From a virus: a stretch of DNA of 64,000 bases. The notes beneath the pieces are model-generated. The model was not told where the DNA came from. It saw only the letters and a program-made list of their open reading frames with translations, and did not search any database. The translations under genes were made by a program, and so were the position numbers. Positions 1-64,000 of the stretch are shown one piece after another. Within the stretch, counting starts at the first letter, position 1; each line of letters opens with the position of its first letter. The stretch lies in IMG/VR virus record IMGVR_UViG_3300013102_000002, positions 110,511 through 174,510 of that record. One strand, written 5' to 3'.

Positions 1-2
1 AG

Positions 3-413
3 AATGAAAAGAAAGTTGCAAAGGTTGAACCAAAAGAAATTTCAACAATTGCTGAAGAATACAAAGATTTTGAACAAGAATTAACGCCAGATAGTACATG
101 GGATACATATATTATTACTGCGTATGAGAATGGTGTAAGCTCTACAGGGAAGCGTCCAGGAGACAAGGGGTATTCGATTACTAGGTCAGGCAAAAAGACC
201 GTGCAAGGCGTTACAGCGGCTGGAGATTTGAGTAAATTACCACTTGGAACAATAGTTTATATCGAATCAATTGGGTATCGCACAATACTTGATTCAGGGT
301 CAAAAGTAAAAAATAAACATATTGATGTATTTATGGAGTCATATGATGATTGTATGGAGTTTGGGCGGCAGAAGCTTAAGGTCAAAATCATTAAAATGGG
401 AGAGTTGGATTAA
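3..413 (+). CDS. 3D-domain (MltA-like cell-wall) protein, 5' truncated by window edge
   Basis: Frame open from position 3. Motifs ITAY...ITRSG...AAGD..LPLGT.VYIE..G.R...DSG...HIDVF fit the 3D domain. Confidence 0.8.
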   Translation, partial: NEKKVAKVEPKEISTIAEEYKDFEQELTPDSTWDTYIITAYENGVSSTGKRPGDKGYSITRSGKKTVQGVTAAGDLSKLPLGTIVYIESIGYRTILDSGSKVKNKHIDVFMESYDDCMEFGRQKLKVKIIKMGELD

Positions 414-958
414 TGAAGAATAAAGTTTTCGTACTCATGGCCTACAGCGGTGCGGGGAAGACGGAGATTGCTAAAGAGTTAGAAAAACACGGTTACGATG
501 TTTTGCAGTCGTATACAACGAGACAGCCGCGCTACAAAGGCGAATACGGGCACATGTTCTGTTCGGTAGAGGAATATGAACAGTTTGAGAAAAACGGTGA
601 AGTTGCTGCGTATAGTTTGATTGAGGGGAATCATTATTTTAGCACAAAAGATCAGATTAAAAACAGTAAAAACAACCTCATTTATGTTTGCGATCCAGAT
701 GGAATCAAAGACCTTAAAGAAAAAGTTCCAGATGTTGAGTTTATCACAATCTACATCAAAGTAGATAAAAAAACTCGTTGGAGACGGATGGTAGAACGTG
801 GAGATAGCACAGATAAAATTCTTAGTCGAGTTACAACTGATGGAATTAAGTTTGCAAAAAAACGCTTTGATTACCAAGTCATCAATTATGAATTTGATAA
901 AGCAGTAAAGATAATCAAGAATATTATTGAGGTGGAAAACGAACAACCATTAAATTAA
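413..958 (+). CDS. gmk: guanylate kinase-like protein
   Basis: P-loop AYSGAGKT, SYTTRQPR..E, DPDG and R...RGD motifs. Confidence 0.85.
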   Translation: MKNKVFVLMAYSGAGKTEIAKELEKHGYDVLQSYTTRQPRYKGEYGHMFCSVEEYEQFEKNGEVAAYSLIEGNHYFSTKDQIKNSKNNLIYVCDPDGIKDLKEKVPDVEFITIYIKVDKKTRWRRMVERGDSTDKILSRVTTDGIKFAKKRFDYQVINYEFDKAVKIIKNIIEVENEQPLN

Positions 959-1165
959 AAAGGGAAGTGATGATATGTTTCCTGTTGATTTAGAAATTTT
1001 CAAGGACGTTCTTGATGCGGTTGTTAGTGGAGACTATACATATAGCGAGTTGTTGGAGTTAAGAGACAAGTTGAAAGACGTAGCGGACTATGTAGAACGG
1101 TTGTTAGATGAAGAGTAAATGATGATAAAACTGTTAATTTATGAAGAAATTAAAGGAGGATAAAA

Positions 1166-1372
1166 ATGGATAAATATGAAGTAGGATCAAAAGTGATGTT
1201 GCTTGAAAGTAGTTATGCAGAAAATTTGGGGATCACAGGAATGACCGGATACATTATTGATGAAGATAGTGATCATTATGATTATGCAGTAGAATATTCT
1301 CTTCCAAAACTGAATAGAAAAATGAAGGACTTTTTCAATCACAAAGAACTAACTTTAGTCACTGAGGATTAA
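1166..1372 (+). CDS. hypothetical protein
   Basis: ORF with GGAGG SD directly after repeat site 1125. Confidence 0.7.
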   Translation: MDKYEVGSKVMLLESSYAENLGITGMTGYIIDEDSDHYDYAVEYSLPKLNRKMKDFFNHKELTLVTED

Positions 1373-1416
1373 TAATGAACAAACCTAAGAAAAAATTGGT
1401 ACTAGGGGAGAATAAA

Positions 1417-1680
1417 ATGGAAACGAAACTTGGCGAATGGGCTGAAAGTATTAATGCCTTTTGGTGTGGTGGGAATGGTATGGAATGTGTTGCACGAAAA
1501 GGGGCTTTAGAGGTACTTGTTTATGACTGCGACCAGTATCCATGTCCACCGAATTACGTAGTTTTGTTGGGGATGGGGCGAAGAATTAGAACGCTGGATG
1601 ATTTCAACGAAGCATTAACCAGTGGAGTACGGATGAAAGCGACTTATGAAAAAGCTGGAACTGGAGCATTTGGAGATTAA
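1417..1680 (+). CDS. hypothetical protein
   Basis: ORF; start moved to the ATG after the GGGGAG SD. Confidence 0.6.
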   Translation: METKLGEWAESINAFWCGGNGMECVARKGALEVLVYDCDQYPCPPNYVVLLGMGRRIRTLDDFNEALTSGVRMKATYEKAGTGAFGD

Positions 1681-1729
1681 TTTCTTGATAAAAACCGCAT
1701 TTTATTTGAATATTTAAGGAGATGGTAGA

Positions 1730-1996
1730 GTGGATATTTTTCAAACTATTCAGAAGAAAGTAAATAAAATTGCCAAAGAGACATATAAATTGGATGAAGA
1801 TCCGCCAGAATTCATCGTCAGTCTATTATATGAAAAGGCAGAAAACGGCGCAAAGGATATTGATCATAAAATTATCCTAACCATTAAACATTGTGGATTT
1901 TCATTTAGCAAAGTGATTTTTCCTCAAACATCGCAAAGATACGGTTATGAATCTTTAGAAGAAGAAATGAAATATATGTATAACAAAACGATGTAA
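1730..1996 (+). CDS. hypothetical protein
   Basis: ORF with AAGGAG SD after repeat site 1688. Confidence 0.7.
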   Translation: MDIFQTIQKKVNKIAKETYKLDEDPPEFIVSLLYEKAENGAKDIDHKIILTIKHCGFSFSKVIFPQTSQRYGYESLEEEMKYMYNKTM

Positions 1997-2160
1997 GAGG
2001 TGAATCATGAGCATTGATAAAGATGGTTTTGGTAACGAAGTATGTTCTAAGTGTGGAGAAGAGATATATAACTCAGAGACATTGAGTAGGTGTTTGAGAT
2101 GTGGGAAATCGACTCCCAGAGAAATGAGCGGTAAGGAATATTATAAGAATAAATATATGG

Positions 2161-2538
2161 ATGGTGAAAATAATGAAAATTGAAGTGCCGCTATATAAGG
2201 AATCAGAAAAGTATATCAAAGAAACTTTTTCACGATACACCGAGAGTAGGGAGTTGCCATTTTCATTGACACTTGACAATTGCATTATCCATATGTATCC
2301 GCACAGTGATACATACGATGATAATGGCGAATTGAATGGTTATGTTGATGCCTTGTTTTTTAGAGCACATATATACGATGTGAAAAATGGTGTAGTTTAT
2401 AAATCTGAAATTCACGATGCAATTTTTACTGAAGCAAACTGTCAAATTAAATATTTTAAAGACATGAGTACAATGGTTCATTTTGAGAGACCAATTAATA
2501 TAATTATGGGCAGAGCAATTCACGTAATGAGTGTTTGA
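2161..2538 (+). CDS. hypothetical protein
   Basis: Co-oriented 125-aa ORF. Confidence 0.65.
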   Translation: MVKIMKIEVPLYKESEKYIKETFSRYTESRELPFSLTLDNCIIHMYPHSDTYDDNGELNGYVDALFFRAHIYDVKNGVVYKSEIHDAIFTEANCQIKYFKDMSTMVHFERPINIIMGRAIHVMSV

Positions 2539-2585
2539 TAATGGTTAATAAAATAAGGAATTGATTAGGAAAGGAGGGCTGCTTA

Positions 2586-2774
2586 ATGGAACTGAATGGA
2601 ATATATGTAGTTTTATTTAAACATCCAGATGATAATACAAGTTCTTGTCATCATTACAGGTTTGAAGGCAGGTGTGAGAACTTTGTTACAATAGGTACTT
2701 GTGCTTTTTCAAATGACAAAAAAGAAATGCTATTAGTTAACTATAGAGATATAGTTCAGATGAGATTAAAATAA
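2586..2774 (+). CDS. hypothetical protein
   Basis: AAGGAGG SD; lies between two degenerate repeat sites. Confidence 0.65.
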   Translation: MELNGIYVVLFKHPDDNTSSCHHYRFEGRCENFVTIGTCAFSNDKKEMLLVNYRDIVQMRLK

Positions 2775-2822
2775 CGCCTTACCAAATGGATCTTTTAAAT
2801 AGAAAGGATGAAATAAATACAC

Positions 2823-3104
2823 ATGAGTGAAACTAAAGTAGTTAATAAATATCACAAATTACCATATGACATCTATTGCGGCAGAGGATCTAAATGGGGA
2901 AACCCATTTGTTATAGGCAAGGACGGAGATAGAGATGAAGTGTGTGATAAATACGAAGAGTGGTTTCCTAGTCAAGAACACTTGGTCAAAGACCTGCATG
3001 AGTTAAAAGGGAAAACTTTGTGCTGCTTCTGTAAGCCTAAGAGGTGTCATGTTGATTTTTTAGCAAAAAGGGCAGATGAAACTAGAAAGGAAAGTGCCAA
3101 TTGA
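2823..3104 (+). CDS. DUF4326 family protein
   Basis: YCGRGSKWGNPF...DRDEVCDKY...LKGKTLCCFCKPKRCH signature. Confidence 0.85.
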   Translation: MSETKVVNKYHKLPYDIYCGRGSKWGNPFVIGKDGDRDEVCDKYEEWFPSQEHLVKDLHELKGKTLCCFCKPKRCHVDFLAKRADETRKESAN

Positions 3105-3283
3105 AAGAACTTATGGCTTACGTAAACATGATTAAAGATGTTCTGGATCGTGAATATGGGAAAGAAGTTATCTTCTATAGTGAAGGAGAGTGGTATTCAA
3201 GAGACCACTCTAGAAATATTACTGTTGAAGAACTAAGAGAATACCTGCTACAGCAAACATATAAAGGTGAGGATGCTTATTGA
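3101..3283 (+). CDS. hypothetical protein
   Basis: ORF overlapping the upstream stop. Confidence 0.55.
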   Translation: MKELMAYVNMIKDVLDREYGKEVIFYSEGEWYSRDHSRNITVEELREYLLQQTYKGEDAY

Positions 3284-3326
3284 GTCTTAATGAATTCATC
3301 ATTTCACGGAGAAAGGGAGAGGTAAC

Positions 3327-3563
3327 ATGAACGAATTTGAAGAATTAAAAGAGTATGAAGAGGATTATTTAAAAAGTAATTGGTCTCGTATGGACTTATT
3401 TTTAGCAGAAAAAATTAAAATGCAAAGTAGTGAGTTGGAGAACTTGAGGAAGTTTTATAGTTATTTTCGTGAATTGTATGGCGAAGGTCTGGAGGTAGCA
3501 AATTGGCACAAAAACGGAGATCTGGAACCATTTGATAACCTCTTTGATTCCGCCGAAGAGTGA
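3327..3563 (+). CDS. hypothetical protein
   Basis: SD present; bounded by repeat sites 3290 and 3563. Confidence 0.7.
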   Translation: MNEFEELKEYEEDYLKSNWSRMDLFLAEKIKMQSSELENLRKFYSYFRELYGEGLEVANWHKNGDLEPFDNLFDSAEE

Positions 3564-3597
3564 TAAAATAAAACTTTTATGAGGAGATGAGAAAAAT

Positions 3598-3909
3598 ATG
3601 AATATTAAACAAGTAGAAAAAATTAATGATTATTCAGCATGTACCGGAGACTTGCTTCTAACTAAAGATTCTAATGGGACAGAGCAATATTTATTATTTT
3701 GCGAATCTGATGCAAGTATAGTCTTTGACGAAGAAAGATTCAGCAAATTTTATTTTGTAAATATTAAATCAGGGTATATGTTTGAACAAGAATTGCATAG
3801 CGACGATGAAATTAAAGTGGGAACTAAGATTAATGGGTGTGGAGCAATTATTAAGATCGTACCCAGTGATGATATCGAAGTGTTATTGCACGAGTCTAAA
3901 TATAATTAA
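3598..3909 (+). CDS. hypothetical protein, paralog of 5829-6110
   Basis: GAGGAG SD; shares the TGDLL...EQYLLF.E pattern. Confidence 0.7.
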   Translation: MNIKQVEKINDYSACTGDLLLTKDSNGTEQYLLFCESDASIVFDEERFSKFYFVNIKSGYMFEQELHSDDEIKVGTKINGCGAIIKIVPSDDIEVLLHESKYN

Positions 3910-3942
3910 ATTTTGATTAATAGTTGAGAGGAGAAGGAGTTA

Positions 3943-4206
3943 TTGAAATTAATCAACTATCTTTTAGAAACTGACAAAGAAATTGAAACATATGAAATGG
4001 CTGCTAGTTTTCATGAGATGGAAGTTGAAGATTACATTAAAACTGGATATTGCCCTTCGGCATTTACTGTTTTTATAAATACAGTCTACAGTAAACCACT
4101 TGTTGCCGATAAAAAGCACAAAGATTCGTGTAAATATTCCAATCTAGAGGATCAAGATAAATGTAATGAATGTTGGAGCAGAAATATTCTTTTTGTTACT
4201 AAGTAA
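3943..4206 (+). CDS. hypothetical Cys-containing protein
   Basis: AAGGAG SD, TTG start. Confidence 0.6.
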   Translation: MKLINYLLETDKEIETYEMAASFHEMEVEDYIKTGYCPSAFTVFINTVYSKPLVADKKHKDSCKYSNLEDQDKCNECWSRNILFVTK

Positions 4207-4243
4207 AAATTAGAAAACATACATATGAAAGTGGGAAATAATA

Positions 4244-4531
4244 ATGGCAAACCTGTTACCAGAAGAAAAAGAAACAGTATGCACTACGGATGAAGAGAGC
4301 AAGGTTTGGAAAATCTATTCCATGTCAAAACCGAAGATTACGAAAATGCTTAAAGCTGGGTTTGTTCCAGTAAAAGTTGACGAAGAGGGCGGTCACTTCT
4401 TTGAAGTAGAGGATAATCAAGTTTCATTCAGAGCAAAAAGTACACGAGTTGTGAGCCAAGAACAGAAAGATGCTGCTTCAGAACGGTTTAAACAAATGTG
4501 GAAAGATAAACTCAATCAAGAGGAGGTTTAA
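4244..4531 (+). CDS. hypothetical phage protein
   Basis: ORF with SD. Confidence 0.7.
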   Translation: MANLLPEEKETVCTTDEESKVWKIYSMSKPKITKMLKAGFVPVKVDEEGGHFFEVEDNQVSFRAKSTRVVSQEQKDAASERFKQMWKDKLNQEEV

Positions 4532-4532
4532 T

Positions 4533-4901
4533 ATGGACGCTGAAACTAAAGTAAGAACCGATTCTCAACGGTTAAAGATTCTCAATCTGCTACGGTCTGC
4601 CGGAACAAGCGGCGTAACTATTGTGGATTTAGCCAAGATTGCCAAACGCTATAACGCACGTATTCAAGAAATGTACGTTGAAGGGTATGAGATCAAGGTC
4701 GAAGATTTGGGTGGAGGTTTGACTAAATACACACTGGTAAAAGAGCCTGAAACAAAGAAAAGTAAACCAGAGAAGGCATTAAATGTTCTGATTGAAGGTA
4801 TTAAGAATAAATATAATGGTAATTTGAGTGTTGAACAATTGATTGAAGAGTTGAATAATAACAATTTTACAGTGAGACGGAATATCGGAACGTTTTGCTA
4901 A
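4533..4901 (+). CDS. putative winged-helix DNA-binding protein
   Basis: GGAGG SD; SQRLKILNLLR..G..GVT...L...A.RY.ARI.E...GY.I pattern. Confidence 0.6.
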   Translation: MDAETKVRTDSQRLKILNLLRSAGTSGVTIVDLAKIAKRYNARIQEMYVEGYEIKVEDLGGGLTKYTLVKEPETKKSKPEKALNVLIEGIKNKYNGNLSVEQLIEELNNNNFTVRRNIGTFC

Positions 4902-4918
4902 AATAAAGGAGAGATTAG

Positions 4919-5317
4919 ATGAAGAAAATAAAAGTTATCTGTAACAAATGCGGAAAATCAATCAAACGCTCTTATGATGAAGACTTTAAAACAATCAATC
5001 TGGATTTTGGGTATGAGAGTAGTTTTGACGGAGAGACTTGGAGTTTCGATCTGTGCGATGATTGCTTAGAGGAGATGATTAAAACATTTAAATATCCTCC
5101 GTCTGGATTTAAAATTGATAATCATTTATTACTAGATGATGACATGCATCAGAGAGTGTTTGAAGACTGGAAGATAACTGGCGAATGGGAAGATTTAAAA
5201 TATCATACATATGAACAGTTAGTAGATCTAAACGGTTATATGAGCGCAGGATACTTAAACACATATATCGAAAAGTATCACAAATTAATGCCCATGCTAG
5301 AAAATAATGATATTTAG
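4919..5317 (+). CDS. hypothetical zinc-binding protein
   Basis: CNKC and CDDC pairs; AAGGAG SD. Confidence 0.7.
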   Translation: MKKIKVICNKCGKSIKRSYDEDFKTINLDFGYESSFDGETWSFDLCDDCLEEMIKTFKYPPSGFKIDNHLLLDDDMHQRVFEDWKITGEWEDLKYHTYEQLVDLNGYMSAGYLNTYIEKYHKLMPMLENNDI

Positions 5318-5339
5318 TTTTGATCAAAGGAGAACTTAT

Positions 5340-5564
5340 ATGGGGAATGATCCAACCGTACTAGGAGCTGTCGATATAGTTAAGCTTGAACTCGAAGAAT
5401 TGGTTAGCAAGGGCGAAATAGCAAAAAGTTATTTAGATGAAGTTCTTTACGCTGAAAGAGATTACAAAAAAGGATTTAAAGACATTCCTGAAATGATCGA
5501 ATTGATTAATGACATTGCTCTGTTTTGCAGGGGCACCAGAGAGGATGTTGATGATGATTTGTAA
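5340..5564 (+). CDS. hypothetical protein
   Basis: Start moved to the ATG after AAGGAG; the ORF-track start lies inside repeat site 5307. Confidence 0.6.
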   Translation: MGNDPTVLGAVDIVKLELEELVSKGEIAKSYLDEVLYAERDYKKGFKDIPEMIELINDIALFCRGTREDVDDDL

Positions 5565-5799
5565 TAATACACACTGTTTATGGAATGCTTATGCAATGTG
5601 CTGTCACGAGAGCAAAGAAGGTTATGCAGCAGCAACACCTAATGAGTTGGATTGTTCATCATCACTACGTAAGGACTTTCAGGAGTCAATGTATCAAATG
5701 ATGGATGAAATTGATGAAATGATGATTAAGAGAAAGTTTATTGAGTTAGTTCAAATACATAAATTTGTAAGAGATCAAAGAAAAGTTGATAAAGTCTAA
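5509..5799 (+). CDS. hypothetical Cys-rich protein (true start probably near 5554)
   Basis: CNNTHCLWN...CCHE motif. Confidence 0.6.
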   Translation: MTLLCFAGAPERMLMMICNNTHCLWNAYAMCCHESKEGYAAATPNELDCSSSLRKDFQESMYQMMDEIDEMMIKRKFIELVQIHKFVRDQRKVDKV

Positions 5800-5828
5800 A
5801 TTTCGTGAAGAAAGGATGACTATTAATA

Positions 5829-6110
5829 ATGAAATTTAAGCGCATCGCACAGACAGATATTGAAGCCACAACCGGAGACTTACTAATTATTGAGTCAGAG
5901 GAAAGTGCTGAGTACTTTTTATTTTCTGAAAACAATAAACAGCCAGATGAAAAAGGCGTAGACGGAGTTGTTTTTACAGAGCTTAAGACTGGTATCTCAT
6001 ATGTAAAAATTATTCCAAGTTCATTGCCTATTAAAAAAGGAACACTTATTGATGATATTGGAATAATAAGAGAGGTTATTACTCAAGAAAAAATTGAAAT
6101 ATCGTTTTAA
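5829..6110 (+). CDS. hypothetical protein, paralog of 3598-3909
   Basis: TGDLLIIES...EYFLFSE. Confidence 0.7.
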   Translation: MKFKRIAQTDIEATTGDLLIIESEESAEYFLFSENNKQPDEKGVDGVVFTELKTGISYVKIIPSSLPIKKGTLIDDIGIIREVITQEKIEISF

Positions 6111-6140
6111 AACAAATTCACTAAGAATGGGAGATAGTTA

Positions 6141-7208
6141 ATGTATAGCGAACCAGATTACTACGATTATGAACGTGAACCCTCAGAAATTGAAAATGTG
6201 TTTTCAACTATGGTTGAAGCTGAAGTGACTAAGCGTACATCAAAGTATTTTGAAAAAATGAAACAGTTAGAAGACCAACACCTGACCGATGTTAAAAAAG
6301 TGCTTGAAATCAAAAACGAGAGAGATGAGTTGAAAAAGACTCACAAACAAAGTGAATCATTCAGTGTATTTAAATCACAGATCAATGATAAAAATATTGA
6401 GAATGTAGTATCATTCTTGAATCTTAATGAAGTTAAAATTGATTTTAACGGAATGGATAGTGAGCGAATTCCATCATGGTTTAAATTGATTGCAAAGTAT
6501 TATCCAGATCGAGACAAAATCTTCTCATTATTGGATTTGTTTGAAATAAAATATCCTGATTGGGCAAAGTCATTTAAGATGCCGTTTGATTATGGAGAGA
6601 AAGAACTGGATCTAATTTTCTTAAAACTTGGAAGGATGTATGTGTGTAATGGTTGCATATTTGATGGAAATATGGGGTTCTTCTATACTAATTATTCTAG
6701 ATATAAAGATATTAACATTTTATTTGATAAAGAATCTTCTGTTGGAATTCCGTGGAATCTATTCTTACAGAACAAACTTCTTACGACAGAAAAGTACTTT
6801 GATAAGATCATACAGGCATTTAAAGACAAAGAGAGACATTCTGTATATTTTTATAAGATTCAAGATTATCAAGAGTTGGTTCCAGAGCAAGCAGAAAGAT
6901 TGTTTGATTTTCTACCGATGAATAATCTCTACGACATTCATAAAATGTTCATTGAGTTGAATACGGACATTATTAAAAAGAAACCAGAATTAGCGAATAC
7001 ATATAAAGATAAGATGAGCGACAATCAGTACTCAAGTTTTTATTATTTGAACTTTCCTGTTGAAATGCAAAAAGACTTTATCAGAAATTACAGGGGGATG
7101 GGGAGATATGAGTCTAAATTTGATCTTATAAAAAAGATGAACATCTCCAAGGAGGATAAACTAGTGTTTCTGCAAGAGATTAATGAACAAATGTTAAGTA
7201 ATAAATAA
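6141..7208 (+). CDS. hypothetical protein with N-terminal coiled coil
   Basis: 355-aa ORF with GGGAG SD. Confidence 0.8.
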   Translation: MYSEPDYYDYEREPSEIENVFSTMVEAEVTKRTSKYFEKMKQLEDQHLTDVKKVLEIKNERDELKKTHKQSESFSVFKSQINDKNIENVVSFLNLNEVKIDFNGMDSERIPSWFKLIAKYYPDRDKIFSLLDLFEIKYPDWAKSFKMPFDYGEKELDLIFLKLGRMYVCNGCIFDGNMGFFYTNYSRYKDINILFDKESSVGIPWNLFLQNKLLTTEKYFDKIIQAFKDKERHSVYFYKIQDYQELVPEQAERLFDFLPMNNLYDIHKMFIELNTDIIKKKPELANTYKDKMSDNQYSSFYYLNFPVEMQKDFIRNYRGMGRYESKFDLIKKMNISKEDKLVFLQEINEQMLSNK

Positions 7209-7266
7209 ACTTCATAAATGATAGGTTTTATTATAACAAAAATACATATAAAAGGAGAAATAATTA

Positions 7267-7935
7267 ATGGAAGCATATGAATATCAAAACGAAGTAAATG
7301 AACTAATTGAGGATCAAGACGAACTATCTTATATTATCCAGGATGAGACATGGAAGGTACTAGACCTAGCAACTGCTGTATGGGTAGATGAGAAAATCCA
7401 TGAACGAGAAGTCAAGATTGCAGAAGTTGAAAAAGTTGCAGATGATAATATTACTGCACTGGAAGCGAAGATCGAGAAACTGAAGGCGTGGAAAGATGCT
7501 TCTACAAAGGTAGATAAGGATCGAATTACATTCTTCAAAGAACATCTACATATTTGGCATAGTAAATTGATTGATTGCGAAAAGCAAATAAATGAAGAGT
7601 TGATTGCTAAAGGTAAAAAAGAGAAGAAACTGAGCCTCACTGTCAAATTGCCGTATCGTAATTTGACTTGTCGTAATCAGAGTCCAGAAATTATTATCAA
7701 TGGCAAAGACACTTTGAACGCCAAAAAAGATGAAACGTTTGTTAAATACGTAAAAGAGAACAGTCCACAATACATTAAAACAACCGAAGAAGTTAAGTGG
7801 TCAGAATATAAAGACAGCCTCAATACAAGTGTGATCGATGGTGAGTTAATGTATGTAGATGAAAACGGCAGTCCAATTGAATTTATTAAACTTCAACAAC
7901 GTGGAGAAAAGTATGATTGGAAACTGACTGAATAA
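7267..7935 (+). CDS. host-nuclease inhibitor Gam-like protein (Mu Gam/Gp157-like)
   Basis: DLATAVW..EKI coiled coil, TVKLPY..L..R and IKTTEEVKWSEYK motifs. Confidence 0.7.
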   Translation: MEAYEYQNEVNELIEDQDELSYIIQDETWKVLDLATAVWVDEKIHEREVKIAEVEKVADDNITALEAKIEKLKAWKDASTKVDKDRITFFKEHLHIWHSKLIDCEKQINEELIAKGKKEKKLSLTVKLPYRNLTCRNQSPEIIINGKDTLNAKKDETFVKYVKENSPQYIKTTEEVKWSEYKDSLNTSVIDGELMYVDENGSPIEFIKLQQRGEKYDWKLTE

Positions 7936-7981
7936 TTTAATGAATAAAAATATGTACATAACAAAAACAACGTGGTATAAT
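7936..7981 (+). promoter_or_regulatory. sigma-A-like promoter with upstream TTTAATGAATAAA box
   Basis: TGTACA(7953)-17 bp-TATAAT(7976), extended TG. Confidence 0.7.
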
Positions 7982-8033
7982 GACATTAGATAAGTCGTTA
8001 TACCACGTTTTATTGTGAGGAGGGAAAATACAT

Positions 8034-8264
8034 ATGCGTAAACTTGGCGAAGATTTTGAAAAGTTAATGGAGGAAGCCAAAGAGATACCTGGAGTTAAAG
8101 AACGGTCGGAGAAACCGTTTCGTAAAAGCCGCGAAGAGATCCTTGAACTGGCAGACAAGTGGGGAATTGAATACGAATTGAATTCTGATAATCCTGGATT
8201 CTTTGTTGAAGATAAAGACGGTGTAGTAAGGAAAGTGAGTATTGAAGATATATTGTTTTTATAA
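8034..8264 (+). CDS. hypothetical protein
   Basis: GAGGAGG SD downstream of promoter 7953. Confidence 0.7.
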   Translation: MRKLGEDFEKLMEEAKEIPGVKERSEKPFRKSREEILELADKWGIEYELNSDNPGFFVEDKDGVVRKVSIEDILFL

Positions 8265-8294
8265 AAAAACCTTGAAAGGGAGGTGATATAATAA

Positions 8295-9473
8295 ATGTAT
8301 AAATCAATCTACATTCCAGTAAAAGCAAATAAAGCAGATATAGTTTATCTTTTTCAAACCAGAAGATTATCTGCCGAAGTATGGAATTTATGTGTCCAAC
8401 TTGACAAATCAAATAGAAAAGAAACTGGAAAGTCTCTTACAATGTCAGAAATTCAAAAGTTAACAAAGAAATGTGTGGGGCTACATGCCAAAGGTATACA
8501 TCATGTATCTCACAAATACCTATTTGCAAGAGACGCAATGTTTCGGTCTAGGGAGTCAGGTGTGGAAAGAGTCAGATTACCATATAAAAATAAGCGATAT
8601 TTCAATACTGGCTGGGACTACCAAAGTATAAAAATTGACTATGACAAGGGAATCATTTTTCTTGCTCGACAAAGTAGTATTGTTGACGGAAAAGTAAAAA
8701 GAAACCCCCGTGTAAAATGTTATGCAAGAACTATTCCAAAAAATATTGTAGAGATTGAATTAACGCACAAGGGGAAGTTGATGCTTTGTATTAAGTACAA
8801 AGAAGAAGATTATCTCGAAGTTAAACGTGAGAATGAGGCATCTATTGATCTTGGTGAAATTCACGCAATAACATCTATGTGCAACAATAAGAACGGAGTT
8901 ATAATTACTGGTCGAAAAATCCGAGAAATAAAACATCTAAGAAATAATAATTTATCCGTACTGCGTTCCAAAAGAAGCAAATGCACAAAGGGTAGTAGGC
9001 AGTATAGAAAATACTCTAGGGCAATTGCAAAATTACAGGTAAAAACAGATACCAGAGTAAATGACTGTGTTCACAAAGTTTCTAAACAATATCTTGATTT
9101 TTGTCTAACAAACAATATAGGCAAGGTTTATTATGGAGATCTTGATTCTGCCACACGCTCCACGAAGCAGAATAATAAAGGGAATAATCACGTTAGACAG
9201 AAATTGAGTCAATGGAATTACGGTGAACTAATGCGGCAAGTAGAAAATAAACTAACTCGTCACGGAATCAAACTAGAAAAGGTCAAAGAATATTATACCT
9301 CACAGAAGTGTCCACAATGTAAAACTCTGAATAAAGTTCATAACCGCGAATACAAATGTTCATGCGGATACAAGCAACACAGAGACATTGTAGGAGCAAT
9401 AAATATACTTAATGACAATGGTGGATACTCAATAGTGAGATATGAAACAAAATTGTATCTGCAAATTGCTTAG
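8295..9473 (+). CDS. tnpB: TnpB RNA-guided endonuclease (IS200/IS605 family)
   Basis: RuvC-I SIDLGE, VHKVS, YYGDL, E.YTSQKCPQC...CSCG zinc finger, RuvC-III HRDIVGAINI. Confidence 0.9.
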   Translation: MYKSIYIPVKANKADIVYLFQTRRLSAEVWNLCVQLDKSNRKETGKSLTMSEIQKLTKKCVGLHAKGIHHVSHKYLFARDAMFRSRESGVERVRLPYKNKRYFNTGWDYQSIKIDYDKGIIFLARQSSIVDGKVKRNPRVKCYARTIPKNIVEIELTHKGKLMLCIKYKEEDYLEVKRENEASIDLGEIHAITSMCNNKNGVIITGRKIREIKHLRNNNLSVLRSKRSKCTKGSRQYRKYSRAIAKLQVKTDTRVNDCVHKVSKQYLDFCLTNNIGKVYYGDLDSATRSTKQNNKGNNHVRQKLSQWNYGELMRQVENKLTRHGIKLEKVKEYYTSQKCPQCKTLNKVHNREYKCSCGYKQHRDIVGAINILNDNGGYSIVRYETKLYLQIA

Positions 9474-9576
9474 AGCATGAGCAGTAAATGTGGACGTAAG
9501 CCACCACTTGAACATGAGTGTAGCCTATGGATTACGCATAGGAAATTGATTCTAGTGTTTCACTAGATGAAACCTT
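9474..9576 (+). ncRNA. candidate TnpB omega-RNA / right-end region
   Basis: Non-coding, relatively GC-rich tract after the tnpB stop with hairpins CCTATG-N8-CATAGG and TCTAGTG-TTT-CACTAGA; boundaries uncertain. Confidence 0.5.
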
Positions 9577-9617
9577 ACGAAAGGCACGTTTTATCAAAAC
9601 TTTAAGGAGGTAGTAAC

Positions 9618-10169
9618 ATGGATTATTTAGAAAATTTAAACATGCAATCTGAAATAAGTTCATTAAAAAGAAAATTAGAAGAATCGGAAGAACCGTCTTC
9701 TTCAACTCATGGAGCGATAATCTATGGTGAGATTAGAAGAAAAATCTATTACGGAGCGCATATATATAGCAGAGAAGGATCAATCACTAAAGTTGTTGAT
9801 ATGTCTATTTGCGAAGGAAGCGAGTTTGTTGAGTATAAAGAAATCTTCAGGGGAGACATTAGAAATCCAAGCCTTTCTGGAACAATAAAATTAAATATTG
9901 AGGACGAGAAAACAGCATACATAAAAGATAAAGTAAGAGATATCAAAGGAAATTTTCTATACTATACCAATTATATTATTGAGACAGTCGAAGATGAAAA
10001 AACTACTAAGTCTTTTGAAAAATTCAACAATGAAAAAGATGAATTGTGCAGAAGAGCGAATGAGCGTCTAAGAAACGGATTTGAGGACTTTATTACTGAT
10101 GAGGTAGTTACTAAAGAAAATTTTTGGAAACGATTGGTGAACATAATATTTAATGGGAAAGGAAGGTAG
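9618..10169 (+). CDS. hypothetical protein
   Basis: AAGGAGG SD after repeat site 9577. Confidence 0.75.
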   Translation: MDYLENLNMQSEISSLKRKLEESEEPSSSTHGAIIYGEIRRKIYYGAHIYSREGSITKVVDMSICEGSEFVEYKEIFRGDIRNPSLSGTIKLNIEDEKTAYIKDKVRDIKGNFLYYTNYIIETVEDEKTTKSFEKFNNEKDELCRRANERLRNGFEDFITDEVVTKENFWKRLVNIIFNGKGR

Positions 10170-10171
10170 GC

Positions 10172-10381
10172 ATGATTCCAACGTATACAAAAATCAAAGA
10201 AATGATTGAAGATGAGCGCCGTTCAATGCAAGAGAAGTACGGACACTATTGTAATTACGCACGAACACAAGGATATGAGCCAGTTACATATACAGCGTTT
10301 AAAGAGTCAAGAAAATATTTTGAAGGTGGAATTAAGAAGTTGACTCATATTATTCATGGAGGGATTAAGAATGAAAATTAG
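10172..10381 (+). CDS. hypothetical protein
   Basis: Coupled ORF. Confidence 0.6.
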   Translation: MIPTYTKIKEMIEDERRSMQEKYGHYCNYARTQGYEPVTYTAFKESRKYFEGGIKKLTHIIHGGIKNEN

Positions 10382-10745
10382 TGATTTTAGTGTTCCTTGC
10401 GAAATTATTCAATTTAATTTGACAAATAAATATATTGAATTAAAGACAGAATATGAATCATTATGGTGCGAGTTGAACGAACTGATGAAGAGTCAATCAA
10501 AGTTATATGACCAAATCAAGGACACGGTAAGTCCGTTAGACAGATATGGTCATCGTTATGCTTATACATATGAAGATTTCAAAAAGCGCAAAGCGTGGCG
10601 TGATGTATTAGTGCTACAGGATGTAATTAATCAAGCCGTTGAAAATGAAGCTATGGTTCAGGAGATCAATATGAAGTATATTGGAGTTGGTGAAAAAATA
10701 AAAAACATTTATAAGAAGTGCGGACTAAATCCTAAATGGGTTTAA
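10356..10745 (+). CDS. hypothetical protein (true start probably 10371)
   Basis: GGAGG SD. Confidence 0.65.
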   Translation: MEGLRMKISDFSVPCEIIQFNLTNKYIELKTEYESLWCELNELMKSQSKLYDQIKDTVSPLDRYGHRYAYTYEDFKKRKAWRDVLVLQDVINQAVENEAMVQEINMKYIGVGEKIKNIYKKCGLNPKWV

Positions 10746-10752
10746 AAGGAGA

Positions 10753-11208
10753 ATGTTTATGATTAAAATTATTGAAGGAAATTTACTTGAAGCATCTGAA
10801 GATATTATTGGGCATCAGGTGAATTGTCAAGCAGTAATGGGATCTGGTATCGCCAAATCTCTCAGAGATAAATACTCTAATTTATACCCATCCTATAAAC
10901 AATTTTGCCAAAATCATAATCCACATGATTTGCTTGGCAAGTGCCATATCATTAAAACAGGGGAAAAATATACTGCCAACATATTTGGGCAGTTGAATTA
11001 TGGCAGACAGAAAGTTAGATATACTGATTATGATGCTTTGAGGGAAGGTTTAATATCTCTTAAAGTTAGAGCAGTAAAACATAATTTAAGCGTTGCTCTT
11101 CCCTGGATGATTGGATGCGGATTGGCTAATGGAAGTTGGGATGTAGTTTATAAGATAATTGATGAGGTATTTGAGGATTGTGAAGTTACGTTATATAAAC
11201 TGAATTGA
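10753..11208 (+). CDS. macrodomain protein (Poa1p-like ADP-ribose binding/hydrolase)
   Basis: GNLL...IIGHQVNC..VMGSGIAK and ALPW.IGCGLANG.W motifs. Confidence 0.9.
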   Translation: MFMIKIIEGNLLEASEDIIGHQVNCQAVMGSGIAKSLRDKYSNLYPSYKQFCQNHNPHDLLGKCHIIKTGEKYTANIFGQLNYGRQKVRYTDYDALREGLISLKVRAVKHNLSVALPWMIGCGLANGSWDVVYKIIDEVFEDCEVTLYKLN

Positions 11209-11224
11209 GGAGATGGATTAAAAG

Positions 11225-11413
11225 ATGAAAATAATTAAAACTGACAACTTTGACAGAGATTATGTAAGTGACAAATTAGTTTGTGAGAACGTGAATCAGT
11301 ATTATGGAAAACATATTGTTGATTTTTTGAACAATAAATTTTCCGGTGATAACAGTTCTGATTTCTATAAATTGGTCGAAGACGGTCAAGAATTATATGT
11401 GTGGGAGCCATAA
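11225..11413 (+). CDS. hypothetical protein
   Basis: GAGGAG SD. Confidence 0.6.
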   Translation: MKIIKTDNFDRDYVSDKLVCENVNQYYGKHIVDFLNNKFSGDNSSDFYKLVEDGQELYVWEP

Positions 11414-11414
11414 A

Positions 11415-11639
11415 ATGTATAAAAAATGGATAATCAGAGAGGGCAAAAAGTACCTCATTTCTATTGAAGAAGAAACCGTTATGGTTAGAATTGGCGATTT
11501 CATCAAATTTAACATTGTTACAATTAAGAAAACTAGGATGTTATTTGGTTGGAAAATAATTTACAAGAATAAACATAAAGAGTCTACACTAACATTGAGC
11601 GAATTGGCTGAATTATCAATCGAGGATTGTTTTAAATGA
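11415..11639 (+). CDS. hypothetical protein
   Basis: Coupled ORF. Confidence 0.55.
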   Translation: MYKKWIIREGKKYLISIEEETVMVRIGDFIKFNIVTIKKTRMLFGWKIIYKNKHKESTLTLSELAELSIEDCFK

Positions 11640-11692
11640 CACGATGAAATGCGTGTTTTATTAATAAATAAAAATATATAGGAGATGAAATT

Positions 11693-11926
11693 ATGGATAA
11701 CGAACAAAAAGAACTACTTTTGAAGGAGAAAGAAGAATACAACTATGAATGTTTTGACTCGATGATGACTTCACTTTTTGATTTGGCAAGTGAATTACAT
11801 GACAAATTAGAAGAAAACAAAGAACTGACCAGTGCAGAAGTAGAGTTTTTGTTGAGTTTTGATCTATATGTTGATTCGGCATGTGAACTCAGTGATTCAG
11901 AGGAGGAATTGAAAAATGTTCAGTAA
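11693..11926 (+). CDS. hypothetical acidic protein
   Basis: AGGAG SD after repeat site 11644. Confidence 0.65.
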   Translation: MDNEQKELLLKEKEEYNYECFDSMMTSLFDLASELHDKLEENKELTSAEVEFLLSFDLYVDSACELSDSEEELKNVQ

Positions 11927-12137
11927 CGAAATTATTGTAAAAGGGAATTATGTATCTGGGACAATTAAGAAGAATGACGGCAATAAAGATACATCAAATC
12001 ATCCATACATACTGCATAGCGGGTTAAATTTTGGTGGACGTGGAGGAACAACTTGGACTGCCGATAAAATGAGAGAAATTATAGTTGAACTAGAAAATGT
12101 GATTATTGAAATGGATAAACAGAACGGAGTGAAGTAA
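11916..12137 (+). CDS. hypothetical protein
   Basis: GAGGAGG SD. Confidence 0.65.
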   Translation: MFSNEIIVKGNYVSGTIKKNDGNKDTSNHPYILHSGLNFGGRGGTTWTADKMREIIVELENVIIEMDKQNGVK

Positions 12138-12484
12138 TGACACAGGAAGAATTCGATAAAAAGTGTAAGGAGCCAGTTGATCTTGATAAAGTACATGAGG
12201 CATTGAAACGATTCATCGATAAACGAGGAAGAATGAGTGTTCCAGTTAATCCAGATGATGACGATATGTTAATTTGTAGATTGATGATTGAAGTCGAGAA
12301 GCATAGAAAGATAGAGAAATCAAAGGAAGAAGTTTATGTGGTCCAGGGGAGAAGTGGAATTGTATTTTCTGCCACAAATAATTATGAGGAGGCTTTGAGG
12401 GTTAAGGATGGCTTGAACGAGATCGAAAGCGATAGAGGAAGAATGAATCACTGGGAAAACAATAAATGTGTTTTGCAGGATTGA
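12137..12484 (+). CDS. hypothetical protein
   Basis: TAATG coupling. Confidence 0.65.
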   Translation: MTQEEFDKKCKEPVDLDKVHEALKRFIDKRGRMSVPVNPDDDDMLICRLMIEVEKHRKIEKSKEEVYVVQGRSGIVFSATNNYEEALRVKDGLNEIESDRGRMNHWENNKCVLQD

Positions 12485-12779
12485 TATAAAAAACAAGATC
12501 AAATACATATTTAAACAAAAACAAGGAGTGGTTGTTTTGGAAACTAGATGGAGTTTTTATGGAGAAAATGTAAAAGAGAAACTAGTTCCGAGTTTAGAAA
12601 GATACGGATTAAAATATGTAGAGCCTGATGGAAAGAATCGAGAATTTTATAATTTGGATCTGATTAGTTATAAGCAATACGAAGATTTAGAAACATTAGC
12701 TGAGACACTCGACTTAGTATTGCGCATCAGACACGGAGCAGAATGGTTGGCATGTTTATATTATGATCTGAGCAAATGA
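12468..12779 (+). CDS. hypothetical protein (start uncertain)
   Basis: ORF whose stop lies in repeat site 12771. Confidence 0.55.
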   Translation: MFCRIDIKNKIKYIFKQKQGVVVLETRWSFYGENVKEKLVPSLERYGLKYVEPDGKNREFYNLDLISYKQYEDLETLAETLDLVLRIRHGAEWLACLYYDLSK

Positions 12780-13002
12780 ACATTTCATAATGAAAGGAAA
12801 GAATGATGAGGTGTATAACATGAGAGTTCCTGCCGAATCTTTAAAGAAGTCTCTTGAAGACATGAAACAAATTCGTCAAGGCAAACAACCTAGAAAAACG
12901 TGGGATGATTATTTAAAGGAACAAAAGGAAAATATGAAATCATCTGACACATTAATGAAGGGAATATGAGTAAAAAAAATACATAAAATCAAAGGAGAAA
13001 AA

Positions 13003-13305
13003 ATGAAGGAACATCTCTTAAATGATATTGAAGCTATGGTTCTAGCGGCAAAGGGAGGACTTTGGACTGCCGAGTATGAGATGAAAGAAAGAGCATCGGT
13101 AATTATTCCAGAATTGTTGGATGCTTTAAAGTATGAAATGGGTAAAGATAAAGATACTTATTGGAGTAAAGAGAGTAGATACCAAGACAAGGTTTCAAAA
13201 GTATTTGCACAAGCAGATGAAATTAGAGAACTAAGGACCACCGTAGAAGAATTGCAACATCGACTAGATCGGATAATTAATGCTTCAGGTATTAATTACA
13301 TGTAG
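13003..13305 (+). CDS. hypothetical protein
   Basis: AAGGAG SD. Confidence 0.7.
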   Translation: MKEHLLNDIEAMVLAAKGGLWTAEYEMKERASVIIPELLDALKYEMGKDKDTYWSKESRYQDKVSKVFAQADEIRELRTTVEELQHRLDRIINASGINYM

Positions 13306-13642
13306 AAGAGGAGTTTTAAATTGAGTTGGTATTTAGTAATTGACCGTGAGGACGTAGTGATGGTTATAGAAAATGAACCGCAGATAAGTGAAGTCATCAC
13401 AGATCAGGAAATAGGGAAAGTGTACACCGTATATGAGAAGTCAAAAGAAAGCAGGGTTGTTTTTGTGACCGAATACTTTAGAGAGGATGAAGAAAAATGA
13501 AATTCAATTGGTTGAAACAACAGATTATTGTTCCTATCCCACTGTTTTTGAATGAGAACGGGATAGATAAGACTTCAGAATTGGTGAGTGTAGAAATACA
13601 AGGAGATAAAGTAGTCATTACCTACAAAGACGGTGATAAGCA

Positions 13643-13936
13643 ATGACCAAACCACATTCCTGTTTCAACTGTCACCACATCATTGATGACTGCGAATATG
13701 GCGACTATGGAACCACCCTATCCACTCACTGGGAATGTGGCAAGCGCGGAGAAGAACTGCCAGAGGATGCAGACTTCCCGTTCGATATAGCACCAAAGGA
13801 ATGCTTCAGGATGGATTTCTGGCACAGTGAGTTCTGCTTAGAACTGAAAGACGGAAGTCAAGAAGAAATGAACAAGGTGTATGCTAAATATGAAGAATGG
13901 TGCAAACAGGAATACGCTGCTGTTTCAAACAAGTAG
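13643..13936 (+). CDS. hypothetical Cys-rich protein
   Basis: CFNCHH motif; locally higher GC. Confidence 0.65.
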   Translation: MTKPHSCFNCHHIIDDCEYGDYGTTLSTHWECGKRGEELPEDADFPFDIAPKECFRMDFWHSEFCLELKDGSQEEMNKVYAKYEEWCKQEYAAVSNK

Positions 13937-14047
13937 GCACGATGTGCAATCATTACTCTGCGAATGACATATGAAATAAATATATAATGTGATTAAAACA
14001 AACAATAAAATTTTTATCATTAATAAAACAAGAAGAAGAGGTGAAAA

Positions 14048-14329
14048 ATGAAACAACACATATCTCCAATGCAAGCAAGAGAAGTGACAGAGGAGCAGTT
14101 TTATTCTTTTTATCCAGAGGGTGAATTAGTAAGGCGAAAAGATTGGGCTACATATCATCACAAGAAAATGACTATCGGTAAGATGATTGAGATCATGACT
14201 AATAAAGGACATAAGATAACCATTGATAACTGTACCCCATGCTCAGTTAAGGATTATATGATCGATAAAGAGTACTGCCAAATGAGCGTATGCGATACGC
14301 TTTGGGATGCGGTCAAAGGTTGTATTTAA
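14048..14329 (+). CDS. hypothetical protein
   Basis: GAGGTG SD. Confidence 0.7.
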   Translation: MKQHISPMQAREVTEEQFYSFYPEGELVRRKDWATYHHKKMTIGKMIEIMTNKGHKITIDNCTPCSVKDYMIDKEYCQMSVCDTLWDAVKGCI

Positions 14330-14547
14330 ATAGATTTTAGAGGGGGATACACCAACTGTTGAATCTTTAGCGATGGACTATATGTTCTATTCACAATATT
14401 TGAGAGAGGATGAGTGATAATAATGCCATATATGCCAGATTTACACTATTGCTGTGTATGCAAAGAATATCTGGGGCCAGATAATGGTGATGGTATTTGT
14501 TTGGATTGTGATACTGAAGAAGAAATCAATATCGAGGAGGAAACTAA

Positions 14548-14910
14548 TTGACACTAACAAAAGAGGTGGTCCTAGCTCAAGTCCCAGGTAGAACACTTGA
14601 TATAATGGTTGCCGAAGAAGTTATGGGATTCAGATATAAATATGTTGAGCGTTATAACGTGTTCATGTGGGTTAAATCGGAAACCGAATGTACTTCGTGG
14701 TTTCCAGCATCAACCGACATAGCTGTAGCATGGGAAGTTGTGGAGAAGATGAGAGAAATGGGCGTATATCTTAATATTCACGCCGATAAAGACACTTACT
14801 ACGTTCTTGGATTAGTAAGTTCTGAATCTGCTCCGGAAGCAATTTGTAAGGCTGCTTTAATCGCAATCATATATATGAAAAATGATGCTAATAATCGACA
14901 ACCTGTATGA
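14548..14910 (+). CDS. phage ABA-sandwich (BC1872-like) domain protein
   Basis: LD..VAEEVMG...STDIAVAWEVVEKM...APEAICKAAL pattern. Confidence 0.7.
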   Translation: MTLTKEVVLAQVPGRTLDIMVAEEVMGFRYKYVERYNVFMWVKSETECTSWFPASTDIAVAWEVVEKMREMGVYLNIHADKDTYYVLGLVSSESAPEAICKAALIAIIYMKNDANNRQPV

Positions 14911-14913
14911 CAT

Positions 14914-15123
14914 TTATTCATACCAATCATTAAAGTCGTCTCTATAAAAAATTGGAGGGATGAAGCGAGTACTCCAACCACATTTTTCACATTTTAAAAT
15001 AACTTCATTATTAACCATCATAGGTACTATCTTTCCGTGTACATAGACTGAACTACATCTCATCATTCTGTCATCATTTTTTTGGAATATGTTTATTCTG
15101 TCAATTAAGATTTGGTTGTCCAT
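14914..15123 (-). CDS. hypothetical zinc-ribbon protein on the opposite strand
   Basis: GGAGG SD on the minus strand; C...H and CEKC. Confidence 0.6.
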   Translation of the reverse strand: MDNQILIDRINIFQKNDDRMMRCSSVYVHGKIVPMMVNNEVILKCEKCGWSTRFIPPIFYRDDFNDWYE

Positions 15124-15230
15124 AATACATCTTTCCTCCAAACGATCAAATTAATTAACTACATACAATTCTACACAAGAAAAAAATAAATGCAAATTCT
15201 AAGATTGGGAAATTGTAGGAGGAATAAATC

Positions 15231-15653
15231 ATAAAAATACTTGAATGTTCATCCAAAGGAGATAAGCGTTTTTCTGCATTTTACGCTAAAGTTAAAGCAT
15301 GGGGAAGATATGACAGTATAGAAAACCATTATCAACTCGCTAAACGATTTGGAGATTATAAACCTACATCATGGAAAGATGCCAAGGGAAAGCAACCAAC
15401 GCATATTGAGTTGAATGGAAAGCAGTATGAATTACGCTTTCTGTCTCAATGGTATCAAATGCTATGGGTAAATTACCTGGATAACAATCCTGATCTGGTT
15501 GAATATGCAAAAGGATTTGATGAATTCAATGATATTTTCAAAGGTAAAAGTTTGAACTGTCAGGCTGACGTTGTGAGACAATACATAAAACAAGGAAGGC
15601 AATCCCTGGTTGATGAGTACCAGGAGTTAATGGATTTGTTTAAGAAAAAATGA
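15231..15653 (+). CDS. hypothetical phage protein (possibly NADAR-related); probable ATA start
   Basis: Frame open from ATA 15231 after the GGAGGA SD: IKILECSSKGDKRFSAFYAKV...IENHYQ. Confidence 0.65.
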   Translation: MKILECSSKGDKRFSAFYAKVKAWGRYDSIENHYQLAKRFGDYKPTSWKDAKGKQPTHIELNGKQYELRFLSQWYQMLWVNYLDNNPDLVEYAKGFDEFNDIFKGKSLNCQADVVRQYIKQGRQSLVDEYQELMDLFKKK

Positions 15654-15664
15654 AGATTTGAGAG

Positions 15665-16279
15665 GTGAACATTATTAAAATTGCAGGGATTAGTATTAAT
15701 CTGAAGAATCGTGAAAAGTGGGTTGCAATTATTGGTTCTAGAAACGCCACAACAGATGAACTTAAAACAGCATTTAATTTTTCATTCAACCTTGCTTCTC
15801 AAGGATACATAATTGTTTCAGGACTTGCCAAAGGAATTGATGCTGCTGCACACAAAGGGGCAATTGCAGCAAAAGGAAAAACAGTAGCATTGGTGAATGC
15901 ACCAATCGAACAAGATATTTATCCTTGGCAGAATAGAAGTCTTGCCGAACAAATTAAGCAATTTGGATGTATCATTCATCCGTTCACTGGTAAGGCAACA
16001 GAGGACAATGAAAAGGGCTTGAGCCAATTTTCTAAGCGTCTGATCGAACGAGATAGACTTCTGGCAAGACTGTGTCCCAAAGTCGTTACAGTTAAGAATG
16101 AGGGAGTTATTGATGGCGGTACACGATATGGTATGACTTATGGCAAACAGTATGATCAAGATGTTTATCGTTATGATAACCAGATGACGCTACACAAAAA
16201 CCCCGAAGTCAAAGAGGGTAAGATTTGGTGGAATATGGAGTTAGATATTGAAGGTTTGATTGACGAATATTTCTCATAA
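15665..16279 (+). CDS. DprA/Smf-like SLOG-domain protein
   Basis: VAIIGSR, IVSGLAKGIDAAAH.GA, ERDR and GGT motifs. Confidence 0.85.
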   Translation: MNIIKIAGISINLKNREKWVAIIGSRNATTDELKTAFNFSFNLASQGYIIVSGLAKGIDAAAHKGAIAAKGKTVALVNAPIEQDIYPWQNRSLAEQIKQFGCIIHPFTGKATEDNEKGLSQFSKRLIERDRLLARLCPKVVTVKNEGVIDGGTRYGMTYGKQYDQDVYRYDNQMTLHKNPEVKEGKIWWNMELDIEGLIDEYFS

Positions 16280-16357
16280 AATTGGGCTTTCATCAGAAAA
16301 TAAGTTGAGTAAAACAGAGCAATTAAGAGTATTTAAGAGATACTGGGAGGTTCTATT

Positions 16358-16780
16358 TTGAATAATTTAAGTCAGGCTATTTGCATAGCTACAACAGCTC
16401 ATACTGGTCAATTTGATAAAGGTGGTAATCCTTATATCCTTCATCCATTAAGAATTATGCTGAAAATGGATTCCAATGAAGAAAGAATAGTTGCCGTTCT
16501 TCATGATGTAATTGAAGATACTAATGTTTTAATTAGCGAATTAAGAAAAGTTTTCTTTGATGAAATTGCAAATGCCATTCTAGCACTAACAAGAAATCAT
16601 AATGAATCCTATATAGACTTTATTAGACGTTGTAAACAAAATGATTTGGCCCGTAAAGTTAAAATTGCTGATATTGAAGACAATATGGATTTGAGTCGGA
16701 TTGATAATCCAACAGAAGAGGATTATAAGCGAGTTAAAAAATACGAAAAGGCGTGGAGGGAATTGAATAAAAATGACTAA
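16358..16780 (+). CDS. stand-alone HD-domain hydrolase (RelA/SpoT-HD, Mesh1-like)
   Basis: AH.GQ.DKGG.PYILHP, LHDVIEDT and VKIADIEDN motifs. Confidence 0.85.
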   Translation: MNNLSQAICIATTAHTGQFDKGGNPYILHPLRIMLKMDSNEERIVAVLHDVIEDTNVLISELRKVFFDEIANAILALTRNHNESYIDFIRRCKQNDLARKVKIADIEDNMDLSRIDNPTEEDYKRVKKYEKAWRELNKND

Positions 16781-17066
16781 CAGACTATTGGCAATCGGAT
16801 TTATTGTGGTTAGTGCACTAACATTAAGTGGATGCAAAAACGATGTTAAAACTGTTTATAATCAAACATACATAGAAACGGTTAGTACGCAAAAAGGTGA
16901 TGTCATGATCTTCAAAAACGAAGAAGGGTTTAAATACGGTTATATATTAGATCCGAGTGATTCTTTTAAGGTTTCAAAAAATAAAGTATATGATTTACAG
17001 GTGTCAGTTGAAACGTTGTTTACTTCATATGGAGGATTCATAAAAGGCGTTGATGAAAATAAATAA
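16773..17066 (+). CDS. putative lipoprotein
   Basis: Hydrophobic signal peptide with LSGC lipobox. Confidence 0.7.
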   Translation: MTNRLLAIGFIVVSALTLSGCKNDVKTVYNQTYIETVSTQKGDVMIFKNEEGFKYGYILDPSDSFKVSKNKVYDLQVSVETLFTSYGGFIKGVDENK

Positions 17067-17101
17067 TGATAAAAATCAAAATATTAAAAGGAGTAAAAAT
17101 A

Positions 17102-17404
17102 ATGAAAAAGATAAGTAAATTAAAGAAACAATCTCAGAACAATGTATATAACTTTCCACCCAAAACAGATTTAGAATTTCGTATACATATGAAGACTAAT
17201 TCCCAAGGCAATAAAATAATCATCTGCTTTGAGTTACCTAATGGAGAGCAGCATATTAGAAATTATGGCGATATTCCTTCACATAATTTATTAATTCCAT
17301 TCGAATCACAATTATTTGAGCTTTATCTTGATGAAGGATATCAAGGAAAATACAAATTGCTCACGGCAACTCGTGACGCATTTACGTATGATAAGGTAGA
17401 ATAG
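17102..17404 (+). CDS. hypothetical protein
   Basis: AAGGAG SD. Confidence 0.6.
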   Translation: MKKISKLKKQSQNNVYNFPPKTDLEFRIHMKTNSQGNKIIICFELPNGEQHIRNYGDIPSHNLLIPFESQLFELYLDEGYQGKYKLLTATRDAFTYDKVE

Positions 17405-17429
17405 ACATATAAACATCATGATCAACTTA

Positions 17430-17456
17430 GGCCGTCTAATTATAGGCGGTCATTTT
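17430..17456 (+). terminator. probable intrinsic terminator
   Basis: GGCCGTCTA-ATTA-TAGGCGGTC hairpin followed by ATTTT. Confidence 0.55.
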
Positions 17457-17477
17457 GAGTAAATAAATTTAAAGTGC

Positions 17478-17506
17478 TTGCTTTTAATGAATAAATATAT
17501 TAAAAT
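17478..17506 (+). promoter_or_regulatory. sigma-A-like promoter with TTTAATGAATAAATAT box in the spacer
   Basis: TTGCTT-17 bp-TAAAAT. Confidence 0.65.
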
Positions 17507-17596
17507 AATAAGTGTAAAGAAGATGTGATTAGTGATAAGCAGCAGGAAAATACATATGATTTGTGGAATATTATAATGGTGGAGGAGATTTAATTT

Positions 17597-17794
17597 ATGA
17601 AAACAACACGAAGAAAAGCAAGAGATTTTAAAATTGGCGAAGAAGTAATTCATCGTAGTCATGGTAAGGGAACTGTGTTCTCGTATGATCGGGTTTACGA
17701 AGATGATATCTATATTGATTTTGATGTGCAACCTGTTGGATGGGATAAAATTCTGTGTGTGACAGCGAATTTATTAAAAAAAGTCGGTGAATAA
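17597..17794 (+). CDS. small SH3-like/CarD-like barrel protein
   Basis: FKIGEEVIH..HGKGTV pattern; GGAGGAG SD. Confidence 0.55.
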   Translation: MKTTRRKARDFKIGEEVIHRSHGKGTVFSYDRVYEDDIYIDFDVQPVGWDKILCVTANLLKKVGE

Positions 17795-17797
17795 GGG

Positions 17798-17986
17798 TTG
17801 CTAAAATCAAAAAAATATCCCAGTTTTGATGAAGCCATTCAGAATTTAGAGAAGTCAGGTGAATTAAAATTCTTTGGTCGTGAAGGTGTAATGGCAGATG
17901 GGTATGTGTATCAGTATTGGAGTAATGGGATAATGCAAGTGATTGTGGTTTATACAAATGGAAAACTGGTAGTTGTAGGAGAGTAA
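17798..17986 (+). CDS. hypothetical protein
   Basis: Co-oriented ORF. Confidence 0.55.
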   Translation: MLKSKKYPSFDEAIQNLEKSGELKFFGREGVMADGYVYQYWSNGIMQVIVVYTNGKLVVVGE

Positions 17987-18016
17987 TTAAGTGAAACAAA
18001 ATTAAAAAAAGGAGAT

Positions 18017-18589
18017 TTGATTGGGATTAACAATAGAAAATTTAACGATTATACCGTTGATGGAGATGTGACATATATTCATGTGCTAAATAGAAAGAAA
18101 GAAAAGTTTGATATACTGATCGATACTGAAGATTTGCAGAAACTGATTGATCTCGATTGTTACTGGCATGTTGCTTTCAATCCAAAAATAAAAGGATATT
18201 ATGCACAAGCTTCGGTATATATGGGTATAGTCAACAAGAAGCCAAAATATAAAACGATGTATCTACATAGAGTAATTCTTGACGCGAGTGAAAATGATGG
18301 AAAGTATGTGCACCATAAAAATCATACAAAGACTCTGGATAATAGAAAGGAAAATCTGGCAGCAACAAATAACGAAAATAATTCTAAAGACAGAAAAGGT
18401 AAAAATGAGAATAACAAATCTGGATACAGAAATGTTTGTTGGTTGAAAAACGAAAAGAAATGGGTTGTACAATTGCAAATTAAAGGCGTTAATACTCGAC
18501 TTTCATTTTTCGATGATGTTCATGAAGCAGGAAGATATGCCGAAGAGATGAGGAAGAAATATTACGGAGAGTTTGCTGGGAAAAATTAG
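18017..18589 (+). CDS. HNH endonuclease with C-terminal AP2 domain (homing-type)
   Basis: YLHRVI...VHHKN...LDNRKENL...N, then NKSGYRNV.W....KW and YGEFA. Confidence 0.85.
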   Translation: MIGINNRKFNDYTVDGDVTYIHVLNRKKEKFDILIDTEDLQKLIDLDCYWHVAFNPKIKGYYAQASVYMGIVNKKPKYKTMYLHRVILDASENDGKYVHHKNHTKTLDNRKENLAATNNENNSKDRKGKNENNKSGYRNVCWLKNEKKWVVQLQIKGVNTRLSFFDDVHEAGRYAEEMRKKYYGEFAGKN

Positions 18590-18805
18590 TTGGAATTCAT
18601 GGGAGGAGGTATAGAAATTGGCCGGAAAATCGATCTACTTCACGGATAAAGAGTTGAAAATGATTAGAGATGCTTTTGATCAATATAACTACTCTTTTGA
18701 GGGTGATGATCTCACCGATGAAGAGACTGAAGAAAAATATTCTTTGGCAGAAAGTATTCGAAACAAAGTAAAACGATGACCTATTAAAAACATTCTTTCA
18801 TAAAG

Positions 18806-19483
18806 ATGGGGGTGCGAAATTATATGGCAACACATTTCGGAGTAAAGGTACTCAATAGAGAGGGAGAGTTAAAGCTAACCGCTGATAATTATGTGAGAAA
18901 AATTGATAAAGATAATGTCGTTTCGTCAGATGAAGTAAAACTTAAGTTAGAAAAAGTCATGACTCGATTCAATCTTAATATGAACGACTTCAAGTCGTTG
19001 TCCAGGAAAAAATTTAATGAAGAACTAGATAAGTTCATCAACAAAAATAAATTTTATGAGATCAAAGACCTCAATTCTGTAGCTGGTATTTATGGACACT
19101 ATGTAATGGTCTTAGACGAGTATTGTCAAGTTTATATAGGAACTGCTAGTCGTAACGAGGGCATAAAAGCAAGGATACCTCAACATTGGAGAGAGAAATT
19201 ATCCTTAGTTCAACTTGACAGGGGCGAATATGGTTCTCTACATATAGATAGTTTTAGAGCTATGGATACCACCAGGATTTTTGTGTGGCGCGATGATGAA
19301 TGTACTTTTTTCGAGGATTACACGTTTAACGAGCTTTGCGAAGGTAAATTAGTTGCCCAATTTCCTATAGATTATTGCTTGAATTCAGTCATGAATAATA
19401 TACCAAAAGAGTTTTTCCATAAGAGAATGAGAGATCGGGATTTAAGGGATTTAAGGGTATATGGCAAGAATCATAAAGCGTAG
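18806..19483 (+). CDS. GIY-YIG-like nuclease domain protein
   Basis: GIY..YVMVLDEYCQVYIG...I..RI..H. Confidence 0.55.
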   Translation: MGVRNYMATHFGVKVLNREGELKLTADNYVRKIDKDNVVSSDEVKLKLEKVMTRFNLNMNDFKSLSRKKFNEELDKFINKNKFYEIKDLNSVAGIYGHYVMVLDEYCQVYIGTASRNEGIKARIPQHWREKLSLVQLDRGEYGSLHIDSFRAMDTTRIFVWRDDECTFFEDYTFNELCEGKLVAQFPIDYCLNSVMNNIPKEFFHKRMRDRDLRDLRVYGKNHKA

Positions 19484-19541
19484 TCATTAGCTAGATATGA
19501 TCAAGGAACCATGAGGTTATGAAATGTGAATTTTACGGGGA

Positions 19542-19748
19542 GTGATATATGTGGGTTTAAGACCGAAAGAAGATCAGAGAATTAAGTTTTGTCAATTTGG
19601 TACAGCAGAAATTCGCATTGGCACAGTAAAGCGTATTCTAAGACCGGAGTTTTATCGTCACTTAAAGAGAGTGCAGTATCTTGTTGAATGTGACGGTGAA
19701 CAACTACATATAGAACCACATGAAATGATTGAGTATGTATCCAAATGA
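19542..19748 (+). CDS. hypothetical protein
   Basis: Bounded by repeat sites 19519 and 19745. Confidence 0.6.
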   Translation: MIYVGLRPKEDQRIKFCQFGTAEIRIGTVKRILRPEFYRHLKRVQYLVECDGEQLHIEPHEMIEYVSK

Positions 19749-19953
19749 AATATGACTTTCACGAAGAAATGGAAGGAGAAATATAATGATTGAAATTACA
19801 AAGGAAGAATACGACATTATTAAAAGAATTCTAATTGATGGAACAGGTGATGCTATAGTGAATATAACCGATGGATCAAGAAGAGCTGTAATTATTATGG
19901 AAGATGCTTTTGAAGAAAATTAAACTTAACTAGAGAGGAGAGGAAGATACACA

Positions 19954-20232
19954 ATGCCAAATAAGAAACTAAGAATCGCACACTTTCCACAAATCGGAGC
20001 AAAAGCATTCGAAGTAGAAGTGAGCAATCTACAAGAGGCCAGATTGCTCTATAACACGCTTGCAGATTATGACTTGTTCCAATACCATAATCAAATCAAA
20101 CCTGACTATGCCAATGCTACAGTCGTTCAGGAGTGGCTTGAGGAAGAGGGTGAATGGATTAGTTGGTCAGATGATAAAACAGGGATTGATGATATTAATG
20201 AGTATTTTGAATATTTAGAAGAGGTGAAATGA
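19954..20232 (+). CDS. P22 gp17-like ('superinfection exclusion') family protein
   Basis: LRIAHFPQI..K.F.VEV......L...LADYDLFQY.N.IKPDY.NA resembles that family, from recall. Confidence 0.6.
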   Translation: MPNKKLRIAHFPQIGAKAFEVEVSNLQEARLLYNTLADYDLFQYHNQIKPDYANATVVQEWLEEEGEWISWSDDKTGIDDINEYFEYLEEVK

Positions 20233-20567
20233 AAATGGCTGATAGATATTATTCGACATTGATTATGCATTATGTACCAGATGAAGTATTGGAAAAGTAT
20301 GGTGTGAAAAGAACACATAAGCAATTTCGTATCGTATGTAAGGCAAAATCAAGAGCCGCCGCCGAGAGATATGTCAAAGAAGTATTGGACATTAATGGTG
20401 GAAAAGTTTTTGATCCTAACTATACTTCTGAAACAGGTAACAAAGAAGCGATTGACGCTGCCGACAAATTCACAGGAGCAATATCACTAGGTAATATGGG
20501 ATCGGTTTATCATGACATGAAAGAAATACACAGAGAGATCGAAGAATTCAGAAACATGAAGAATTGA
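20229..20567 (+). CDS. hypothetical protein
   Basis: GAGGTG SD, ATGA coupling. Confidence 0.65.
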   Translation: MKMADRYYSTLIMHYVPDEVLEKYGVKRTHKQFRIVCKAKSRAAAERYVKEVLDINGGKVFDPNYTSETGNKEAIDAADKFTGAISLGNMGSVYHDMKEIHREIEEFRNMKN

Positions 20568-20574
20568 CAACTAG

Positions 20575-20634
20575 AAAACCCGCATAGAATAAGGGTTTTT
20601 TGATACATAAATCATGATAAAAGTGGCATTTCAT
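20575..20634. repeat. composite site: AAAACCC-N11-GGGTTTT palindrome, 21 bp, core repeat
   Basis: AAAACCCGCATAGAATAAGGGTTTTTT ... ATAAAA gtggca TTTCAT. Confidence 0.8.
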
Positions 20635-20655
20635 GAGAAGGGGAGAAATGAGCGT

Positions 20656-20859
20656 ATGACAACAATTTATGTCGTTACATATTGTGCTCCTTGGGCAGAG
20701 TATAATACCCAAAGGTCAAATACGAAGGCGTTTTATGATAAAGAAGAAGCTCAAGAATATATTAACCAAGAACTAAATAAAAAACATGAAAGTGGTCATG
20801 ATGAATATTTTAAAGGTATGAATGGTGATTATGAAATTGATGAAATTGAACTGATTTAA
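20656..20859 (+). CDS. hypothetical protein
   Basis: Start moved to the ATG after GGGAG; the ORF-track start runs through repeat site 20617. Confidence 0.6.
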   Translation: MTTIYVVTYCAPWAEYNTQRSNTKAFYDKEEAQEYINQELNKKHESGHDEYFKGMNGDYEIDEIELI

Positions 20860-21490
20860 TTGATTTAGATAATATTGGAAAGAAGGGATATTAATGAGCG
20901 TAATTACTACATACGATGAAAAAAGAGACAGACTCAGAGACGAACTTACGGATTGTCTAAAATTGGCTAAAGAGTTACTCGATGAGGACATTTGGGGATA
21001 CGATGAGATGAAAGATGATTATGCTATGAATGTTTATACGGCAGTAAAAAAGGCTAGAGATGCTGTGTAAAACACCGAATACATAAATGGGGTGATAAAA
21101 TGAATGAGGTAGAACTAACAGAATTTATAAAGAATAACCTTTCAATTGAGATTGAAGAGGACTACATATCCTATAGCGGGTCTGGCATCAGAGTGAATTT
21201 GGTCTTGAATGGTGAAAGGATTTCCACAGACTATATTGTTACCAACCAAGATTAGAATAATTACAAATATTTGATAAAGAAGAGGAGAGATGTTTATGTT
21301 TATGATGTTTATCTATGTTAATGGTACAGCACATAATAGTATGGGTATTCGCGGAGAATTGGATGAATTATACTTAATTGCAGAACAAGAAACAAAAAAG
21401 TTGTTTAAGACTAATCCACATGCCGAGATTTCAACAAAGATTACAAAATATATTTAAGATAAATCATACATTTCAACATGAAAAAGGAGA

Positions 21491-21841
21491 TTGATAAAAA
21501 TGGATATCAAAAACACTTTTAAGGTTGCTCAAGAAATTGCCGCACTCTCTACTAAATACGAGAATGAAGACATCGGCGATAATGAACAAGCAGAGATTCT
21601 TAACAAGAAATTTATTGATGAACTAGATATGTTGCACAGCAAACTCTTACAATTAAGTATGTACGCCACAGATAAACTACTTAATAAAACAGCAGTCAAC
21701 ACTAAAACTTATGAGCAACTGTCTTCATATTCTAACTTGAGTGTTTATTACATCTATGAAAACGAAGGACTTGCTCTTGTTGAAGATACAGGGATGGGTT
21801 TACATCTTGTTCCGTTGGACATTCTAAGGTTCGAAGATTAA
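21491..21841 (+). CDS. hypothetical protein
   Basis: Bounded by sites 21459 and 21849. Confidence 0.65.
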   Translation: MIKMDIKNTFKVAQEIAALSTKYENEDIGDNEQAEILNKKFIDELDMLHSKLLQLSMYATDKLLNKTAVNTKTYEQLSSYSNLSVYYIYENEGLALVEDTGMGLHLVPLDILRFED

Positions 21842-21892
21842 TATCTTGATTAAATTTTCTTTTGATTAAGAAAAGAAGAAAGGAGGATTCGT

Positions 21893-22090
21893 ATGAAATA
21901 TCTGTTAATCGAAAATTTAATGGGTGGATGCGCCTGGATTCTGAAGGAGTACCTAGATGAATTAGAGCTTCATGAAGTTTACAAGTTTATGAATTCGGGA
22001 ACATTTTCATCTGGAGATATTCAAAAATATATCGTTACTGAAGAAGATTTTAATAGGGAAATTGAGTCTGGAACGTTGCAGTATTTGTGA
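21893..22090 (+). CDS. hypothetical protein
   Basis: AAGGAGG SD; bounded by sites 21849 and 22098. Confidence 0.65.
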   Translation: MKYLLIENLMGGCAWILKEYLDELELHEVYKFMNSGTFSSGDIQKYIVTEEDFNREIESGTLQYL

Positions 22091-22201
22091 GTTGCTTATA
22101 AAATCTTTCTTTCAACAGGAATATTTTACCGCAAGCTACTTTGTGATAAATAAAGTATTATGGTGGGGTAAAATAATCCAATTTGAACGGAGAGATTTAT
22201 T

Positions 22202-22411
22202 ATGGATGATAAGACAGCAAAGATTCAACTGACTACATATAACCAATTTGGGGAATTTAGTTTTTATGTTGATCGTAAACAGATCCAGGATTATTTAGAC
22301 AGTAAGCTATCTAAAATAGAAGTCGATCAGTTTCTTGATATGTGTACGCTTAAGGATACTAGAATGCTATTTGATTGGATTAAAGAGAGTTCAGTAAAGA
22401 AAGTAGAATAG
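22202..22411 (+). CDS. hypothetical protein
   Basis: GGAG SD. Confidence 0.6.
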   Translation: MDDKTAKIQLTTYNQFGEFSFYVDRKQIQDYLDSKLSKIEVDQFLDMCTLKDTRMLFDWIKESSVKKVE

Positions 22412-22443
22412 TTAAAATTGAAATTAAAAAGGATGAGATAATA

Positions 22444-22653
22444 ATGACAGATAGAGTAAAGGGTTTATATGTGGTTCTGGATAATGATTATAGAGATGAT
22501 GATGTTCAAGAAATTATCAATGCAATTAAAATGATTAAAGGAGTTCAAGATGTTACAAATAGTATTGTTGATGGAGACGACTGGATGAATCGTTCGAGAA
22601 TTGGTTTTGAATTTCAAAGTAAAATACTTGATGTGCTGAAAGATTTGAAATAA
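22444..22653 (+). CDS. hypothetical protein
   Basis: ORF with SD. Confidence 0.65.
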   Translation: MTDRVKGLYVVLDNDYRDDDVQEIINAIKMIKGVQDVTNSIVDGDDWMNRSRIGFEFQSKILDVLKDLK

Positions 22654-22690
22654 CTTAAAGAAAACTTGATTTGATTAAAAAATAAAGGAG

Positions 22691-22978
22691 ATGACTAATT
22701 TGATTTCAAAGGAAACATTAGATGAATTATCTGAATTCGAAAAATTTAATGAGTGTTATTATCGACCACTTACTTATAATGGCTATGCTACTCTGGCTTG
22801 TATGCAATGGTTCGATGAATACGATTGTGATGAAAAACGATTCTTCAGAGATGAAAATGATGACAAATATCGCTTTTCAAACAAGGAAGAGGGGATTGAG
22901 TGGCTGTTTAACAATATCAAAGCTGATAAAATAGATCCTGAATATCAAGAATACAATCATGATCATTTTTACAAATAA
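22691..22978 (+). CDS. hypothetical protein
   Basis: Lies between sites 22658 and 23032. Confidence 0.65.
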   Translation: MTNLISKETLDELSEFEKFNECYYRPLTYNGYATLACMQWFDEYDCDEKRFFRDENDDKYRFSNKEEGIEWLFNNIKADKIDPEYQEYNHDHFYK

Positions 22979-22989
22979 TGAAGAAACCA

Positions 22990-23049
22990 AAAACCCTTAT
23001 AAACACTGGACTTTTTAATCACTAAAAGCGCATGAAAGCCCGATTTTAT
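22990..23049. repeat. composite site (accessory palindrome plus core repeat)
   Basis: AAAACCCTTATAAACACTGGA, 21 bp, ATGAAA gcccga TTTTAT. Confidence 0.75.
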
Positions 23050-23066
23050 CAAGAGAGGAGAATATA

Positions 23067-23924
23067 ATGGATACGGAATACTTGGATAAATTAAGCCAAA
23101 TTATTATAAACGAAGGCTTACGTGACACCTGGAAGACCCAAGAAAGACTGAAGGCATTAAATAAAATACACCCATCTGATACTGTTATTTATCACTCGGA
23201 AAACATCAGAGGTAAGTGTATTGTGTATTATGGAAGTATTTCCGACCTAGGAAGCATAGGCACATATGAATTTAAGTTGGGGAAGATTAAGAAAGAAGAA
23301 ACAATTAGTGGCGTTCTGAAATTGAAGGCGTGGGAAAATCAATTCAATAAAACAATACATAAACAGAAGCCGAATCTAGCAATGATTAAGGAAGATATTT
23401 TGAACTGGACTAAAAAAAGCAAGAACGAAAAACACAAAAAACAATTTCTCAACACTCTAAGTGTTCATTATAAATACACTGGACAAATTATTGTTTTCTA
23501 TAAAGAATTTAATGGAGAAGCAAAAAAAATAAAACCTATCTACAAAATGTTTGAAGACGTTAGCGTAGAAGAGCTATATACATACGCAAAAACAAAGAGT
23601 AAAGAATTTTGGAATCGTGAATTTACTGGCACGATCAAATATGTTAAGACCTTTTGGAACAATCAATTAGGAGTGTACTTCCCGGAATTTGAAACAATCA
23701 GATTTAGCGAATACATGAATGGCACACAATCAAAAGAAAAGATATTCGATACATTAATTCACGAACTTGTTCATTGGCATTTGCACACTTCCGGGAGTAA
23801 ATATGCCGATGAAGATTTTGAATTCATCGAAGAATGTTTGCGTGTCGGCTGTGGTTTATCAAATGCTGCTGGAGCGCAAAGAGCTTATAGAGAGTATTTA
23901 AATAGTAAAAATAAGGTTGTGTGA
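23067..23924 (+). CDS. SprT-like zinc metalloprotease domain protein
   Basis: LGVY...I.FS...TLIHELVHW (HExxH). Confidence 0.75.
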   Translation: MDTEYLDKLSQIIINEGLRDTWKTQERLKALNKIHPSDTVIYHSENIRGKCIVYYGSISDLGSIGTYEFKLGKIKKEETISGVLKLKAWENQFNKTIHKQKPNLAMIKEDILNWTKKSKNEKHKKQFLNTLSVHYKYTGQIIVFYKEFNGEAKKIKPIYKMFEDVSVEELYTYAKTKSKEFWNREFTGTIKYVKTFWNNQLGVYFPEFETIRFSEYMNGTQSKEKIFDTLIHELVHWHLHTSGSKYADEDFEFIEECLRVGCGLSNAAGAQRAYREYLNSKNKVV

Positions 23925-23927
23925 GTA

Positions 23928-24206
23928 ATGGGTGTCTGGGGAGAAATGTTATACCAAGTTAGTACAAAAACGTTAAAGATAAGAGCGCTTGAACTCAGAG
24001 ATGAGATTGAAATTAAACCGAAGCGAAAATTGAAGAAAGAGTTAAAGGAAATTCTTGATGAAATTGAATATCAAGAAGGCAGACTGCAATATGCCAATAG
24101 GCCATATAGTTTTCCAACTGCAAAATTACCCATTCCTGGAACGGAGCTAATTGAACATGACTTGGATTGTGATTGTGGATGTTGGCTGAAGATATTTAAT
24201 AAATAA
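23928..24206 (+). CDS. hypothetical protein
   Basis: ORF with CDCGC motif. Confidence 0.55.
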   Translation: MGVWGEMLYQVSTKTLKIRALELRDEIEIKPKRKLKKELKEILDEIEYQEGRLQYANRPYSFPTAKLPIPGTELIEHDLDCDCGCWLKIFNK

Positions 24207-24240
24207 ATATATGTACAATAATAATATAATGTGTTATGAT
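24195..24240 (+). promoter_or_regulatory. sigma-A-like promoter with upstream box
   Basis: TTTAATAAATAAATAT, then TGTACA(24212)-17-TATGAT(24235), extended TG. Confidence 0.7.
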
Positions 24241-24268
24241 GAACTTGTGAGACAATACATATGAGGAG

Positions 24269-25093
24269 ATGGATATATTAATGATTAAAATTGAAGGCAA
24301 GAAGCATGAAGAGTTTATTCAAGAATTATGCGATACATATGGTAAGCTTAAGTTTGATCCAGATAATAGCGGACTAAAAAATGATTACGAAGGTCTTAAG
24401 AAGATTATCTTGGAACGGATGAATTCTTATTCTATTGTAGATAGTGTGGAACTTTCTGAACTACTCACTCTAGAAGATATTATTGTTAATGGAGATCAGA
24501 TTGATCAAGTGTTCAATAAACTTAATGAATATTTAGATGAGCACGTTCATTCACCAAAGAATTTGTGCAGCAAGGATAATGCTGTTTTTATTCTGATGAT
24601 GGATAATTCTGGATCTATGGGTTCGTATGAAAGGTATATGGCAAAAGCAATGGTTACTTGGAGCAGACTCTTACTTGGAGACAGATATAATAAAGTCAAA
24701 ATGGAGTATATTGTTCATAATACAAAAGCCGAAAGCGTAAGCGAGGATGCATTTCTAAATAGTACAGAATCTGGAGGAACGATTGCATCATCTACTTATG
24801 TACGCTGCCTAGAAATAATCAATTCGACTGATTATAAGAATAAAGATATTTATGTTATGCATATATCTGATGGGGATAATCTTACTTCAGATAATTCGAG
24901 AACTGAGAATTATCTATATGACATTTTAAATAAAGTAAATCAAGTTCATTATGTAGAAACAAATCAATATAATAGAAGCAGTACTTTAATGCAAGTCTTT
25001 AAGAAGGTTAATAACAATAAGTTTATTAAGTCAACAATTAAAGATAAGAGCGATGTTCTCAAGGCAATTCTTGATGCATATGTAATCGCTTAG
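24269..25093 (+). CDS. YhbH/YeaH (DUF444)-like vWA-domain protein
   Basis: AVFILMMDNSGSMG.YERYMAK, ESGGTIASS and HISDGDNL.SDN match the YhbH C-terminal vWA domain. Confidence 0.8.
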   Translation: MDILMIKIEGKKHEEFIQELCDTYGKLKFDPDNSGLKNDYEGLKKIILERMNSYSIVDSVELSELLTLEDIIVNGDQIDQVFNKLNEYLDEHVHSPKNLCSKDNAVFILMMDNSGSMGSYERYMAKAMVTWSRLLLGDRYNKVKMEYIVHNTKAESVSEDAFLNSTESGGTIASSTYVRCLEIINSTDYKNKDIYVMHISDGDNLTSDNSRTENYLYDILNKVNQVHYVETNQYNRSSTLMQVFKKVNNNKFIKSTIKDKSDVLKAILDAYVIA

Positions 25094-25143
25094 TAGATTA
25101 CATGAAAGTTCTGTTTTATCAAGAAAAAAGGGAGTGGGTATTT

Positions 25144-25326
25144 GTGGAACATCATGATTGTGAGAGCAATATTTATTATGCTGGGACACCTGTAAATAAG
25201 TGGTTTCTTTTGGTCGAGGGCAGCTCGTGGGATACATATACTGACGGATTTGAAGTAATTAATGTTGAAATCAGTTATTGCCCTCACTGTGGAGCAAAAT
25301 TGGAAACGATTAGTGAAGCTGTATAA
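25144..25326 (+). CDS. small zinc-ribbon protein
   Basis: ISYCPHCG.KL; GTG start after GGGAG; bounded by sites 25102 and 25326. Confidence 0.6.
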   Translation: MEHHDCESNIYYAGTPVNKWFLLVEGSSWDTYTDGFEVINVEISYCPHCGAKLETISEAV

Positions 25327-25379
25327 TGAAATCTCAGTTTTATAAGGAATAAAAATAATTATAATAAGGAGAATTAAAA

Positions 25380-26126
25380 ATGACAATTGAAAAAAGTATT
25401 CAGGATGTAATTCAATCTAAACTAGAAGAGGGCTTAGTTGAGAAGTTGGTGGCTGAACAACTTGAAAAAGGTATTACAAAAGCTCTCGAAAGTTTATTTG
25501 GATCATATGGTGATGTTACAAAGATTCTGGAAAAGCAAATTAAATCGGTTATGGTTCCATTTCTTGAAGCTTATGATTATTCAGAATACATAGTGAAATT
25601 AGATGATGTGCTGGTTGAGGTTCTAAAAAATACAACAATGGAAAATAAATCAATCCTTAATAATTTTAAAGAATTAATGACTATTGATGAAAAAGTAAAG
25701 GAAATTAAACTAACTGATCTATTTACTAAGTGGACAGAATATGTGGCTAAAAATGTTGATACAAGTGATTTGGAAGTTTGCTACGATGACGGTGTAAGTT
25801 ATGAAAATGTCGATGTTCGTTTTAATGTTGATTATAACGAAGATAACAGTTGGAGTAGTTTTGAATACGCCGTGCTAACATTTGAATGTGAACAAGATGA
25901 GGAAATGAATTTTGCAATTAGATTGCATCGATGGAAGAACGGAAGAGATAAGAGTTGGGACATCGACTACGACAAAGTTAACGATTTGAAGTCACTAAAA
26001 CATGTCAACCATTTTGAAATACTTTTGATGAAGCTTAAACAGAGTTTTACAAAATTAATAATTGATGAAGATTGTGATTCTGACGAGGTTCAACCAGAGG
26101 CCGAACCAGAGGCATCATTCAGTTAA
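25380..26126 (+). CDS. hypothetical phage protein
   Basis: 248-aa ORF, AAGGAG SD; bounded by sites 25326 and 26133. Confidence 0.8.
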   Translation: MTIEKSIQDVIQSKLEEGLVEKLVAEQLEKGITKALESLFGSYGDVTKILEKQIKSVMVPFLEAYDYSEYIVKLDDVLVEVLKNTTMENKSILNNFKELMTIDEKVKEIKLTDLFTKWTEYVAKNVDTSDLEVCYDDGVSYENVDVRFNVDYNEDNSWSSFEYAVLTFECEQDEEMNFAIRLHRWKNGRDKSWDIDYDKVNDLKSLKHVNHFEILLMKLKQSFTKLIIDEDCDSDEVQPEAEPEASFS

Positions 26127-26196
26127 GGATTCATGAAACCCTCATTTCATAAGGAATTTAAAAGTAAAAATACATAATTAGTCAAAGGGGATAGAT

Positions 26197-26436
26197 ATGT
26201 TTAACAACAAGCCTAGCTGCTATGAAACAAAAGTTTTTGTTAAAAAGGGTGATTTGTTAATTGCTAATACTTCTGAATTTGATTTAACAGAAGGACGAAT
26301 ATATATGGTAATCAAAAATCAGGGCGAAGGTACATTTGGGGATTGTTTTTATATTGTTAACGACAAAGAAAATACACAAGATTATTCTGGAGAATATTTT
26401 TGCCATTATGAGGGTGAATTAGTCACATTCGACTAA
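26197..26436 (+). CDS. hypothetical protein
   Basis: Lies between sites 26133 and 26499. Confidence 0.6.
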   Translation: MFNNKPSCYETKVFVKKGDLLIANTSEFDLTEGRIYMVIKNQGEGTFGDCFYIVNDKENTQDYSGEYFCHYEGELVTFD

Positions 26437-26441
26437 CATTT

Positions 26442-26488
26442 TGTCTATATATAGTATTTATACTTGAGAATATATCTATATATAGACA
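26442..26488. promoter_or_regulatory. tandem NrdR-box-like palindromes (CTATATATAG twice, 31 bp apart)
   Basis: TGTCTATATATAGTAT and TATCTATATATAGACA. Confidence 0.45.
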
Positions 26489-26912
26489 TGAAAACCACAT
26501 GAAAGAGGTATTTTATTAAAACATGAAAAGGAGTGGATTGATTTGAAAATTATGAATACAGGAAGTCTGGTTTTCGAAGAAATCGGAGCAAACATTTATG
26601 TAATGGGAGCTAACCGATATGGGAAAATAGATAATGCGGTATATTCAAAAGAAGATTTTAAAGACCTAGAAAAAATGGGATATATGATTGAAATTAGAAA
26701 GTAAAAAATAAAAATAATAGGAGAGGTGAAATATAATGCATCAAGAAAGAGTTCAGAAATTTCTACAAAAACTTGATCAACTTACTGAAGATTTTGGTAT
26801 TTATATCGATCTTGATTATAAGAGCAATGTTAAATTAAAAGATTCTGAAACAGATGAAGTGCTCGGAAATGACTTTTGTTTTGCAGAGGAACTTGGTTAT
26901 GAATGTTATTGA

Positions 26913-27224
26913 ATGGAGCGATACATTGTGTCGATAGTTTATTTACCCGATAATTCACTTGAGATTATTACCGACAACCACGATCTAGTCAAACTTATCA
27001 AGCAGCATATGGGATATGAGACCGCTCAACTCGTAGAGGAATTGTCCGAAGCAATCACGGCAGAAGAAGATTACGAAGAAAGACTTGAAGATAATCAATT
27101 CGCTTTTGATGTGCTCGATGATCATATCGACTTTCTATTGAATGAACTGGAAAGATTAGAGATAAGTGAATCAATAACAAATGTCGTGAAGAAGATGAAA
27201 AGAGTTGTGGAGAGTCAAATGTAA
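26913..27224 (+). CDS. hypothetical protein
   Basis: ORF just upstream of the replication genes. Confidence 0.6.
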   Translation: MERYIVSIVYLPDNSLEIITDNHDLVKLIKQHMGYETAQLVEELSEAITAEEDYEERLEDNQFAFDVLDDHIDFLLNELERLEISESITNVVKKMKRVVESQM

Positions 27225-27236
27225 GGAGGTGATAAA

Positions 27237-27836
27237 TTGGCTGAACGATTGTTGAAATGTCCTATCTGTGAGCAATATGGTCATAAAGATAAGATGACCA
27301 GAGAGACAGATAAAAAGTATTATCACAATGAATACTGTCACGATAGATATTTACGCGACAAAGCATTCAAACAGAAGGAAAGGGAAGAAATGGATAGTCT
27401 TATTAATACAATAGTGAGGCTCCATAAACTTCAAAGCGTAGCTACATTTCCACGAACATTCTATCCATTCATCCAGGAACTACGCAATGACTCTGTGTTG
27501 TTCGGTAAGATCGAACGAAGATACAAAGAAGGTCTTACATATAAGACGATTGAGGATACATATCTGTACTGTGCTGAAAAGATAGAATGGGCAAAAGGCA
27601 ACAAGGAATTCAAGAACGTAATGAGTGAGTTGAAATATTGTTTCGCTATTGTTAAGAATAATATCGAGAATTATTTCAGGGATGGTAAGAAAATATCTAA
27701 GCAAAAAGCAGAGACTGAAATATTGACTAGTCATGTTGAATCAATGAGAGATGTGAACAAAGTTATTATCGCAGCTCAAAATAAAGCAGTCCAAAATAAT
27801 GAAGATAAAATAGATATAACATCGTTGTTCGACTAA
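27237..27836 (+). CDS. putative helicase loader / replication protein (SPbeta YorH-like position)
   Basis: N-terminal KCPIC...YYH..YC zinc motif; directly upstream of dnaB. Confidence 0.55.
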   Translation: MAERLLKCPICEQYGHKDKMTRETDKKYYHNEYCHDRYLRDKAFKQKEREEMDSLINTIVRLHKLQSVATFPRTFYPFIQELRNDSVLFGKIERRYKEGLTYKTIEDTYLYCAEKIEWAKGNKEFKNVMSELKYCFAIVKNNIENYFRDGKKISKQKAETEILTSHVESMRDVNKVIIAAQNKAVQNNEDKIDITSLFD

Positions 27837-27850
27837 AGGAAGGTGATATT

Positions 27851-29383
27851 ATTTCTGAGGAATTGTCTAAGATTGAAGATTTGGGATCAGAGATGTTTAT
27901 CATTGGAAGCATGTATCTCAACCCAGACCTGTTTTTGGATTATGGAGAACTAATTAAGTCCAAGTATGATTTCAATCAACCATCAAATAAGTTTTTGTAC
28001 GACTCCATAATGGATTTGTATAGTCAACACGCAGGAACAGAAATTAATCAAATTAAAATAAATACATATATGAATTCAGATCCAGAGAGAAAAGCAAAAT
28101 ACGAATATTTAAAGGGGTATTCAATCATTGACCGCCTAACAAGAGTGGTTGATTTGGATGATTTCCCTCTATATTATGAAAAACTTAAGAAGTATTCACT
28201 GCTTCGTGAGTTTGAAAGAAAAGGGTTCCCCGTACAAAAGTTAATGGGTAGAAAAGACTTTGACAAAATCGGGACAGAAGAGATTATCAAAGGTATGGAG
28301 TACCAAATTAATACGATTGGAACTGTAATTGGTGGTGTTCAAGACAGCATTATTCTTGGTCACAATATGCCGGAGAAGATTGATGAGTGGAAACTAACTC
28401 CTGATGTTGGTATTCCCATTCCATTCCAAATCATCAATTCACTTCTTCGTGGACTAAGAGGTAAAAAGTTTAATCTATTCGGGATGCATAGTGGATGTGG
28501 GAAAAGTCGTACCACTAGCAAACTTGCTTGTTACCTTGGAATTAAGTTGGGTATTCCGGTGTTGGTACTTGTGAATGAACAGGACGAGGCGGAATGGTTG
28601 GGAATGCAGATTAGTTGCGTTCTGAATAATCCTGAGTTTGGATTCGATGTTCAGATGAAACGCCGAGGAATTGACCTGATTGACGAAACAAAGATTGTTA
28701 CCGGAACACTCAATGAGCAAGAAGAGGAGATTGTTAAAGAGGCAGCGCAATACATAAAGAAAAATAGTAAGATTTATTTTCTTGAATTGAATAAATATGA
28801 TGAAAACACTTTAAAAAGACAGATTAAACGACATAAACTTAGAAATTGTCAATTGATTATATATGACACAATGAAAGCACCAGATCATGACTGGATGACA
28901 TTTGTTAAAACTGCCGACATGCTTAAGGAAGTCGCAAGCACAGAAGATATTCCAGTTTGGTCTACATTCCAATTAACGGACGATAGTTTGTTCAATGACA
29001 TGCTAACTAGTCAGGCCATTGCTAACGGCAAACACATTAAACACGTTGCCGATGCACTTATGATGGCAAAACCAATTTCTCGTGACCAATATGATAAATT
29101 TGTTATTTACAATCCAAATGACCCCTTTGTTGGAGAATCCACCACTCAACTTGAAATGCATATAAATTATTATATGGTAGTAATTGACAAAAATAGAGGA
29201 GGTAAAGACAAAGATATTCTCTGTTTTGAAGTTGATAAAGGCAAAAACTTGTGGATTGAACGAGGATATTTAGTTCCATCTCAAGGAGAGAAGGAATTGA
29301 AAGCACTCAAGAAAGAAAACAAGAAACTCAAAACAGAGCAAGAAGTGGTTAAGTTGAGAAAGGCTTTAAACAAAGAAGAATAA
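27851..29383 (+). CDS. dnaB: DnaB-like replicative helicase (SPbeta YorI-like); probable ATT start
   Basis: Walker A GMHSGCGKS, NEQ, Walker B IIYDTMK, TFQL, IDKNRGG. Confidence 0.9.
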   Translation: MSEELSKIEDLGSEMFIIGSMYLNPDLFLDYGELIKSKYDFNQPSNKFLYDSIMDLYSQHAGTEINQIKINTYMNSDPERKAKYEYLKGYSIIDRLTRVVDLDDFPLYYEKLKKYSLLREFERKGFPVQKLMGRKDFDKIGTEEIIKGMEYQINTIGTVIGGVQDSIILGHNMPEKIDEWKLTPDVGIPIPFQIINSLLRGLRGKKFNLFGMHSGCGKSRTTSKLACYLGIKLGIPVLVLVNEQDEAEWLGMQISCVLNNPEFGFDVQMKRRGIDLIDETKIVTGTLNEQEEEIVKEAAQYIKKNSKIYFLELNKYDENTLKRQIKRHKLRNCQLIIYDTMKAPDHDWMTFVKTADMLKEVASTEDIPVWSTFQLTDDSLFNDMLTSQAIANGKHIKHVADALMMAKPISRDQYDKFVIYNPNDPFVGESTTQLEMHINYYMVVIDKNRGGKDKDILCFEVDKGKNLWIERGYLVPSQGEKELKALKKENKKLKTEQEVVKLRKALNKEE

Positions 29384-29401
29384 TCCAAGAGGTGATATAA
29401 A

Positions 29402-30439
29402 ATTGATGCTCAAACTTTAAAAGAAAACATAATAAGAGACAATAAAGTTGCTGATATTTTAACATCTCTTGGATGTCACATTAATGAACGAATGTCAGAT
29501 CATACAGAGATACGTTCTACGAGACCGGGGGGAGACAATCCCTCCAGTCTTCAAGTTTTTACCGATTCATTATTAGTGAACTGTTACACAGAAACAATCC
29601 CAAAGTTGTCAAATGGGCATCCAGATATAATTACACTCGTACAACATTATAAAGAAATGTCATTTTCAAAAGCGCTGTACTATATTTGTGAGGTATGCGG
29701 CTACAGTTATTACTCTGACTACAAACCTGTAAAAGAAGAAGTTGATCCGTGCCTTGCATTTTTAGATTTAATTGAACCTAAATCAGAACATCACGATGAA
29801 GTACCATTGAGAAAAATAGATGAACAAGTATTAAACATGTATCTTCCAATACCCAATCAATGGTTCCTGGATGAAGGAATAAGCGTAGATGTTCAGAGAC
29901 TTTTCGAAGTTGGATATTCAATAAATGATAATTGTATAACTATTCCGATTAGAGACGAACTTGGGTCATTGGTTGGAGTAAAGGGAAGAACAACACTGGA
30001 TCATAAAGCGCTAAAAACATCGAAGTATTGGTATCTCATTCCTACCCCCAAGAGCCAGATTCTATATGGATTAGATAAGACCTACGATCATATCAAGGAT
30101 TCTGGTAGGGTAATCGTGTTTGAGGCTGAGAAGAGTGTACAGAAGGCGTGGAGTTGTGGAATCAAGAATTCTGTGAGCATTGGCGGTCATGAACTAAGCG
30201 AGACTCAAATATTGAAACTGGAACGCATGGGAGTTGAGGTTGTTCTTGCATTTGACAACAACATAACCAGCCAAGAAATTAAGGAAGAGGCTGCTAAATT
30301 TGTTGTCAGAGATAGCGTAAGATGTCTGTTTGCTCACAAGAACAAGGGAATTATGGGAGAGAAGGATGCGCCGATTGATCTGGGGGCAGAGTTTTTCATG
30401 AAATTGATGAACGAGGATAAATATAAGATACCAGTTTAA
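29402..30439 (+). CDS. dnaG: DNA primase (TOPRIM; SPbeta YorJ-like); probable ATT start
   Basis: ITIPIRDELG.LVG.KGR, LYGL, VFEAEKS and LAFDN; frame open back to ATT 29402 behind a GAGGTG SD. Confidence 0.9.
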   Translation: MDAQTLKENIIRDNKVADILTSLGCHINERMSDHTEIRSTRPGGDNPSSLQVFTDSLLVNCYTETIPKLSNGHPDIITLVQHYKEMSFSKALYYICEVCGYSYYSDYKPVKEEVDPCLAFLDLIEPKSEHHDEVPLRKIDEQVLNMYLPIPNQWFLDEGISVDVQRLFEVGYSINDNCITIPIRDELGSLVGVKGRTTLDHKALKTSKYWYLIPTPKSQILYGLDKTYDHIKDSGRVIVFEAEKSVQKAWSCGIKNSVSIGGHELSETQILKLERMGVEVVLAFDNNITSQEIKEEAAKFVVRDSVRCLFAHKNKGIMGEKDAPIDLGAEFFMKLMNEDKYKIPV

Positions 30440-30469
30440 ATCAAATATAGGTTTTATCAAAAGAAAGAG

Positions 30470-31246
30470 GTGAGGATAATATTTAATCAGTTTAAAGTTA
30501 AGGTACAAGATGCAATTGATGAATTAACCGCTCAGATTAATTTTATTGAGGCCGCAACTAAGTCTCCAGTTCTGCTATTTACAACGTCTGACAAAGTACT
30601 CAAGAACGATAGAGCGTCACTATTCATTACTCTAGGTTATGATAATGGTAAGTTTCGTGGGTATATGGCTAATTTAATGAGTTCATATTTTTCAAATAAC
30701 TGTCCATATAATTTAACCATCAGACCACGCTCAAAATCACAAACATCAATTTTTGCAATTTATCATGAAGATATTGAGATTGCACAGTTTAATATTTTTG
30801 AACAATGGTATGGGATCAGAGACAAACCGAGTTTAGAAGATGATATTTTAAAAGAACATCAAAGGCTTGAAAATGAAAAAAATAAAGAGATTAGTTTAGT
30901 GAATGAGCGCATTCAAAAATGGGAGGGAATTTTAACCCATCCATATAAATACGTGTACAATTTTTACCTCAAAAATAAAAAACTTAGAGCTAAATCTATT
31001 TTTCAATTTATTGATGATTCGATACACCTCTTGTTCAATAAGAACTTGATAGACAAGATTAAAAACAGATTGAAACAAGAGAAAGATAAGTTGAAGGAAA
31101 TCAACGATAGGTATGCTAGGCACTCATTTGATCCAGAAGAACTTATTGCATCAAACAAGGAAAAAGAAGCGTATATAAAATTCTGCGTGGACTTCTTTGA
31201 ACTACACCAATATTCATTACAACAAAAACAACATAAACTATATTAA
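30470..31246 (+). CDS. hypothetical protein
   Basis: 258-aa ORF after repeat site 30440. Confidence 0.7.
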   Translation: MRIIFNQFKVKVQDAIDELTAQINFIEAATKSPVLLFTTSDKVLKNDRASLFITLGYDNGKFRGYMANLMSSYFSNNCPYNLTIRPRSKSQTSIFAIYHEDIEIAQFNIFEQWYGIRDKPSLEDDILKEHQRLENEKNKEISLVNERIQKWEGILTHPYKYVYNFYLKNKKLRAKSIFQFIDDSIHLLFNKNLIDKIKNRLKQEKDKLKEINDRYARHSFDPEELIASNKEKEAYIKFCVDFFELHQYSLQQKQHKLY

Positions 31247-31270
31247 AAAAGGAGGCATAAGCCTCCCATA
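31245..31270. terminator. bidirectional terminator between convergent genes
   Basis: AAAAAA GGAGGC-ATAA-GCCTCC. Confidence 0.7.
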
Positions 31271-31432
31271 TTAGTACTCTAGGATTGTAAACTCACCCAG
31301 TATTCTTGCGTTCTGGGCTGCTATTTGAGTATCAAAAGTTTCCACTGAAAAGTGGAGATCGCTACTACGACAAATCTTCCATTCGTTATTTTCCTTACTT
31401 ACATCTTCAACAAAGTACTCAAAGGGTTGCAT
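31271..31432 (-). CDS. small hypothetical protein (53 aa, MQPFEYFVEDVSK...)
   Basis: GGAGGTG SD on the minus strand at 31441-31447; ends at a bidirectional hairpin. Confidence 0.65.
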   Translation of the reverse strand: MQPFEYFVEDVSKENNEWKICRSSDLHFSVETFDTQIAAQNARILGEFTILEY

Positions 31433-31555
31433 AAAATTTTCACCTCCTAGTTGTATGACTTTACTATAAATTATAGTTTAAAAAGTAAATAGTTATACCT
31501 GTGCTAGAACCGCGCAGTTGCTGCGTGAGTTTAATTTAAGGAGACGATTAAACTA

Positions 31556-31978
31556 ATGAATCTTTACGAAATTCAATTTGAACATTTTTCACAAAAAGAC
31601 AGTCAAAGAGGAATTTTAGTCTATCTTGCTGCTAAGTCAGATGAACATGTTTATGAATGGTTGAAGTCTAATCCAGACCTGGGAAATAATAATTATATTT
31701 TTACAACTTATCAAGACAATGAACGAGATGGGGAAATTTTTGATATTTATGCTGATGACTGGTCGATTATTGGAACAGAATCATTCAAGGAACGAATCAT
31801 TAGATTGTCTGGAGAAATAAACGATGATGAAGTTGAACTTACTGATCTTTATTATGGTAAAACTCTTTATGGGTGGAAATTGGTCAAAGAAGATGTCAAG
31901 CCAGATGTTTTTGCAATCGTTGAGGAATGCGGCATTAATCTGATTAATGGACTGGATATCGAAATTAAAAACCCTTGA
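31556..31978 (+). CDS. hypothetical protein
   Basis: AAGGAG SD. Confidence 0.7.
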   Translation: MNLYEIQFEHFSQKDSQRGILVYLAAKSDEHVYEWLKSNPDLGNNNYIFTTYQDNERDGEIFDIYADDWSIIGTESFKERIIRLSGEINDDEVELTDLYYGKTLYGWKLVKEDVKPDVFAIVEECGINLINGLDIEIKNP

Positions 31979-32027
31979 TAAATAAGGGTTTTTTGCACAT
32001 CATTTCATCATAAAATAAAGATTTTAC
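31968..32027. repeat. composite site (accessory palindrome plus core repeat)
   Basis: AAAACCCTTGATAAATAAGGG, 21 bp, ATAAAA taaaga TTTTAC. Confidence 0.8.
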
Positions 32028-32047
32028 ACAATCTTCAGCCGGGAATA

Positions 32048-32106
32048 TTTAATAAATAAATATATATACAAAAACCATTGACATTCATTTAATAAATAAA
32101 TATAAT
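32048..32106 (+). promoter_or_regulatory. consensus sigma-A promoter with two TTTAATAAATAAATAT boxes
   Basis: TTGACA(32078)-17-TATAAT(32101); boxes at 32048 and 32088. Confidence 0.85.
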
Positions 32107-32128
32107 AAGACTATGACATGAGAGAGGG

Positions 32129-32383
32129 ATGATTATCTTGTCTATTACTGAAATCAAAGCATCTGATTTAAAGCTTACCGAAGACGAAAATGCAGCAAGG
32201 TACATTGAAATATGGAGCAATAAATGGGGGAGTAAATTAACAATTGGAGGACTGTATGAGATAAAGAGATCATACGGAAGCCCTCAAATATATGGCGATG
32301 AAGGGGAAATGTATATTATAGATGATGAAGGCAAAGACGCTTACGGATTTCAAATGTTGTGTGATGTTAACTACTATGAATAA
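32129..32383 (+). CDS. hypothetical protein
   Basis: First gene after consensus promoter 32078. Confidence 0.6.
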   Translation: MIILSITEIKASDLKLTEDENAARYIEIWSNKWGSKLTIGGLYEIKRSYGSPQIYGDEGEMYIIDDEGKDAYGFQMLCDVNYYE

Positions 32384-32522
32384 TACATAAATATATATAG
32401 ATAAATTACACCAGTGATCGGACTAGAAAGTGTGGATTGTTATGTTGGTAATAAAGCGGAGTTGCATTGTGATGATGTGACTCCAAATGAAAATATAAAA
32501 TACATATGAAGGGAAGTAAGAA

Positions 32523-33188
32523 ATGAAAAAGAACAATAAGGCGTTAACGAACGAATCGGCCTATAGAGGATTCAAGGTAAGAGGTATTGCAAACAAGAAC
32601 GAACTTATAACAGCAATGAGAGCCATGATACCAAATGCATTAAAAGTTAATGACATCGTATTTGTTTGCATCGGAACAGACAGATCTACAGGAGACTCAT
32701 TGGGGCCATTGGTTGGAAGCTACTTAAAAGACATGGGATACGCAAATGTATATGGAACAATTGATAATCCAGTACACGCAGTTAATCTTGAAGAAACAAT
32801 GAAAAGTATACCGAAGAATAAGATTGTTATTGCAGTAGATGCCTCTCTTGGAGGGTCTGTGGATGTTGGAAATATATCGTTGATCAAAGGAAGTCTCAAG
32901 CCTGGAGCTGGTGTTGGGAAAGATTTGATAGAAGTAGGAGATTTCTCTCTATGTGGGGTTGTAAATGTAGGTGGATTTATGGAACATTTTGTTTTGCAAA
33001 ATACGAGGCTATCCTTGGTTATCAAGTTGGCGAAAGATATTGTTTCAGGTATAACCAATACATTTCCACTTAAAGAAGAGAGTAAGCGAAAGAGTAACGA
33101 GAAATTTGTAAGTAGGGCAGATGATATTAGAACGATTACCAAGCTAAAGAAAAAAGGATTAAATGTTGCATATCTTCAAAATACATAA
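32523..33188 (+). CDS. yyaC: spore protease YyaC family protein
   Basis: CIGTDRSTGDSLGPLVG, GTIDNPVHA.NL, IAVDASLG, LKPGAGV.K.L..VGD and LQNTRL motifs. Confidence 0.9.
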   Translation: MKKNNKALTNESAYRGFKVRGIANKNELITAMRAMIPNALKVNDIVFVCIGTDRSTGDSLGPLVGSYLKDMGYANVYGTIDNPVHAVNLEETMKSIPKNKIVIAVDASLGGSVDVGNISLIKGSLKPGAGVGKDLIEVGDFSLCGVVNVGGFMEHFVLQNTRLSLVIKLAKDIVSGITNTFPLKEESKRKSNEKFVSRADDIRTITKLKKKGLNVAYLQNT

Positions 33189-33237
33189 TACATATGATTA
33201 GATGAGAGATGGATTTCGTAAAGAATGGAGACTATAA

Positions 33238-33540
33238 ATGTCACTAAAAATTGAAAATGAAACGGTTTATGTGATTTATATAAACGGCATTCCATATGAG
33301 GGAGATGGAAGAAAACTTGTATATACTTCTGTGGGTGCTGCAAACGGAGTAATTACAAAAGAAGCGAAACGTGAGGCTGAGCACAGATATACAACAACAA
33401 GAAATTATCTGACGGACATAGACTGGTACGAACTAGGTTGGAATTCAAGAGAATATTTGATTGATAGAGTTAAAGACGAATTTACTATTGTTGAATATGG
33501 ACCAAAGGAGAATAAAAATGCAAATACTAATGGGCAGTAA
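33238..33540 (+). CDS. hypothetical protein
   Basis: SD after site 33202. Confidence 0.65.
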   Translation: MSLKIENETVYVIYINGIPYEGDGRKLVYTSVGAANGVITKEAKREAEHRYTTTRNYLTDIDWYELGWNSREYLIDRVKDEFTIVEYGPKENKNANTNGQ

Positions 33541-33697
33541 TCGTAGAGTTGACTTTTACGGAAACGCTAAAGACGGTGTGCATGTTGAAATGGTCAACGA
33601 CAAGGGTGAAACGTTTGTGTCGAGAAGATTAAGTGAAGAGCAACGATTGAATCTAATTGAGACCCTGACGCGAATGGATAATGGCAAGGCAGTTTAA
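33518..33697 (+). CDS. hypothetical protein
   Basis: AAGGAG SD. Confidence 0.55.
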   Translation: MQILMGSNRRVDFYGNAKDGVHVEMVNDKGETFVSRRLSEEQRLNLIETLTRMDNGKAV

Positions 33698-34135
33698 AAC
33701 TGTGGTTAAAATTGGAGATGATACAATGAAAACTTACACTTCTGAAGAAATCATTCAAAAACTCAAAGATCAAATATCTTCAACAAACCTTTATGACCGT
33801 GACAGCTTCAATGAAGGATATCGCGAAGCACTAAGAGACATGATTCAAGTGTTTAAATCGATATAAAATTTGTGTTTTATAAGAAAAGGAGATGTGAAAA
33901 ATGGGTGAAGCTAATCGAAGAAAATTACTTAATGATTATCCAGAGATAAACGAGAAGCAAAAGCAAAAGAAGATGTCTAAAAGAGATATCATAAACGAGA
34001 TAAGCACTAGTAACCCTATGCTTACTGTAGCAGGATTGGTTGGAGGATTTGGCGGCCATATTTGAGAATTGATGATATAAGAGTTTTATAGTGAACAGTA
34101 GTCAAATTATACGAAATAAGAAGAGGAGATAAAAA

Positions 34136-34528
34136 ATGAAAAAAATAAAAGTATTATTGGCAGTATTGATGACGGTGATTGCATTGACTGGTTGCACAAC
34201 AGAAGCAGACAAGGTTAGCCAAAATCTGTCGTTAGAAGCAGATAATTTTAATGTTGTTCGTCAATTAACCGTAATTAACTGCATACAGGGAGATACGTTA
34301 TTTCAAATGACAGGAAAAATGTCAATAAAAGCAGATAGCACTGATAATCAACTTGAAATTGTTGTTGAAGATGAAAATGGGAATTACCAAAAACACTTCA
34401 TAGGCTTAAGCGACAATGTGTCGTATGTTGTGGAGCAGAAGGGATATAAAAATGTAAGCAAATTTAAATATACATTGAACTATAATCCAAAAATGTGGAT
34501 TCCTGTTGATGTCAAAACAATCGAATAA
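34136..34528 (+). CDS. phage lipoprotein
   Basis: LTGC lipobox; ADKVSQNLS.EADNFNV.R motif. Confidence 0.8.
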   Translation: MKKIKVLLAVLMTVIALTGCTTEADKVSQNLSLEADNFNVVRQLTVINCIQGDTLFQMTGKMSIKADSTDNQLEIVVEDENGNYQKHFIGLSDNVSYVVEQKGYKNVSKFKYTLNYNPKMWIPVDVKTIE

Positions 34529-34569
34529 TCGCAAAATAATAGATTTATCAAAATTTAGGAGGAATATAA

Positions 34570-35118
34570 GTGGAAAATAAATATTTGAAAATTAACTTTT
34601 CTTGGGGAAACACAATTGAAAGTGCTGTTCATCAACTACTTGAATACAAAAAGAATGGTGTTTTAGCCTGCGGTGAATTTAATGGAGCAACGCTGTATTC
34701 AGATACGGTTACTATGGACGGAGCATATAAAGAAATTATTGGAAAGACGAAAGCAGAATTCGATGAATCGCAGCGAAAATGGAGAGAGGAATCAGAAAAG
34801 AGAGAAGTGGAATTCAAAAACAGTATTCCATCTCTTACTGAAGAATGGAAAGCGAAAGGCAGAAAAGTATTAGATCAAGACAAATGGGATTATTGGGATG
34901 AAATTGTACCAATTAGGCTTGGAGATTTGTATCATGGAATGGAATTGGGATGCTGCTTGAATATTGTGAAGATTCTAAATGAAAATGGCAGTCTCGAAGA
35001 CGCAAAGAAAGAAATTGAAAACCAAGGACATTCAGGAATGTCATTTGGTTTAGTAAGAACAATGGTTAAAGAGTTTTGTGCTAGGGGCGAAGAGTTTTCA
35101 AAGTATTTGGCTTATTAG
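34570..35118 (+). CDS. hypothetical phage protein
   Basis: AGGAGG SD; QGHSGMS motif; bounded by sites 34531 and 35127. Confidence 0.75.
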   Translation: MENKYLKINFSWGNTIESAVHQLLEYKKNGVLACGEFNGATLYSDTVTMDGAYKEIIGKTKAEFDESQRKWREESEKREVEFKNSIPSLTEEWKAKGRKVLDQDKWDYWDEIVPIRLGDLYHGMELGCCLNIVKILNENGSLEDAKKEIENQGHSGMSFGLVRTMVKEFCARGEEFSKYLAY

Positions 35119-35165
35119 AATATTTGATAAATACATACTTTTATAAAGAAATGAGGGGGATAATA

Positions 35166-35558
35166 ATGTACATTATTATCACAATGCTTATCGTATGGGC
35201 TTTGGCAATGCTGTTTTTGCCAAGGTGGTTGACCCACATTGAAATGACAAAAGAAGATGTAAAAGAATATGGGTGGGCAACTTATAAACAATTTAAAGAA
35301 AACTTCAACAAATACGAATGGACTCCATTACGACTTTATCCAGACAGTTGCTCTAATGACAAAGAAGAATGTTATTTTCACGCAAGTATTATTAAAATGG
35401 GTGGCAAAGGAATGTTGATTAGAGACCCTATCAGTTTGATGTTGGTGAAAAGATATGTAAAAAATGTGTTGTACAAGAAACCAGAAAAGCCAATTAAATC
35501 GGTTGATTTGTGGAAGGAGGCCAATAATGAGCCAAGAAGAAAGCAATTTTACTTTTAG
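35166..35558 (+). CDS. hypothetical membrane-anchored protein
   Basis: N-terminal TM helix; SD after site 35127. Confidence 0.65.
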   Translation: MYIIITMLIVWALAMLFLPRWLTHIEMTKEDVKEYGWATYKQFKENFNKYEWTPLRLYPDSCSNDKEECYFHASIIKMGGKGMLIRDPISLMLVKRYVKNVLYKKPEKPIKSVDLWKEANNEPRRKQFYF

Positions 35559-35729
35559 AACAAAGCTATTTCCAATGGATGTATCGTTACTCTTCTCAAT
35601 TTTTCAGAATCCCAACACAGTATTTACAGATGATCAAATTGAGAGCTGGAATAAGCAAGCGAACCAGATTCGTGATATTCTGGACGATCTGATTGATGAA
35701 GCAAATATAATTATGGAGAGCTAATACAT

Positions 35730-36044
35730 ATGAAACCACTTTACATGAGTAGACATTTTAAATATTACCACAAGAACAGATTTCATATTGAAGGCGTATC
35801 ACGCAAAACTAAAAAGCATCTTCAGAAAGCAATCAAAAAAGGCTACTTGCCAACTGTAACAGAGCAACGCTGGTTTCAATTGCCTGAATGCAAATGGTGT
35901 AATGGTGGAGGGTATTATCGAGAGCACGAATATGACACTGGTTATACTTGCCCTGATTGTGTTGGCACTGGCAAAGATGGATGGTTTGCGAAAGATGGGA
36001 AAATGTATGACAGAGAAACAAGATTAGAAGTTAAAGAATTCTAA
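35730..36044 (+). CDS. DnaJ-type CxxCxGxG zinc-finger protein
   Basis: CKWCNGGG...CPDCVGTG. Confidence 0.7.
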   Translation: MKPLYMSRHFKYYHKNRFHIEGVSRKTKKHLQKAIKKGYLPTVTEQRWFQLPECKWCNGGGYYREHEYDTGYTCPDCVGTGKDGWFAKDGKMYDRETRLEVKEF

Positions 36045-36251
36045 GGAGGTTTAATTATGATTTGGTTTGTGGTTGTTGGAGGACTTTTCAATATCATATC
36101 TGCACTTGTGATGAATACAAAAGATGTGCCAAGCGCTGTATTCTTTAAAGTGATTCCTTTCATCTTGGGGTTGGGTTGCATTCTTTACTCAGTGTCTTAT
36201 TTTAACATTCTATAAAACTTATCTTTTATCAAAACAAGGAGGTGTACTATA

Positions 36252-36488
36252 TTGGAAGAAATCGATTATGATAAGCTGCTGAATGATTGGGCAGATGGGA
36301 TATTTAAACTTTTAGATGAGGCCAACAATAAAAAAGATGCCGAAGACTTTGGAACTCCTGAGTATTATCGCAACTTTGGTAGAGTTCAAGCGTTCTCAGA
36401 GTCTCTTTCTCAATTGAGTTTTCTAGAGAAAAGACGTAAGGGTAATTATATTAAAAATCAAGGAGGTGATATTAATGAGACGCATTGA
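36252..36488 (+). CDS. hypothetical protein
   Basis: AAGGAGGTG SD after site 36212. Confidence 0.65.
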   Translation: MEEIDYDKLLNDWADGIFKLLDEANNKKDAEDFGTPEYYRNFGRVQAFSESLSQLSFLEKRRKGNYIKNQGGDINETH

Positions 36489-36657
36489 ACTTTTATTGTC
36501 TGACCTGAATATCGAGTATAAGCACCCAGATGGTCAGTGGAAGAGTTTTGGTGAGGTTTGGACTGAACTTGCTGTGGCATGGGGTAAATATGATCAGAGT
36601 GAACAACAGGAGATTATTTATGCTTTGGAAGATACTCTGAATCAAGACAATAAATAA
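36475..36657 (+). CDS. small protein resembling a tape-measure repeat segment
   Basis: LNIEYKHPDGQWKSFGEVWTELAVAW..YDQSEQQEIIYAL. Confidence 0.5.
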   Translation: MRRIELLLSDLNIEYKHPDGQWKSFGEVWTELAVAWGKYDQSEQQEIIYALEDTLNQDNK

Positions 36658-36684
36658 AAATATTTGGGGGAGTGGTATTTATAA

Positions 36685-38332
36685 ATGAAATGGAAACAAA
36701 AAACACCTGTCATTCCATTTGAATCATATGACAATACGTATTCTAAACTTGCGAAACTTAACGGAATCACAAACATTGATCAATTCCTGAATCCACTGTC
36801 TAATGTAATTTGTGATTCTTATCTGCTTAAAAATATTGATGCATTAGCAAGTCGAATCATTCTTGCAATTCGGAATCGTGAGCCTATTACGATTACTGGC
36901 GACCCTGATTAGTTAGGATTATGACGGCGTAACTTCGTTGGTGACAATGTATAAGTATCTACTTAATTTCACTGACGAAGTATATTATGTGTGCAATGAA
37001 CGATCCGAAGGTCATTCGATTAATAACTTAGTCGAAACGATTCCAGGATCAACAAAAGTTCTGATTGCAGTAGACAGTTCATCAAACGATGTTGAGACCA
37101 TGCGACTACTATCATCAAGAGGAATTGACTGCTTAATCATTGACCATCATACAGTTACAGTAGATAACCCATATGCAATTTTAGTAAACCCGCAGCAAGC
37201 CAATGACCAATATCCAAACAAAAATGCTTGCGGCGGTTTACTCGTCTTCAAGGTTTGCCAAGTAATTGATGATTACATGAATACATATTATTCAAACAAG
37301 CTCGATGATCTTCCTGGATTTTCTCTAATGGCTGATATGATGTCAATGTTGGAATTAGAGAACAGATATTACGCAAAACAGTCACTGAAGAATTTACATC
37401 ACGCAGGACTCAAAGCATTGTTTCAAGCAATGAATTATGATCTAACAAACCTATCTGCGACAGACTTTCTATACGGGGTAAGCCCTGCTGTAACAGCTGC
37501 TACACGAGCAGATAATATCCAGTTAGCAATTGACTTTCTGATGTGTATAGATGACTCAGGCGACATCAAGGGGCTTGCTAAAGAGTTGGTTAAGGCCAAT
37601 GAGAAGCGTAAAGAAGTTCAGGCTGAGGCACTCAACGCATTGAAACCGTTTGTGGATGAGCGAGATAAAGTAGTAATTGTCTTCGATCCGACACTTGGGA
37701 AAGGGATGAATGGCCTCGTAGCGCAAGAATTGTCACGGACATTCAATAAACCAGCAATTGTTCTTGGAGAAGGTGACGACAAAGATACCTACGCAGGAAG
37801 TTATCGTGGATTAGAGGACTTTTCAATGCTTGAATTACTTAATGGTTGCGAGAGTGTAATTTACACAGGAGGACATCCGTCTGCTGGAGGGGTGCAACTA
37901 CCCAAGACCAACTTAGAATTGCTTAGACAAGAACTAAATAAAAAATTGTCTAATTTTGAAGCCGACGATTCGTTGTACTATGATCTAGAATTCAACTTGT
38001 CAGATGTCAATGAGAATCTAGTTAATTATCTGAATGAGTTTTACCGGATTACAGGCAACAAATTCAAGCAAGGCAAATTTCTCATCAAGGGATTATTCGT
38101 CTCAGATAAGAAGCTCATGGGTAAATCTGCTAATACAGTTAAGGTTGATTGCGATAAGATTCAATTGATGAAGTTTAAAACTGATGAGCAATACTTTAAC
38201 TCAGTCCCGGTATTCTCTGAAATTGAAGCCATCGGCTCACTCAACATCAACGTTTGGAAAGTTTATAAGCCCAAGTTTAAAGTCACTAAAACACTGCAAT
38301 TATTCATTGATGATTACCGGGAAAATATTTAA
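36685..38332 (+). CDS. recJ: RecJ-like DHH single-stranded DNA exonuclease (SPbeta YorK-like), split by a 10-nt insert at 36910-36919
   Basis: ORF1 ends ...ITGDPD*; the ORF2 frame reads DYDGVTS..., AVDSS, IIDHH, NP, ADMM, GSYR, GGH. Removing 10 nt gives a 545-aa intact protein. Confidence 0.85.
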
Positions 38333-38371
38333 TAAATAAATATATACAAATTACAAAATACATTATATAAT
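38328..38371 (+). promoter_or_regulatory. sigma-A-like promoter with upstream box
   Basis: TATACA(38343)-17-TATAAT(38366). Confidence 0.7.
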
Positions 38372-38388
38372 AAAGGAGAACAATACAT

Positions 38389-38610
38389 ATGACATTTTAC
38401 GGACTGGCAACAACTCAAAACGGAGCAAGCGTAGTAATCAGAGATTTTACAGCAACAGATCGAATTGGTGTAGAAAATGAAGCAAAAAGCTATTGCAAGA
38501 AACAAGGACTGGTATTTGATAAGGTATTGCCAGAAAAGAATACAGTTAAAGGAGGATCAACACTTACCAAATACGCGAAGCAGCGTCAGCAATCGAATAA
38601 CAAACGGTAA
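38389..38610 (+). CDS. hypothetical protein
   Basis: Own promoter, AAGGAG SD, terminator downstream. Confidence 0.7.
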   Translation: MTFYGLATTQNGASVVIRDFTATDRIGVENEAKSYCKKQGLVFDKVLPEKNTVKGGSTLTKYAKQRQQSNNKR

Positions 38611-38621
38611 TTAGTAAATAT

Positions 38622-38655
38622 AATAGGTCTTCTATAATGGGAGGCCTATTCCTTT
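38622..38655 (+). terminator. probable intrinsic terminator
   Basis: AATAGGTCTTCT...GGGAGGCCTATT hairpin. Confidence 0.6.
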
Positions 38656-38821
38656 AAGGGAGTGCTTGAGTTGAAAAATGAAACAGTTTATGTAGCACCT
38701 GAGTCAATCACAAATAAGAATGTTGAATACATAAAGTTGCTAAGTGGGAAAATTGATTTGAAGAAACCAAGTTTTGCATCTAGCGATGAAATTATCGACA
38801 CACTGAAAGAATTCGATTTAG

Positions 38822-38881
38822 AAAAACCGCGAAAACATTGAGTTTTTTGAAGGCAATAATCTGATGAAATTGAGTTTTTAT
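38822..38881. repeat. composite site (accessory palindrome plus core repeat)
   Basis: AAAAACCGCGAAAACATTGAG, 21 bp, ATGAAA ttgagt TTTTAT. Confidence 0.75.
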
Positions 38882-38902
38882 CAAGAAAGAGGGATCGATT
38901 AA

Positions 38903-39118
38903 ATGTACATATCAAGCAAGAAAGAAAAAATTTATGTAATTGGGGTAAAAAACAAAGGCTATGTTGATCAATTTGGAGGCATTAATCAGGATGTATTTAA
39001 TGCTCAAAGCTATCAGGAAGTGGATGATGCCAGAAAACATGCGGGTTTATGCACTAATTTGGGGGATTTATATATCAGAGCACTAGTTGTTGAAGACGCT
39101 GGTATTGTAGAAATTTAA
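38903..39118 (+). CDS. hypothetical protein
   Basis: Between sites 38864 and 39119. Confidence 0.6.
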   Translation: MYISSKKEKIYVIGVKNKGYVDQFGGINQDVFNAQSYQEVDDARKHAGLCTNLGDLYIRALVVEDAGIVEI

Positions 39119-39158
39119 TTATAAGAACCGTTTCATAAAATTATATGGGGGCGATGCT

Positions 39159-39416
39159 TTGATTAATATTAGGGAAGTGAAAGAGATATCTAAGAGCAAT
39201 GCAAAAGAAATAGTTGAAAATCTTATTGCATTAAAGGAGATAGAATCTCAAATACTTGCTGCTGCTAAGATGGGACTTACTTACACGAAAGTTGAGATTA
39301 ACAATGTGAGTAAAGATGAATATACTCAAATTGGCTCATATCTTGAAATGTGTGGATATTCTTTTACTCCATTTAATGATTATCGTTGTGCTTTTATAGG
39401 ATGGAAATATGAATAA
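39159..39416 (+). CDS. hypothetical protein
   Basis: Between sites 39119 and 39421. Confidence 0.65.
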   Translation: MINIREVKEISKSNAKEIVENLIALKEIESQILAAAKMGLTYTKVEINNVSKDEYTQIGSYLEMCGYSFTPFNDYRCAFIGWKYE

Positions 39417-39456
39417 CAATATAAAATACAAGATTCATCAAAAAAGGAGGATAATA

Positions 39457-39762
39457 ATGTATTATTTGCGCAAGGAATCAGAAGAAAAAATTATTTCCGA
39501 AATTACTAAGACTGATGGGTCAGTAATACCAGAAAGAAAATTTATGAGCGAAGAACGTGCTGTCTTCAAACACCATGATTTTTCACGTTTTTATAGAGGA
39601 ACATTTAATGGACTGACGGAGAAATATCAAGGTATGAAAGTATACCAGTGCAAGACATTAAAGAAAATTCTTGAGCTTAGGGAAAGTACATTTAATTATA
39701 GTGGTGAGTGGTTTGATGTTTATGATGAGAATGGAAAAGTGGAAATTGATGATTTGAAATAG
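39457..39762 (+). CDS. hypothetical protein
   Basis: AAGGAGG SD; between sites 39421 and 39754. Confidence 0.7.
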   Translation: MYYLRKESEEKIISEITKTDGSVIPERKFMSEERAVFKHHDFSRFYRGTFNGLTEKYQGMKVYQCKTLKKILELRESTFNYSGEWFDVYDENGKVEIDDLK

Positions 39763-39805
39763 TGGTTTTATTAGGTCACAAATTCATATGAAAGGAGACT
39801 GTTCT

Positions 39806-40099
39806 ATGCCAAACTATTTAAATGACTCTAATAACAAAAGGGTTTTTCTCTATGTGAGAGGTGATGATTATTCAGCTCTCACTTTTGATCAAAAGTTTTA
39901 TGCTCAAGAAGTATACGAAGATATGGTTAGTAAAGGCGAAACGTCTAGAACGATTGACGATGAAGATTATATGGATATTGATATCGTAGAGTTTAACAAG
40001 GTTGATGAGAGATTTTTGAAGTGGGTTAAGGATTATCTCTGTGACTACGATCAACTTAAAGGCAGCGATATTTTTGAAGTTAAGCCAGTAAAGATATAA
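39806..40099 (+). CDS. hypothetical protein
   Basis: AAGGAG SD; between sites 39754 and 40099. Confidence 0.65.
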   Translation: MPNYLNDSNNKRVFLYVRGDDYSALTFDQKFYAQEVYEDMVSKGETSRTIDDEDYMDIDIVEFNKVDERFLKWVKDYLCDYDQLKGSDIFEVKPVKI

Positions 40100-40154
40100 T
40101 CAAATAATGCTTTCATGATGTTTTAAAAATAAAAATAAGAGGAGTTGTTGTAAT

Positions 40155-41240
40155 TTGAGTAGTTTGATTGTTGAAGTTTGTAGGGTTGATAGCATTGAGA
40201 AGCATCCGAACGCCGATAAACTATCCATCATTAGTGTAAAGGGTTGGAATTGTATCGTTGGCCTGGATCAATACAAAGAAGGAGATTTAGTTGTTTTCAT
40301 TCCACCAGATTCAATTATTCCTGAAGATTTGATTGAAAAGTATGAACTTACTTATCTCAAGAATGGTGGAAGAGTTGGCAGCACAAAGCTTCGTGGTTAC
40401 ATTTCACAGGGACTAATTCTTGCTCCACCACAAGGAAAGAAATATAAAGTTGGTGATGATGTAGCCAAAGAAATGAACATCAAGAAATGGGAGCCACCAA
40501 CACCGTCTTACCAACAAAATCAATCTGGTAAGAAGAGTACGCCCCGTAATATTAATCCTTATTTTGATAAATATAATGATTTGGAGAATATTAAAAACTT
40601 CAACAACGTATTCAAAGATGGTGACAAAGTTTATATCAGCGAAAAACTCCACGGAACAAGTTGGAGAGCTGGTAATCATCCGGTAGTTAACAAAGGCATA
40701 AAAAGAAAAATAGTTAATTTCTTTAAAAAACTGATTGGTAAATATGATGGATATGAATTCGTTTATGGAAGTCGAAATGTTCAATTGTCTTATACATCGA
40801 AGAAGGGATACTACGGTGATGATGTTTACGGAAATATTGCTAAGAAATACAACATGAAAAACATCATCCCAAAAGACTACGGAGTATATGGTGAAGTTAT
40901 TGGCAGAGGAATTCAGGATCTGGAGTATGGACTGGATGAGCATGATCTTTACATTTATGATATTAAACTAAATGGCAAGTATCTTCCTTATGAAGATATG
41001 AAAGCATTCTGTGATGAGCGTAATCTTAAAGTTGTTCCACTTTTATACATAGGTGAATGGAATTCAGAATTAATCAATACATATACGAACGGTAAATCGA
41101 TCTTGGCTCCAAAACAGATTCGTGAGGGTTGCGTAATTAAAGATTACAATGAGACGAATGATCAAAGGCTTGGCCGTAAAGTATTGAAAAGTATTTCGTT
41201 TGATTACTTGACACGAAAAAATGCTACGGAATTCCATTAA
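40155..41240 (+). CDS. RNA ligase, DRB0094/Rnl5 family
   Basis: N-terminal HPNADKL OB module, LRG.ISQGL, motif I EKLHGTS, YGEVIG, IYDI, REGCV, VLKSIS. Confidence 0.9.
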   Translation: MSSLIVEVCRVDSIEKHPNADKLSIISVKGWNCIVGLDQYKEGDLVVFIPPDSIIPEDLIEKYELTYLKNGGRVGSTKLRGYISQGLILAPPQGKKYKVGDDVAKEMNIKKWEPPTPSYQQNQSGKKSTPRNINPYFDKYNDLENIKNFNNVFKDGDKVYISEKLHGTSWRAGNHPVVNKGIKRKIVNFFKKLIGKYDGYEFVYGSRNVQLSYTSKKGYYGDDVYGNIAKKYNMKNIIPKDYGVYGEVIGRGIQDLEYGLDEHDLYIYDIKLNGKYLPYEDMKAFCDERNLKVVPLLYIGEWNSELINTYTNGKSILAPKQIREGCVIKDYNETNDQRLGRKVLKSISFDYLTRKNATEFH

Positions 41241-41255
41241 GAAAGGAGGTAAATA

Positions 41256-41573
41256 ATGCACTGGTCTGATACATATCCCCATGAACTATACGCAAATGTA
41301 CTATTGCTCGATGGTAAAATTGAATGCTGGAAAACTGGAAGCACAAAAGCAGAAGGATACTGGCCTTTTAAGTCATGGTGGAAGCCAAATCGATTGAGAT
41401 TGTCTAATAGCGATCCTCACGAAGAGTGGACGATGGGGGATTACACGGTTGAATCTAAAACATGGATCGTCAACAATGACCAGGAACATAATGATGTATT
41501 CGCCATTCACTCTAAGGAATGGTATCGACAATGGGAACATGCAGCTGATTATAAATTGGGGAGGGCTTATTGA
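41256..41573 (+). CDS. hypothetical Trp-rich protein
   Basis: AAGGAGG SD. Confidence 0.7.
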   Translation: MHWSDTYPHELYANVLLLDGKIECWKTGSTKAEGYWPFKSWWKPNRLRLSNSDPHEEWTMGDYTVESKTWIVNNDQEHNDVFAIHSKEWYRQWEHAADYKLGRAY

Positions 41574-41993
41574 TTGAATCACGCTGAATATAAAAAGTTG
41601 GTCAAGATTGGTGAAGAAGTATGGATTTGTGACTATCGATTTAACGATATTGACAATCAACCTATTCGTCATGTTAAGCCGACAAGAGTTTTAGTGGTAA
41701 GTAATGAGGAGTTGCCAAGCAATAAGACTGTATATTATTCAGAGTTTCATTTTAAGCCATTTGGAAAGAATGGCAAGCCACTGGCACAAGTAATTGCTCC
41801 ATATGATAATACGGGTTATCGATCTTATACCGGAGAGTCACTTAATATTTTCTATGATGAAAAAGAGTGCGTGAAGCACTATAAGAAGCAATGTGAAGGA
41901 ATTATTGATAAGTTTGAAGCCGCCAAAGAATCCAAGTTGAAATATTATGACAAGAAGATTGCTGAGATTCAAGCTGAAATGGAGGAATTTTAA
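41574..41993 (+). CDS. hypothetical protein
   Basis: Co-oriented ORF with SD. Confidence 0.7.
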   Translation: MNHAEYKKLVKIGEEVWICDYRFNDIDNQPIRHVKPTRVLVVSNEELPSNKTVYYSEFHFKPFGKNGKPLAQVIAPYDNTGYRSYTGESLNIFYDEKECVKHYKKQCEGIIDKFEAAKESKLKYYDKKIAEIQAEMEEF

Positions 41994-41995
41994 GA

Positions 41996-42202
41996 ATGAT
42001 TGATATATTAAAGGCAAAAATTGAATCATTACAAGAAGAAATAACTGAAATCAACTCACAAATAGAAAGTGATTTTGATCCTGATGAATGGTCTGGAGGC
42101 AACTTCGACGATTGCTACAATCTAGGATTTGAACATGGAGAGAAATTTGGTCGAATGGATGCTTATAAAGAAATGCTAAAAATTCTAGAAAGTACGAATT
42201 GA
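41996..42202 (+). CDS. hypothetical protein
   Basis: GGAGG SD; SGGNFDDCY..G motif. Confidence 0.65.
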   Translation: MIDILKAKIESLQEEITEINSQIESDFDPDEWSGGNFDDCYNLGFEHGEKFGRMDAYKEMLKILESTN

Positions 42203-42261
42203 AAAACGTTGATTTATAAGGGTTTTTTAGACCGAAAAACCTCATGAAAGTCAAATTTCAT
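42202..42261. repeat. composite site (accessory palindrome plus core repeat)
   Basis: AAAAACGTTGATTTATAAGGG, 21 bp, ATGAAA gtcaaa TTTCAT. Confidence 0.8.
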
Positions 42262-42280
42262 TAGAAAAAGGAGAGATAAG

Positions 42281-42670
42281 ATGATCATAAATAAAAGTAT
42301 TGAAGCCGTAAAAGGTTTGGTAGAGTATTCTATTAATTTCGATGGTTATTCAGAAGAAGATGAACTGCTAGAATATGAAGAATTCAACAACATCAAAGAG
42401 TTGATGGTGGCATTAAGCAAAGAAAAGTTGCAAGAGATAAAAGAAACTTATCATGAAGCAGACAGAATAAAAATCATTAGTATTAGCTTTAAAGGAACAA
42501 CAGAAGACAAGGATACATCATTTCAAATTTTCTTGACTGACAATGAAGTTAGAGAAAATGTTGTAGCAAAAATTGATAACGATGATATCGATAATCGACT
42601 TCTTTCTAATGTGGAAAAGATCAAAGAAATCATTGATAACACGCTTAATCAATATCCGATCAAGTATTAA
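42281..42670 (+). CDS. hypothetical protein
   Basis: Between sites 42244 and 42670. Confidence 0.7.
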   Translation: MIINKSIEAVKGLVEYSINFDGYSEEDELLEYEEFNNIKELMVALSKEKLQEIKETYHEADRIKIISISFKGTTEDKDTSFQIFLTDNEVRENVVAKIDNDDIDNRLLSNVEKIKEIIDNTLNQYPIKY

Positions 42671-42908
42671 TAAAATGCACATTTGATGAAGAAAAGGAGG
42701 ACAGAACTTGAAAGATGAAAGAGAGTTCGAAAACGAGAATAGAATGTTATTGGGCAATATAGCTAGAATAATTCTTTCAAATGATGCAGATGAGATCGAA
42801 AATATGAGAATATGGGCGCATAAACGAATTGATGACATGGCTGATTTTAAAATTAAAGAGACTGAATAAATTGTAACATTTATTAAGAAAAAGAAAGGGT
42901 GAATAAAT

Positions 42909-44033
42909 ATTAAAACAAACATATTCGTACCACAAAAGATTAAAGTTGGTTTTCAGAATCGCAACGATACATATACAAAGAAGTTGGCATATGTAATCTA
43001 CTATGACACAAAAGGAAAGCTACGCCAAGAAACTTCATGGGAGGGATGGCGCGACAATAAAATAGATCCAGTCGAATATGATAATGGACCAGTTTCAGGA
43101 TTTGTATTAAATAAGAAGGTTGGCGATTATAAAAGCGGCTGGAACCATCGACAAGCGTACACAAGAGTTTATGATCCTAGAGGGTTTGAATTTGAAATAA
43201 CAATTGAAAATCTGCTCTATATTCTTGAGAACGCCAACTCTATCAAAGGAAAGGGTCTAGAAGGCGAATTCGTCTACTCGTGGGATGGTAAGAATCTGAT
43301 TCTTTTACCTGTAGACTCTCCAGATTATCAAGAGATAAGCCAATTTAATAAAATCCTACATGAAAAGAATTTTGTAAAGGCAAAAGATCTGATTGTTGGA
43401 GCTACATACAAATCTAAAGACAATCAAGAGTGGATTTATATGGGGAGATTTGATCTGAAGGATACTGAGTCTGAGCAGATTTATACGGGGAGATCAAATG
43501 ATCGTTGGAGTTCGCCACAGTATAAGTATATTTATCACAACATCTCAAAAGGGAAACACCATTTCTTTGTGAAAGAGTCAGAATATACTTATGGAGAAAA
43601 ATATAAAGCATTATCAACAATTAAGTCGCTAGGAGATAGATTTATCGAAGTGGTTTCAAGTGAATGTACAGAAGATTATGCCGAATGGTTTGATTGGGTA
43701 GAAAGACAAACAGAATATTCCCATAGAGACAAATCGAAAGATGAATGGATTAATTATTCATTAGGTGACTTTGAAGAGTATATTCAAAACAAAGAGTTTA
43801 GAGATGATCGTTGGGGGAGTGTTGTAGATCTGTATATTGAACCAGAAAAGACAGAGCGCGTTCATTATGATATAAATAAAACCCAATTCTATAAAGATGG
43901 GAAATACATTGCAACTAATCGTGAGTATGAAAAAATTTATATTGGTGATATCCAAACTGTTTATGACCTTTATTCCCCAATGTATAAGAACGAGTACTTA
44001 GAAAATGGAAAACTATATCGGAGGATTGGTTAA
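42909..44033 (+). CDS. hypothetical phage protein; probable ATT start
   Basis: Frame open from ATT 42909 (IKTNIFVPQKIKVGFQ...LAYVIYYD) behind a GGGTG SD; YDPRGFEFEIT motif. Confidence 0.75.
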   Translation: MKTNIFVPQKIKVGFQNRNDTYTKKLAYVIYYDTKGKLRQETSWEGWRDNKIDPVEYDNGPVSGFVLNKKVGDYKSGWNHRQAYTRVYDPRGFEFEITIENLLYILENANSIKGKGLEGEFVYSWDGKNLILLPVDSPDYQEISQFNKILHEKNFVKAKDLIVGATYKSKDNQEWIYMGRFDLKDTESEQIYTGRSNDRWSSPQYKYIYHNISKGKHHFFVKESEYTYGEKYKALSTIKSLGDRFIEVVSSECTEDYAEWFDWVERQTEYSHRDKSKDEWINYSLGDFEEYIQNKEFRDDRWGSVVDLYIEPEKTERVHYDINKTQFYKDGKYIATNREYEKIYIGDIQTVYDLYSPMYKNEYLENGKLYRRIG

Positions 44034-44034
44034 A

Positions 44035-44445
44035 ATGGCGAACAATAATGATCACAAAATTCTGGAACTAAAGAAGCAGATCGAAGACAAGAAAAAGCAA
44101 GTTGGTAAGTTACAAAAGTTTACTCCAGTCACCAATTGTTCTATTGAAATTGATGGACTCAGACACAATATCAATGTTCTCAGTAAGGAACAGATTTTAT
44201 TGTTGATGGTAAAACTAAATTCTTATGCTATTTCTGCAAATGAACTTGGTGTACTAGAAGACTATAATATTAGTGGGTATAATGTTATTGATTGGATTGC
44301 TGATCTTAAGTCCAAACTTAGTATTCTTGGTAAAAAAGAAGAAGAAGCTAAACTGAAGGCAATGGAATCTAAGTTGGATCAACTATTATCTGATGATAAG
44401 AAAGTTGAACTTGAACTTGATGAAATTGCTAACTTTTTAAAATGA
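44035..44445 (+). CDS. hypothetical coiled-coil protein
   Basis: GGAGG SD; coupled to the previous gene. Confidence 0.7.
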   Translation: MANNNDHKILELKKQIEDKKKQVGKLQKFTPVTNCSIEIDGLRHNINVLSKEQILLLMVKLNSYAISANELGVLEDYNISGYNVIDWIADLKSKLSILGKKEEEAKLKAMESKLDQLLSDDKKVELELDEIANFLK

Positions 44446-44651
44446 GTAAAACAATGAGAACGGTCCAAAAGCTAGTTAATGGTGAATGGCAACCAATCAA
44501 ATTCTATCAGATTAAATACGGTGATTACTTCAGAATGTTTGATAATATTACTCCTGTATCAGATAATGGTAAGTACATATTCCATGCAACCAGCTATCCC
44601 TATTGCAATGATGATCAGGGTACTCAGACAATTGATTACGAAACATGTTGA
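44442..44651 (+). CDS. hypothetical protein, paralog of 45221-45418
   Basis: RTVQKLVNGEW...F..IK.GD.FRMFD. Confidence 0.65.
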   Translation: MSKTMRTVQKLVNGEWQPIKFYQIKYGDYFRMFDNITPVSDNGKYIFHATSYPYCNDDQGTQTIDYETC

Positions 44652-44676
44652 CAAAAGTTTAATAAATAAATATAAT
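44648..44676 (+). promoter_or_regulatory. consensus sigma-A promoter with box in the spacer; upstream of the nrd block
   Basis: TTGACA-17-TATAAT containing TTTAATAAATAAATAT. Confidence 0.85.
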
Positions 44677-44720
44677 GATAAGTATAGGAGGTTAACGGAA
44701 CGAATAAAACATACATAAGT

Positions 44721-44930
44721 TTGGGAGATGCATTATATGATTGTTTCAAAGAAGATGTTGGAACGGATAATGAATCTCAATTACATGAAGATGTTTATGT
44801 GAAGAAAAAGCTTAGAGATCATATAGGAGCAAAAGAATACAAAAAGATGGATGCTTTAGATGAAAAGATATGGTATGAAGCCTGGAGAGAATTTGATATG
44901 AGAACCTATTATGATCGAATGGGAAAATAG
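44721..44930 (+). CDS. hypothetical protein
   Basis: ORF after promoter 44648; start uncertain. Confidence 0.55.
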   Translation: MGDALYDCFKEDVGTDNESQLHEDVYVKKKLRDHIGAKEYKKMDALDEKIWYEAWREFDMRTYYDRMGK

Positions 44931-44940
44931 GAGGTGTAAT

Positions 44941-45189
44941 GTGGAAACCGGAATACTGTTTAAAGTAGAACTTGCTACATATAAAGATGATGGAGTATTG
45001 GATAGTAAATTTGATTTCAATGTATTCGTTGATGCGAGTGATTGTCTGGAGGTTTCTTCGGATGAAGAAGAGATTGATATTGGACAAATGGAAGAGATGG
45101 CTGTCAAATATGCAATAGATAAGTTCTTTGATCAAGGTAATGTGCTAAGGATGGGAGAGATAATCGAGATTGTGAGTGTTAGTTATTAA
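44941..45189 (+). CDS. hypothetical acidic protein
   Basis: GGAGGTG SD, GTG start. Confidence 0.6.
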   Translation: METGILFKVELATYKDDGVLDSKFDFNVFVDASDCLEVSSDEEEIDIGQMEEMAVKYAIDKFFDQGNVLRMGEIIEIVSVSY

Positions 45190-45220
45190 TGAATAAAAAT
45201 AAACATAAAGAAGGAATGTA

Positions 45221-45418
45221 ATGGTGAGAACCATTGAAAAACTTACGGTCAATGGATGGGTTGTTTACGAATTTAAAGAATTAGTTGAGCATGATATTTT
45301 TCGACTGTTTGATGATGGCGTATTATTTGTTGATAAAGATGGTAACTCAGAATTCCAGACGATAAGCGATTCTTATCTAAATAAAGAAGGATTTTGGCAA
45401 GTTGATATAACTGGCTAG
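45221..45418 (+). CDS. hypothetical protein, paralog of 44442-44651
   Basis: RTIEKLTVNGW...F.EL...DIFRLFD. Confidence 0.65.
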   Translation: MVRTIEKLTVNGWVVYEFKELVEHDIFRLFDDGVLFVDKDGNSEFQTISDSYLNKEGFWQVDITG

Positions 45419-45461
45419 AATATAATAAAAATAATATTTTATCAAGATTGCGAGGTGCAAA

Positions 45462-45644
45462 ATGTTTAAGGAATACAAGGTTAGGTTCTATGATTCTGGA
45501 GAACATAAACTGGGTTATCTTGTAACTATCGTGGCGTTGGATGTTGAACAGGCCAATGAGTTTGCAACGATGATTGTTTCGGGGCTGGCATACCAACCAG
45601 ATAGCGATTGGTTTCCTCATGACACGAACTATGAGTTTATTTAA
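45462..45644 (+). CDS. hypothetical protein
   Basis: GAGGTG SD after site 45425. Confidence 0.6.
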   Translation: MFKEYKVRFYDSGEHKLGYLVTIVALDVEQANEFATMIVSGLAYQPDSDWFPHDTNYEFI

Positions 45645-45656
45645 AGGAGGTGAATA

Positions 45657-45896
45657 ATGAAACGGATTGATCTAAAACTTATTCAGCCTTATTTTTCTCA
45701 AGTTAAACATCGATTCAAACCATTTGAAGTGAGAAAGAATGATCGAGACTACGAAGTTGGTGACACTTTAGTTTTACATGAATGGATTCCTGAAGAAGAA
45801 AAATATGCGGGAGACTGGTTTGAGCGAGAAGTAATTTATGTATTTGATAATCCTGATTATGTAAAAGAGGGATTTGTGATTTTGGGGATTGAATAA
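45657..45896 (+). CDS. DUF3850 / ASCH-like domain protein
   Basis: LK..QPYF..V....KPFEVRKNDRDYEVGD.L.L.EW...Y.G. Confidence 0.85.
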   Translation: MKRIDLKLIQPYFSQVKHRFKPFEVRKNDRDYEVGDTLVLHEWIPEEEKYAGDWFEREVIYVFDNPDYVKEGFVILGIE

Positions 45897-45907
45897 GACA
45901 CTAGGAG

Positions 45908-48900
45908 ATGACGCATACGCAAGTTACAAAGAGAGATGGAATCATTAGCGAATATGATCCAAATAAAATTACTGACGCAATTATTAAGGCAATGAGAATG
46001 ACTGAAGTAGGAATTGATAAAGAATTAGCAGAGAAAATAACTTTAAAAGTTACCCAACAAGTAATGAAGAGTAAAAATACATATTCCGTAGAGTTGCTAC
46101 AGGACTTGATAGAAAAAGACCTTATGATGAGTAGCAGAAAAGATGTTGCAAGAGAGTATATTACCTATCGGCAAAAAAGAACAGAAGAGCGCCTTAAACA
46201 AAGTGAACTATTTAAGATTGGCGAAGGCATTATTTCTGGAGAAAACGAAGAAGTAACCAAAGAAAATGCTAATTTAAATGGTGAATCCTATAGTGGAAAA
46301 ATGAATCGTTTTGGCTCTGAGTACAGTAAAATGTATGCAAGAAATGTGATGCTTCCAAAACGACTAGTTAAAGCGATGGACGAAGGATTTATTCATGTTC
46401 ACGACCTAGACCATTATGCTGTAGGAACACATAACTGCTTATTTATCCCGTTTGATAAACTCTTAGCAAATGGGTTCCAGGTTAGTGATAAAGGTTCTGT
46501 AAGAACTCCTAACTCAATCATGACTGCAATGGCTCAGGTGGCTATTATTTTTCAGTGTCAACAGAATAGTCAATTTGGTGGGTGTGGTGCTGCTAAATTT
46601 GATTGGGATTTGGCTCCTTATGTGACTAAATCATTCAAGAAACATTTTCGTAAAGGGCAAATGTATTTTGGTGAAACCTATGTCGAAGTAAGCGACGATA
46701 AACTATTTCTTGATAACTCCGCGTTATTGTCTGTACTCCCTAAGTCATACACGTATGCCAAAGAAGAAACAGAGCTAGAGACAAAGCAAGCAGCAGAAAG
46801 TATGATTCATAACTTGAATACAATGGCCTCAAGAGCAGGAGGTCAGGTTCCATTTACCTCAATTACCTTTGGACTATGTACTTCTACAGAGGGAAAAATG
46901 ATTTCTAACGCTATCCTAAATGCATCGATGAATGGATTGGGACACTCAGAAACAGCGATTTTCCCACAACTTATTTTCCAGTGTAAGCAAGGAGTAAACC
47001 AGAATCTTGGGGAACCGAATTACGATATTTTCATGAAGGCAATTGAATGCTCTAGTAAGCGTTTGTTTCCTAATTTCGTGAACGTCGATGCAGACTTCAA
47101 TCTCCAATATTACGATCCAAGTGATCCAGATACGGCAGTGGCAACCATGGGATGTGTTGATGGAGACGAGGTAGTTACCTACAAACTTAATGATATTCTC
47201 TATGTGGAATCATTTAAAAGAATGTACGATAATGTTGAAAGGATTGGTTTTAAAAGTAGATTCGGAATATCTGAGTACGTAGAATGTGAACGGCTAGAGA
47301 TATTTGATTCTTACAGTGGTGGGTTTGTAGTCGTTAAGAAAGTGATTAAAAATCCAGATCAAAATAACTGGGTTATCGTAAAACTTAATAATGGAAGAAG
47401 TATGCTTGCAACAAAGGATCATCCGCTACCAGTTGAGGGAAGAGGACGAATATTCGTAAAGGATATTAAAATTGGCGATAGTATTCCAGTGACATATGAT
47501 CAATACTCCGAAGAGTCTGAGGTCTACGAAAATGAAAAAGCATGGCTAGATGGAATGCTGCTATGTGACAGTTCATATAGTGGAGGATGCGTTAGAATTT
47601 CGCTTGGTATGGATGAAAAAGATGCTGCTGAAGCATCTCAAACTGCACTAAGAAGAGTATATGGAATAAAAAACAAAGTAGTATTTCAACAACGTGGAGT
47701 CAAGGGAATATATCTAGATATTGTTTCTTATGAGTCAGGGACAGAAAAGCTTAATGCGTTGGCTGATATGTTTGGTGGCTGGAATAAGATTAACAGAAAA
47801 GTTCCTGATTATATCTTCAGATCCAGCAGAGAAAATAAACTCTCGTTTTTGGCTGGAATGATTGATGCGGATGGGCATATCAAAAATATGCATGGTTCTG
47901 CAAGAGTAGAGATTGGCAGTACTAATAAAGAGCTTGCTTTGCAACAAGTAGCATTGGCCCAGGCAGTTGGCATTAAAGCTAAATTATATTTAAATAAATA
48001 CAATGGTAATGACAAAAGTAAGATCAGATATAAGGTTGAATTCTATAATACATATGAGTTAAACAAATATCTAAAGTGCAAGAAAAAAAGAGATGTTCTT
48101 GAAAACTGTAAAGCAAGTAATGTGATTGTTCATGAGTGTGCAAAGGTAACAGAAATTATAGAAATGGGTTTTATGAATAAACATAGTTATGATGTTGAAA
48201 CAGAATCAGATCGATTTGATGTCAGCGGAATATACAGTCACAATTGCAGAACCCGTGTAATCTCCAATCGATTTGGAAAAGGTTGTCAATCAGGTAGAGG
48301 GAATGTTTCATTTAATTCCATCAATTTAACCAAACTAGGTATTGAATATGGAGCAGTAAATGGACGCTCTGAAATTGACGTTGATGGATTCTGGAATAAA
48401 CTTGATGAGATTCTTGATATCACTCTAGATGGATTGCTTCATCGTTTTGATATTCAGGGCAACCAACCAGCAAAAGCAAGTGACTTTATGATGCAGAATG
48501 GTTCATGGACTGGTGGAGAAAAACTTCATCCCAATCAGAAAATTAAAGACTTGCTCAGAATGGGTTCAATTAGTATTGGATTTGTTGGACTAGCAGAGTG
48601 TCTAAAGGCTTTGTTCGGGAAACATCATGGTGAAGATCAAGACGTATGGTATTTTGGGCAGGAACTGATCCATTATATCAGAGAGTATTGTGACATGAAA
48701 TCAGATGAACACGATATGAATATCACATGCTTCGCGTCTCCCGCAGAATCACTTGCAGGTAAATTTGCCAGAATGAATAATAAGCAATATGGCGTTATTG
48801 AGGGAGTTACAGACAGAGAATATATCACTAATTCATTCCATATTCCTGTTTATTTTAATTTGCCAGCTCACAAGAAAATTGAATTAGAAGCACCTTTTCA

Positions 48901-49216
48901 TAAGATGACTAATGCGGGACATATCTCATATGTTGAACTTGATGGTAATGCACGAAACAATCTAGAGGCATTTAAAAATATTGTTCAATATGCTCTTAGT
49001 AAGAACATTGGATATTTCAGTATTAATCATCCAATTGATAAATGTATGACCTGTAATTTTGATGGTGTTATTAATAAAGAATGTCCTTCTTGTGGAGAAA
49101 CCGATGAAAACAATATTGCAAGAATCAGACGTATAACTGGGTATTTAGTCGGGACTCTTAACAGATTCAATGGTTCGAAGAAAGCAGAAGAACGAGACCG
49201 TGTTAAGCATTCATGA
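45908..49216 (+). CDS. nrdD: class III anaerobic ribonucleoside-triphosphate reductase with N-terminal ATP cone and intein
   Basis: VTKRDG ATP cone, IHVHDLD, THNC, TMG|C-RT, YITNSFH, zinc CxxC pairs, glycyl-radical RRITGYL. Confidence 0.95.
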   Translation: MTHTQVTKRDGIISEYDPNKITDAIIKAMRMTEVGIDKELAEKITLKVTQQVMKSKNTYSVELLQDLIEKDLMMSSRKDVAREYITYRQKRTEERLKQSELFKIGEGIISGENEEVTKENANLNGESYSGKMNRFGSEYSKMYARNVMLPKRLVKAMDEGFIHVHDLDHYAVGTHNCLFIPFDKLLANGFQVSDKGSVRTPNSIMTAMAQVAIIFQCQQNSQFGGCGAAKFDWDLAPYVTKSFKKHFRKGQMYFGETYVEVSDDKLFLDNSALLSVLPKSYTYAKEETELETKQAAESMIHNLNTMASRAGGQVPFTSITFGLCTSTEGKMISNAILNASMNGLGHSETAIFPQLIFQCKQGVNQNLGEPNYDIFMKAIECSSKRLFPNFVNVDADFNLQYYDPSDPDTAVATMGCVDGDEVVTYKLNDILYVESFKRMYDNVERIGFKSRFGISEYVECERLEIFDSYSGGFVVVKKVIKNPDQNNWVIVKLNNGRSMLATKDHPLPVEGRGRIFVKDIKIGDSIPVTYDQYSEESEVYENEKAWLDGMLLCDSSYSGGCVRISLGMDEKDAAEASQTALRRVYGIKNKVVFQQRGVKGIYLDIVSYESGTEKLNALADMFGGWNKINRKVPDYIFRSSRENKLSFLAGMIDADGHIKNMHGSARVEIGSTNKELALQQVALAQAVGIKAKLYLNKYNGNDKSKIRYKVEFYNTYELNKYLKCKKKRDVLENCKASNVIVHECAKVTEIIEMGFMNKHSYDVETESDRFDVSGIYSHNCRTRVISNRFGKGCQSGRGNVSFNSINLTKLGIEYGAVNGRSEIDVDGFWNKLDEILDITLDGLLHRFDIQGNQPAKASDFMMQNGSWTGGEKLHPNQKIKDLLRMGSISIGFVGLAECLKALFGKHHGEDQDVWYFGQELIHYIREYCDMKSDEHDMNITCFASPAESLAGKFARMNNKQYGVIEGVTDREYITNSFHIPVYFNLPAHKKIELEAPFHKMTNAGHISYVELDGNARNNLEAFKNIVQYALSKNIGYFSINHPIDKCMTCNFDGVINKECPSCGETDENNIARIRRITGYLVGTLNRFNGSKKAEERDRVKHS
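47153..48244 (+). mobile_element. intein (364 aa) with LAGLIDADG homing endonuclease, in nrdD
   Basis: Begins CVDGD after ATMG; block B ATKDHP; FLAGMIDADG; ends YDVET...IYSHN followed by extein Cys (CRTRV). Confidence 0.95.
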
Positions 49217-49716
49217 GAATATCTGGATACATAAAAGAAAGTATAGTTGATGGTCAAGGATTAAGAGCAGTCGTGTTTTTTAGCGGCTGCTACCACAACT
49301 GCCCTGGATGCCATTCTCTACAAACACATGACAAGAACTATGGAGAGGAATTTACTGAAGAAAGACAATGGGAGATTATTAATAATATCAAATCAAATCC
49401 ACTTCTATCTGGCGTGACCTTATCAGGAGGTGATTGTTTTTTCTCGGCAAAAGAAGTTGTTAAGTTTGTAATAAAGTTAAAAAATGAGATACCAAATATT
49501 AATATATGGACATATACAGGTTTTACTATTGAGCAATTGATGAGTAAAAAAGATAGTAAGTATGAATTATTGAAAATGTGTGATGTGCTGGTTGATGGGA
49601 AGTTTGAGATCGAAAATCGAGACACGACAATAAAATTTGCTGGAAGTCGAAATCAGAGAGTAATAGATGTAAAAGAGAGTTTGAAGCAAAACAAAGTAGT
49701 ACTTTACGAATCATAA
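49213..49716 (+). CDS. nrdG: anaerobic RNR activating protein (radical SAM)
   Basis: ESIVDGQGLR.VVFFSGCYHNCPGCH, GVTLSGGD, DVLVDG.F, GSRNQRVID. Confidence 0.95.
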   Translation: MRISGYIKESIVDGQGLRAVVFFSGCYHNCPGCHSLQTHDKNYGEEFTEERQWEIINNIKSNPLLSGVTLSGGDCFFSAKEVVKFVIKLKNEIPNINIWTYTGFTIEQLMSKKDSKYELLKMCDVLVDGKFEIENRDTTIKFAGSRNQRVIDVKESLKQNKVVLYES

Positions 49717-49776
49717 TTGATTTGGTGGGGTGGGTGGGAATTATGAAATTAAAAATAGAAGGGAAGATTAAGCAGA

Positions 49777-51036
49777 TTGTTAAATTTAATTACAAAACGT
49801 AATGGAGTAAGAGTGAATTTTGATGCAGAGAAAATCACAAATGCTATTAAAAAGGCAGGAGTTCAAACAGGAGAATTTGATACATCTGAAGCAAGAAAAT
49901 TGACTCAAGACGTTTTGGAATTAATAAAACTGAATGCGCATGAGGAATTGACCGTTGAGGATGTGCAAGATTACACTGAAATGATCTTGCTTAAGTCAGA
50001 ATACAAATTGACGGCAAAGGCATATATTATTTATCGTGAGAAACGGACTCAAGAAAGAAAGCCTGATATTTTCAAATTTCGTTTGAATTTGAAACCATAT
50101 GAATACCCTGAACTCATAGAGTTTAAAGAAGCAATTCAACATTCATACTGGCTTCACACCGAGTTCAATTACACCTCTGACATTCATGATTTCAAATTCA
50201 ACGTGGATGGCAGCGAAAGAAATGCGATTAAGAATGTTATGCTTGCTATTGCACAGGTTGAGGTTGCAGTTAAGACATTTTGGGGAGATATCTATCATCG
50301 TCTTCCAAAGCCAGAGGTTGGTGCAGTAGGACATACATTTGCAGAAAGCGAAGTTCGACATCATGACGCATATTCACATCTACTTGAAATTTTGGGGTTG
50401 AATGAGGAATTCGAGAAAATAAAAGAGATTCCTGCCCTTAGTCAGCGCGTAGAGTACTTGACAAAATCTGCTCAATTGGCACGTACTGGCGATAATAAAG
50501 ATTATGCCCTATCCATCCTATTGTTTTCTTTATTTATTGAACATGTGTCACTATTTTCTCAGTTTCTGATTATCATGTCATTCAATAAATATAAAAATAT
50601 TTTCAAGGGAATGTCTAATGTTATTGAAGCTACCTCAAAAGAGGAGCAGGTTCATGGACTATTTGGAATTGAACTTATTAACATTATTCGAAAAGAACAT
50701 CCAGAATGGTTTGATAAGCAACTTGAGAGCACAGTTTATCAAGCATGTCTCGATGCTTTTGACTCCGAAGGTATGGTAATAGATTGGATTTACGAATCAG
50801 GAGAATTAAGCTTCTTGTCAAAAGAAATAGTTAAAGAGTTTGTTAAGGATCGTCTTAATAACTCCTTGAAAAGTATTGGATATAAGCCTGCCTTTGATGT
50901 CAATGAGAAATCACTAGAAGAAACTGAATGGTTTAACTCAGAGATTCTTTCGACAAAACACGGTGACTTTTTCGTGAAACGTCAAATCAACTATACAAAA
51001 CGCACACGTAGCATTACTGGAGACGACTTGTTTTAA
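49777..51036 (+). CDS. nrdB: class I RNR beta subunit with N-terminal ATP cone (class Id-like)
   Basis: ITKRNG...F...KI..AI ATP cone; ferritin-fold ligands QVEVAVK, ESEVRH..AY, IEHVSLFSQF, KEEQVHG. Confidence 0.9.
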   Translation: MLNLITKRNGVRVNFDAEKITNAIKKAGVQTGEFDTSEARKLTQDVLELIKLNAHEELTVEDVQDYTEMILLKSEYKLTAKAYIIYREKRTQERKPDIFKFRLNLKPYEYPELIEFKEAIQHSYWLHTEFNYTSDIHDFKFNVDGSERNAIKNVMLAIAQVEVAVKTFWGDIYHRLPKPEVGAVGHTFAESEVRHHDAYSHLLEILGLNEEFEKIKEIPALSQRVEYLTKSAQLARTGDNKDYALSILLFSLFIEHVSLFSQFLIIMSFNKYKNIFKGMSNVIEATSKEEQVHGLFGIELINIIRKEHPEWFDKQLESTVYQACLDAFDSEGMVIDWIYESGELSFLSKEIVKEFVKDRLNNSLKSIGYKPAFDVNEKSLEETEWFNSEILSTKHGDFFVKRQINYTKRTRSITGDDLF

Positions 51037-51060
51037 TACATAAAAGGGGATTGATTAAAT

Positions 51061-52731
51061 ATGAAATGGTTAAATGAACACAGTAAAACTTTTTTGTCTC
51101 GCGGATATTTAACAGAAGGAGTTACAGCAGAACAGCGTATTCGTACAATCGCAGATGCGGCTGAGAATATTCTTAATATTGAAGGATTTGCTGATAAGTT
51201 TTATGGCTATATGGAGAAGGGATATTATTCACTATCTTCTCCTGTGTGGGCTAATTTTGGAATTGATAAGGGACTACCAATTAGTTGCTTCGGCTCTAAT
51301 ATTTCTGACAATATGGGAGACATTCTATACACAACCTCTGAAGTTGGAATGATGAGTAAATTTGGTGGAGGAACATCAGGATACTTTGGTAATCTTCGTC
51401 ATCGAGGAGCACCGATCAAAGACAATGGAGAGTCATCTGGAGCCGTTCATTTCATGAAGCTATTTGAATCAACTATGGATGTCGTTAGCCAAGGCTCTAC
51501 ACGCAGAGGCCGTTTTGCTCCATACCTACCCATTGATCATCCAGACATTGAAGAATTTTTGAAAATTGGAACCGAAGGCGACTCTATTCAAGAATTGACA
51601 CATGGAGTAATCGTAACAGATAAATGGATGACGGAAATGGTTGCTGGAGATTCCGGAAAGCGTGCTCTATGGGCAAAGGTAATTCAGAGACGCGTTGAGA
51701 TTGGATATCCGTATATCTTCTTTGATGATACGGTCAACAATAATACCGTTGATGTATATAAAGATAAAGGGTTGAAGATTTATGCGAGCAACCTTTGTAG
51801 CGAAGTATTATTGCCAAGTAATGATGAATGGTCATTTGTTTGCAACTTATCTTCAATGAATATTCTACATTATGATGAGTGGAAGGATACGGATGCAGTT
51901 AAAACGATGGTATTCTTCTTGGATGCAGTAATGACTGATTTCATTAATAAACTAGAAAAAATGCGTGATTCTAAGAATAGAGAAGATAATTTGGCATTCT
52001 TATTTATGGAGAAGACATACAAATTTGCAAAGGCTAATCGTGCATTGGGAGTGGGAGCATTAGGTTGGCACTCATACCTTCAGTCAAAAATGATTCCATT
52101 TGAAAGCCTGGAAGCAGCAAAGTTGAATTCTCGTATCTTTAGTTTGATTCAAAAGAGATCACATGAAGCATCAAAGGAATTAGCAACACTTTATGGTGAA
52201 CCAGAAGTTTTAAAAGGTTACAACAGACGAAATACAACATTAACTGCCATCGCGCCCACAACTTCTTCTGCATTTATTCTGGGTCAGGTTTCACAAAGTA
52301 TTGAGCCTATTTGGTCTAATTGTTATGTTAAAGACATTGCCAAAATCAAAGTAACAATCCAAAATCCATATCTAAAAGAAGTTCTGAAAACCTATGATAA
52401 GGACACAAAGGAAACCTGGAATAATATTCGAGATAATGATGGCTCCGTACAACATCTTGATTTTTTGAGTGATCATGAAAAAGAAGTATTCAAAACGTTT
52501 AGTGAAATTGATCAATACGTAATCCTAGATCAAGCTTCTACTCGACAATTGTTCTTAGATCAGAGTCAATCTCTAAACATCACAGTTAATCCGAAAATGT
52601 CAGCTAAACAGATTAACGAGCTATATTTATTTGCTTGGGAAAACAAGATTAAAACATTGTACTATCAGCACAGTACAAATGCTGCACAGCAGTTCAGCAA
52701 AGACAAACTATGTTCAAATTGTGAAGCATAA
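51061..52731 (+). CDS. nrdA: class I RNR alpha subunit (short, no ATP cone)
   Basis: LPISCF, GGGTS, SNLCSE, VCNLSS, AIAPTTSS, TLYY, C-terminal CSNCEA. Confidence 0.93.
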   Translation: MKWLNEHSKTFLSRGYLTEGVTAEQRIRTIADAAENILNIEGFADKFYGYMEKGYYSLSSPVWANFGIDKGLPISCFGSNISDNMGDILYTTSEVGMMSKFGGGTSGYFGNLRHRGAPIKDNGESSGAVHFMKLFESTMDVVSQGSTRRGRFAPYLPIDHPDIEEFLKIGTEGDSIQELTHGVIVTDKWMTEMVAGDSGKRALWAKVIQRRVEIGYPYIFFDDTVNNNTVDVYKDKGLKIYASNLCSEVLLPSNDEWSFVCNLSSMNILHYDEWKDTDAVKTMVFFLDAVMTDFINKLEKMRDSKNREDNLAFLFMEKTYKFAKANRALGVGALGWHSYLQSKMIPFESLEAAKLNSRIFSLIQKRSHEASKELATLYGEPEVLKGYNRRNTTLTAIAPTTSSAFILGQVSQSIEPIWSNCYVKDIAKIKVTIQNPYLKEVLKTYDKDTKETWNNIRDNDGSVQHLDFLSDHEKEVFKTFSEIDQYVILDQASTRQLFLDQSQSLNITVNPKMSAKQINELYLFAWENKIKTLYYQHSTNAAQQFSKDKLCSNCEA

Positions 52732-52751
52732 TATATTCGCATTTATAAAAT

Positions 52752-52775
52752 AGAGGGCAATAAAAGCCCTCTTAA
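52752..52775 (+). terminator. hairpin/terminator after nrdA
   Basis: AGAGGGC-AATAAAA-GCCCTCT. Confidence 0.55.
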
Positions 52776-52804
52776 TACCACTATAAGGGAGAAATCAATC
52801 AAAA

Positions 52805-53272
52805 ATGACAGACATGATAAAACAACCATTTCATGAAGAAATTAAGGTAAAAAAACTCAATGAACTAGCGGTTATTCCAGCATATCAAAGCGATGAGGCG
52901 GCAGGATTTGACTTCCATGTTGTAATTGAGGGCGAATCCATTGTTCTTGAACCAGGGAAGCGAGTGTTGCTTGGAACTGGATTGGCATTTCAAATTCCAA
53001 AAGGAAAAGAAATGCAATTACGTCCTCGTAGTGGCCTAGCATACAAGCATGGGATCACCGTTTTGAATAGTCCCGCAACAATTGATAGTGATTTTCGAGG
53101 GGAAGTTAAAGTGCTTCTCATCAACCACGGGCAAGAATCATTTACTATTAAACATGGTGAACGTATTGCTCAAGGGGTCATTGCTAATGTTCCACCAGTT
53201 AAACTTGTTGAAGTTGACGAGCTAGATGAAACAGAACGGGGATCTGGCGGGTTTGGTCATACGGGCAAGTAG
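52805..53272 (+). CDS. dut: trimeric dUTPase
   Basis: AAGFD, RPRSGLA, TIDSDFRGE, GERIAQ, RGSGGFGHTG. Confidence 0.95.
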   Translation: MTDMIKQPFHEEIKVKKLNELAVIPAYQSDEAAGFDFHVVIEGESIVLEPGKRVLLGTGLAFQIPKGKEMQLRPRSGLAYKHGITVLNSPATIDSDFRGEVKVLLINHGQESFTIKHGERIAQGVIANVPPVKLVEVDELDETERGSGGFGHTGK

Positions 53273-53287
53273 CCTATAGATATATCT

Positions 53288-53312
53288 GGCGGTGGTTAAT
53301 CCATCGCCTTTT
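53288..53312 (+). terminator. probable terminator after dut
   Basis: GGCGGTGG-TTAAT-CCATCGCC-TTTT. Confidence 0.65.
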
Positions 53313-53339
53313 AACTTACAAATTAAGGGAGGAAATAAA

Positions 53340-54203
53340 TTGAATAAACTAGATGAACAATACATTCAGCTTTGCAAAGACATTCTTGAAAATGGAGTAA
53401 GAAAAGAGGATAGAACTGGGACGGGAACACTTTCAGTGTTTGGACGGGAAATCAGAATTAATCTTCAGGAAGGATTCCCTTTGCTTACAACCAAGAAAAT
53501 TCATCTGAAATCAGTGATTCATGAACTGCTATGGTTTTTAAAGGGAGAAACCAATATAAAATACCTTAAAGATAATGGGGTTACAATATGGGATGCTTGG
53601 GCGGATAGACATGGAAACCTGGGTCCAGTGTATGGATCTCAGTGGGTTAATTGGGAATCAAAATATGAAGATACTGATTGGGGATATGATGGAGAGGATG
53701 AATATTCGTACTCCATAGTATCATCAGAATATACAAATCAGATTCAGGATGTTGTCAATTCAATCAAAAACAATCCAGATTCCCGTAGACACCTTGTTTC
53801 GGCTTGGAATGTTGGAGAAATTAAAAACATGAAATTACCGCCGTGTCACTATGCCTTTCAATTTTATGTAGCAAATAATAAACTATCTTGCAAATTTAAT
53901 ATGCGCAGCACAGATGTATTCTTGGGATTACCATTCAATATTGCAAGTTACGCGCTATTAACTATGATGATTGCTCAAGTATGTGATTTAGAGCTTGGGG
54001 ATTTAATTTATTCAGGTGGAGATGTACACATTTACACTAATCACCTCGATCAAGTCAACCTTCAATTAACAAGAGAACCAAAAGAACTGCCTAAGATGTT
54101 TATTAATTCAAATATTAAAGATATATTTTCATTTAGGTATGAAGATTTTATCATTGATGGCTATGATCCACATCCACCAATCAAGGGAACCGTTGCTATA
54201 TGA
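53340..54203 (+). CDS. thyA: thymidylate synthase
   Basis: DRTGTGT, ELLWFL.G, LGPVYG.QW, PDSRR, LPPCH, GLPFN, HIY.NH; TTG start after GGGAGG. Confidence 0.97.
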
Positions 54204-54706
54204 CCTACCCATTAACAATCATTGTAGCTATGGATAAAAATGGTCTTATTGGTTCTAATAACAAGCTTCCCTGGCACATTTCAGCAGACTTAAATTTCTT
54301 CAAATCAACGACTCAATACAATAATGTAGTTATGGGTAGATCAACGTTTGAATCAATTGGCAAACCACTTCCCAAACGAACAAATATCATCCTAACTTCA
54401 CAAAAAGATTACCCTGTTCCACCTGATGGATATGTTTATGATCATATAGATGATGTATTGGTTCATTCATTTGTCGATGAACTCAGATCGACCTACATTA
54501 TTGGCGGGTCATCAATTTATTCACAATTCCTTCCTCATGTTGAGAATATGATTATTACTCACATTGATGCAGAGTTTGAAGGAGATACTCATTTCCCTGA
54601 ATACGATAAATCAGAATGGGAATGTGTCCATGAAAGATATATTCCCAAAGGTCAAGATACTGATTACAACTTAACAACAACACGTTACCGAAGATTTAAT
54701 AAATAA
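54200..54706 (+). CDS. dfrA: dihydrofolate reductase
   Basis: [41 protein letters not shown]. Confidence 0.95.
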
Positions 54707-54738
54707 ATATATACAAACATAATTAAGTATGTTATGAT
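54695..54738 (+). promoter_or_regulatory. sigma-A-like promoter with upstream box
   Basis: TATACA(54710)-17-TATGAT(54733), extended TG. Confidence 0.7.
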
Positions 54739-54795
54739 GAGTACAGGTTAAGAAACACGCCTGTACTTTATTTTATTTCAAGGGAGACGATACAT

Positions 54796-55068
54796 ATTAA
54801 AAAGGAATCTAAAGAAAAACAAAAACTCAACTCAGATGTTCAAGCAATCCTATCGCTTTGTTGGGGAGAAAACGATGAACGCAGATGCACAAGTTTTATT
54901 GTCGATGGTAAGCATGAGTACACAACAAGAAACGGTTTGAGTTTTAAGCCCACAAACAATACATATGAAGAACTTGTACGTTATCAAGAAGATGAAAACA
55001 GCAGACCAATCAAACTTTATCGTAATGGAGATTATGTAAATATCACTGGAGGAGTGATTATTAAATGA
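54796..55068 (+). CDS. hypothetical protein (90 aa, ATT start; missing from the ORF track)
   Basis: GGGAGA SD, then an open frame IKKESKEKQK...GGVIIK*. Confidence 0.55.
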   Translation: MKKESKEKQKLNSDVQAILSLCWGENDERRCTSFIVDGKHEYTTRNGLSFKPTNNTYEELVRYQEDENSRPIKLYRNGDYVNITGGVIIK

Positions 55069-55224
55069 TTAAATATTTGCGGAAAATCAAAACAAATGTC
55101 ATTATTCGTTTATTCTGGTCAAATTCATTCGATTCAATTAGAAGACATCATTACAAAATGGCTTATGATCAAGGTAAATTTGATGCTGTTATTACTCGTC
55201 ACTATGAACTCATGGAGGGAACGT

Positions 55225-55590
55225 ATGAAAATTAATCAATATGTAATAGATAAATATATGGAGATTTGTCCTGTGAGTACAATGAAATGTGATACATATG
55301 AAGAGATTAAATACAAAATTAAACGCGCTGTCGATTTGGGCAAAGTAGTATATACATATCCTTGCAGAGTAATTCAGTATTATAACTTGAGATTCACAGT
55401 TGAGGTTGGAGATAAAGAAAACACGGTTATTGATATGGAAAAGAATGATGATTATTATCAAGTCGATGAATACCAGAAATTTGCACATGAATGTAAATAT
55501 TACAATGCGACTATTTGTGATTTTGACTATCAAGATGGAGAAGCATCAAAAGAAGAAATTTTGAATATCTTAGGAAAAAAATTCTTTTAA
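55225..55590 (+). CDS. hypothetical protein
   Basis: GGAGG SD. Confidence 0.65.
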   Translation: MKINQYVIDKYMEICPVSTMKCDTYEEIKYKIKRAVDLGKVVYTYPCRVIQYYNLRFTVEVGDKENTVIDMEKNDDYYQVDEYQKFAHECKYYNATICDFDYQDGEASKEEILNILGKKFF

Positions 55591-55608
55591 TAAAGGGAGA
55601 TAAAATAA

Positions 55609-56049
55609 ATGACACCAGAACGGATTAAACACTTTAAACGACTTCATATTCAAAAACACCACAATTGTGATTCATATCTTACCGTAGGAGACTTTAACTC
55701 ATTGCTGGCCGATCTAGAAGAGACACAACAACGACTAGCAGAAGAAAAGAGATGGCGTACAGCAGAACATGAAGTAGCTGCTGGATATCACCGTGAGCTG
55801 GTTGAGGCACAACAGACCATAGCCCAGAAACAACAGATGATTGATGCAGCATTATCTTGGACATGGAATTGCGGAGAAGCGAACATGCTTGAGGTTATCG
55901 CAGCGTTGAAAGGCAAAGAACAAATTGTACTCACATATTCAAACTGTCCTATATGTAATAGTAATAATACACTGGCACACCCAAATAAAGCGGGAATATG
56001 GCTATGTGTACCTTGTGATAAGGTATTTGAGGATGGTGAGACTACATGA
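55609..56049 (+). CDS. hypothetical coiled-coil plus zinc-ribbon protein
   Basis: CPIC...CVPC. Confidence 0.7.
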   Translation: MTPERIKHFKRLHIQKHHNCDSYLTVGDFNSLLADLEETQQRLAEEKRWRTAEHEVAAGYHRELVEAQQTIAQKQQMIDAALSWTWNCGEANMLEVIAALKGKEQIVLTYSNCPICNSNNTLAHPNKAGIWLCVPCDKVFEDGETT

Positions 56050-56342
56050 CATATGTACAGACAATGACGGATCGTGATTTAAATGTAGAAATCGCAGAAT
56101 TATTAGATTATCCACAGAATAGATTTGTCCCAAACTATTGCGTTGATATTTTAGCATCTCAAGAGTTGCAAGCAAAAGCAATGGAAATAAATTATGCTGA
56201 CTATATTGAAAAACTTGCAGAAATTGTTAATCCATTTGAACTTTGGACTTATGAGGGTATAGCATCTCTTTTATTAGCTAAACCACGAGCAATAGCAGAA
56301 GCATCCTATACCATCTTGAAAGAAAAGCATAGAAAGGAATAA
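56046..56342 (+). CDS. ABA-sandwich-like protein, distant paralog of 14548-14910
   Basis: LNVEIAELL...NYC.DI.AS.EL...A.PRAIAEA. Confidence 0.6.
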   Translation: MTYVQTMTDRDLNVEIAELLDYPQNRFVPNYCVDILASQELQAKAMEINYADYIEKLAEIVNPFELWTYEGIASLLLAKPRAIAEASYTILKEKHRKE

Positions 56343-56353
56343 TTCTCCATAAA

Positions 56354-56412
56354 AAAACCCTTTAAAATCAACGTTATTTTAAGCAAAAAACTTCATGAAA
56401 GGCGAGTTTTAT
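56354..56412. repeat. composite site (accessory palindrome plus core repeat)
   Basis: AAAACCCTTTAAAATCAACGT, 20 bp, ATGAAA ggcgag TTTTAT. Confidence 0.75.
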
Positions 56413-56439
56413 CAAAATATAAAAATGGGAGTGGCATAA

Positions 56440-56811
56440 ATGATTAACAAAGAAATTATTGAACTTTATCACAAACATCACAATGGAATTGAGAAATTTA
56501 TTGAAAGTATAATTTCTTTTTATGGAGATATTGATGGTAAGTACTATGAAATCTCCAGCGTCGATGCTGTTTACGGAGGACTCAACATCAAGGTAAGTCA
56601 TTACATAAATAGTTGGGGAGATGAATATTTTGAGAAATTCATTCCTCTGTCACTCCTTTGTGATCAAGATCAATATGATGATCTCCAAAGCAAAGCTGAA
56701 GAAAGTGTAATCAAAAGAAATCAATTGAAAAATGAAAAAGATAAGGAAGAACTTCAGAAAAAGCTAGATGAAGCAAAGGATTTTCTTGAAAAGCATAGCA
56801 ATATCATTTAA
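56440..56811 (+). CDS. hypothetical protein
   Basis: Between sites 56395 and 56808. Confidence 0.7.
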   Translation: MINKEIIELYHKHHNGIEKFIESIISFYGDIDGKYYEISSVDAVYGGLNIKVSHYINSWGDEYFEKFIPLSLLCDQDQYDDLQSKAEESVIKRNQLKNEKDKEELQKKLDEAKDFLEKHSNII

Positions 56812-56854
56812 AATACCTGTTTTATCTGAAATTCAATCAAAAGGAGGATACAAA

Positions 56855-57178
56855 ATGAACGTCTATAAAATTAGCAAATATTATATTGCCGCAGAAAAAC
56901 CAGAGCAAGCATATTGTAAATGGGCTGATGAAAGCAGTGAATTGGATTTTTTGTTTGACTTGTCTAATATTGAAGAAGATGGGGAATGGACTGAAGAAAT
57001 TACAATTAAACGCCTCACTACCGAACAAATTAATTACAACGCAGTTCCATGTTGCGATGGAAATAGTGATTGTGATAAGTGCGACGAATTAGAAGATCAT
57101 ATTTACTCGACCTTCCAAGAAGTTATTGAGTCAAAAAGAGAAGATGAATTCCCGTGCATAATCGCAATTGAAGAATAG
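56855..57178 (+). CDS. hypothetical acidic Cys-containing protein
   Basis: AAGGAGG SD after site 56808. Confidence 0.7.
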   Translation: MNVYKISKYYIAAEKPEQAYCKWADESSELDFLFDLSNIEEDGEWTEEITIKRLTTEQINYNAVPCCDGNSDCDKCDELEDHIYSTFQEVIESKREDEFPCIIAIEE

Positions 57179-57429
57179 GTTTATCTTAATAAAAAAATAA
57201 AAACTGGTTTATTGAAAAAATACATTCAAGGAGCTAAAGAAATGATTATTGTATTGTTATTGATTCAAATTGTTTTACTAGTCATTTGTGTTATGGGGTT
57301 TATAGGAAAGTTAAAAAAGTATAAATATGAAAATGTTATTTCAATATCAGTGATTTGTTTAAGCCTTATCATAACGTTCTTTATCTTCATATCATAGAAT
57401 TACTTAATTATCAGAAAGGAGAATACCAA

Positions 57430-57633
57430 ATGTTACTCAGCATAATATTCGGATGGCTAATCCCATGCTATCTATACATAGGAATGTTCACGCTGCTAAT
57501 CGGAATGATCATCGATGGTATTTCAGAATTTGGGTGGAAGCAAACAGCACAATTTATTCTTGCTTGGCCTGTGATTTGGTTCGTGGTTGTATTGCTTAAA
57601 CATGATATGTATAAAAATAAGAAGGGGAGATAA
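57430..57633 (+). CDS. small membrane protein
   Basis: AAGGAG SD; two hydrophobic segments. Confidence 0.6.
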   Translation: MLLSIIFGWLIPCYLYIGMFTLLIGMIIDGISEFGWKQTAQFILAWPVIWFVVVLLKHDMYKNKKGR

Positions 57634-57636
57634 TAA

Positions 57637-58752
57637 TTGAGTAAATATGAGTTAAGCTTATCTAAAGAATACGTTCCTGATTGGACAGTCGTTGATGCTG
57701 TTCGTGAATTATTCCAAAACGCTCTAGATCAGCAAACAACAACTGAAGATAACGCAATGTTCTTTAATTATGATGAACAGAATGAAACATTATACATAGG
57801 CAATAAGTCATCTGTGCTCGATGTAAAAACATTACTACTTGGTTCATCAACTAAACGCGATGATCCGAACACTATTGGTCAATTTGGTGAGGGCTATAAA
57901 ATTGCAACATTGGTACTAACCAGATTGAATAAGAAAGTTACGTTCTTTAATTATGGGGCAAAGGAGGTTTGGGAGCCTCGATTCGTAAAATCAAGACGAT
58001 ACAACGGAGAGGAAATACTAACTTTCTTCGTGGACAAGAAATATCCCTGGACTAAGATTCCAGATAACAATCTCACAATCACCATTGAAGGTATTAATCC
58101 TCATGACTACGAACAGATTGTAGAATCAAATCTACATCTTCAGGATGTTGGGAAAGTAATTGAGAGTACATACGGACGGATTCTTGAAGACGAACGATTC
58201 AAGACGAAAGTATTTGTCAATGGTTTATATGTGTGTAGCTATGGCGAGTATACGCAGGGATATGACTTTAAACCACAATACATCAAGATTGACCGCGATA
58301 GAAAACTTGCAGATTCATTTGAGTTGAAGTGGTTGTCGTCAAAAATGTTGGGTGGAGTTGAATCTGATAAGACGCTTGATTTAATCAAACAAGGATCTGC
58401 GGACACAGCCTTTATCCATCATAACTGGCAAAATACCAGCACTAGAAAATATGTATCAAATAAGGCACATGACGATTTTAAAAACGAGTATGGAGACAAT
58501 GCTATTCCGGTAATCAACCAAGAAGAATTTTCAAGGGTAAGTAGCACAGGCATTTATAATCCAGTATTCGTAAATGAGACCTATAGCAGCACAATCAAAT
58601 CCAGTGAGAATTATGAAATGCCTATTTATGAGACCAAAAGCAATCAATCAACTAAATCTAAACTGGAGCAATGGTTAAACAATCACAGACAGAATCTTAC
58701 TAAGCGTTCAATCAAGAAATTGCAATATATTATTGAAGAGGTTACAGACTAA
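57637..58752 (+). CDS. GHKL (HATPase_c-like) ATPase domain protein
   Basis: AVRELFQNALD N-box, LLLG.STK, IGQFGEGYK. Confidence 0.8.
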   Translation: MSKYELSLSKEYVPDWTVVDAVRELFQNALDQQTTTEDNAMFFNYDEQNETLYIGNKSSVLDVKTLLLGSSTKRDDPNTIGQFGEGYKIATLVLTRLNKKVTFFNYGAKEVWEPRFVKSRRYNGEEILTFFVDKKYPWTKIPDNNLTITIEGINPHDYEQIVESNLHLQDVGKVIESTYGRILEDERFKTKVFVNGLYVCSYGEYTQGYDFKPQYIKIDRDRKLADSFELKWLSSKMLGGVESDKTLDLIKQGSADTAFIHHNWQNTSTRKYVSNKAHDDFKNEYGDNAIPVINQEEFSRVSSTGIYNPVFVNETYSSTIKSSENYEMPIYETKSNQSTKSKLEQWLNNHRQNLTKRSIKKLQYIIEEVTD

Positions 58753-58796
58753 CCTCATGAAAACTATGTTTTATTTAAAAAATTATTCAAAGTTTA

Positions 58797-58840
58797 TTTA
58801 ATGAATAAATATATACAAACGTAATAAGAAGGTGTATAAT
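58797..58840 (+). promoter_or_regulatory. sigma-A-like promoter with upstream box
   Basis: TATACA(58812)-17-TATAAT(58835). Confidence 0.7.
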
Positions 58841-58967
58841 AAATTTACAAACAAAAAAGTAGCTCTCCCCGACCAAGGTTTAGGCTACTTTTCGTGAAAC
58901 ACCTATAAAAATTTGAAGCCGTTATTGTATCTTAATAATAACCCATCTATAGATATGAGTCAAATAT

Positions 58968-59183
58968 TCAGTCAGGATCATCATCAGGTATATACTCAAT
59001 AATATCTTCAAGTTTACAGTTCAATGCATTGCAAATAATATTAAGTGTCTCAAACTTAATACCGTCCGTTTCTTCATTATAAATCTTTGTTATTCCATTC
59101 CTATGCAACTTGGTCATTCTGGATAATTCAGCAATACTTATTCTTTTTTCTCCCATAACACGAGATAGACGAATTTTAATCAT
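58968..59183 (-). CDS. Xre/Cro-like HTH transcriptional regulator
   Basis: ISIAELSRMTKLHRNGITKIYN...IKFETL..IC.AL.C...DI. Confidence 0.85.
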   Translation of the reverse strand: MIKIRLSRVMGEKRISIAELSRMTKLHRNGITKIYNEETDGIKFETLNIICNALNCKLEDIIEYIPDDDPD

Positions 59184-59222
59184 GGATTGTCCCTCATTTA
59201 AACTATATAGCCACATTATAGC

Positions 59223-59420
59223 ATGAAGGAGGAATCATTTATAAACAAATTCACAGTTACAGCAGCAATAACACTCTGGTTTATCATTATATACATATAC
59301 TCAATTTTAACCGACTCGCCAAAAAGTAATGGATGGTTATGCATAACATTAGCATTCATAATCCTGACTATAGACTCATATATAAAGTTACACAAGAAGC
59401 AACGACAGCATGAGAAGTAA
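59223..59420 (+). CDS. small two-TM membrane protein
   Basis: Two hydrophobic helices; start uncertain. Confidence 0.55.
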   Translation: MKEESFINKFTVTAAITLWFIIIYIYSILTDSPKSNGWLCITLAFIILTIDSYIKLHKKQRQHEK

Positions 59421-59443
59421 TTAACTCTTAGGAGGAATTACAC

Positions 59444-59680
59444 TTGATAATAAAAATAATAAGTGCAAAAGATGGTCATTGGTACAAAGATGCAGTAGGA
59501 TTTAATTTTGATGCTGAATTAAAAATTAACTCTAAATTCCAAACAAGATACTATCAACTGCTAAACACAAAAAGGAATCAATCCTACTTTGTAGATGATG
59601 AGTTTGAGTTATTGTTTTTATTGTCTGGATGTAAAGGTGTTGAATATAAAGATGCAATGAGGACATGGGAGGAGGAATAA
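59444..59680 (+). CDS. hypothetical protein
   Basis: AGGAGG SD. Confidence 0.6.
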   Translation: MIIKIISAKDGHWYKDAVGFNFDAELKINSKFQTRYYQLLNTKRNQSYFVDDEFELLFLLSGCKGVEYKDAMRTWEEE

Positions 59681-59874
59681 ATATGGAACAAGAATGCACT
59701 AACGGATGTGGAAAATTAGAGAGTGTGCGTGGTCATATTGAGACAAATGATGGACGTACATATTTTAAGGTGGACATTATATATTGTCCAGATTGCTTAT
59801 ACATTGAGTATGTGGATGCAAATTTATAAGTTGATAAATGGCTGCTTTTATCAAAATACAGAAGGAGAGGTATC

Positions 59875-60204
59875 ATGGAATTAAAGATAACCGAATTTCA
59901 AATTGAAACACTTCATAAGTGGTTGGGTTATTATGAAAACAATAACCAAAAAAGTGCATCAGCTACTGGGGCTTATGCTGGAATAAAATATGTTCTTCAA
60001 GAACTTCAAATTTTTTATAATATCGCCACTAGAAAAGATAACATAGAAGTAATCGCGCCATCAGAAACGATAGCTCATTTAGTGAATTATATGAATAAAA
60101 ATAGTATTGACGCACAATGGAATCTTGGAGTTTCCTCTGGAATATGCTGGACGCTTGAGCTATTAGGGATTCTTGATTCAAATTATGCTGGATTAAAAGA
60201 CTAG
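59875..60204 (+). CDS. hypothetical protein with internal repeat
   Basis: SD after site 59834; G..AGI.Y.L.EL.I and G..SGI.W.L.LL.I repeat. Confidence 0.65.
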   Translation: MELKITEFQIETLHKWLGYYENNNQKSASATGAYAGIKYVLQELQIFYNIATRKDNIEVIAPSETIAHLVNYMNKNSIDAQWNLGVSSGICWTLELLGILDSNYAGLKD

Positions 60205-60219
60205 AGGAGAATAATACAT

Positions 60220-60516
60220 ATGACATTAATTTATAAGGTTGAGCAAATCGATTATATGGGTTATTCCGCCTTCGAAAGATATTTTAGTGACAAGGATAAT
60301 GCCGAACTAGACTTTGAAGATCGACTACTACATATCAAGAAAACTGAAAACATTATTGAGCCAGAGGAACACGATGAAACGAAAGAATTTTTATTGGGTG
60401 ATAAAAATAAAATTAAAACTGAAACCGTTTGGTACTGGGAAAGATCGAGCTATGAATACGAAGAATACGATAGATATCCTATTGAATTAAACCTTAGAGA
60501 GATTGAATTGAATTGA
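60220..60516 (+). CDS. hypothetical protein
   Basis: GAGGAG SD. Confidence 0.65.
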   Translation: MTLIYKVEQIDYMGYSAFERYFSDKDNAELDFEDRLLHIKKTENIIEPEEHDETKEFLLGDKNKIKTETVWYWERSSYEYEEYDRYPIELNLREIELN

Positions 60517-60533
60517 AAGGGGGTTGAAATATA

Positions 60534-60743
60534 ATGAGTTACGAAGAAGGAACGCATTTAAAATCGCACTATAAAATTCAATATCGCAAAAGAACATCTT
60601 CTGGTGATTATGAGTCTAAATATATGGATTGGAATAATTACGATGAAGTTGTTACTCGATTAAGAACATTGCGAAACAATCCAAAGATAGAAAGTATCGT
60701 GATTTTAAAGAGGAGTATATACGATGTGACCGAAGAATTCTGA
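60534..60743 (+). CDS. hypothetical protein
   Basis: Stop overlaps site 60743. Confidence 0.6.
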   Translation: MSYEEGTHLKSHYKIQYRKRTSSGDYESKYMDWNNYDEVVTRLRTLRNNPKIESIVILKRSIYDVTEEF

Positions 60744-60785
60744 CGAAATGAGACTTTCATTAAAACATTTAAAGGAGAGAATATA

Positions 60786-61178
60786 ATGAATATTGTAGAA
60801 CTAGTGAATAAGATGAGTAATGATGAGATAGCATACTCTAATGAATTAAATGAGCGATTGATCAAAAAAGACTATGGCCTGTACTTATACCATGGACCGA
60901 ACCAAGTAAATGATACGATAGTTGACTGTAATATGAACTATTTGTTGACAGAAGATTGGGAAATTGCGTATGAACTCGATTACTCAAAAGAGATGACATT
61001 TCCCCTTTATTATAACTATCGTGGAACTTCGTGCATCAGTCTATTTATGAAGATGGATGACTCGTGCCTTGGAGGAATGGCTCAATTATATAGTAGCTTT
61101 AATGAGATGATGTTTGAGGGAAGTGTAGACGAGTGCTTTAGTTTTATTGGTGAGCTATTGAAAGGTAGTCACGCATAG
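60786..61178 (+). CDS. hypothetical protein
   Basis: Between sites 60743 and 61189. Confidence 0.7.
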   Translation: MNIVELVNKMSNDEIAYSNELNERLIKKDYGLYLYHGPNQVNDTIVDCNMNYLLTEDWEIAYELDYSKEMTFPLYYNYRGTSCISLFMKMDDSCLGGMAQLYSSFNEMMFEGSVDECFSFIGELLKGSHA

Positions 61179-61225
61179 TTAAAATTTGATAAAAACTGAA
61201 TTTCATGAAGAAAGGAATATCATAT

Positions 61226-61573
61226 ATGAGTAAAGTAATTGAGTTTAAACCCAAATCTAAAAGAGATTTATATGTGGTTGATGGATATCATGTCATCTTA
61301 GCAAGTTCTAGCGAAGAAGCACTAGCTTACGCACAAGTTGACGATAACACAGATGATTTAATGGATGTTGTAAAATTGGATGATCAATTAGAAGTCCCAG
61401 TGATTCATTCTGGGAAAGTGGAAATCATTTTATGGGATCGAGAACCAAGAGAGATTGAACGCTTAAGTTTTATGTTAAAGATTAGGGATTTTATTGATAG
61501 AGATTTAAAAAGGTTTATAACTCCATCGCGAATCGACATCATCGATGACAATGCAATAAAACCTAAAAAGTAA
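61226..61573 (+). CDS. hypothetical protein
   Basis: SD after site 61189. Confidence 0.65.
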   Translation: MSKVIEFKPKSKRDLYVVDGYHVILASSSEEALAYAQVDDNTDDLMDVVKLDDQLEVPVIHSGKVEIILWDREPREIERLSFMLKIRDFIDRDLKRFITPSRIDIIDDNAIKPKK

Positions 61574-61598
61574 AAACGATTTACAAGGAGATGTAGAT

Positions 61599-61778
61599 AT
61601 TAAAATACTATTTTTCAATAAAGAGAAAGAAGAAGAAATGGAAATTGTCCGTATTTCAGATGATGAATTTACGCTGTGTATAACAAATTCTTCGGGAGAT
61701 CAATGTTTTATTAGTGATATTAACTGCGATGATTTATTAAATATTAAAGATACCATTGAGGAACTATTGATTAAATAA
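61599..61778 (+). CDS. hypothetical protein (59 aa, probable ATT start)
   Basis: AAGGAG SD, then an open frame IKILFFNKEK... Confidence 0.5.
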   Translation: MKILFFNKEKEEEMEIVRISDDEFTLCITNSSGDQCFISDINCDDLLNIKDTIEELLIK

Positions 61779-61978
61779 AAGGAGTCTATTATGAATATTG
61801 GACAACAAGTAAACTACGAGATTCAGCGAGAAGCAGCTAAATTTTGTGAAGATAAATGCCCTTATAAAATTTCAAACAGTTCATATGAAGAAGGTTACGA
61901 ATTGCCATGTACTATAGGTAAATGTTATGTCATCGAATTCAAAAGACATTTAGTTAGATAAAGAAGAGAGGAGTTCAA

Positions 61979-62545
61979 ATGTCAGTATACTATACAAGCG
62001 ACACCCATTTTCATCATAAGAATGTCATCCAGTTATCAAATAGACCGTTCGAATCAATTGAGGAAATGAATGAGATGTTCATTGATAACTGGAACAAGAC
62101 AGTTAATCGCAATGACACGGTTTATCATCTTGGGGATTTCGCTTTAGGTGGAACAACAAAATGGGAGGATATCCTCACTAGGTTAAAAGGGAAGATTCAT
62201 CTTGTGTTAGGAAATCACGATGATAAGAAAGTAGTAAATAAAGTGGCTCATCATTTTGCATCTATTGATCTTATGGTTGAGAAGAAAATTGATAAGCAGC
62301 ATTTATTCTTATTCCATTACCCAATTGATATTGGCCTTACACCTAATGCTTACAGTATTCATGGACACATTCATGAGCGACCATCTAGGTTAGTCAATCA
62401 AATTAATGTTGGTGTAGATAGCGATTTTACCAGAGAGAAAGTCGGATTCGGGAACTTGATTCCTGAAGAGATGATTTTGGATGAGTTGAAAGTTAGAAAG
62501 TTGGAAGTATTGAGATTGAGGGAAGAAAGTAGACAAAACTCTTAA
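61979..62545 (+). CDS. calcineurin-like metallophosphoesterase
   Basis: SDTHF.H, HLGDF, GNHD, HYP and HGHIH motifs. Confidence 0.92.
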   Translation: MSVYYTSDTHFHHKNVIQLSNRPFESIEEMNEMFIDNWNKTVNRNDTVYHLGDFALGGTTKWEDILTRLKGKIHLVLGNHDDKKVVNKVAHHFASIDLMVEKKIDKQHLFLFHYPIDIGLTPNAYSIHGHIHERPSRLVNQINVGVDSDFTREKVGFGNLIPEEMILDELKVRKLEVLRLREESRQNS

Positions 62546-62557
62546 AATGGATTTTGA

Positions 62558-62617
62558 AATAACCGCATAAACATTGGGTTTCTTGAACGCTAAAGGTTAA
62601 TAAAACTTTACTTTCAC
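62558..62617. repeat. composite site (accessory palindrome plus core repeat)
   Basis: AATAACCGCATAAACATTGGG, 21 bp, ATAAAA ctttac TTTCAC. Confidence 0.75.
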
Positions 62618-62641
62618 GAACAAATTAGGAGATGATTTAGA

Positions 62642-62869
62642 ATGAAGATATTCTTATTAATTGAACTTGATATTCTTTGCGAATCGACTAGGGTACATAG
62701 CGCATATTTTAATATCAAAGACGCAGAAACAAAGAAGGTAGGACTAGAAGAACTATGCGAAGCAAAAGAAGCTATGTACATTGATTATATGCATTCAGAC
62801 GATGAAGAAGATTCTCCAGATTCAGACTTTGATTATGTTTACTTAATTCAAGAAATTGAAGTTCATTAG
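62642..62869 (+). CDS. hypothetical protein
   Basis: AGGAG SD after site 62600. Confidence 0.6.
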   Translation: MKIFLLIELDILCESTRVHSAYFNIKDAETKKVGLEELCEAKEAMYIDYMHSDDEEDSPDSDFDYVYLIQEIEVH

Positions 62870-63073
62870 CGCATTTAAATAGGGGTGAATTATATTGGAA
62901 CGGTTCTTTTTAAAGACAAATGAAATTACAAAAGAAACACATTTGTTAGAAGTAGATGGAGACTTTTATGGTCATGACATGCAGAATCTGGTAATTGCTA
63001 AATTTTATAATGAGGAATATGCGAAGAGAGTTTGCTTTTTATTAAATGAAGATTTATAGGAGATAAAATAAAA

Positions 63074-63283
63074 ATGACTAAGATGAAAGATCGAACATAT
63101 TATGTTGTCAAAGTAAGTTACCGAGAAACTAATCCTGCTCACAGGGTTGTTTGTTATCACAGATACAATGGTTTGGCTTATCTCTATTCTGCTGGTTACG
63201 ATGGCGAAGAAAATCATCACGTAGATGATTTATACTACTTTAATGTGATATCTGAGATTGAAGAAATGAATGTAAAAAAATAA
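63074..63283 (+). CDS. hypothetical protein
   Basis: AGGAG SD. Confidence 0.6.
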   Translation: MTKMKDRTYYVVKVSYRETNPAHRVVCYHRYNGLAYLYSAGYDGEENHHVDDLYYFNVISEIEEMNVKK

Positions 63284-63299
63284 GACGAGAGGTGATTAT

Positions 63300-63797
63300 A
63301 TGATTGAATTAAACAAGTCTCAAATCCTAGAAATTGTCATGGATCAACTAACCACACAACACAATCAAACACCATCAAGCATTAAGGTGAATATTGATTG
63401 GCTAAAATTTCGATATGATAAATATAATTCCGAATGGCATTTCATTGTAAAAGATATTGACGAAGGCATTCTTAAATATACGGTGCGTGATTACTACGGA
63501 TATCCATCGGCACGATATGTAACATATCAAAAACTTGGTGATTGCATCGCTAGAATATTCCCCGAAATGGTTAGAGTTGAGTTTGATTTTAAAGTCAAAG
63601 ATGACATTACATTGAAAACAACAATGAGCAATGCTGAGGTCATGGATTTAATTGATATTGTAGCTAGAGTATATCACGACGACAAGACTGAAATTAAGCA
63701 AGAAGAATTGCGTGATTTGATTGATTTGTCATTGGTTATTGGTGATAAAGTATGGTTTGAGGAATTGACAAATACATATAATAGTTATAGTAAATAA
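63300..63797 (+). CDS. IDEAL-domain protein
   Basis: C-terminal LRDLIDLSLVIGDKVWFEELT. Confidence 0.7.
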   Translation: MIELNKSQILEIVMDQLTTQHNQTPSSIKVNIDWLKFRYDKYNSEWHFIVKDIDEGILKYTVRDYYGYPSARYVTYQKLGDCIARIFPEMVRVEFDFKVKDDITLKTTMSNAEVMDLIDIVARVYHDDKTEIKQEELRDLIDLSLVIGDKVWFEELTNTYNSYSK

Positions 63798-63818
63798 ATA
63801 TACATAGGAGTTAAATAA

Positions 63819-64000
63819 ATGAAAATAGAAAAGAAAGTGAAGAATAAAATACACCACTATGTAATCTCAAATTATGAAAAATTAGATCCATCGCAATTTG
63901 ATTTGGGAGAAATTAATTACACTCACAGATGCCATCTTAATGCAGTTCAAAAGGTTCGTGAGGGGAAGGCCGAGAAAGTTTACTCTTGTGTTGCTGTAGA
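63819..64000 (+). CDS. hypothetical protein, 3' truncated by window edge
   Basis: AGGAG SD; frame open to the end. Confidence 0.6.
   Translation, partial: MKIEKKVKNKIHHYVISNYEKLDPSQFDLGEINYTHRCHLNAVQKVREGKAEKVYSCVAV

Follow-up and report, generated by a model that had tools for sequence, protein, structure and literature searches.

Palindromes between the early genes

The window analyzed is a 64-kb stretch of the 174.5-kb genome of an SPbeta-like large Paenibacillus phage (G000), and early genes of this phage are interspersed with copies of a palindrome, ATRAAA-N6-TTTYAT. Scoring this pattern against dinucleotide-preserving shuffles of the window, we found 19 exact matches vs 0.34 expected (shuffle maximum 3) and 41 matches with at most one mismatch vs 6.3 expected. 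In the whole genome, the exact pattern occurs 30 times with a spacer of 6 and zero to two times with each other spacer from 0 to 13, and a symmetric half-site matrix with a cut-off of 14 bits gave 53 sites at spacer 6 and zero to five at other spacers. The motif is genuine and above chance, with approximately 38 credible copies in the window and 60 in the genome. Its arms have a strongly conserved core of 5–6 bp (TRAAA) and weaker outer bases to about 10 bp; as a point against a crossover function, this core is below the 11–13-bp arms of dif, lox and FRT.

We found 58 of the 60 sites scoring above 12 bits are intergenic, with a stop codon on one side (-4 to +10 nt from the site) and the next Shine-Dalgarno on the other, the following start codon being mostly 17–26 nt downstream. 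Only about one-third of the gene junctions carry a palindrome. At the left end of the window are sites at 1125..1142 (centre CTGTTA, one mismatch, 15.7 bits, intergenic, next start 23 nt on), 1688..1705 (ACCGCA, exact, 22.6 bits), 3563..3580 (TAAAAC, exact, 19.4 bits, adjoining the upstream stop codon), 7214..7231 (GATAGG, one mismatch, 15.0 bits) and 9577..9594 (GGCACG, one mismatch, 18.1 bits). Further along are 18784..18801 (ACATTC, one mismatch, 16.8 bits), 20617..20634 (GTGGCA, exact, 24.5 bits), the weaker, intergenic 21849..21866 (TTTTCT, 14.1 bits), 25102..25119 (GTTCTG, exact, 23.0 bits), 35127..35144 (ACATAC, 16.5 bits), 36212..36229 (CTTATC, exact, with the upstream stop codon inside the site), the best copy at 38864..38881 (TTGAGT, exact, 26.3 bits) and 45425..45442 (ATAATA, exact, 22.6 bits). 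The right end has 56395..56412 (GGCGAG, exact, 25.5 bits), 58757..58774 (ACTATG, exact, 22.2 bits), 59834..59851 (GGCTGC, 15.4 bits), 60743..60760 (TGAGAC, 17.8 bits) and 61189..61206 (ACTGAA, exact, 25.5 bits), with weak copies at 56808..56825 (TACCTG, 12.0 bits) and 62600..62617 (CTTTAC, 12.1 bits).

These results agree with a sequence-only reading of this DNA in its inverted repeat with an invariant 6-bp spacer, its estimate of fewer than one exact copy by chance, and its placement of copies between an upstream stop and the next Shine-Dalgarno. Its 18 exact copies become 19 upon recounting, its approximately 50 copies in the window fall to the 38 above, and the arms of about 10 bp that it described do extend that far, although weakly. 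In its list of copies abutting stop codons, 5315 is no site, and 5797 and 12777 are degenerate with two mismatches each. It saw none in the nrd/dut/thyA block, yet a good site lies there at a gene junction, 3' of the nrd large-subunit gene (52817..52834, CAACCA, exact, 25.3 bits, centre common to genomes G001–G003).

Regulatory and RNA readings of the sites

Most sites have no nearby promoter, as the sequence-only reading had also noted, and sigma-70-type promoters are not enriched at the palindromes. The motif is not itself a promoter. At the weak site 32010..32027 (TAAAGA, 12.3 bits; centre in G001 and G003, out of order), there is a perfect promoter downstream of the site. The palindromes could be pure operators of an early-gene regulator, with no role in recombination and with centres that provide position-specific tuning. 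Approximately 60 sites adjoin translation starts in the early arm, and plasmids and phages include examples of regulons with many operators (e.g. KorB on RK2). The scarcity of promoters, and the location of the 32010 promoter downstream of its site, argue against operators. The spot just 5' of the Shine-Dalgarno would suit a regulatory site too, a point against a crossover function.

A specific operator, that of an MrpR-type master repressor, was the main alternative of the sequence-only reading. MrpR (YopR) has a tyrosine-recombinase fold but is catalytically dead, and its operator, SPBRE, is a repeated intergenic element with about 10 copies at promoters in SPbeta (PMC10516654). Like the palindromes, SPBRE is intergenic, repeated and from the same phage family; however, its sequence is different, and the palindromes are 3–6 times more numerous and mostly away from promoters. 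Nine of ten MrpR ChAP-seq targets in SPbeta share approximately AAAAATATGTATA, a different motif, and there are ten peaks vs 36 palindromes in SPbeta (PMC10516654). In addition, the G000 recombinase described below matches YopP, not MrpR. We rejected the MrpR/SPBRE identity based on the different motif and the ten peaks vs 36 sites, and consider it highly improbable.

The location of the sites in transcribed spacers just 5' of the Shine-Dalgarno also invites an RNA hairpin for processing, stabilization, termination or translational control. However, the R/Y positions of the two arms are independent, without co-variation, single-arm mismatches are never compensated, the stems would be AT-only, and the sites are found unchanged in the late arm, which is transcribed oppositely. 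The outer arm bases are even anti-correlated in G001–G003 (odds 0.19, p 0.001); hence, the typical site pairs a GTAAAA arm with an ATAAAA arm. We rejected the hairpin on this independence or anti-correlation of the R/Y pairs and on the lack of compensatory change, and give it hardly any credence.

Six-base centres and homology breaks among related phages

Each palindrome has its own asymmetric centre. For 327 sites in six genomes, we found no duplicated, inverted-duplicate or palindromic centres within a genome vs 17.8 expected, and the expectation for the four less related of these genomes was 10.4 (P ~3e-5). Between genomes, G000 shares 11, 8, 9 and 4 centres with G001, G002, G003 and G004, respectively (reverse-complement control 0); these are mostly colinear, with flanks unrelated as DNA and mostly also as protein, and 2 of the 11 shared with G001 are out of order. 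G001 and G003 have 41 centres in common, every one colinear, and their flanks are homologous on neither side for 17, on the left only for nine, and on the right only for three. Around the helicase gene, 15 of 17 relative loci also contain window centres, which are at colinear places in 13 (control 0).

Within the window, the centres of 11644..11661 (TGCGTG, exact; colinear place, unrelated flanks) and 42244..42261 (GTCAAA, exact) are common to G001–G004, and that of 39754..39771 (TAGTGG, one mismatch) is common to G001–G003 and several loci. For 19745..19762, 12 of the 17 loci have the same centre (TATGAC) at the colinear place, and the flanks of most of these are less than 0.3 identical. Other centres are shared by 16276..16293 (TTGGGC, exact, 25.7 bits) with G002, G003, L008, L011, L014 and L022, by 40099..40116 (TAATGC) with L008, L011, L014 and L022, by 39421..39438 (TACAAG) with L007, L009, L011, L020, L021 and L023, and by 42670..42687 (TGCACA) with L009. 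Locus L012 shares the centres of 25326..25343 (TCTCAG, exact), 34072..34089 (TAAGAG, one mismatch), and, with unrelated flanks, 26133..26150 (CCCTCA, exact) and 26499..26516 (GAGGTA, exact). Where both flanks are homologous, identity is 91–96% for centres, 79–86% for flanks and 97–99% for arms, and centres change about 3-fold more slowly than flanks. Hence, with the same centres in the same order and the intervening genes replaced, the copies look like addressed crossover points for gene swaps between phages.

The sequence-only reading had instead proposed shuffling like that of integrons or pdif modules. In such a system, single mobile cassettes would leave as circles and enter at other sites, so that gene order is shuffled, and host XerC/XerD might be the enzyme. 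Promoterless single genes bounded by sites and the presence of a tyrosine recombinase fit this proposal. The conserved order (41 of 41 for G001/G003, with only 2 of 11 displaced for G000/G001) does not, nor does the lack of within-genome centre duplicates, which circle insertion would create; moreover, there is no attI/Pc-type platform, and the arms, unlike attC, keep their sequence rather than their structure. We consider such cassettes distinctly improbable, whereas the claim that palindromes delimit gene units gained, lost or replaced between relatives held.

Comparing relatives, as the earlier reading had suggested, we found homology breaks coincide with the sites at nucleotide resolution: alignment ends cluster at palindrome edges (offsets -2 to +1 and +13 to +22), and SPbeta and phi3T are 100% identical up to the palindrome, precisely where their homology is lost. 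The helicase-primase alignments end on the site 3' of the primase gene (30440..30457, TATAGG; orthologous centres TGTAGG and TATAGT in G001–G003) in about 11 of 17 relatives and within 6 nt in about four more. Homology to L012 begins at 22098..22115 (TCTTTC, a centre present in 10 of 17 loci; 87%) and stops at 23032..23049 (GCCCGA, exact; 89%), and another L012 alignment begins at 33863..33880 (TTTGTG, exact). In a laboratory phi3T-SPbeta hybrid, the crossover is in long homologous late-gene DNA rather than at a palindrome, which counts against a crossover function. Pure operators are at odds both with breaks exactly on the sites and with centres that outlast the exchange of the genes on both sides for unrelated genes, and we consider them improbable.

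Gene replacement might also be a by-product, in the absence of any dedicated site-specific recombinase, of a docked dimeric phage DNA-binding protein (a regulator, a nucleoid protein, or a ParB/KorB-like partner such as YopQ). Hot spots for short-homology recombination or replication template switching would then arise from the protein itself or from the 16–26 bp of identity. The symmetric, sequence-conserved arms, the constant position directly 5' of the Shine-Dalgarno, and the single-strand-annealing and RecD-like functions encoded by these phages fit docking, which would also preserve gene order since uninterrupted identity of 16–26 bp is found only at cognate sites. However, efficient homologous recombination usually needs at least this much identity or more, a non-contacted 6-bp operator spacer should drift freely, and docking leaves unexplained both the 3-fold slower evolution of the centres and their avoidance of palindromy and of duplication within a genome. 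We judge docking unlikely but by no means negligible. Short-homology recombination at a protein-bound site could yield the identical comparative pattern.

Our preferred reading, to which we give about half of our credence, is that the palindromes serve related phages as position-specific crossover joints, at which genes are exchanged in an ordered way; it draws on the anatomy of the sites, on centres that stay colinear although their flanks are replaced, on breakpoints that coincide with palindromes, and on a recombinase with an intact active site. The joints would act as double-stranded DNA, with inverted arms around a position-unique, asymmetric 6-bp centre. An encounter between two related phages, or of a phage with a resident prophage, would lead to crossover inside cognate sites (i.e. 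with the same centre). A segment bounded by adjacent joints, made up of a single promoterless gene or a few of them with a separate Shine-Dalgarno for each, would be replaced by the partner's version with gene order kept. For an Xer-like tyrosine recombinase, the centre would be the strand-exchange region, where the partners must match.

A candidate recombinase and known systems

As the sequence-only reading predicted, a tyrosine recombinase is encoded outside the window (genome 63010-64077). It is the single G000 protein with PF00589 and PF02899, is homologous to SPbeta YopP (E 4e-34), and has homologues in G001–G004. The invariant residues R166, K194, H258, R261, H279 and Y288 correspond in alignment to the catalytic residues of XerD; hence, the hexad is intact. 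Its best matches of solved structure are XerA, XerD, an XerC-like protein and, among weaker profile matches, IntI4. It is not the integrase, as G000 has a separate large serine recombinase for integration. This YopP-family, Xer-like enzyme is the most likely catalyst at the palindromes, which it would bind and cut, and matching centres would be mechanistically required.

SPbeta, phi3T, Tsamsa, FADO, Geobacillus E3 and Paenibacillus prophages show enrichment of the core TRAAA-N6-TTTYA. The motif is 4–17-fold enriched in Tsamsa, E3 and FADO, all three of which encode the recombinase. In the unrelated large Bacillus phages SPO1, G, AR9 and 0305phi8-36, there was no clear enrichment (1.3–1.4-fold or none), and the recombinase was not found. 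Every motif-bearing phage examined encodes an Xer-like, YopP-family recombinase that is distinct from the integrase, and the hexad of this protein is intact except in SPbeta, in which Lys replaces the second catalytic Arg (HSFK), yet 36 palindromes are kept. This substitution, and the identity of only 33% between the SPbeta and phi3T YopP proteins despite identical sites, count against crossover joints, as does the approximately 2-fold enrichment of the exact pattern in Lactococcus phage 949 and a Staphylococcus SPbeta-like phage, both with the recombinase. The co-occurrence of the palindromes and their putative recombinase is confounded by common descent.

Among known systems, dif/Xer and the pdif modules of Acinetobacter plasmids have inverted recombinase-binding arms, a 6-bp central region and many copies bounding modules. 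The phage palindromes share the inverted arms, the 6-bp centre and the many copies around small gene modules, and XerA, XerD and an XerC-like protein are the closest solved structures of the candidate enzyme. However, the phage has one candidate recombinase of its own rather than host XerC and XerD, and its sites have near-symmetric arms, a centre each, and an order kept between genomes. Like integrons, the phage has promoterless single-gene units between tyrosine-recombinase-type sites, and IntI4 is among the weaker matches of its recombinase. Order is free in integrons, whose cassettes leave as circles and are inserted at attI, and attC is recognized as a folded single strand conserved in structure, not sequence; in contrast, the phage has sequence-conserved arms, fixed order, no duplicated centre and no attI/Pc platform. 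In the Rci shufflon of IncI plasmids, the pilus tip varies through inversion of segments of a single gene; the shufflon likewise has one tyrosine recombinase (a candidate in the phage) for many sites within one replicon, but no inversions were seen in the phage, where exchange is between genomes.

For T4-type phages, PeSLs are described as intergenic repeats, consisting of early promoters and terminator stem-loops, on either side of accessory genes in hyperplastic regions; their proposed mode of action is homologous recombination between repeats (PMC2839356, PMC4122927). As in these accounts, gene gain, loss and replacement in the phage are bounded by repeated intergenic motifs (PMC2839356, PMC4122927). 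Relative to PeSLs so described, the palindromes are neither promoters nor hairpins, and their centres are position-specific. In recombinase-mediated cassette exchange, a laboratory method, heterospecific lox/FRT sites have shared arms with differing spacers, so only like spacers recombine. As proposed for the phage, the segment between two different sites is swapped with order and orientation kept; however, that system is man-made with two sites, whereas the phage would have a natural, genome-wide array of approximately 40–70 addresses.

The palindromic site and its distribution

We found that the record, 174,510 bp with direct terminal repeats and 34% G+C, of which the window is the final 64 kb, encodes a portal protein, a tape measure protein, a PhoH-like protein, a split DNA polymerase and a large serine integrase (genome 9145-10629). 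The window encodes a DnaB-like helicase, RecJ, an RNA ligase, an intein-bearing NrdD, class I ribonucleotide reductase subunits and a TnpB gene, and nearly all of its genes lie on the + strand. This gene content is that of the SPbeta-like phages. The intein that interrupts NrdD, an anaerobic ribonucleotide reductase of 1102 aa (window 45908-49216), carries a LAGLIDADG homing-endonuclease domain, and a 443-aa protein at about 101-103.5 kb of the genome gave only a weak Pfam match, to DndB. When 15 kb of the window were compared with the phage collection by megablast, no near relative emerged; relatives were collected via the helicase protein, which is 87-91% identical to its counterparts in IMG/VR proviruses and in prophages from several Paenibacillus genomes.

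We counted 19 exact copies of ATRAAA-N6-TTTYAT in the window, where 0.34 are expected, and 41 copies, where 6.3 are expected, when one mismatch is allowed. In the whole genome, 30 exact copies have a 6-bp spacer, and every other spacer from 0 to 13 bp yields 0-2 copies each. Scoring with a symmetric half-site matrix gave the same picture: 53 sites with a 6-bp spacer exceed 14 bits, against 0-5 when the spacer is of another length. The inverted arms have a TRAAA core and weaker outer bases that extend to about 10 bp, and the fixed 6-bp centre is as in the 6-8 bp requirement for Xer/dif-type core sites. The sequence-only reading had described this repeat in the window, and the search of the whole genome and its relatives bore out both its enrichment and its specific spacer. 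Its count of about 50 sites was slightly too high, since there is no site at 5315 and those at 5797 and 12777 are degenerate; conversely, it had reported none within the nrd/dut/thyA/dfr block, where we found a strong site at a junction (52817).

Placement of the sites is regular. We found 58 of the 60 sites above 12 bits to be intergenic, with the upstream stop codon at -4 to +10 nt from the site core, a Shine-Dalgarno sequence 5-10 nt past the site and the start codon mostly 17-26 nt past it. About one-third of gene junctions have a site; most sites lie in the early/accessory arm (78-174 kb), and a handful are found between genes of the late arm, which is oriented the opposite way. The TnpB gene, an IS605 OrfB-family gene with Cas12f1-like TNB and OrfB_IS605 domains (window 8295-9473), lies between the sites at 7214 and 9577 and looks like an insertion within a cassette.

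Five whole related proviruses (G001-G005) each carry 50-67 copies of the core TRAAA-N6-TTTYA against 1-9 of the reversed control pattern. SPbeta has 36 palindromes, and there TAAAA-N6-TTTTA occurs 34 times and the same arms with any other spacer at most 8 times. Copies against reversed controls were 29 and 5 in Tsamsa, 42 and 10 in Geobacillus E3, 34 and 2 in FADO, 12 and 6 in Lactococcus 949, and 20 and 10 in a Staphylococcus SPbeta-like phage. Among unrelated large Bacillus phages, there was no clear enrichment by the same comparison in SPO1 (1 and 0), phage G (44 and 32), AR9 (27 and 21) or 0305phi8-36 (0 and 2). The palindrome is a signature of the SPbeta-like phage family.

The arms vary by clade: the outer base is A in the genome under study (G000) and SPbeta, and A or G in G001-G003 and G004. 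The two arms of G000 are near-identical and usually both begin with A. In G001-G003 the outer bases are anti-correlated (odds 0.19, p 0.001, 100 distinct sites), so sites there mostly combine a GTAAAA arm with an ATAAAA arm. This pattern, which is absent from G000, suggests that the two half-sites are functionally asymmetric in G001-G003 (loci L027-L055).

Such arms could in principle form an RNA or DNA hairpin. However, the R and Y positions of the arms are independent (A/C 27, G/T 30, G/C 17 and A/T 23 in G000 and G004), deviations in a single arm are never compensated, and the outer bases in G001-G003 are anti-correlated; we give an RNA hairpin almost no weight. A promoter was also rejected, as the 79 sigma-70-type promoter-like sites that we counted do not exceed the 91 expected, and neither promoters nor terminators are enriched in 16-36 kb. 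The earlier statement that most sites have no adjacent promoter agrees with this.

A second repeated element, in which an 8-11-bp stem (AAAAAACCCTTAT...ATAAGGGTTTTTT) lies between an A-run and a T-run, occurs in both orientations, and in the longer spacers its usual place is 15-20 nt upstream of a palindrome. We found it at window 20575-20601, 22989-23016, 31967-31994 and 38822-38848, and at genome 16999-17028, 39544-39570, 58765-58793, 93606-93633 and 97546-97574. In form it resembles a bidirectional intrinsic terminator, and its sequence is conserved. A repeat search of window 1-30000 turned up no 88-bp inverted-repeat pair, one arm of which might lie beyond the window. A perfect sigma-A-type promoter (TTGACA, 17 nt, TATAAT; window 32078-32106) lies downstream of the copy at 31967-31994 and the site at 32010, ahead of the gene at 32129, and is probably an internal operon start.

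The alternative offered by the sequence-only reading was an operator for a dimeric repressor, and it mentioned MrpR (YopR), the master repressor of SPbeta, in this connection. The MrpR operator is the 15-bp SPBRE; the word common to nine of ten MrpR ChAP-seq regions in SPbeta is AATATGTATA, the SPBRE word, rather than the palindrome, and the ten ChAP-seq peaks (PMC10516654) compare with 36 palindromes; an MrpR operator is scarcely credible as the identity of the site. AT-rich ATATACATATGTA-like repeats that resemble the SPBRE word adjoin palindromes at genome 78180-78290 and window 26440-26500, and these could possibly be the MrpR-type operators of G000.

Conserved centres and homology breakpoints

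The arms are common to all sites, and the centres differ from site to site. Among 327 sites in six genomes, we found no centre repeated within a genome, none present in both orientations and none palindromic, where position-specific composition predicts 5.6, 4.7 and 7.4, respectively. For the four less related genomes alone, 10.4 such centres are expected in total (Poisson P ~3e-5). Each site is thus given a direction by its asymmetric centre; positions 1 and 6 show a symmetric bias, to T/G and A/C.

The same centres recur between genomes. G000 has 11, 8, 9 and 4 centres in common with G001, G002, G003 and G004, against 0 in every pair for the reverse-complement control, and 9 of the 11 held in common with G001 are colinear. 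DNA homology is absent in the 120-150 bp on either side of these centres, and for most sites we found no protein similarity within 450-600 bp. In the helicase region, TTGGGC (16276), TATGAC (19745), TCTTTC (22098), TACAAG (39421), TAGTGG (39754) and TAATGC (40099) are colinear in most of 17 relative loci; the flanks there are unrelated, and the control gave no match. SPbeta and phi3T have 23 shared centres, also colinear. For the pair G001 and G003, all 41 shared centres are colinear; homology is present in both flanks at 12, in the left flank only at 9, in the right only at 3 and in neither at 17.

The sequence-only reading had proposed integron-like shuffling, in which cassettes are excised and inserted elsewhere. 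The conserved order (41/41 in G001 and G003) and the lack of any duplicated centre contradict this, and we regard such a system as very improbable. A purely regulatory operator is improbable as well, since it cannot account for centres that persist when the genes on both sides have been replaced.

At sites with homology on both sides, per-base identity is 91-96% in the centres, 79-86% in the 60+60-nt flanks and 97-99% in the arms, and 18 of 282 centre bases differ. As judged from these alignments, the centres are under constraint. They drift nonetheless: at the site that follows the primase gene, the centre is TATAGG, TGTAGG or TATAGT depending on the phage. Regardless of the enzyme, colinear conserved 6-bp centres amid replacement of both flanking genes need explanation. 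One explanation is a protein-docking site, with genes swapped as a by-product of short-homology recombination or template switching. This would likewise preserve gene order, but it leaves unexplained both the avoidance of palindromic or duplicated centres and their slow change, and we consider it unlikely.

Homology between relatives ends at the sites. When G001-G003 were aligned pairwise, left-hand ends clustered between offsets -2 and +1 of the 16-mer, and right-hand ends between +13 and +22; these offsets hold about 15-20% of alignment ends against 1.6% by chance. Coincidence of gene-replacement breakpoints with the sites, which the sequence-only reading had named as a check, is therefore what we found. 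Alignment ends of both kinds include the site; hence, the site outlasts replacement of either neighbour, as a control element owned by the downstream gene would not be expected to do. The helicase-primase alignment ends on the site at 30440 or within 6 nt of it in about 15 of 17 relatives, and alignments with one relative locus (L012) begin or end at 22098, 23032 and 33863. Between SPbeta and phi3T, 100% identity starts or stops at the palindrome itself at six junctions, and at one junction the left arm and centre are identical and the right arm is already different (TTTTA versus TTTCA).

A candidate recombinase of the YopP family

The genome has one PF00589 protein, of 355 aa (genome 63010-64077), which also carries an N-terminal SAM-like domain (PF02899). 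We found it to be 30% identical to SPbeta YopP (E 4e-34) and 43-57% identical to its homologues in G001-G004. The match to YomM was marginal (23% identity over 259 aa, E 0.006), and there was no significant similarity to MrpR/YopR (best E 0.064).

R166, K194, H258, R261, H279 and Y288, which correspond to the R-K-H-R-H/W-Y active site of tyrosine recombinases, are invariant in the five phage proteins. A search of solved structures with the single sequence gave no match; with a profile of the five homologues, the best matches were XerA, XerD and a XerC-like protein, followed more weakly by a XerD-FtsK fusion, IntI4 and HP1 integrase, and the invariant residues aligned with the XerD motifs LRVSEL, GKGNKER, HVLRH, GHS and IYTH. 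The sequence-only reading had placed the recombinase outside the window; a candidate with a full active site does lie there, about 15 kb from the site-rich arm. We infer that this YopP-family protein is the cognate recombinase of the sites and that proteins of the family bind and cut them.

Integration is covered by other enzymes: by the separate large serine recombinase in G000, and by SprA, to which both integration and excision are due, in SPbeta (PMC8612738). YopP is reported to be a conserved core gene, expressed in lysogens and with no assigned function (PMC10516654; bioRxiv 10.1101/2021.11.22.469490). We found homologues in 89 phage records; the phages concerned all have genomes of 114-170 kb and infect Bacillus, Geobacillus, Lactococcus, Staphylococcus and allies. 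The protein is absent from all four motif-negative control phages (SPO1, G, AR9 and 0305phi8-36), a co-occurrence of motif and recombinase that is confounded by descent. By recombinase identity, G000 and G004 (ATRAAA arms) separate from G001-G003 (GTAAAA/ATAAAA arms); as this is one contrast only, we give it no evidential weight.

The phi3T homologue retains the catalytic set, and it and the Paenibacillus-phage homologues keep HSxR. SPbeta YopP (NC_001884 78691-79767; L025:28691-29767) reads HSFK instead, with Lys replacing the second catalytic Arg, so the type phage may have a weakened enzyme.

The recombinase gene is directly followed by a gene for a 725-aa ExoV/Dda-like helicase (pair at genome 63010-66255; L004:3010-6255). 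The left end of Lactococcus phage 949 has the same gene pair, as ORF1 integrase-recombinase and ORF2 exodeoxyribonuclease, and the two proteins may be a functional pair.

Proposed exchange and comparison with known systems

In a tyrosine-recombinase core site, the central region must match between partners. Inverted arms with a fixed 6-bp centre, asymmetric and unique centres, conserved order, breakpoints on the sites and an intact Xer-like enzyme that is not the integrase fit such a core site. We see about an even chance that the sites are recombination joints at which the YopP-family enzyme would carry out order-preserving exchange between relatives. Common arms with position-specific centres would permit recombination only between cognate sites of two related genomes. 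Paired crossovers at neighbouring sites would then swap the intervening DNA with order and orientation kept, and the lack of duplicated or inverted centres would guard the genome from self-deletion and inversion.

More broadly, we tentatively propose, at a confidence just short of even, that large siphoviruses of Bacillus, Paenibacillus and Geobacillus (SPbeta-like and related) have a natural genome-wide addressed scaffold: 40-70 sites that share their arms, each position having a 6-bp centre of its own. A YopP-family recombinase would act on this scaffold, and co-infecting or resident relatives would exchange single accessory-gene cassettes allele for allele, with order intact. Anti-defence genes would likely be among the exchanged cassettes.

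Several reservations attach to recombination at the sites by the YopP-family enzyme. The strongly conserved portion of the arms is short, SPbeta YopP lacks one catalytic Arg, and SPbeta and phi3T share sites although their YopP proteins are divergent. Furthermore, recombination in a laboratory phi3T-SPbeta hybrid (PP526179) was of the ordinary homologous kind and took place in another part of the genome; the crossovers fall within long stretches of nearly identical late-gene DNA and are uninformative on the palindromes.

If the proposed exchange is correct, it would explain the long-observed gene-by-gene mosaicism of phage accessory regions by a mechanism that is precise, order-preserving and enzyme-driven, rather than by rare illegitimate events and a selection filter. 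YopP, a conserved SPbeta core gene, would gain a function, and the idea could be tested in a tractable system, SPbeta and phi3T in Bacillus subtilis. Dozens of mutually exclusive addresses for one recombinase would also be useful for genome engineering. The literature covered here, on SPbeta repeats, YonO, phage mosaicism with tyrosine recombinases and SPbeta itself, describes neither the palindrome nor this role for YopP; the 1999 SPbeta genome paper (Lazarevic) was outside its scope.

The closest phage precedent for repeat-bounded gene exchange is the PeSLs of T4-type phages (PMC2839356, PMC4122927). A PeSL combines a promoter with a terminator stem-loop, whereas the sites here have no associated sigma-70-type promoter and lack the covariation that a stem would leave.

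Among natural systems, integrons and pdif modules come nearest. Integron attC sites are folded single strands with extrahelical bases and variable sequence; in contrast, the arms here are conserved in sequence and show no pairing covariation. Integron cassettes are circles inserted at attI, beside intI and Pc, in free order, whereas order is conserved here and no centre is duplicated. A pdif site has one XerC arm and one XerD arm, is served by host Xer proteins and flanks modules in opposite orientations. By comparison, the arms of a G000 site are nearly alike, and those of G001-G003 tend to pair one G-type with one A-type arm. In function, the nearest parallel is the laboratory method of cassette exchange between heterospecific lox or FRT sites, of which the proposed system, if correct, would be a natural counterpart for the heterospecific-lox form.

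Follow-up and report, generated by a model that had tools for sequence, protein, structure and literature searches.

The sequence analysed here is the final 64 kb (the window) of a complete phage record of 174,510 bp, the phage being a large, SPbeta-like phage of Paenibacillus; positions are those of the window unless marked as genome positions. Relaxed matches to a core motif, ATRAAA-N6-TTTYAT, number 46 against 2.9 expected by chance. The motif consists of inverted arms flanking a variable 6-bp centre, and in this genome the arms reach ~11 bp, with symmetric outer positions. Across 183 cores, arm-to-arm covariation is absent and the arms vary independently, in the fashion of protein half-sites. 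The core has the features by which tyrosine recombinase crossover sites are recognized (two inverted arms, a centre of 6–8 bp and independent half-sites), and its putative recombinase-type anatomy is supported. The phage also encodes an XerC/D-type tyrosine recombinase (genome 63010–64077), which contains the Pfam Phage_integrase and SAM-like N domains and looks intact, with the catalytic residues R, K, HxxR, H and Y arranged as expected. An HU/IHF-family gene is located at genome 58359–58679.

Roughly one in five cores (~10–20%) is accompanied by a second palindrome, and the remainder are core-only sites, in agreement with the two site classes, full and core-only, proposed in an earlier note on this DNA. 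The palindrome is built of an A-run and a T-run around a short G+C clamp, and the T-run is found in every copy. The seven composites of the window are as follows (no strand assigned; folding energies in kcal/mol, plus/minus strand):

20575..20601, second palindrome copy 1, A4-CCC-N11-GGG-T6; fold −9.7 (+)/−6.9 (−)
20617..20634, core ATAAAA-GTGGCA-TTTCAT, 21 bp past the GGG
22989..23016, second palindrome copy 2, with a CCC/GGA mispair; fold −0.3/−2.3; near-identical in L015, similar in G005
23032..23049, core with centre GCCCGA; homology with L015 stops at 23050
31967..31994, second palindrome copy 3, well paired (CCCTT/AAGGG); fold −10.5/−10.2
32010..32027, core with centre TAAAGA; unit kept in G005, upstream gene swapped
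38822..38848, second palindrome copy 4, with an ACC/GAG mispair; fold −2.1/−1.8
38864..38881, core with centre TTGAGT; another centre and right arm in G005
42202..42228, second palindrome copy 5, with an ACG/GGG mispair; fold −5.8/−0.2
42244..42261, core with centre GTCAAA, paired with copy 5
56351..56380, second palindrome copy 6, interior inverted relative to copy 5; non-folding, 0.0/−2.5
56395..56412, core with centre GGCGAG; spacing 20 bp
62557..62584, second palindrome copy 7, with interrupted A- and T-runs; fold −3.2/−2.8
62600..62617, core with centre CTTTAC; homology with G005 (L028) begins at 62619

The palindrome was found at all seven window cores for which it had been reported. The reported gap of 21 bp, taken between the final base of the right triplet and the base at which the core begins, was recovered at 20617, 23032, 32010, 38864, 42244 and 62600, with 20 bp at 56395, where the palindrome is indeed close to the reverse complement of the copy at 42202. 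The end of the upstream ORF falls anywhere from 12 nt within the element to 11 nt ahead of it, and the distance from the core to the next start is mostly 17–27 bp. It is 101 bp at 32010, where copy 3 overlaps the stop of the upstream ORF (end 31978) and promoter boxes follow at 32055 and 32095.

A search of the whole 174,510-bp genome with a profile of the second palindrome identified 12 family members, 11 of which have a core at a distance of 37–39 bp, centre to centre. The binomial probability of this coupling is 2e-30 with the whole genome as background and 2e-19 if both elements are restricted to one tenth of the genome. From edge to edge, the spacing in 17 distinct composites is 20–22 bp (mean 20.9, SD 0.54). 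Two further composites are located in the late minus-strand block (genome 17042 and 39585), and the palindrome is found at the core's other side in two composites (cores at genome 93573 and 97514). The orientation of the loop relative to the core is also mixed in this genome (4 versus 7). A single core-less member is present, at genome 58766; the earlier statement that the palindrome does not occur without a core holds within the window but not outside it.

Conservation of the spacing in homologous genomes, the check named in the earlier note, was borne out. In five related complete phages and other loci, the distance of 37–39 bp is kept in ~13 of 18 further members, and for the six phages together it holds in ~24 of 30. 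The coupling is also present in a relative with 57% helicase identity. The copy number is 11–12 in this genome (G000), ~9–10 in G005 and 2–4 in G001–G004. The composite arrangement is real, and the observation is stronger than first noted. Its interpretation as two proteins on the same DNA face is unsupported, because the relevant distance is that between the centres, and 38 ± 1 bp corresponds to ~3.6 turns, which is not a whole number.

The copies differ widely in their capacity to form hairpins. Folding energies of the 12 genome copies range from −12.1 to 0.0 kcal/mol; five are as stable as −5.8 kcal/mol or more so on one strand, six get no stronger than −3.2 kcal/mol on either strand, and in three or four the sense strand forms no hairpin. 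None of the four palindrome copies in 20001–40000 was called by a standard terminator consensus scan. A comparison of 26 copies at 11 stem pairs revealed no supporting compensatory changes: 72.9% of the cells are paired versus 74.7% after shuffling, and only one pairing cell was changed on both sides. The order hairpin, core, gene is found in most copies but is not constant, since the core precedes the hairpin in the composite at genome 97546 and in five others. With stems not kept by compensatory changes, half of the copies barely folding, no scan calls and a variable order relative to transcription, the earlier judgement that a terminator reading is weak is supported as far as a plain RNA terminator is concerned.

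The location of the element is of the terminator kind in some copies and not in others. The seven window copies and those at genome 97546 and 58766 are positioned downstream of a gene end and before the next unit. Three family members (31967, genome 97546 and genome 58766) are followed by promoter boxes, and the two most stable hairpins are among them (−12.1 kcal/mol at genome 97546 and −10.5 kcal/mol at 31967), but most promoter boxes are preceded by canonical G+C-rich terminators that do not belong to the palindrome family. The member at genome 58766 is flanked, in four phages, by a late gene and the HU-family gene's promoter, and in the SPbeta record a stem-loop is annotated between yonO and the HU-like gene yonN. 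At genome 93573, the element separates the core from the next gene's ribosome-binding site, so that a working terminator there would silence that gene, and the elements at genome 17042 and 39585 sit within the late operon.

The stem AAAACCCTT-N7-AAGGGTTTT was located in viral contigs at 107 or more places, and 105 of these lack a core in the vicinity; approximately two are expected by chance, as estimated from 18 fixed bases in ~1e11 bases scanned. Several of these stems are located directly 3' of tRNA genes, in the fashion of host terminators. The sequence type is one that serves as a terminator elsewhere, and the AAAACCCTT..AAGGGTTTT stem is a predicted widespread terminator in unrelated viral contigs. 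The earlier note took a large number of core-less palindromes to speak against its interpretation; in the genome they amount to one of 12, yet the stem alone is found core-less in >100 unrelated viral contigs.

Stem-loop, 15-nt linker and core together form a unit of ~66 bp. Pairwise identity among 21 distinct linkers averages 0.386, compared with 0.273 after shuffling (SD 0.008, maximum 0.298) and 0.315 for the 15 nt preceding core-only sites. The linkers of different copies are still alike, which indicates that the whole unit is of shared descent; identity between copies is 39% in the linker and 59% in the element. The constant spacing of 20–22 bp therefore stems mainly from the common ancestry of the entire unit, including the linker. 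Shared descent explains much of this constancy, but an SD of 0.54 bp with linkers only 39% alike is tighter than expected from descent alone.

When ten pairs of orthologues are compared, identity is highest in the T-run (0.97), the centre (0.95) and the arms (0.93), followed by the element (0.80) and the linker (0.77), and it falls to 0.55 just upstream and 0.46 just downstream of the unit. Among deep orthologues, the element (0.80) is better conserved than the linker (0.67; Fisher p 0.03). The loop and even mispaired stems are preserved between them, as exemplified by the ACG/GGG mispair of copy 5 (42202), which is retained in the G004 orthologue; this suggests selection on the sequence rather than on an RNA fold.

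Homology between related phages breaks at core edges (23050, 25326, 33866, 38881, 58754 and 62619) and, at 31965 and 56350, where the element has its outer edge. The left arm of copy 6 (56351) has been replaced in G005, which places a break inside the element. One break lies precisely at the boundary of left arm and centre: at the 38864 site, the left flank, palindrome, linker and left arm are shared with G005, whereas the centre and right arm differ. Through breaks at this boundary, the module has been joined to different core centres. The centres TTTGTG and GAGGTA occur with the element in some phages and without it in others, and the neighbouring DNA is always different. The module, present in 11 copies in this genome in either orientation, is a unit of descent and of exchange, and in related phages it remains conserved, like an island, between flanking genes that have been replaced.

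Among known systems, the module appears most like the PeSLs (promoter-early stem-loops), the composite promoter-terminator motifs of T4-type phages (PMC2839356, PMC4122927). In the nt-1 phage pair, an A3-4 G3-loop-C3 T3-4 stem-loop is joined to a second conserved motif, and these PeSLs are located at indel and replacement junctions (PMC4122927). Here too, a short stem-loop (A-run, G/C triplet, loop, G/C triplet, T-run) lies at a set distance from a second motif, and the repeats are found between small variable genes, at the insertion, deletion and replacement junctions of mosaic genomes. The differences are that the partner consists of inverted arms flanking a variable 6-bp centre and is not an early sigma-70-type promoter, that the copies are far more diverged and that the stem-loop may be on either side of its partner. 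No sigma-A-like hexamers with 16–18 bp spacing were found at the cores by sequence reading and a consensus scan, no sigma-factor gene was found in the phage, and promoter modules with a box of their own lie elsewhere.

The module also resembles the bidirectional Rho-independent terminators of low-G+C bacteria and phages, with its A-run, G+C clamp and T-run directly after a stop codon and the identical stems in unrelated contigs. It differs from them in the 11-nt loop of most copies, the sequence of which is conserved, in the instability of half of the copies without compensatory evolution and in the strict coupling to the core whatever the direction of transcription.

Crossover sites are combined with accessory sites in cer/psi, attI (DR1/DR2), lambda attP (IHF sites), the IRS of Tn4430 and res, and these accessory elements have a defined side and a defined orientation and are not generic terminators. 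The comparison with res, cer/psi and attI made in the earlier note is partly sustained: a core of the recombinase type (inverted arms, 6-bp centre), a second element at a fixed distance, two site classes and an encoded tyrosine recombinase of the XerC/D type, together with an HU-family protein, are all present. In contrast, the palindrome uses both sides of the core with mixed internal orientation and also occurs alone.

Repeated intergenic elements are known from the same phage group in the SPBRE / SroF (MrpR, YopR) operators of SPbeta-like phages, which are bound by a recombinase-fold protein, lie within sigma-A promoters and are read as a 24-bp box by a monomer (PMC10516654; bioRxiv 10.1101/2025.11.27.690993). 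An MrpR/SroF homologue is encoded by the phage, but it is the TTTAATRAATAAATATAT promoter box, with ~30 copies, that probably corresponds to SPBRE in this genome, rather than the core or the palindrome.

The explanation that we prefer, with a probability of about 0.45, is a repeated cassette-boundary module resembling PeSLs, in which a terminator-type stem-loop and a core are inherited and exchanged together. The second palindromes would be homologous stem-loops of the bidirectional intrinsic-terminator type (A-run, CC(C), 11-nt loop, GG(G), T-run) that in this phage lineage have merged with the gene-boundary core into one intergenic module. The copies at operon ends just ahead of promoter boxes (31967, genome 97546 and genome 58766) may still terminate transcription. 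Those within operons, or in the late operon read by a YonO-like polymerase, may have lost hairpin stability because termination would be harmful there. Gene cassettes would have the unit as their standard linker or 3' end, where recombination swaps the neighbouring genes, as proposed for PeSLs, and some extra constraint would hold the length of the linker to ±1 bp. Large SPbeta-like phages are highly mosaic, and what stays while the genes on both sides change is a two-part intergenic unit, not a single palindrome alone; the breaks at its edges and inside the core bear on how small genes are swapped in these phages. If the unit is indeed a standard cassette end, the PeSL idea, which concerns T4-type phages of Gram-negative hosts, would also cover temperate phages of Firmicutes.

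Two other explanations account for particular features of the composites. In the one that we consider improbable, a protein bound to the core would stall polymerase where the T-run ends, ~14 bp upstream of the core, and a weak hairpin would then be enough to release the transcript, though only with the core occupied, as in a lysogen. In roadblock studies, polymerase stalls ~13–15 bp before a site bound by a protein, and a 6-nt T-run followed by 15 nt would place a polymerase stalled 13–15 bp ahead of the core at the natural release point. Such a conditional terminator would explain the tolerance of weak hairpins and the prevailing order of hairpin, core and gene; however, the core comes first in the direction of transcription for the most stable hairpin and five other composites, the copies without a sense-strand hairpin do not fit, and the conservation of the loop is left over. 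Intergenic elongation blocks have a precedent in the repressor 'stoperators' of mycobacteriophages (PMC9283540). The least probable of the explanations considered is mobility: a miniature palindromic element of ~28 bp, guided by a protein sitting on the core, would insert at a constant distance from it and would have become more numerous in this lineage. The sharp differences in copy number, the occurrence of the TTTGTG and GAGGTA addresses with and without the element and the loop flips, which are typical of palindromic elements, are consistent with it. However, among the phages compared, no clean filled/empty pair with matching flanks was found, target-site duplications were not seen at the compared sites, and the shared descent of linkers and element argues against the linkers being pre-existing target DNA.

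The main rival to the cassette-boundary module, which we regard as doubtful, is a putative bipartite DNA site. The core would be the crossover or binding site of a dimeric protein, for which the XerC/D-type recombinase is a candidate, and the palindrome, at 38 ± 1 bp, would turn it into a 'full' site as an accessory or architectural element to which the HU/IHF-family protein may bind. IHF is bound beside the crossover in lambda attP, and Hbsu likewise in the Sin and beta recombinase sites. A distance fixed on either side of a symmetric core in six phages, independent arms around a 6-bp centre, the intact recombinase, a palindrome conserved in loop and mispairs without compensatory change, and the break exactly between left arm and centre all argue for such a site. 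Against it stand the mixed internal orientation, the frequency of the identical stem as a terminator elsewhere without cores, the ~80–90% of cores without a palindrome together with the 2–4 copies in close relatives versus 11 here, the shared descent of the linkers and the non-integer number of turns. It is unlikely, furthermore, that the composites are the 'full' sites of a phage cassette-exchange system addressed by the 6-bp centre, in which the recombinase would act at the cores, an A-tract/T-tract element bent by HU/IHF 38 bp away would license or direct the reaction, and core-only sites would be weaker or dependent partners. If the palindrome is an accessory site, it would provide the strongest sequence-level argument so far for the cores as true site-specific recombination sites. 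The core-less copy, which in four phages lies 87–130 bp upstream of the HU-family gene, would fit autoregulation by the HU-family protein.

All seven composite sites of the window are as the earlier note described them: a second palindrome (an A-run, CC(C), an 11-nt loop, GG(G) and a T-run) stands at a fixed distance from a core, the gene-boundary inverted repeat around a variable 6-bp centre or address (cores at 20617, 23032, 32010, 38864, 42244, 56395 and 62600). A profile of the second palindrome was built and run over the whole genome, and the family was found to comprise 12 members, in 11 of which the centre of a core lies 37-39 bp from that of the palindrome. The binomial probability of such coupling by chance lies between 2e-30 (reckoned against the whole genome) and 2e-19 (if both elements are confined to one tenth of it). 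The profile search located the following members outside the window.

Genome 17042: composite in the late block
Genome 39585: composite in the late block
Genome 93573 (core): composite with the palindrome on the core's other side
Genome 97514 (core): composite with the palindrome on the core's other side
Genome 58766: palindrome without a core, the sole such copy among the 12

The spacing is conserved in homologous genomes, as approximately 13 of 18 further members, taken from five complete phages that are related and from one relative whose helicase is only 57% identical, also keep 37-39 bp. Edge to edge, palindrome and core are separated by 20-22 bp (standard deviation, 0.54; 17 distinct composites), whereas other distances in the composite-bearing intergenic regions are far more variable. 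The proposal that two helical turns place both elements on the same DNA face is not supported, because it rests on the edge distance; the centre-to-centre distance of 38 +/- 1 bp corresponds to approximately 3.6 turns. A variable-gap pattern scan of viral contigs gave, among the matches listed, mostly chance occurrences, in which gaps of 16-17 formed no more than a weak peak. Another group of viral contigs (L050, L104, L110, L115, L127, L135, L066 and L109) carries a similar stem-loop with an ATAAAA-N6-TTTTAT site 21-22 bp after GGG; cores are sparse in these contigs (2-3 per 10 kb). Our literature search found papers on SPBRE and on PeSLs (promoter-early stem-loop composites of T4-type phages), and no description of such cores or composites in SPbeta-like phages. 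What is new here is that the core has a partner element at a fixed distance and that the two behave as one unit.

The strict core, ATRAAA-N6-TTTYAY, has 37 matches in the genome and a relaxed form has 46 (2.9 expected), nearly always between a stop codon and the ribosome-binding site of the next gene. Among 183 distinct cores, the two arms vary independently, with no arm-to-arm covariation; therefore, we read the core as two DNA half-sites, and an RNA or DNA hairpin is ruled out by the mirrored positions that do not covary. Hexamers fitting a sigma-A promoter or a phage sigma-factor promoter were not found by eye, and a search of the phage for a sigma-factor (region-2) gene found none; both promoter readings were rejected. 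An SPBRE operator was also rejected, for core and palindrome alike, because SPBRE, which reads ATACAAAWAATATGTAT in the ten MrpR-bound promoters of SPbeta, is a different sequence placed inside sigma-A promoters. SPbeta itself (NC_001884; L001-L003) contains 16 core-like sites, mostly ATAAAA-N6-TTTTAT and many of them intergenic (2.4 expected); such a system of cores may be shared by SPbeta-like phages in general. At two places (window 26440-26516 and genome 109853-109905), a TATATA-rich element of the GTCTATATATAG type lies a short linker from a core; the two elements have opposite orientations and differ from the second palindrome.

The phage also contains approximately 30 promoter modules, each consisting of a box (TTTAATRAATAAATATAT), -35 and -10 hexamers, a leader (AATACATATG) and then a ribosome-binding site. 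The leader includes UACAU, which we take to be the cleavage motif of Bacillus subtilis MazF.

Window 24202, 32055, 32095, 38335, 44665, 54702 and 58804: early promoter modules (approximately 25 more in the genome)

The module is probably the SroF/MrpR operator-promoter, the counterpart of SPBRE, with the box as the likely target of the repressor; SroF binds as a monomer to a 24-bp box of this kind (PMC10516654; bioRxiv 10.1101/2025.11.27.690993). At window 54702-54790, a stable hairpin (GTACAGG..CCTGTAC) with its T-run comes immediately after a promoter box and -10 hexamer, an arrangement that could yield a very short RNA or act as an attenuator. At genome 78641 and 86682 (L008), canonical G+C-rich terminators directly abut promoter boxes, and such pairs in the 63-100 kb region are a second, more PeSL-like type of composite.

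Several observations count against the second palindrome being an RNA hairpin. In half of the 12 copies, neither strand folds more strongly than -3.2 kcal/mol, and a consensus terminator scan of 20-40 kb called none of the four copies there. No compensatory stem changes were detected in a 26-copy alignment (72.9% of cells paired, compared with 74.7% in shuffles), pairing fails in more than half of the copies at the outermost C-G position and at the two innermost ones, and mispaired stems are kept between deep orthologues. Once each copy is oriented, the loop can be aligned over all copies, giving the consensus A6-CCC-ATTGTTTAT-AAGGG-T6, and, relative to the core, four copies are oriented one way and seven the other. 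The well-paired form of the stem occurs in at least 107 places in unrelated viral contigs, 105 of them without a core, where a G-C pair often closes a 5-nt A/T loop and a tRNA gene in some cases stands immediately before the stem. Promoter boxes directly follow the two copies of highest stability (31967 and genome 97546) and also that at genome 58766, which places these three at transcription-unit ends. We count both the common stem elsewhere and the stable copies at unit ends in favour of a putative terminator origin. The core-less copy (genome 58766-58792; L171) stands just ahead of the promoter box of an HU/IHF-family gene (genome 58359-58679), and an equivalent is found 87-130 bp upstream of such a gene in four phages in all (also L150, L151 and L153).

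In ten orthologous pairs, the segment from the A-run through the right core arm forms a conserved island, with an identity of 0.77-0.97 inside, 0.55 on the immediate upstream flank and 0.46 on the downstream one. Homology breaks, scored by case-by-case reading, fall at core edges (23050, 25326, 33866, 38881, 58754 and 62619) and at the outer edge of the palindrome (31965 and 56350), where the upstream gene has been replaced and the unit retained. One break, in the core at 38864, separates the left arm from the centre precisely at their boundary: the closest relative shares the gene, palindrome, linker and left arm, and has another centre and right arm. The same core address can have the palindrome in one phage and lack it in another, with the neighbouring gene always differing; a search for clean filled/empty allele pairs found none. 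A global test placed 4 of 114 BLAST segment ends near cores, which is uninformative because segments also break within diverged genes. The 15-nt linkers of 21 distinct composites share 38.6% pairwise identity, compared with 27.3% when shuffled (maximum, 29.8%) and 31.5% for the 15 nt ahead of core-only sites. The linkers are non-random; therefore, palindrome, linker and arm are of common ancestry, which explains much of the constant spacing. Among deeper orthologues, conservation is somewhat higher in the element than in the linker (identity 0.80 vs 0.67, p = 0.03), and linker length varies by one base only, so that some constraint on this length is likely.

We favour, with a probability of approximately 0.45, the reading that the composite is a cassette-boundary module, in which a terminator-type stem-loop is fused to a core and the two are inherited and exchanged as a unit. 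Copies at operon ends would have retained termination, and those within operons would have decayed. PeSL composites (PMC2839356, PMC4122927) are an analogue; the PeSL stem-loops of one phage pair have the form A-run, triplet, loop, triplet and T-run (PMC4122927), which they share with the palindrome described here. The main rival modifies the idea of the earlier note: a protein would bind the palindrome, which would serve a recombinase-type core as an accessory or bending element. The distance, symmetric and held on either side of the core, would suit such an element, as would a sequence conserved without compensatory change, an intact-looking tyrosine recombinase and the presence of the sole core-less copy before an HU-family gene in four phages. 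However, side and orientation relative to the core vary, the stem is a generic terminator stem, the linkers are of common descent and most cores, such as that at 25102, have no palindrome, and we regard this rival as rather unlikely.

A terminator coupled to a roadblock agrees with the geometry, but six copies, the best hairpin among them, have the elements in the wrong order; we rejected roadblock-assisted termination as a general cause of the spacing, and consider it an improbable explanation. Even less probable is that the palindrome is a targeted miniature mobile element, which agrees with the copy-number differences, although no clean empty site was found.

The 174,510-bp virus record is complete, and the window is its final 64 kb (G+C content, 34%). 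Late genes occupy a minus-strand block (15-63 kb), and the early genes form a long block on the plus strand. The phage encodes DNA polymerase III alpha, a DnaB-type helicase, RecJ, class I and class III ribonucleotide reductases, a serine integrase, a single, intact-looking XerC/D-type tyrosine recombinase (genome 63010-64077), a MrpR/SroF-type master repressor (genome 102473-103468) and an HU-family protein. The window had no megablast match among phage records, a PDB sequence search with the tyrosine recombinase matched nothing, and no known RNA families were found in the window. Helicase relatives (87-91% amino acid identity) are in Paenibacillus genomes and viral contigs, and SPbeta is a distant relative (approximately 23%). 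A TnpB gene (IS605 OrfB/Cas12f-like) is located at window 8295-9473, and approximately 290 bp upstream of it is a 14-bp hairpin (7972-8008) of great stability (-19 kcal/mol). At window 45908-49216, the anaerobic ribonucleotide reductase gene (NrdD) is split by an intein that contains a LAGLIDADG homing-endonuclease domain.

Follow-up and report, generated by a model that had tools for sequence, protein, structure and literature searches.

A recJ-like gene in the DNA of the large Paenibacillus phage analysed here is interrupted within its conserved motif I by a stop codon and a 10-nt coding gap, and the best explanation of this gap is probably a programmed 9-10-nt translational bypass by peptidyl-tRNA-Asp. 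The window, 64 kb in length, is the final part of a 174,510-bp IMG/VR phage genome with direct terminal repeats. The phage has a G+C content of 34% and a single tRNA gene (Met), and TAG terminates 30 of its 142 long ORFs, as an ordinary stop. On these grounds reassignment of TAG and a suppressor tRNA were ruled out.

The first segment of recJ (36685..36909, plus strand, 75 codons) has as its last codon the putative take-off GAT (36907-36909). This codon is followed by TAG (36910-36912), and the corresponding ORF1 (36685-36912, plus strand) encodes 75 aa with the C-terminus GDPD. Positions 36898-36928 read GGC GAC CCT GAT TAG TTAG GAT TAT GAC GGC. The coding gap, TAGTTAGGAT (36910..36919, plus strand), contains the 0-frame TAG (36910-36912), a +1-frame TAG (36914-36916) and the putative landing codon GAT (36917-36919). 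The second segment (36920..38332, plus strand, 470 codons and a stop) restarts at TAT and carries the DHH, DHHA1 and RecJ OB domains; its frame, ORF2, runs from the GAT at 36917, directly after an in-frame TAG, to the stop at 38330-38332. An earlier note on this DNA had described an ORF1 ending in GDPD-TAG with an identical GAT 10 nt later that opens 470 codons, as well as GATTA direct repeats 10 bp apart. Both were seen, the former at 36907-36919 and the latter in the window and in every 10-nt form of the gap. Since the third frame is closed by a TGA (36906-36908), stops are present in all three frames and no single +1 or -1 shift joins the halves; we rejected this decoding route as impossible.

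Joining the segments at GAT gives 75 + 470 = 545 aa and an uninterrupted motif I, GDPDYDG, as in homologs. The same join had been put forward in the earlier note, and it is borne out by the uninterrupted proteins of Bacillus phage Tsamsa (gp107, 562 aa) and Alicyclobacillus phage KKP_3916 (554 aa), which align FDPD/ADGLTS exactly over the break; the insert is therefore precisely 10 nt. The motifs of a RecJ-like DHH exonuclease of the SPbeta YorK type (DxDxDG motif I, DHH and GGH) are present, the first of them complete only once the halves are joined. Pfam matches to ORF2 were each above cut-off (PF01368, DHH; PF02272, DHHA1; PF17768, RecJ_OB), and ORF2 resembles solved bacterial RecJ structures (PDB RecJ 8y30, E 2e-32). 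The Asp specified by the take-off and landing codons aligns with Asp82 of Thermus thermophilus RecJ, a metal ligand (PMC11193018). A DNA search of cultured phages gave no match, and the closest proteins reach no more than 37% identity.

In IMG/VR, metagenomes and GTDB genomes we found about 40 recJ relatives, carried by Paenibacillus phages and prophages. An insert is present at the identical codon in 8 sequences (WIN, which is the window, L030, L037, L031, L033, L036, L168 and L185) and is missing from 34 other homologs. These carriers span the window and its close IMG/VR relatives of one clade (5/5 interrupted), one member of the sister clade and two bacterial chromosomes, and TAG directly follows the take-off GAT in all eight. 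Such recurrence greatly exceeds what chance would give. The form TAGTTAGGAT is shared by the window, L031 and L033, and L036 has TAGTTAAGAT; the 9-nt forms are TAGCTAGAC in L037 and TAGCCAGGC in L030 and L168. The check proposed earlier asked whether inserts of varying length or sequence are found at this position in homologs, and it came out in favour of recurrence, with lengths of 9 or 10 nt and differing sequences. L168 lies within a 6.3-Mb chromosome, L033 is identical to L185 in a 6.0-Mb chromosome, and L031 is probably the same prophage as L169, located in an 8.5-Mb chromosome. On the RecJ tree the carriers form one clade (100/99 support) except L033, which falls inside the sister clade, among members that have no insert. 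The insert is distributed patchily, since proteins without it that share 83-87% identity with the window ORF2 also exist.

Further carriers were recognized in a collection of 5.8 billion proteins. It holds 18 clusters of ORF1-like proteins (54-83 aa, 77-99% identical to ORF1), all ending in GDPD and some of them from P. polymyxa, P. odorifer and P. spiritus isolates, together with matching ORF2 proteins that are N-terminally truncated. One of the latter, P0031, begins ...ILISWDYDG, which implies an additional variant, TAGTTGGGAT. About 12 more carriers are known from proteins alone (P. odorifer, P. spiritus, P. tianjinensis and others), and the encoding DNA of a possible 7-nt variant, P0085, was sought and gave no match. 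Gene callers split or truncate these genes, such that NCBI and JGI list hypothetical proteins of about 75 aa beside N-terminally truncated DHH proteins. We found no paper on the recJ gap. A pattern scan of IMG/VR for further junctions returned known loci and chance matches only, a matched-codon scan for further bypass-like junctions in the 174-kb genome was too noisy for use, and Pfam revealed no other split genes among five adjacent or overlapping ORF pairs of the phage genome.

Both halves of the gene are under strong purifying selection. Omega values among carriers, calculated by the Nei-Gojobori method, were 0.02-0.11 for ORF1 and about 0.05-0.085 for ORF2, with dS among carriers from 0.35 to saturation, and all 545 codons are open in every carrier. 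The six codons directly after the gap (YDGVTS) show synonymous changes only, at 5 of the 6 codons, which indicates that reading in that frame begins no later than TAT. Start-capable codons are not conserved 3' of the gap, and L033 has none for 46 codons. Judged by these patterns in the sequences (low omega, 545 open codons, purely synonymous change in YDGVTS and no conserved start), a pseudogene is excluded.

The insert varies far less than its surroundings. Among the four 10-nt carriers 1 of the 10 gap positions varies, as against 39 of the 49 degenerate codons with a conserved amino acid in the flanks (60 codons); if the gap were as free to change as the flanks, so little change would have a probability of about 4e-6 by a binomial estimate. 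L030 and L168 likewise share an identical 9-nt form despite a dS of about 0.8-1.0. Because synonymous differences abut the gap on both sides, recent transfer alone does not account for its identity, which also reflects constraint. By these comparisons the insert itself is constrained.

We propose that termination and take-off would compete once GAU occupies the P site and UAG the A site. Peptidyl-tRNA-Asp would unpair, the ribosome would slide 9-10 nt, a 13-bp stem-loop then at its leading edge would halt it, and the tRNA would re-pair with GAU or, in relatives, with GAC, or with GGC through a G.U pair. Decoding would restart at UAU to give one 545-aa enzyme with the DPDYDG motif intact; the full-length product would be about 62 kDa and the junction peptide ITGDPDYDGVTSLVTMYK. 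The GAT-to-GAT hop to a 545-aa enzyme was the leading idea of the earlier note, and it is supported as the only reading that fits all the comparative data. Bypass would also be the one model to cover both the 10-nt and the 9-nt forms.

Landing codons differ among the carriers. The matched take-off and landing codons described earlier hold for the four distinct 10-nt carriers (GAT to GAT) and break down in L030 and L168 (GAT to GGC); L037 has GAT to GAC. In 6 of the 8 carriers the landing codon is also the earliest GAY triplet in the gap, whatever the frame, and the first with which tRNA-Asp can pair conventionally. In L030 and L168, GGC is the sole landing candidate that preserves the motif, and it pairs with tRNA-Asp only via a central G.U (G-C, G.U and C-G with anticodon GUC). 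Landing with minimal pairing has reportedly been seen with gene 60 constructs. A +1-frame TAG or TAA lies inside the gap in 4 of the 5 10-nt variants, and C follows UAG in both 9-nt forms. UAG followed by C is the weakest UAG termination context in E. coli.

Two findings go beyond the earlier note, a 3' stem-loop and a possible link to a homing endonuclease. The stem-loop (36932..36981, plus strand) has a 13-bp stem (36932-36944 with 36969-36981) and a 24-nt loop, and it begins 12 nt past the landing codon. All 13 pairs are kept in each of the six carriers of the window's clade. Four of the pairs link third codon positions. In L036 G-C has become A-U twice, as a double compensatory change, and three other changes in the stem are one-sided, turning G.U into G-C or A-U. 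Stem cells were 100% paired, as against 30-59% when the partners were slid, and the covariation score was equalled by 16 of 500 shuffles. Folding of the six clade carriers gave minimum free energies of -13.4 to -23 kcal/mol (z -2.4 to -6.1), compared with -3.8 to -10 kcal/mol (z +1.0 to -1.2) for insert-less kin and L033; the six stem carriers are one clade, so the effects of clade and insert coincide in this comparison. The 34 insert-less sequences keep 3-10 of the 13 pairs, and the recent carrier L033 just 9.

By its position the stem is a candidate barrier that may halt the ribosome once it has slid to the landing site. Its 5' edge is at +26 when the take-off GAU occupies the P site, where the ribosome cannot reach it; a 10-nt slide would bring this edge to +16, just outside the mRNA entry. 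For T4 gene 60 a forward slippage barrier has been described at the same position relative to the landed ribosome (bioRxiv 10.1101/2022.08.31.505936).

The small hairpin CCUGA-UUAG-UUAGG (36904..36917, plus strand), noted earlier around the take-off codon and stop, does exist; a functional role for it was not supported, since shuffled sequences fold at least as well (z +0.85) and relatives have not conserved it, its stem being disrupted by CCC in L031 and by A in L036. No carrier-specific nascent-peptide signal was detected, and the ORF1 C-terminus, RIILAIRNREPITITGDPD, is close to that of insert-less kin, RIILAIHNHETITISGDPD. A stimulatory nascent peptide is dispensable in some known bypass cases. 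Counted against bypass were the unmatched GGC landing of L030 and L168, the in-frame 9-nt forms, for which UAG read-through could serve, the insignificant take-off hairpin, the lack of a nascent-peptide signal setting carriers apart, the coincidence of the 3' stem with clade, and the single lineage behind the endonuclease link. Short hops in E. coli are moreover usually of low efficiency, and this too was counted against it.

In L033 a 303-aa ORF is inserted immediately upstream of recJ, which its nearest kin, L032 and L034, do not have. It contains two LAGLIDADG motifs (Pfam LAGLIDADG_3, 24.9 bits, cut-off 22.5) and matches PHROG 4645, 'endonuclease', with an E of 1.4e-42. Mismatches between L033 and L034 are 44/216 (20%) over the final 216 nt of ORF1, 9/45 (20%) over the first 45 nt past the gap and 5/255 (2%) over the following 255 nt, which places a recombination breakpoint in L033 about 45 nt 3' of the gap. 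This fall from 20% to 2% indicates that one tract brought in the endonuclease gene and ORF1 together with the gap and the roughly 45 nt that follow it. Entry as a single tract is the pattern expected of endonuclease-driven co-conversion, and it makes a link between the endonuclease and the gap plausible. A LAGLIDADG gene upstream of recJ was seen in a single lineage, L033/L185. The endonuclease link rests on this one lineage, and these phage genomes are generally mosaic. None of the other six carriers has an endonuclease beside recJ; Pfam identified none among the 10 neighbours of the window recJ, and tblastn found no homolog of the L033 endonuclease in the window's whole genome. On the viral contig L184 a degraded homolog, 43% identical to the L033 endonuclease, lies immediately upstream of an unrelated DHH phosphoesterase gene, an arrangement that may point to DHH genes as the targets of this endonuclease lineage. 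It is probable that the gap came in, and is spreading, within a haplotype linked to the homing endonuclease. By analogy with MobA and gene 60 of T4, it would interrupt the endonuclease target in a conserved motif and might thereby confer self-immunity, and it would persist in lineages that have lost the endonuclease.

We weighed several alternatives to bypass. The least improbable of them, still an unlikely one, is that ORF1 (75 aa) and a re-initiated ORF2 product assemble non-covalently, like T4 gp39/gp60 and the split NrdA of Aeh1. Cases are known in which a homing endonuclease has split a gene and the parts reassemble (bioRxiv 10.1101/2022.08.31.505936), and a TTG, GTG or ATG lies 7-10 codons past the gap in most carriers. 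The position of these starts is not conserved, however, and they come without a Shine-Dalgarno sequence. Moreover, the intervening YDGVTS, which includes the third Asp of DPDYDG, is conserved as amino acids despite its synonymous changes and is therefore translated; together with the lack of a conserved start this argues against a separately initiated ORF2. We consider it quite unlikely that the UAG is read through, alone in the 9-nt forms and together with a +1 shift or quadruplet decoding at UUA-G in the 10-nt forms, to give D-X-L-D-YDG with 3 added residues. The 9-nt inserts are in frame, C after TAG is a weak termination context, and the in-frame X-L-D of L037 resembles the UUA(G)-GAU reading of the window. 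The 10-nt forms, however, are ancestral and commonest and would require two rare events, and +1 re-pairing of tRNA-Leu on UAG or UAA is impossible. The 9-nt forms encode differing, unrelated peptides (PG as against LD), and the three residues would separate the equivalents of the metal ligands Asp82 and Asp84. Nor does read-through accord with a normal TAG stop and the absence of a suppressor tRNA.

The remaining alternatives act on the DNA or the RNA. Slippage between the 5-bp GATTA repeats could delete the 10 nt in a subpopulation, and only those phages would make RecJ; this we regard as very unlikely. Such repeats lie 10 bp apart in all 10-nt forms, and the patchy insert with its insert-less close kin is compatible with repeated precise loss. 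The 9-nt forms, however, have no usable repeats and the gene is nonetheless under purifying selection, the covarying 3' RNA stem is left unexplained, and because the deletion is irreversible phase variation fails to explain retention over saturated dS. Inactivation of the gene, with the insert left behind by a mobile element or by endonuclease repair, RecJ dispensable and conservation due to recent spread or to recombination with intact copies, is highly improbable. The endonuclease linkage, the mosaicism and the insert-less relatives 83-87% identical to the window ORF2 speak for it. Against it, the eight carriers keep 545 open codons at omega 0.02-0.11 with dS up to saturation, and both the insert and the 3' stem are constrained; the recent inactivating insertion considered in the earlier note is contradicted by the same purifying selection on both halves. 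The other alternative raised there, an assembly error, was ruled out because the same interruption recurs in independent metagenome assemblies, in isolate genomes and in two finished chromosomes. Together with such an artefact, removal of the 9-10 nt at the RNA level, for example by an endonuclease cut and the phage RNA ligase, has an equally slight likelihood. Its sole support is an RNA ligase gene (40155-41240) 3 kb downstream of recJ, and against it we know of no such mRNA processing in bacteria or phages. The specific form of this idea, a micro-intron cut from the mRNA by an endonuclease and resealed by the phage RNA ligase, is the most improbable of all; if true, unconventional mRNA splicing of the HAC1/XBP1 type would be seen for the first time in a bacterial virus.

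The proposed recJ bypass may be compared with known systems. In the large terminase gene of the Streptomyces phage phiHau3, and likewise in prophages of StrepC.1 and S. catenulae (Smith et al. 2013; PMC10732093), inserts of 10 nt (7 nt in one prophage) that disrupt the frame have been described, with bypass proposed. For the 10-nt insert of phiHau3 the junction peptide was detected by mass spectrometry in E. coli; bypass has been demonstrated only in E. coli, with UAA substituted, and a +1-frame stop put in the gap doubled recoding (PMC10732093). By analogy, these terminase inserts are the closest precedent for the recJ gap. Both have a short gap placed exactly between codons that are adjacent in homologs and a slow-to-decode codon in the A site, which is a true stop (UAG) in recJ and the rare UUA in phiHau3. 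The recJ gap has a natural +1-frame TAG or TAA, whereas the +1-frame stop of phiHau3 was experimental. The two differ in gene, in host phylum (Bacillota for recJ) and in origin. The recJ insert is kept across many diverged phages, whereas that of the terminase is present in only 3 of 100 genes. Unlike phiHau3, recJ has a covarying 3' stem and a plausible endonuclease link, and regulation by the host cell cycle is not implied.

In T4 gene 60 a 50-nt bypass is combined with a MobA homing endonuclease cassette (Huang 1988; Bonocora 2011; bioRxiv 10.1101/2022.08.31.505936), and the gap blocks self-cleavage (bioRxiv 10.1101/2022.08.31.505936). Gene 60 and recJ share matched take-off and landing codons (the GGC forms of recJ excepted), a UAG right after take-off, a 3' stem-loop at the leading edge on landing, which in gene 60 is the forward slippage barrier and in recJ a candidate for one, and a gap within a metal-binding motif of a DNA enzyme. 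Immediately upstream of both (L033/L185 for recJ) there is a free-standing gene for a homing endonuclease, and in both systems some lineages have kept the gap without the endonuclease. The recJ gap is shorter (9-10 nt compared with 50 nt), and a nascent-peptide signal, a take-off stem-loop and a mini Shine-Dalgarno, all features of gene 60, are not detectable in recJ. The endonuclease is of the LAGLIDADG type in recJ and of the HNH type in gene 60. There is no sequence homology between recJ and gene 60, which points to an independent origin.

The byp elements of Magnusiomyces capitatus mitochondria are 27-55 nt long, GC-rich and present in many copies per genome (Lang 2014; Nosek 2015). Like byps, the recJ gap would be a mobile, non-coding insert in a conserved gene, bypassed between matched codons; many byps occur per genome, whereas the recJ gap is the only one found in the phage, in which the other adjacent ORF pairs checked were not split genes. 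Short tRNA hops over stop codons have also been observed with E. coli reporters (Weiss et al. 1987; Herr et al. 2004). There, as in the model proposed for recJ, peptidyl-tRNA leaves the mRNA at a stop and pairs again a few nucleotides further on, and minimal pairing can suffice for landing, which bears on the GGC form of recJ. The reporter hops are engineered or adventitious and of low efficiency, whereas the recJ gap is natural and selectively kept.

To our knowledge, natural bypassing is known from very few systems, namely gene 60 of T4 with its homologs, the mitochondrion of one yeast and, tentatively, a Streptomyces phage. The recJ gap would be an independent case, in phages of Bacillota, and would be the smallest bypass gap with strong evolutionary support. 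Its natural variants (10 or 9 nt, landing on GAU, GAC or GGC, with or without the stem) would provide a ready mutational series. The system looks minimal, with a stop codon, a codon for re-pairing and, further downstream, a candidate barrier stem, and it should ease the study of take-off, slide and landing without the elaborate signals of gene 60. Furthermore, the LAGLIDADG link suggests that bypass gaps serving as immunity to homing endonucleases may recur beyond T4.

Another interrupted recJ was found in a draft genome of Paenibacillus sp. Marseille-Q4541 (L187), whose homolog is 58% identical to that of the window. The interruption is around GAT CCC TGA C TAC GAT on the reverse strand; in this one draft genome, the only one in which it was seen, the break lies one codon 5' of the position of the window's 10-nt gap. 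A single additional T generates CCC-TGA-C, a textbook example of a sequence prone to +1 frameshifting. A +1 shift at this site regains SDPDYDG, and the two parts of the gene, 75 and 470 codons in length, carry no other damage. The site in a further related sequence, L061, is identical, and L187 and L061 are probably the same genome.

Two homologs were seen as proteins. The P0031 protein (P. polymyxa) has the N-terminus ...ILISWDYDG, which implies, as deduced from the protein, a form of the gap, TAGTTGGGAT, that lacks the second stop. The P0085 protein (44% identity), from a 174,670-bp contig, begins MAMWIISYDG; again from the protein, one may speculate that this start reflects a gap of 7 nt, for which TAT would be the take-off codon.

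Among other genes of the window, an RNA ligase (PF09414; 40155-41240) is encoded 3 kb downstream of recJ, and is relevant here solely because it touches on the rival explanation that the gap would be removed by RNA splicing. It has an OB/tRNA-binding domain at its N-terminus, and its role is probably tRNA repair. The 104-aa product of 35730-36044, which carries the zinc-ribbon motif CxxC...CxxC, gives a weak Anti-TRAP-like match and is kept 5' of recJ in several relatives. The thymidylate synthase and dihydrofolate reductase genes (53292-54706) overlap by 4 nt, which is ordinary ATGA-type coupling.

In one relative only (L035), a 224-aa ORF (3180-3854) is inserted between two conserved genes 3' of recJ and may encode a free-standing homing endonuclease. 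The viral contig L184 carries a decayed relative (43% identity) of the LAGLIDADG endonuclease encoded directly upstream of recJ in the gap carrier L033. This degraded gene lies directly 5' of an unrelated DHH phosphoesterase gene (289 aa; both within 2501-4145), which suggests that the L033-type endonuclease lineage homes to DHH-family genes.
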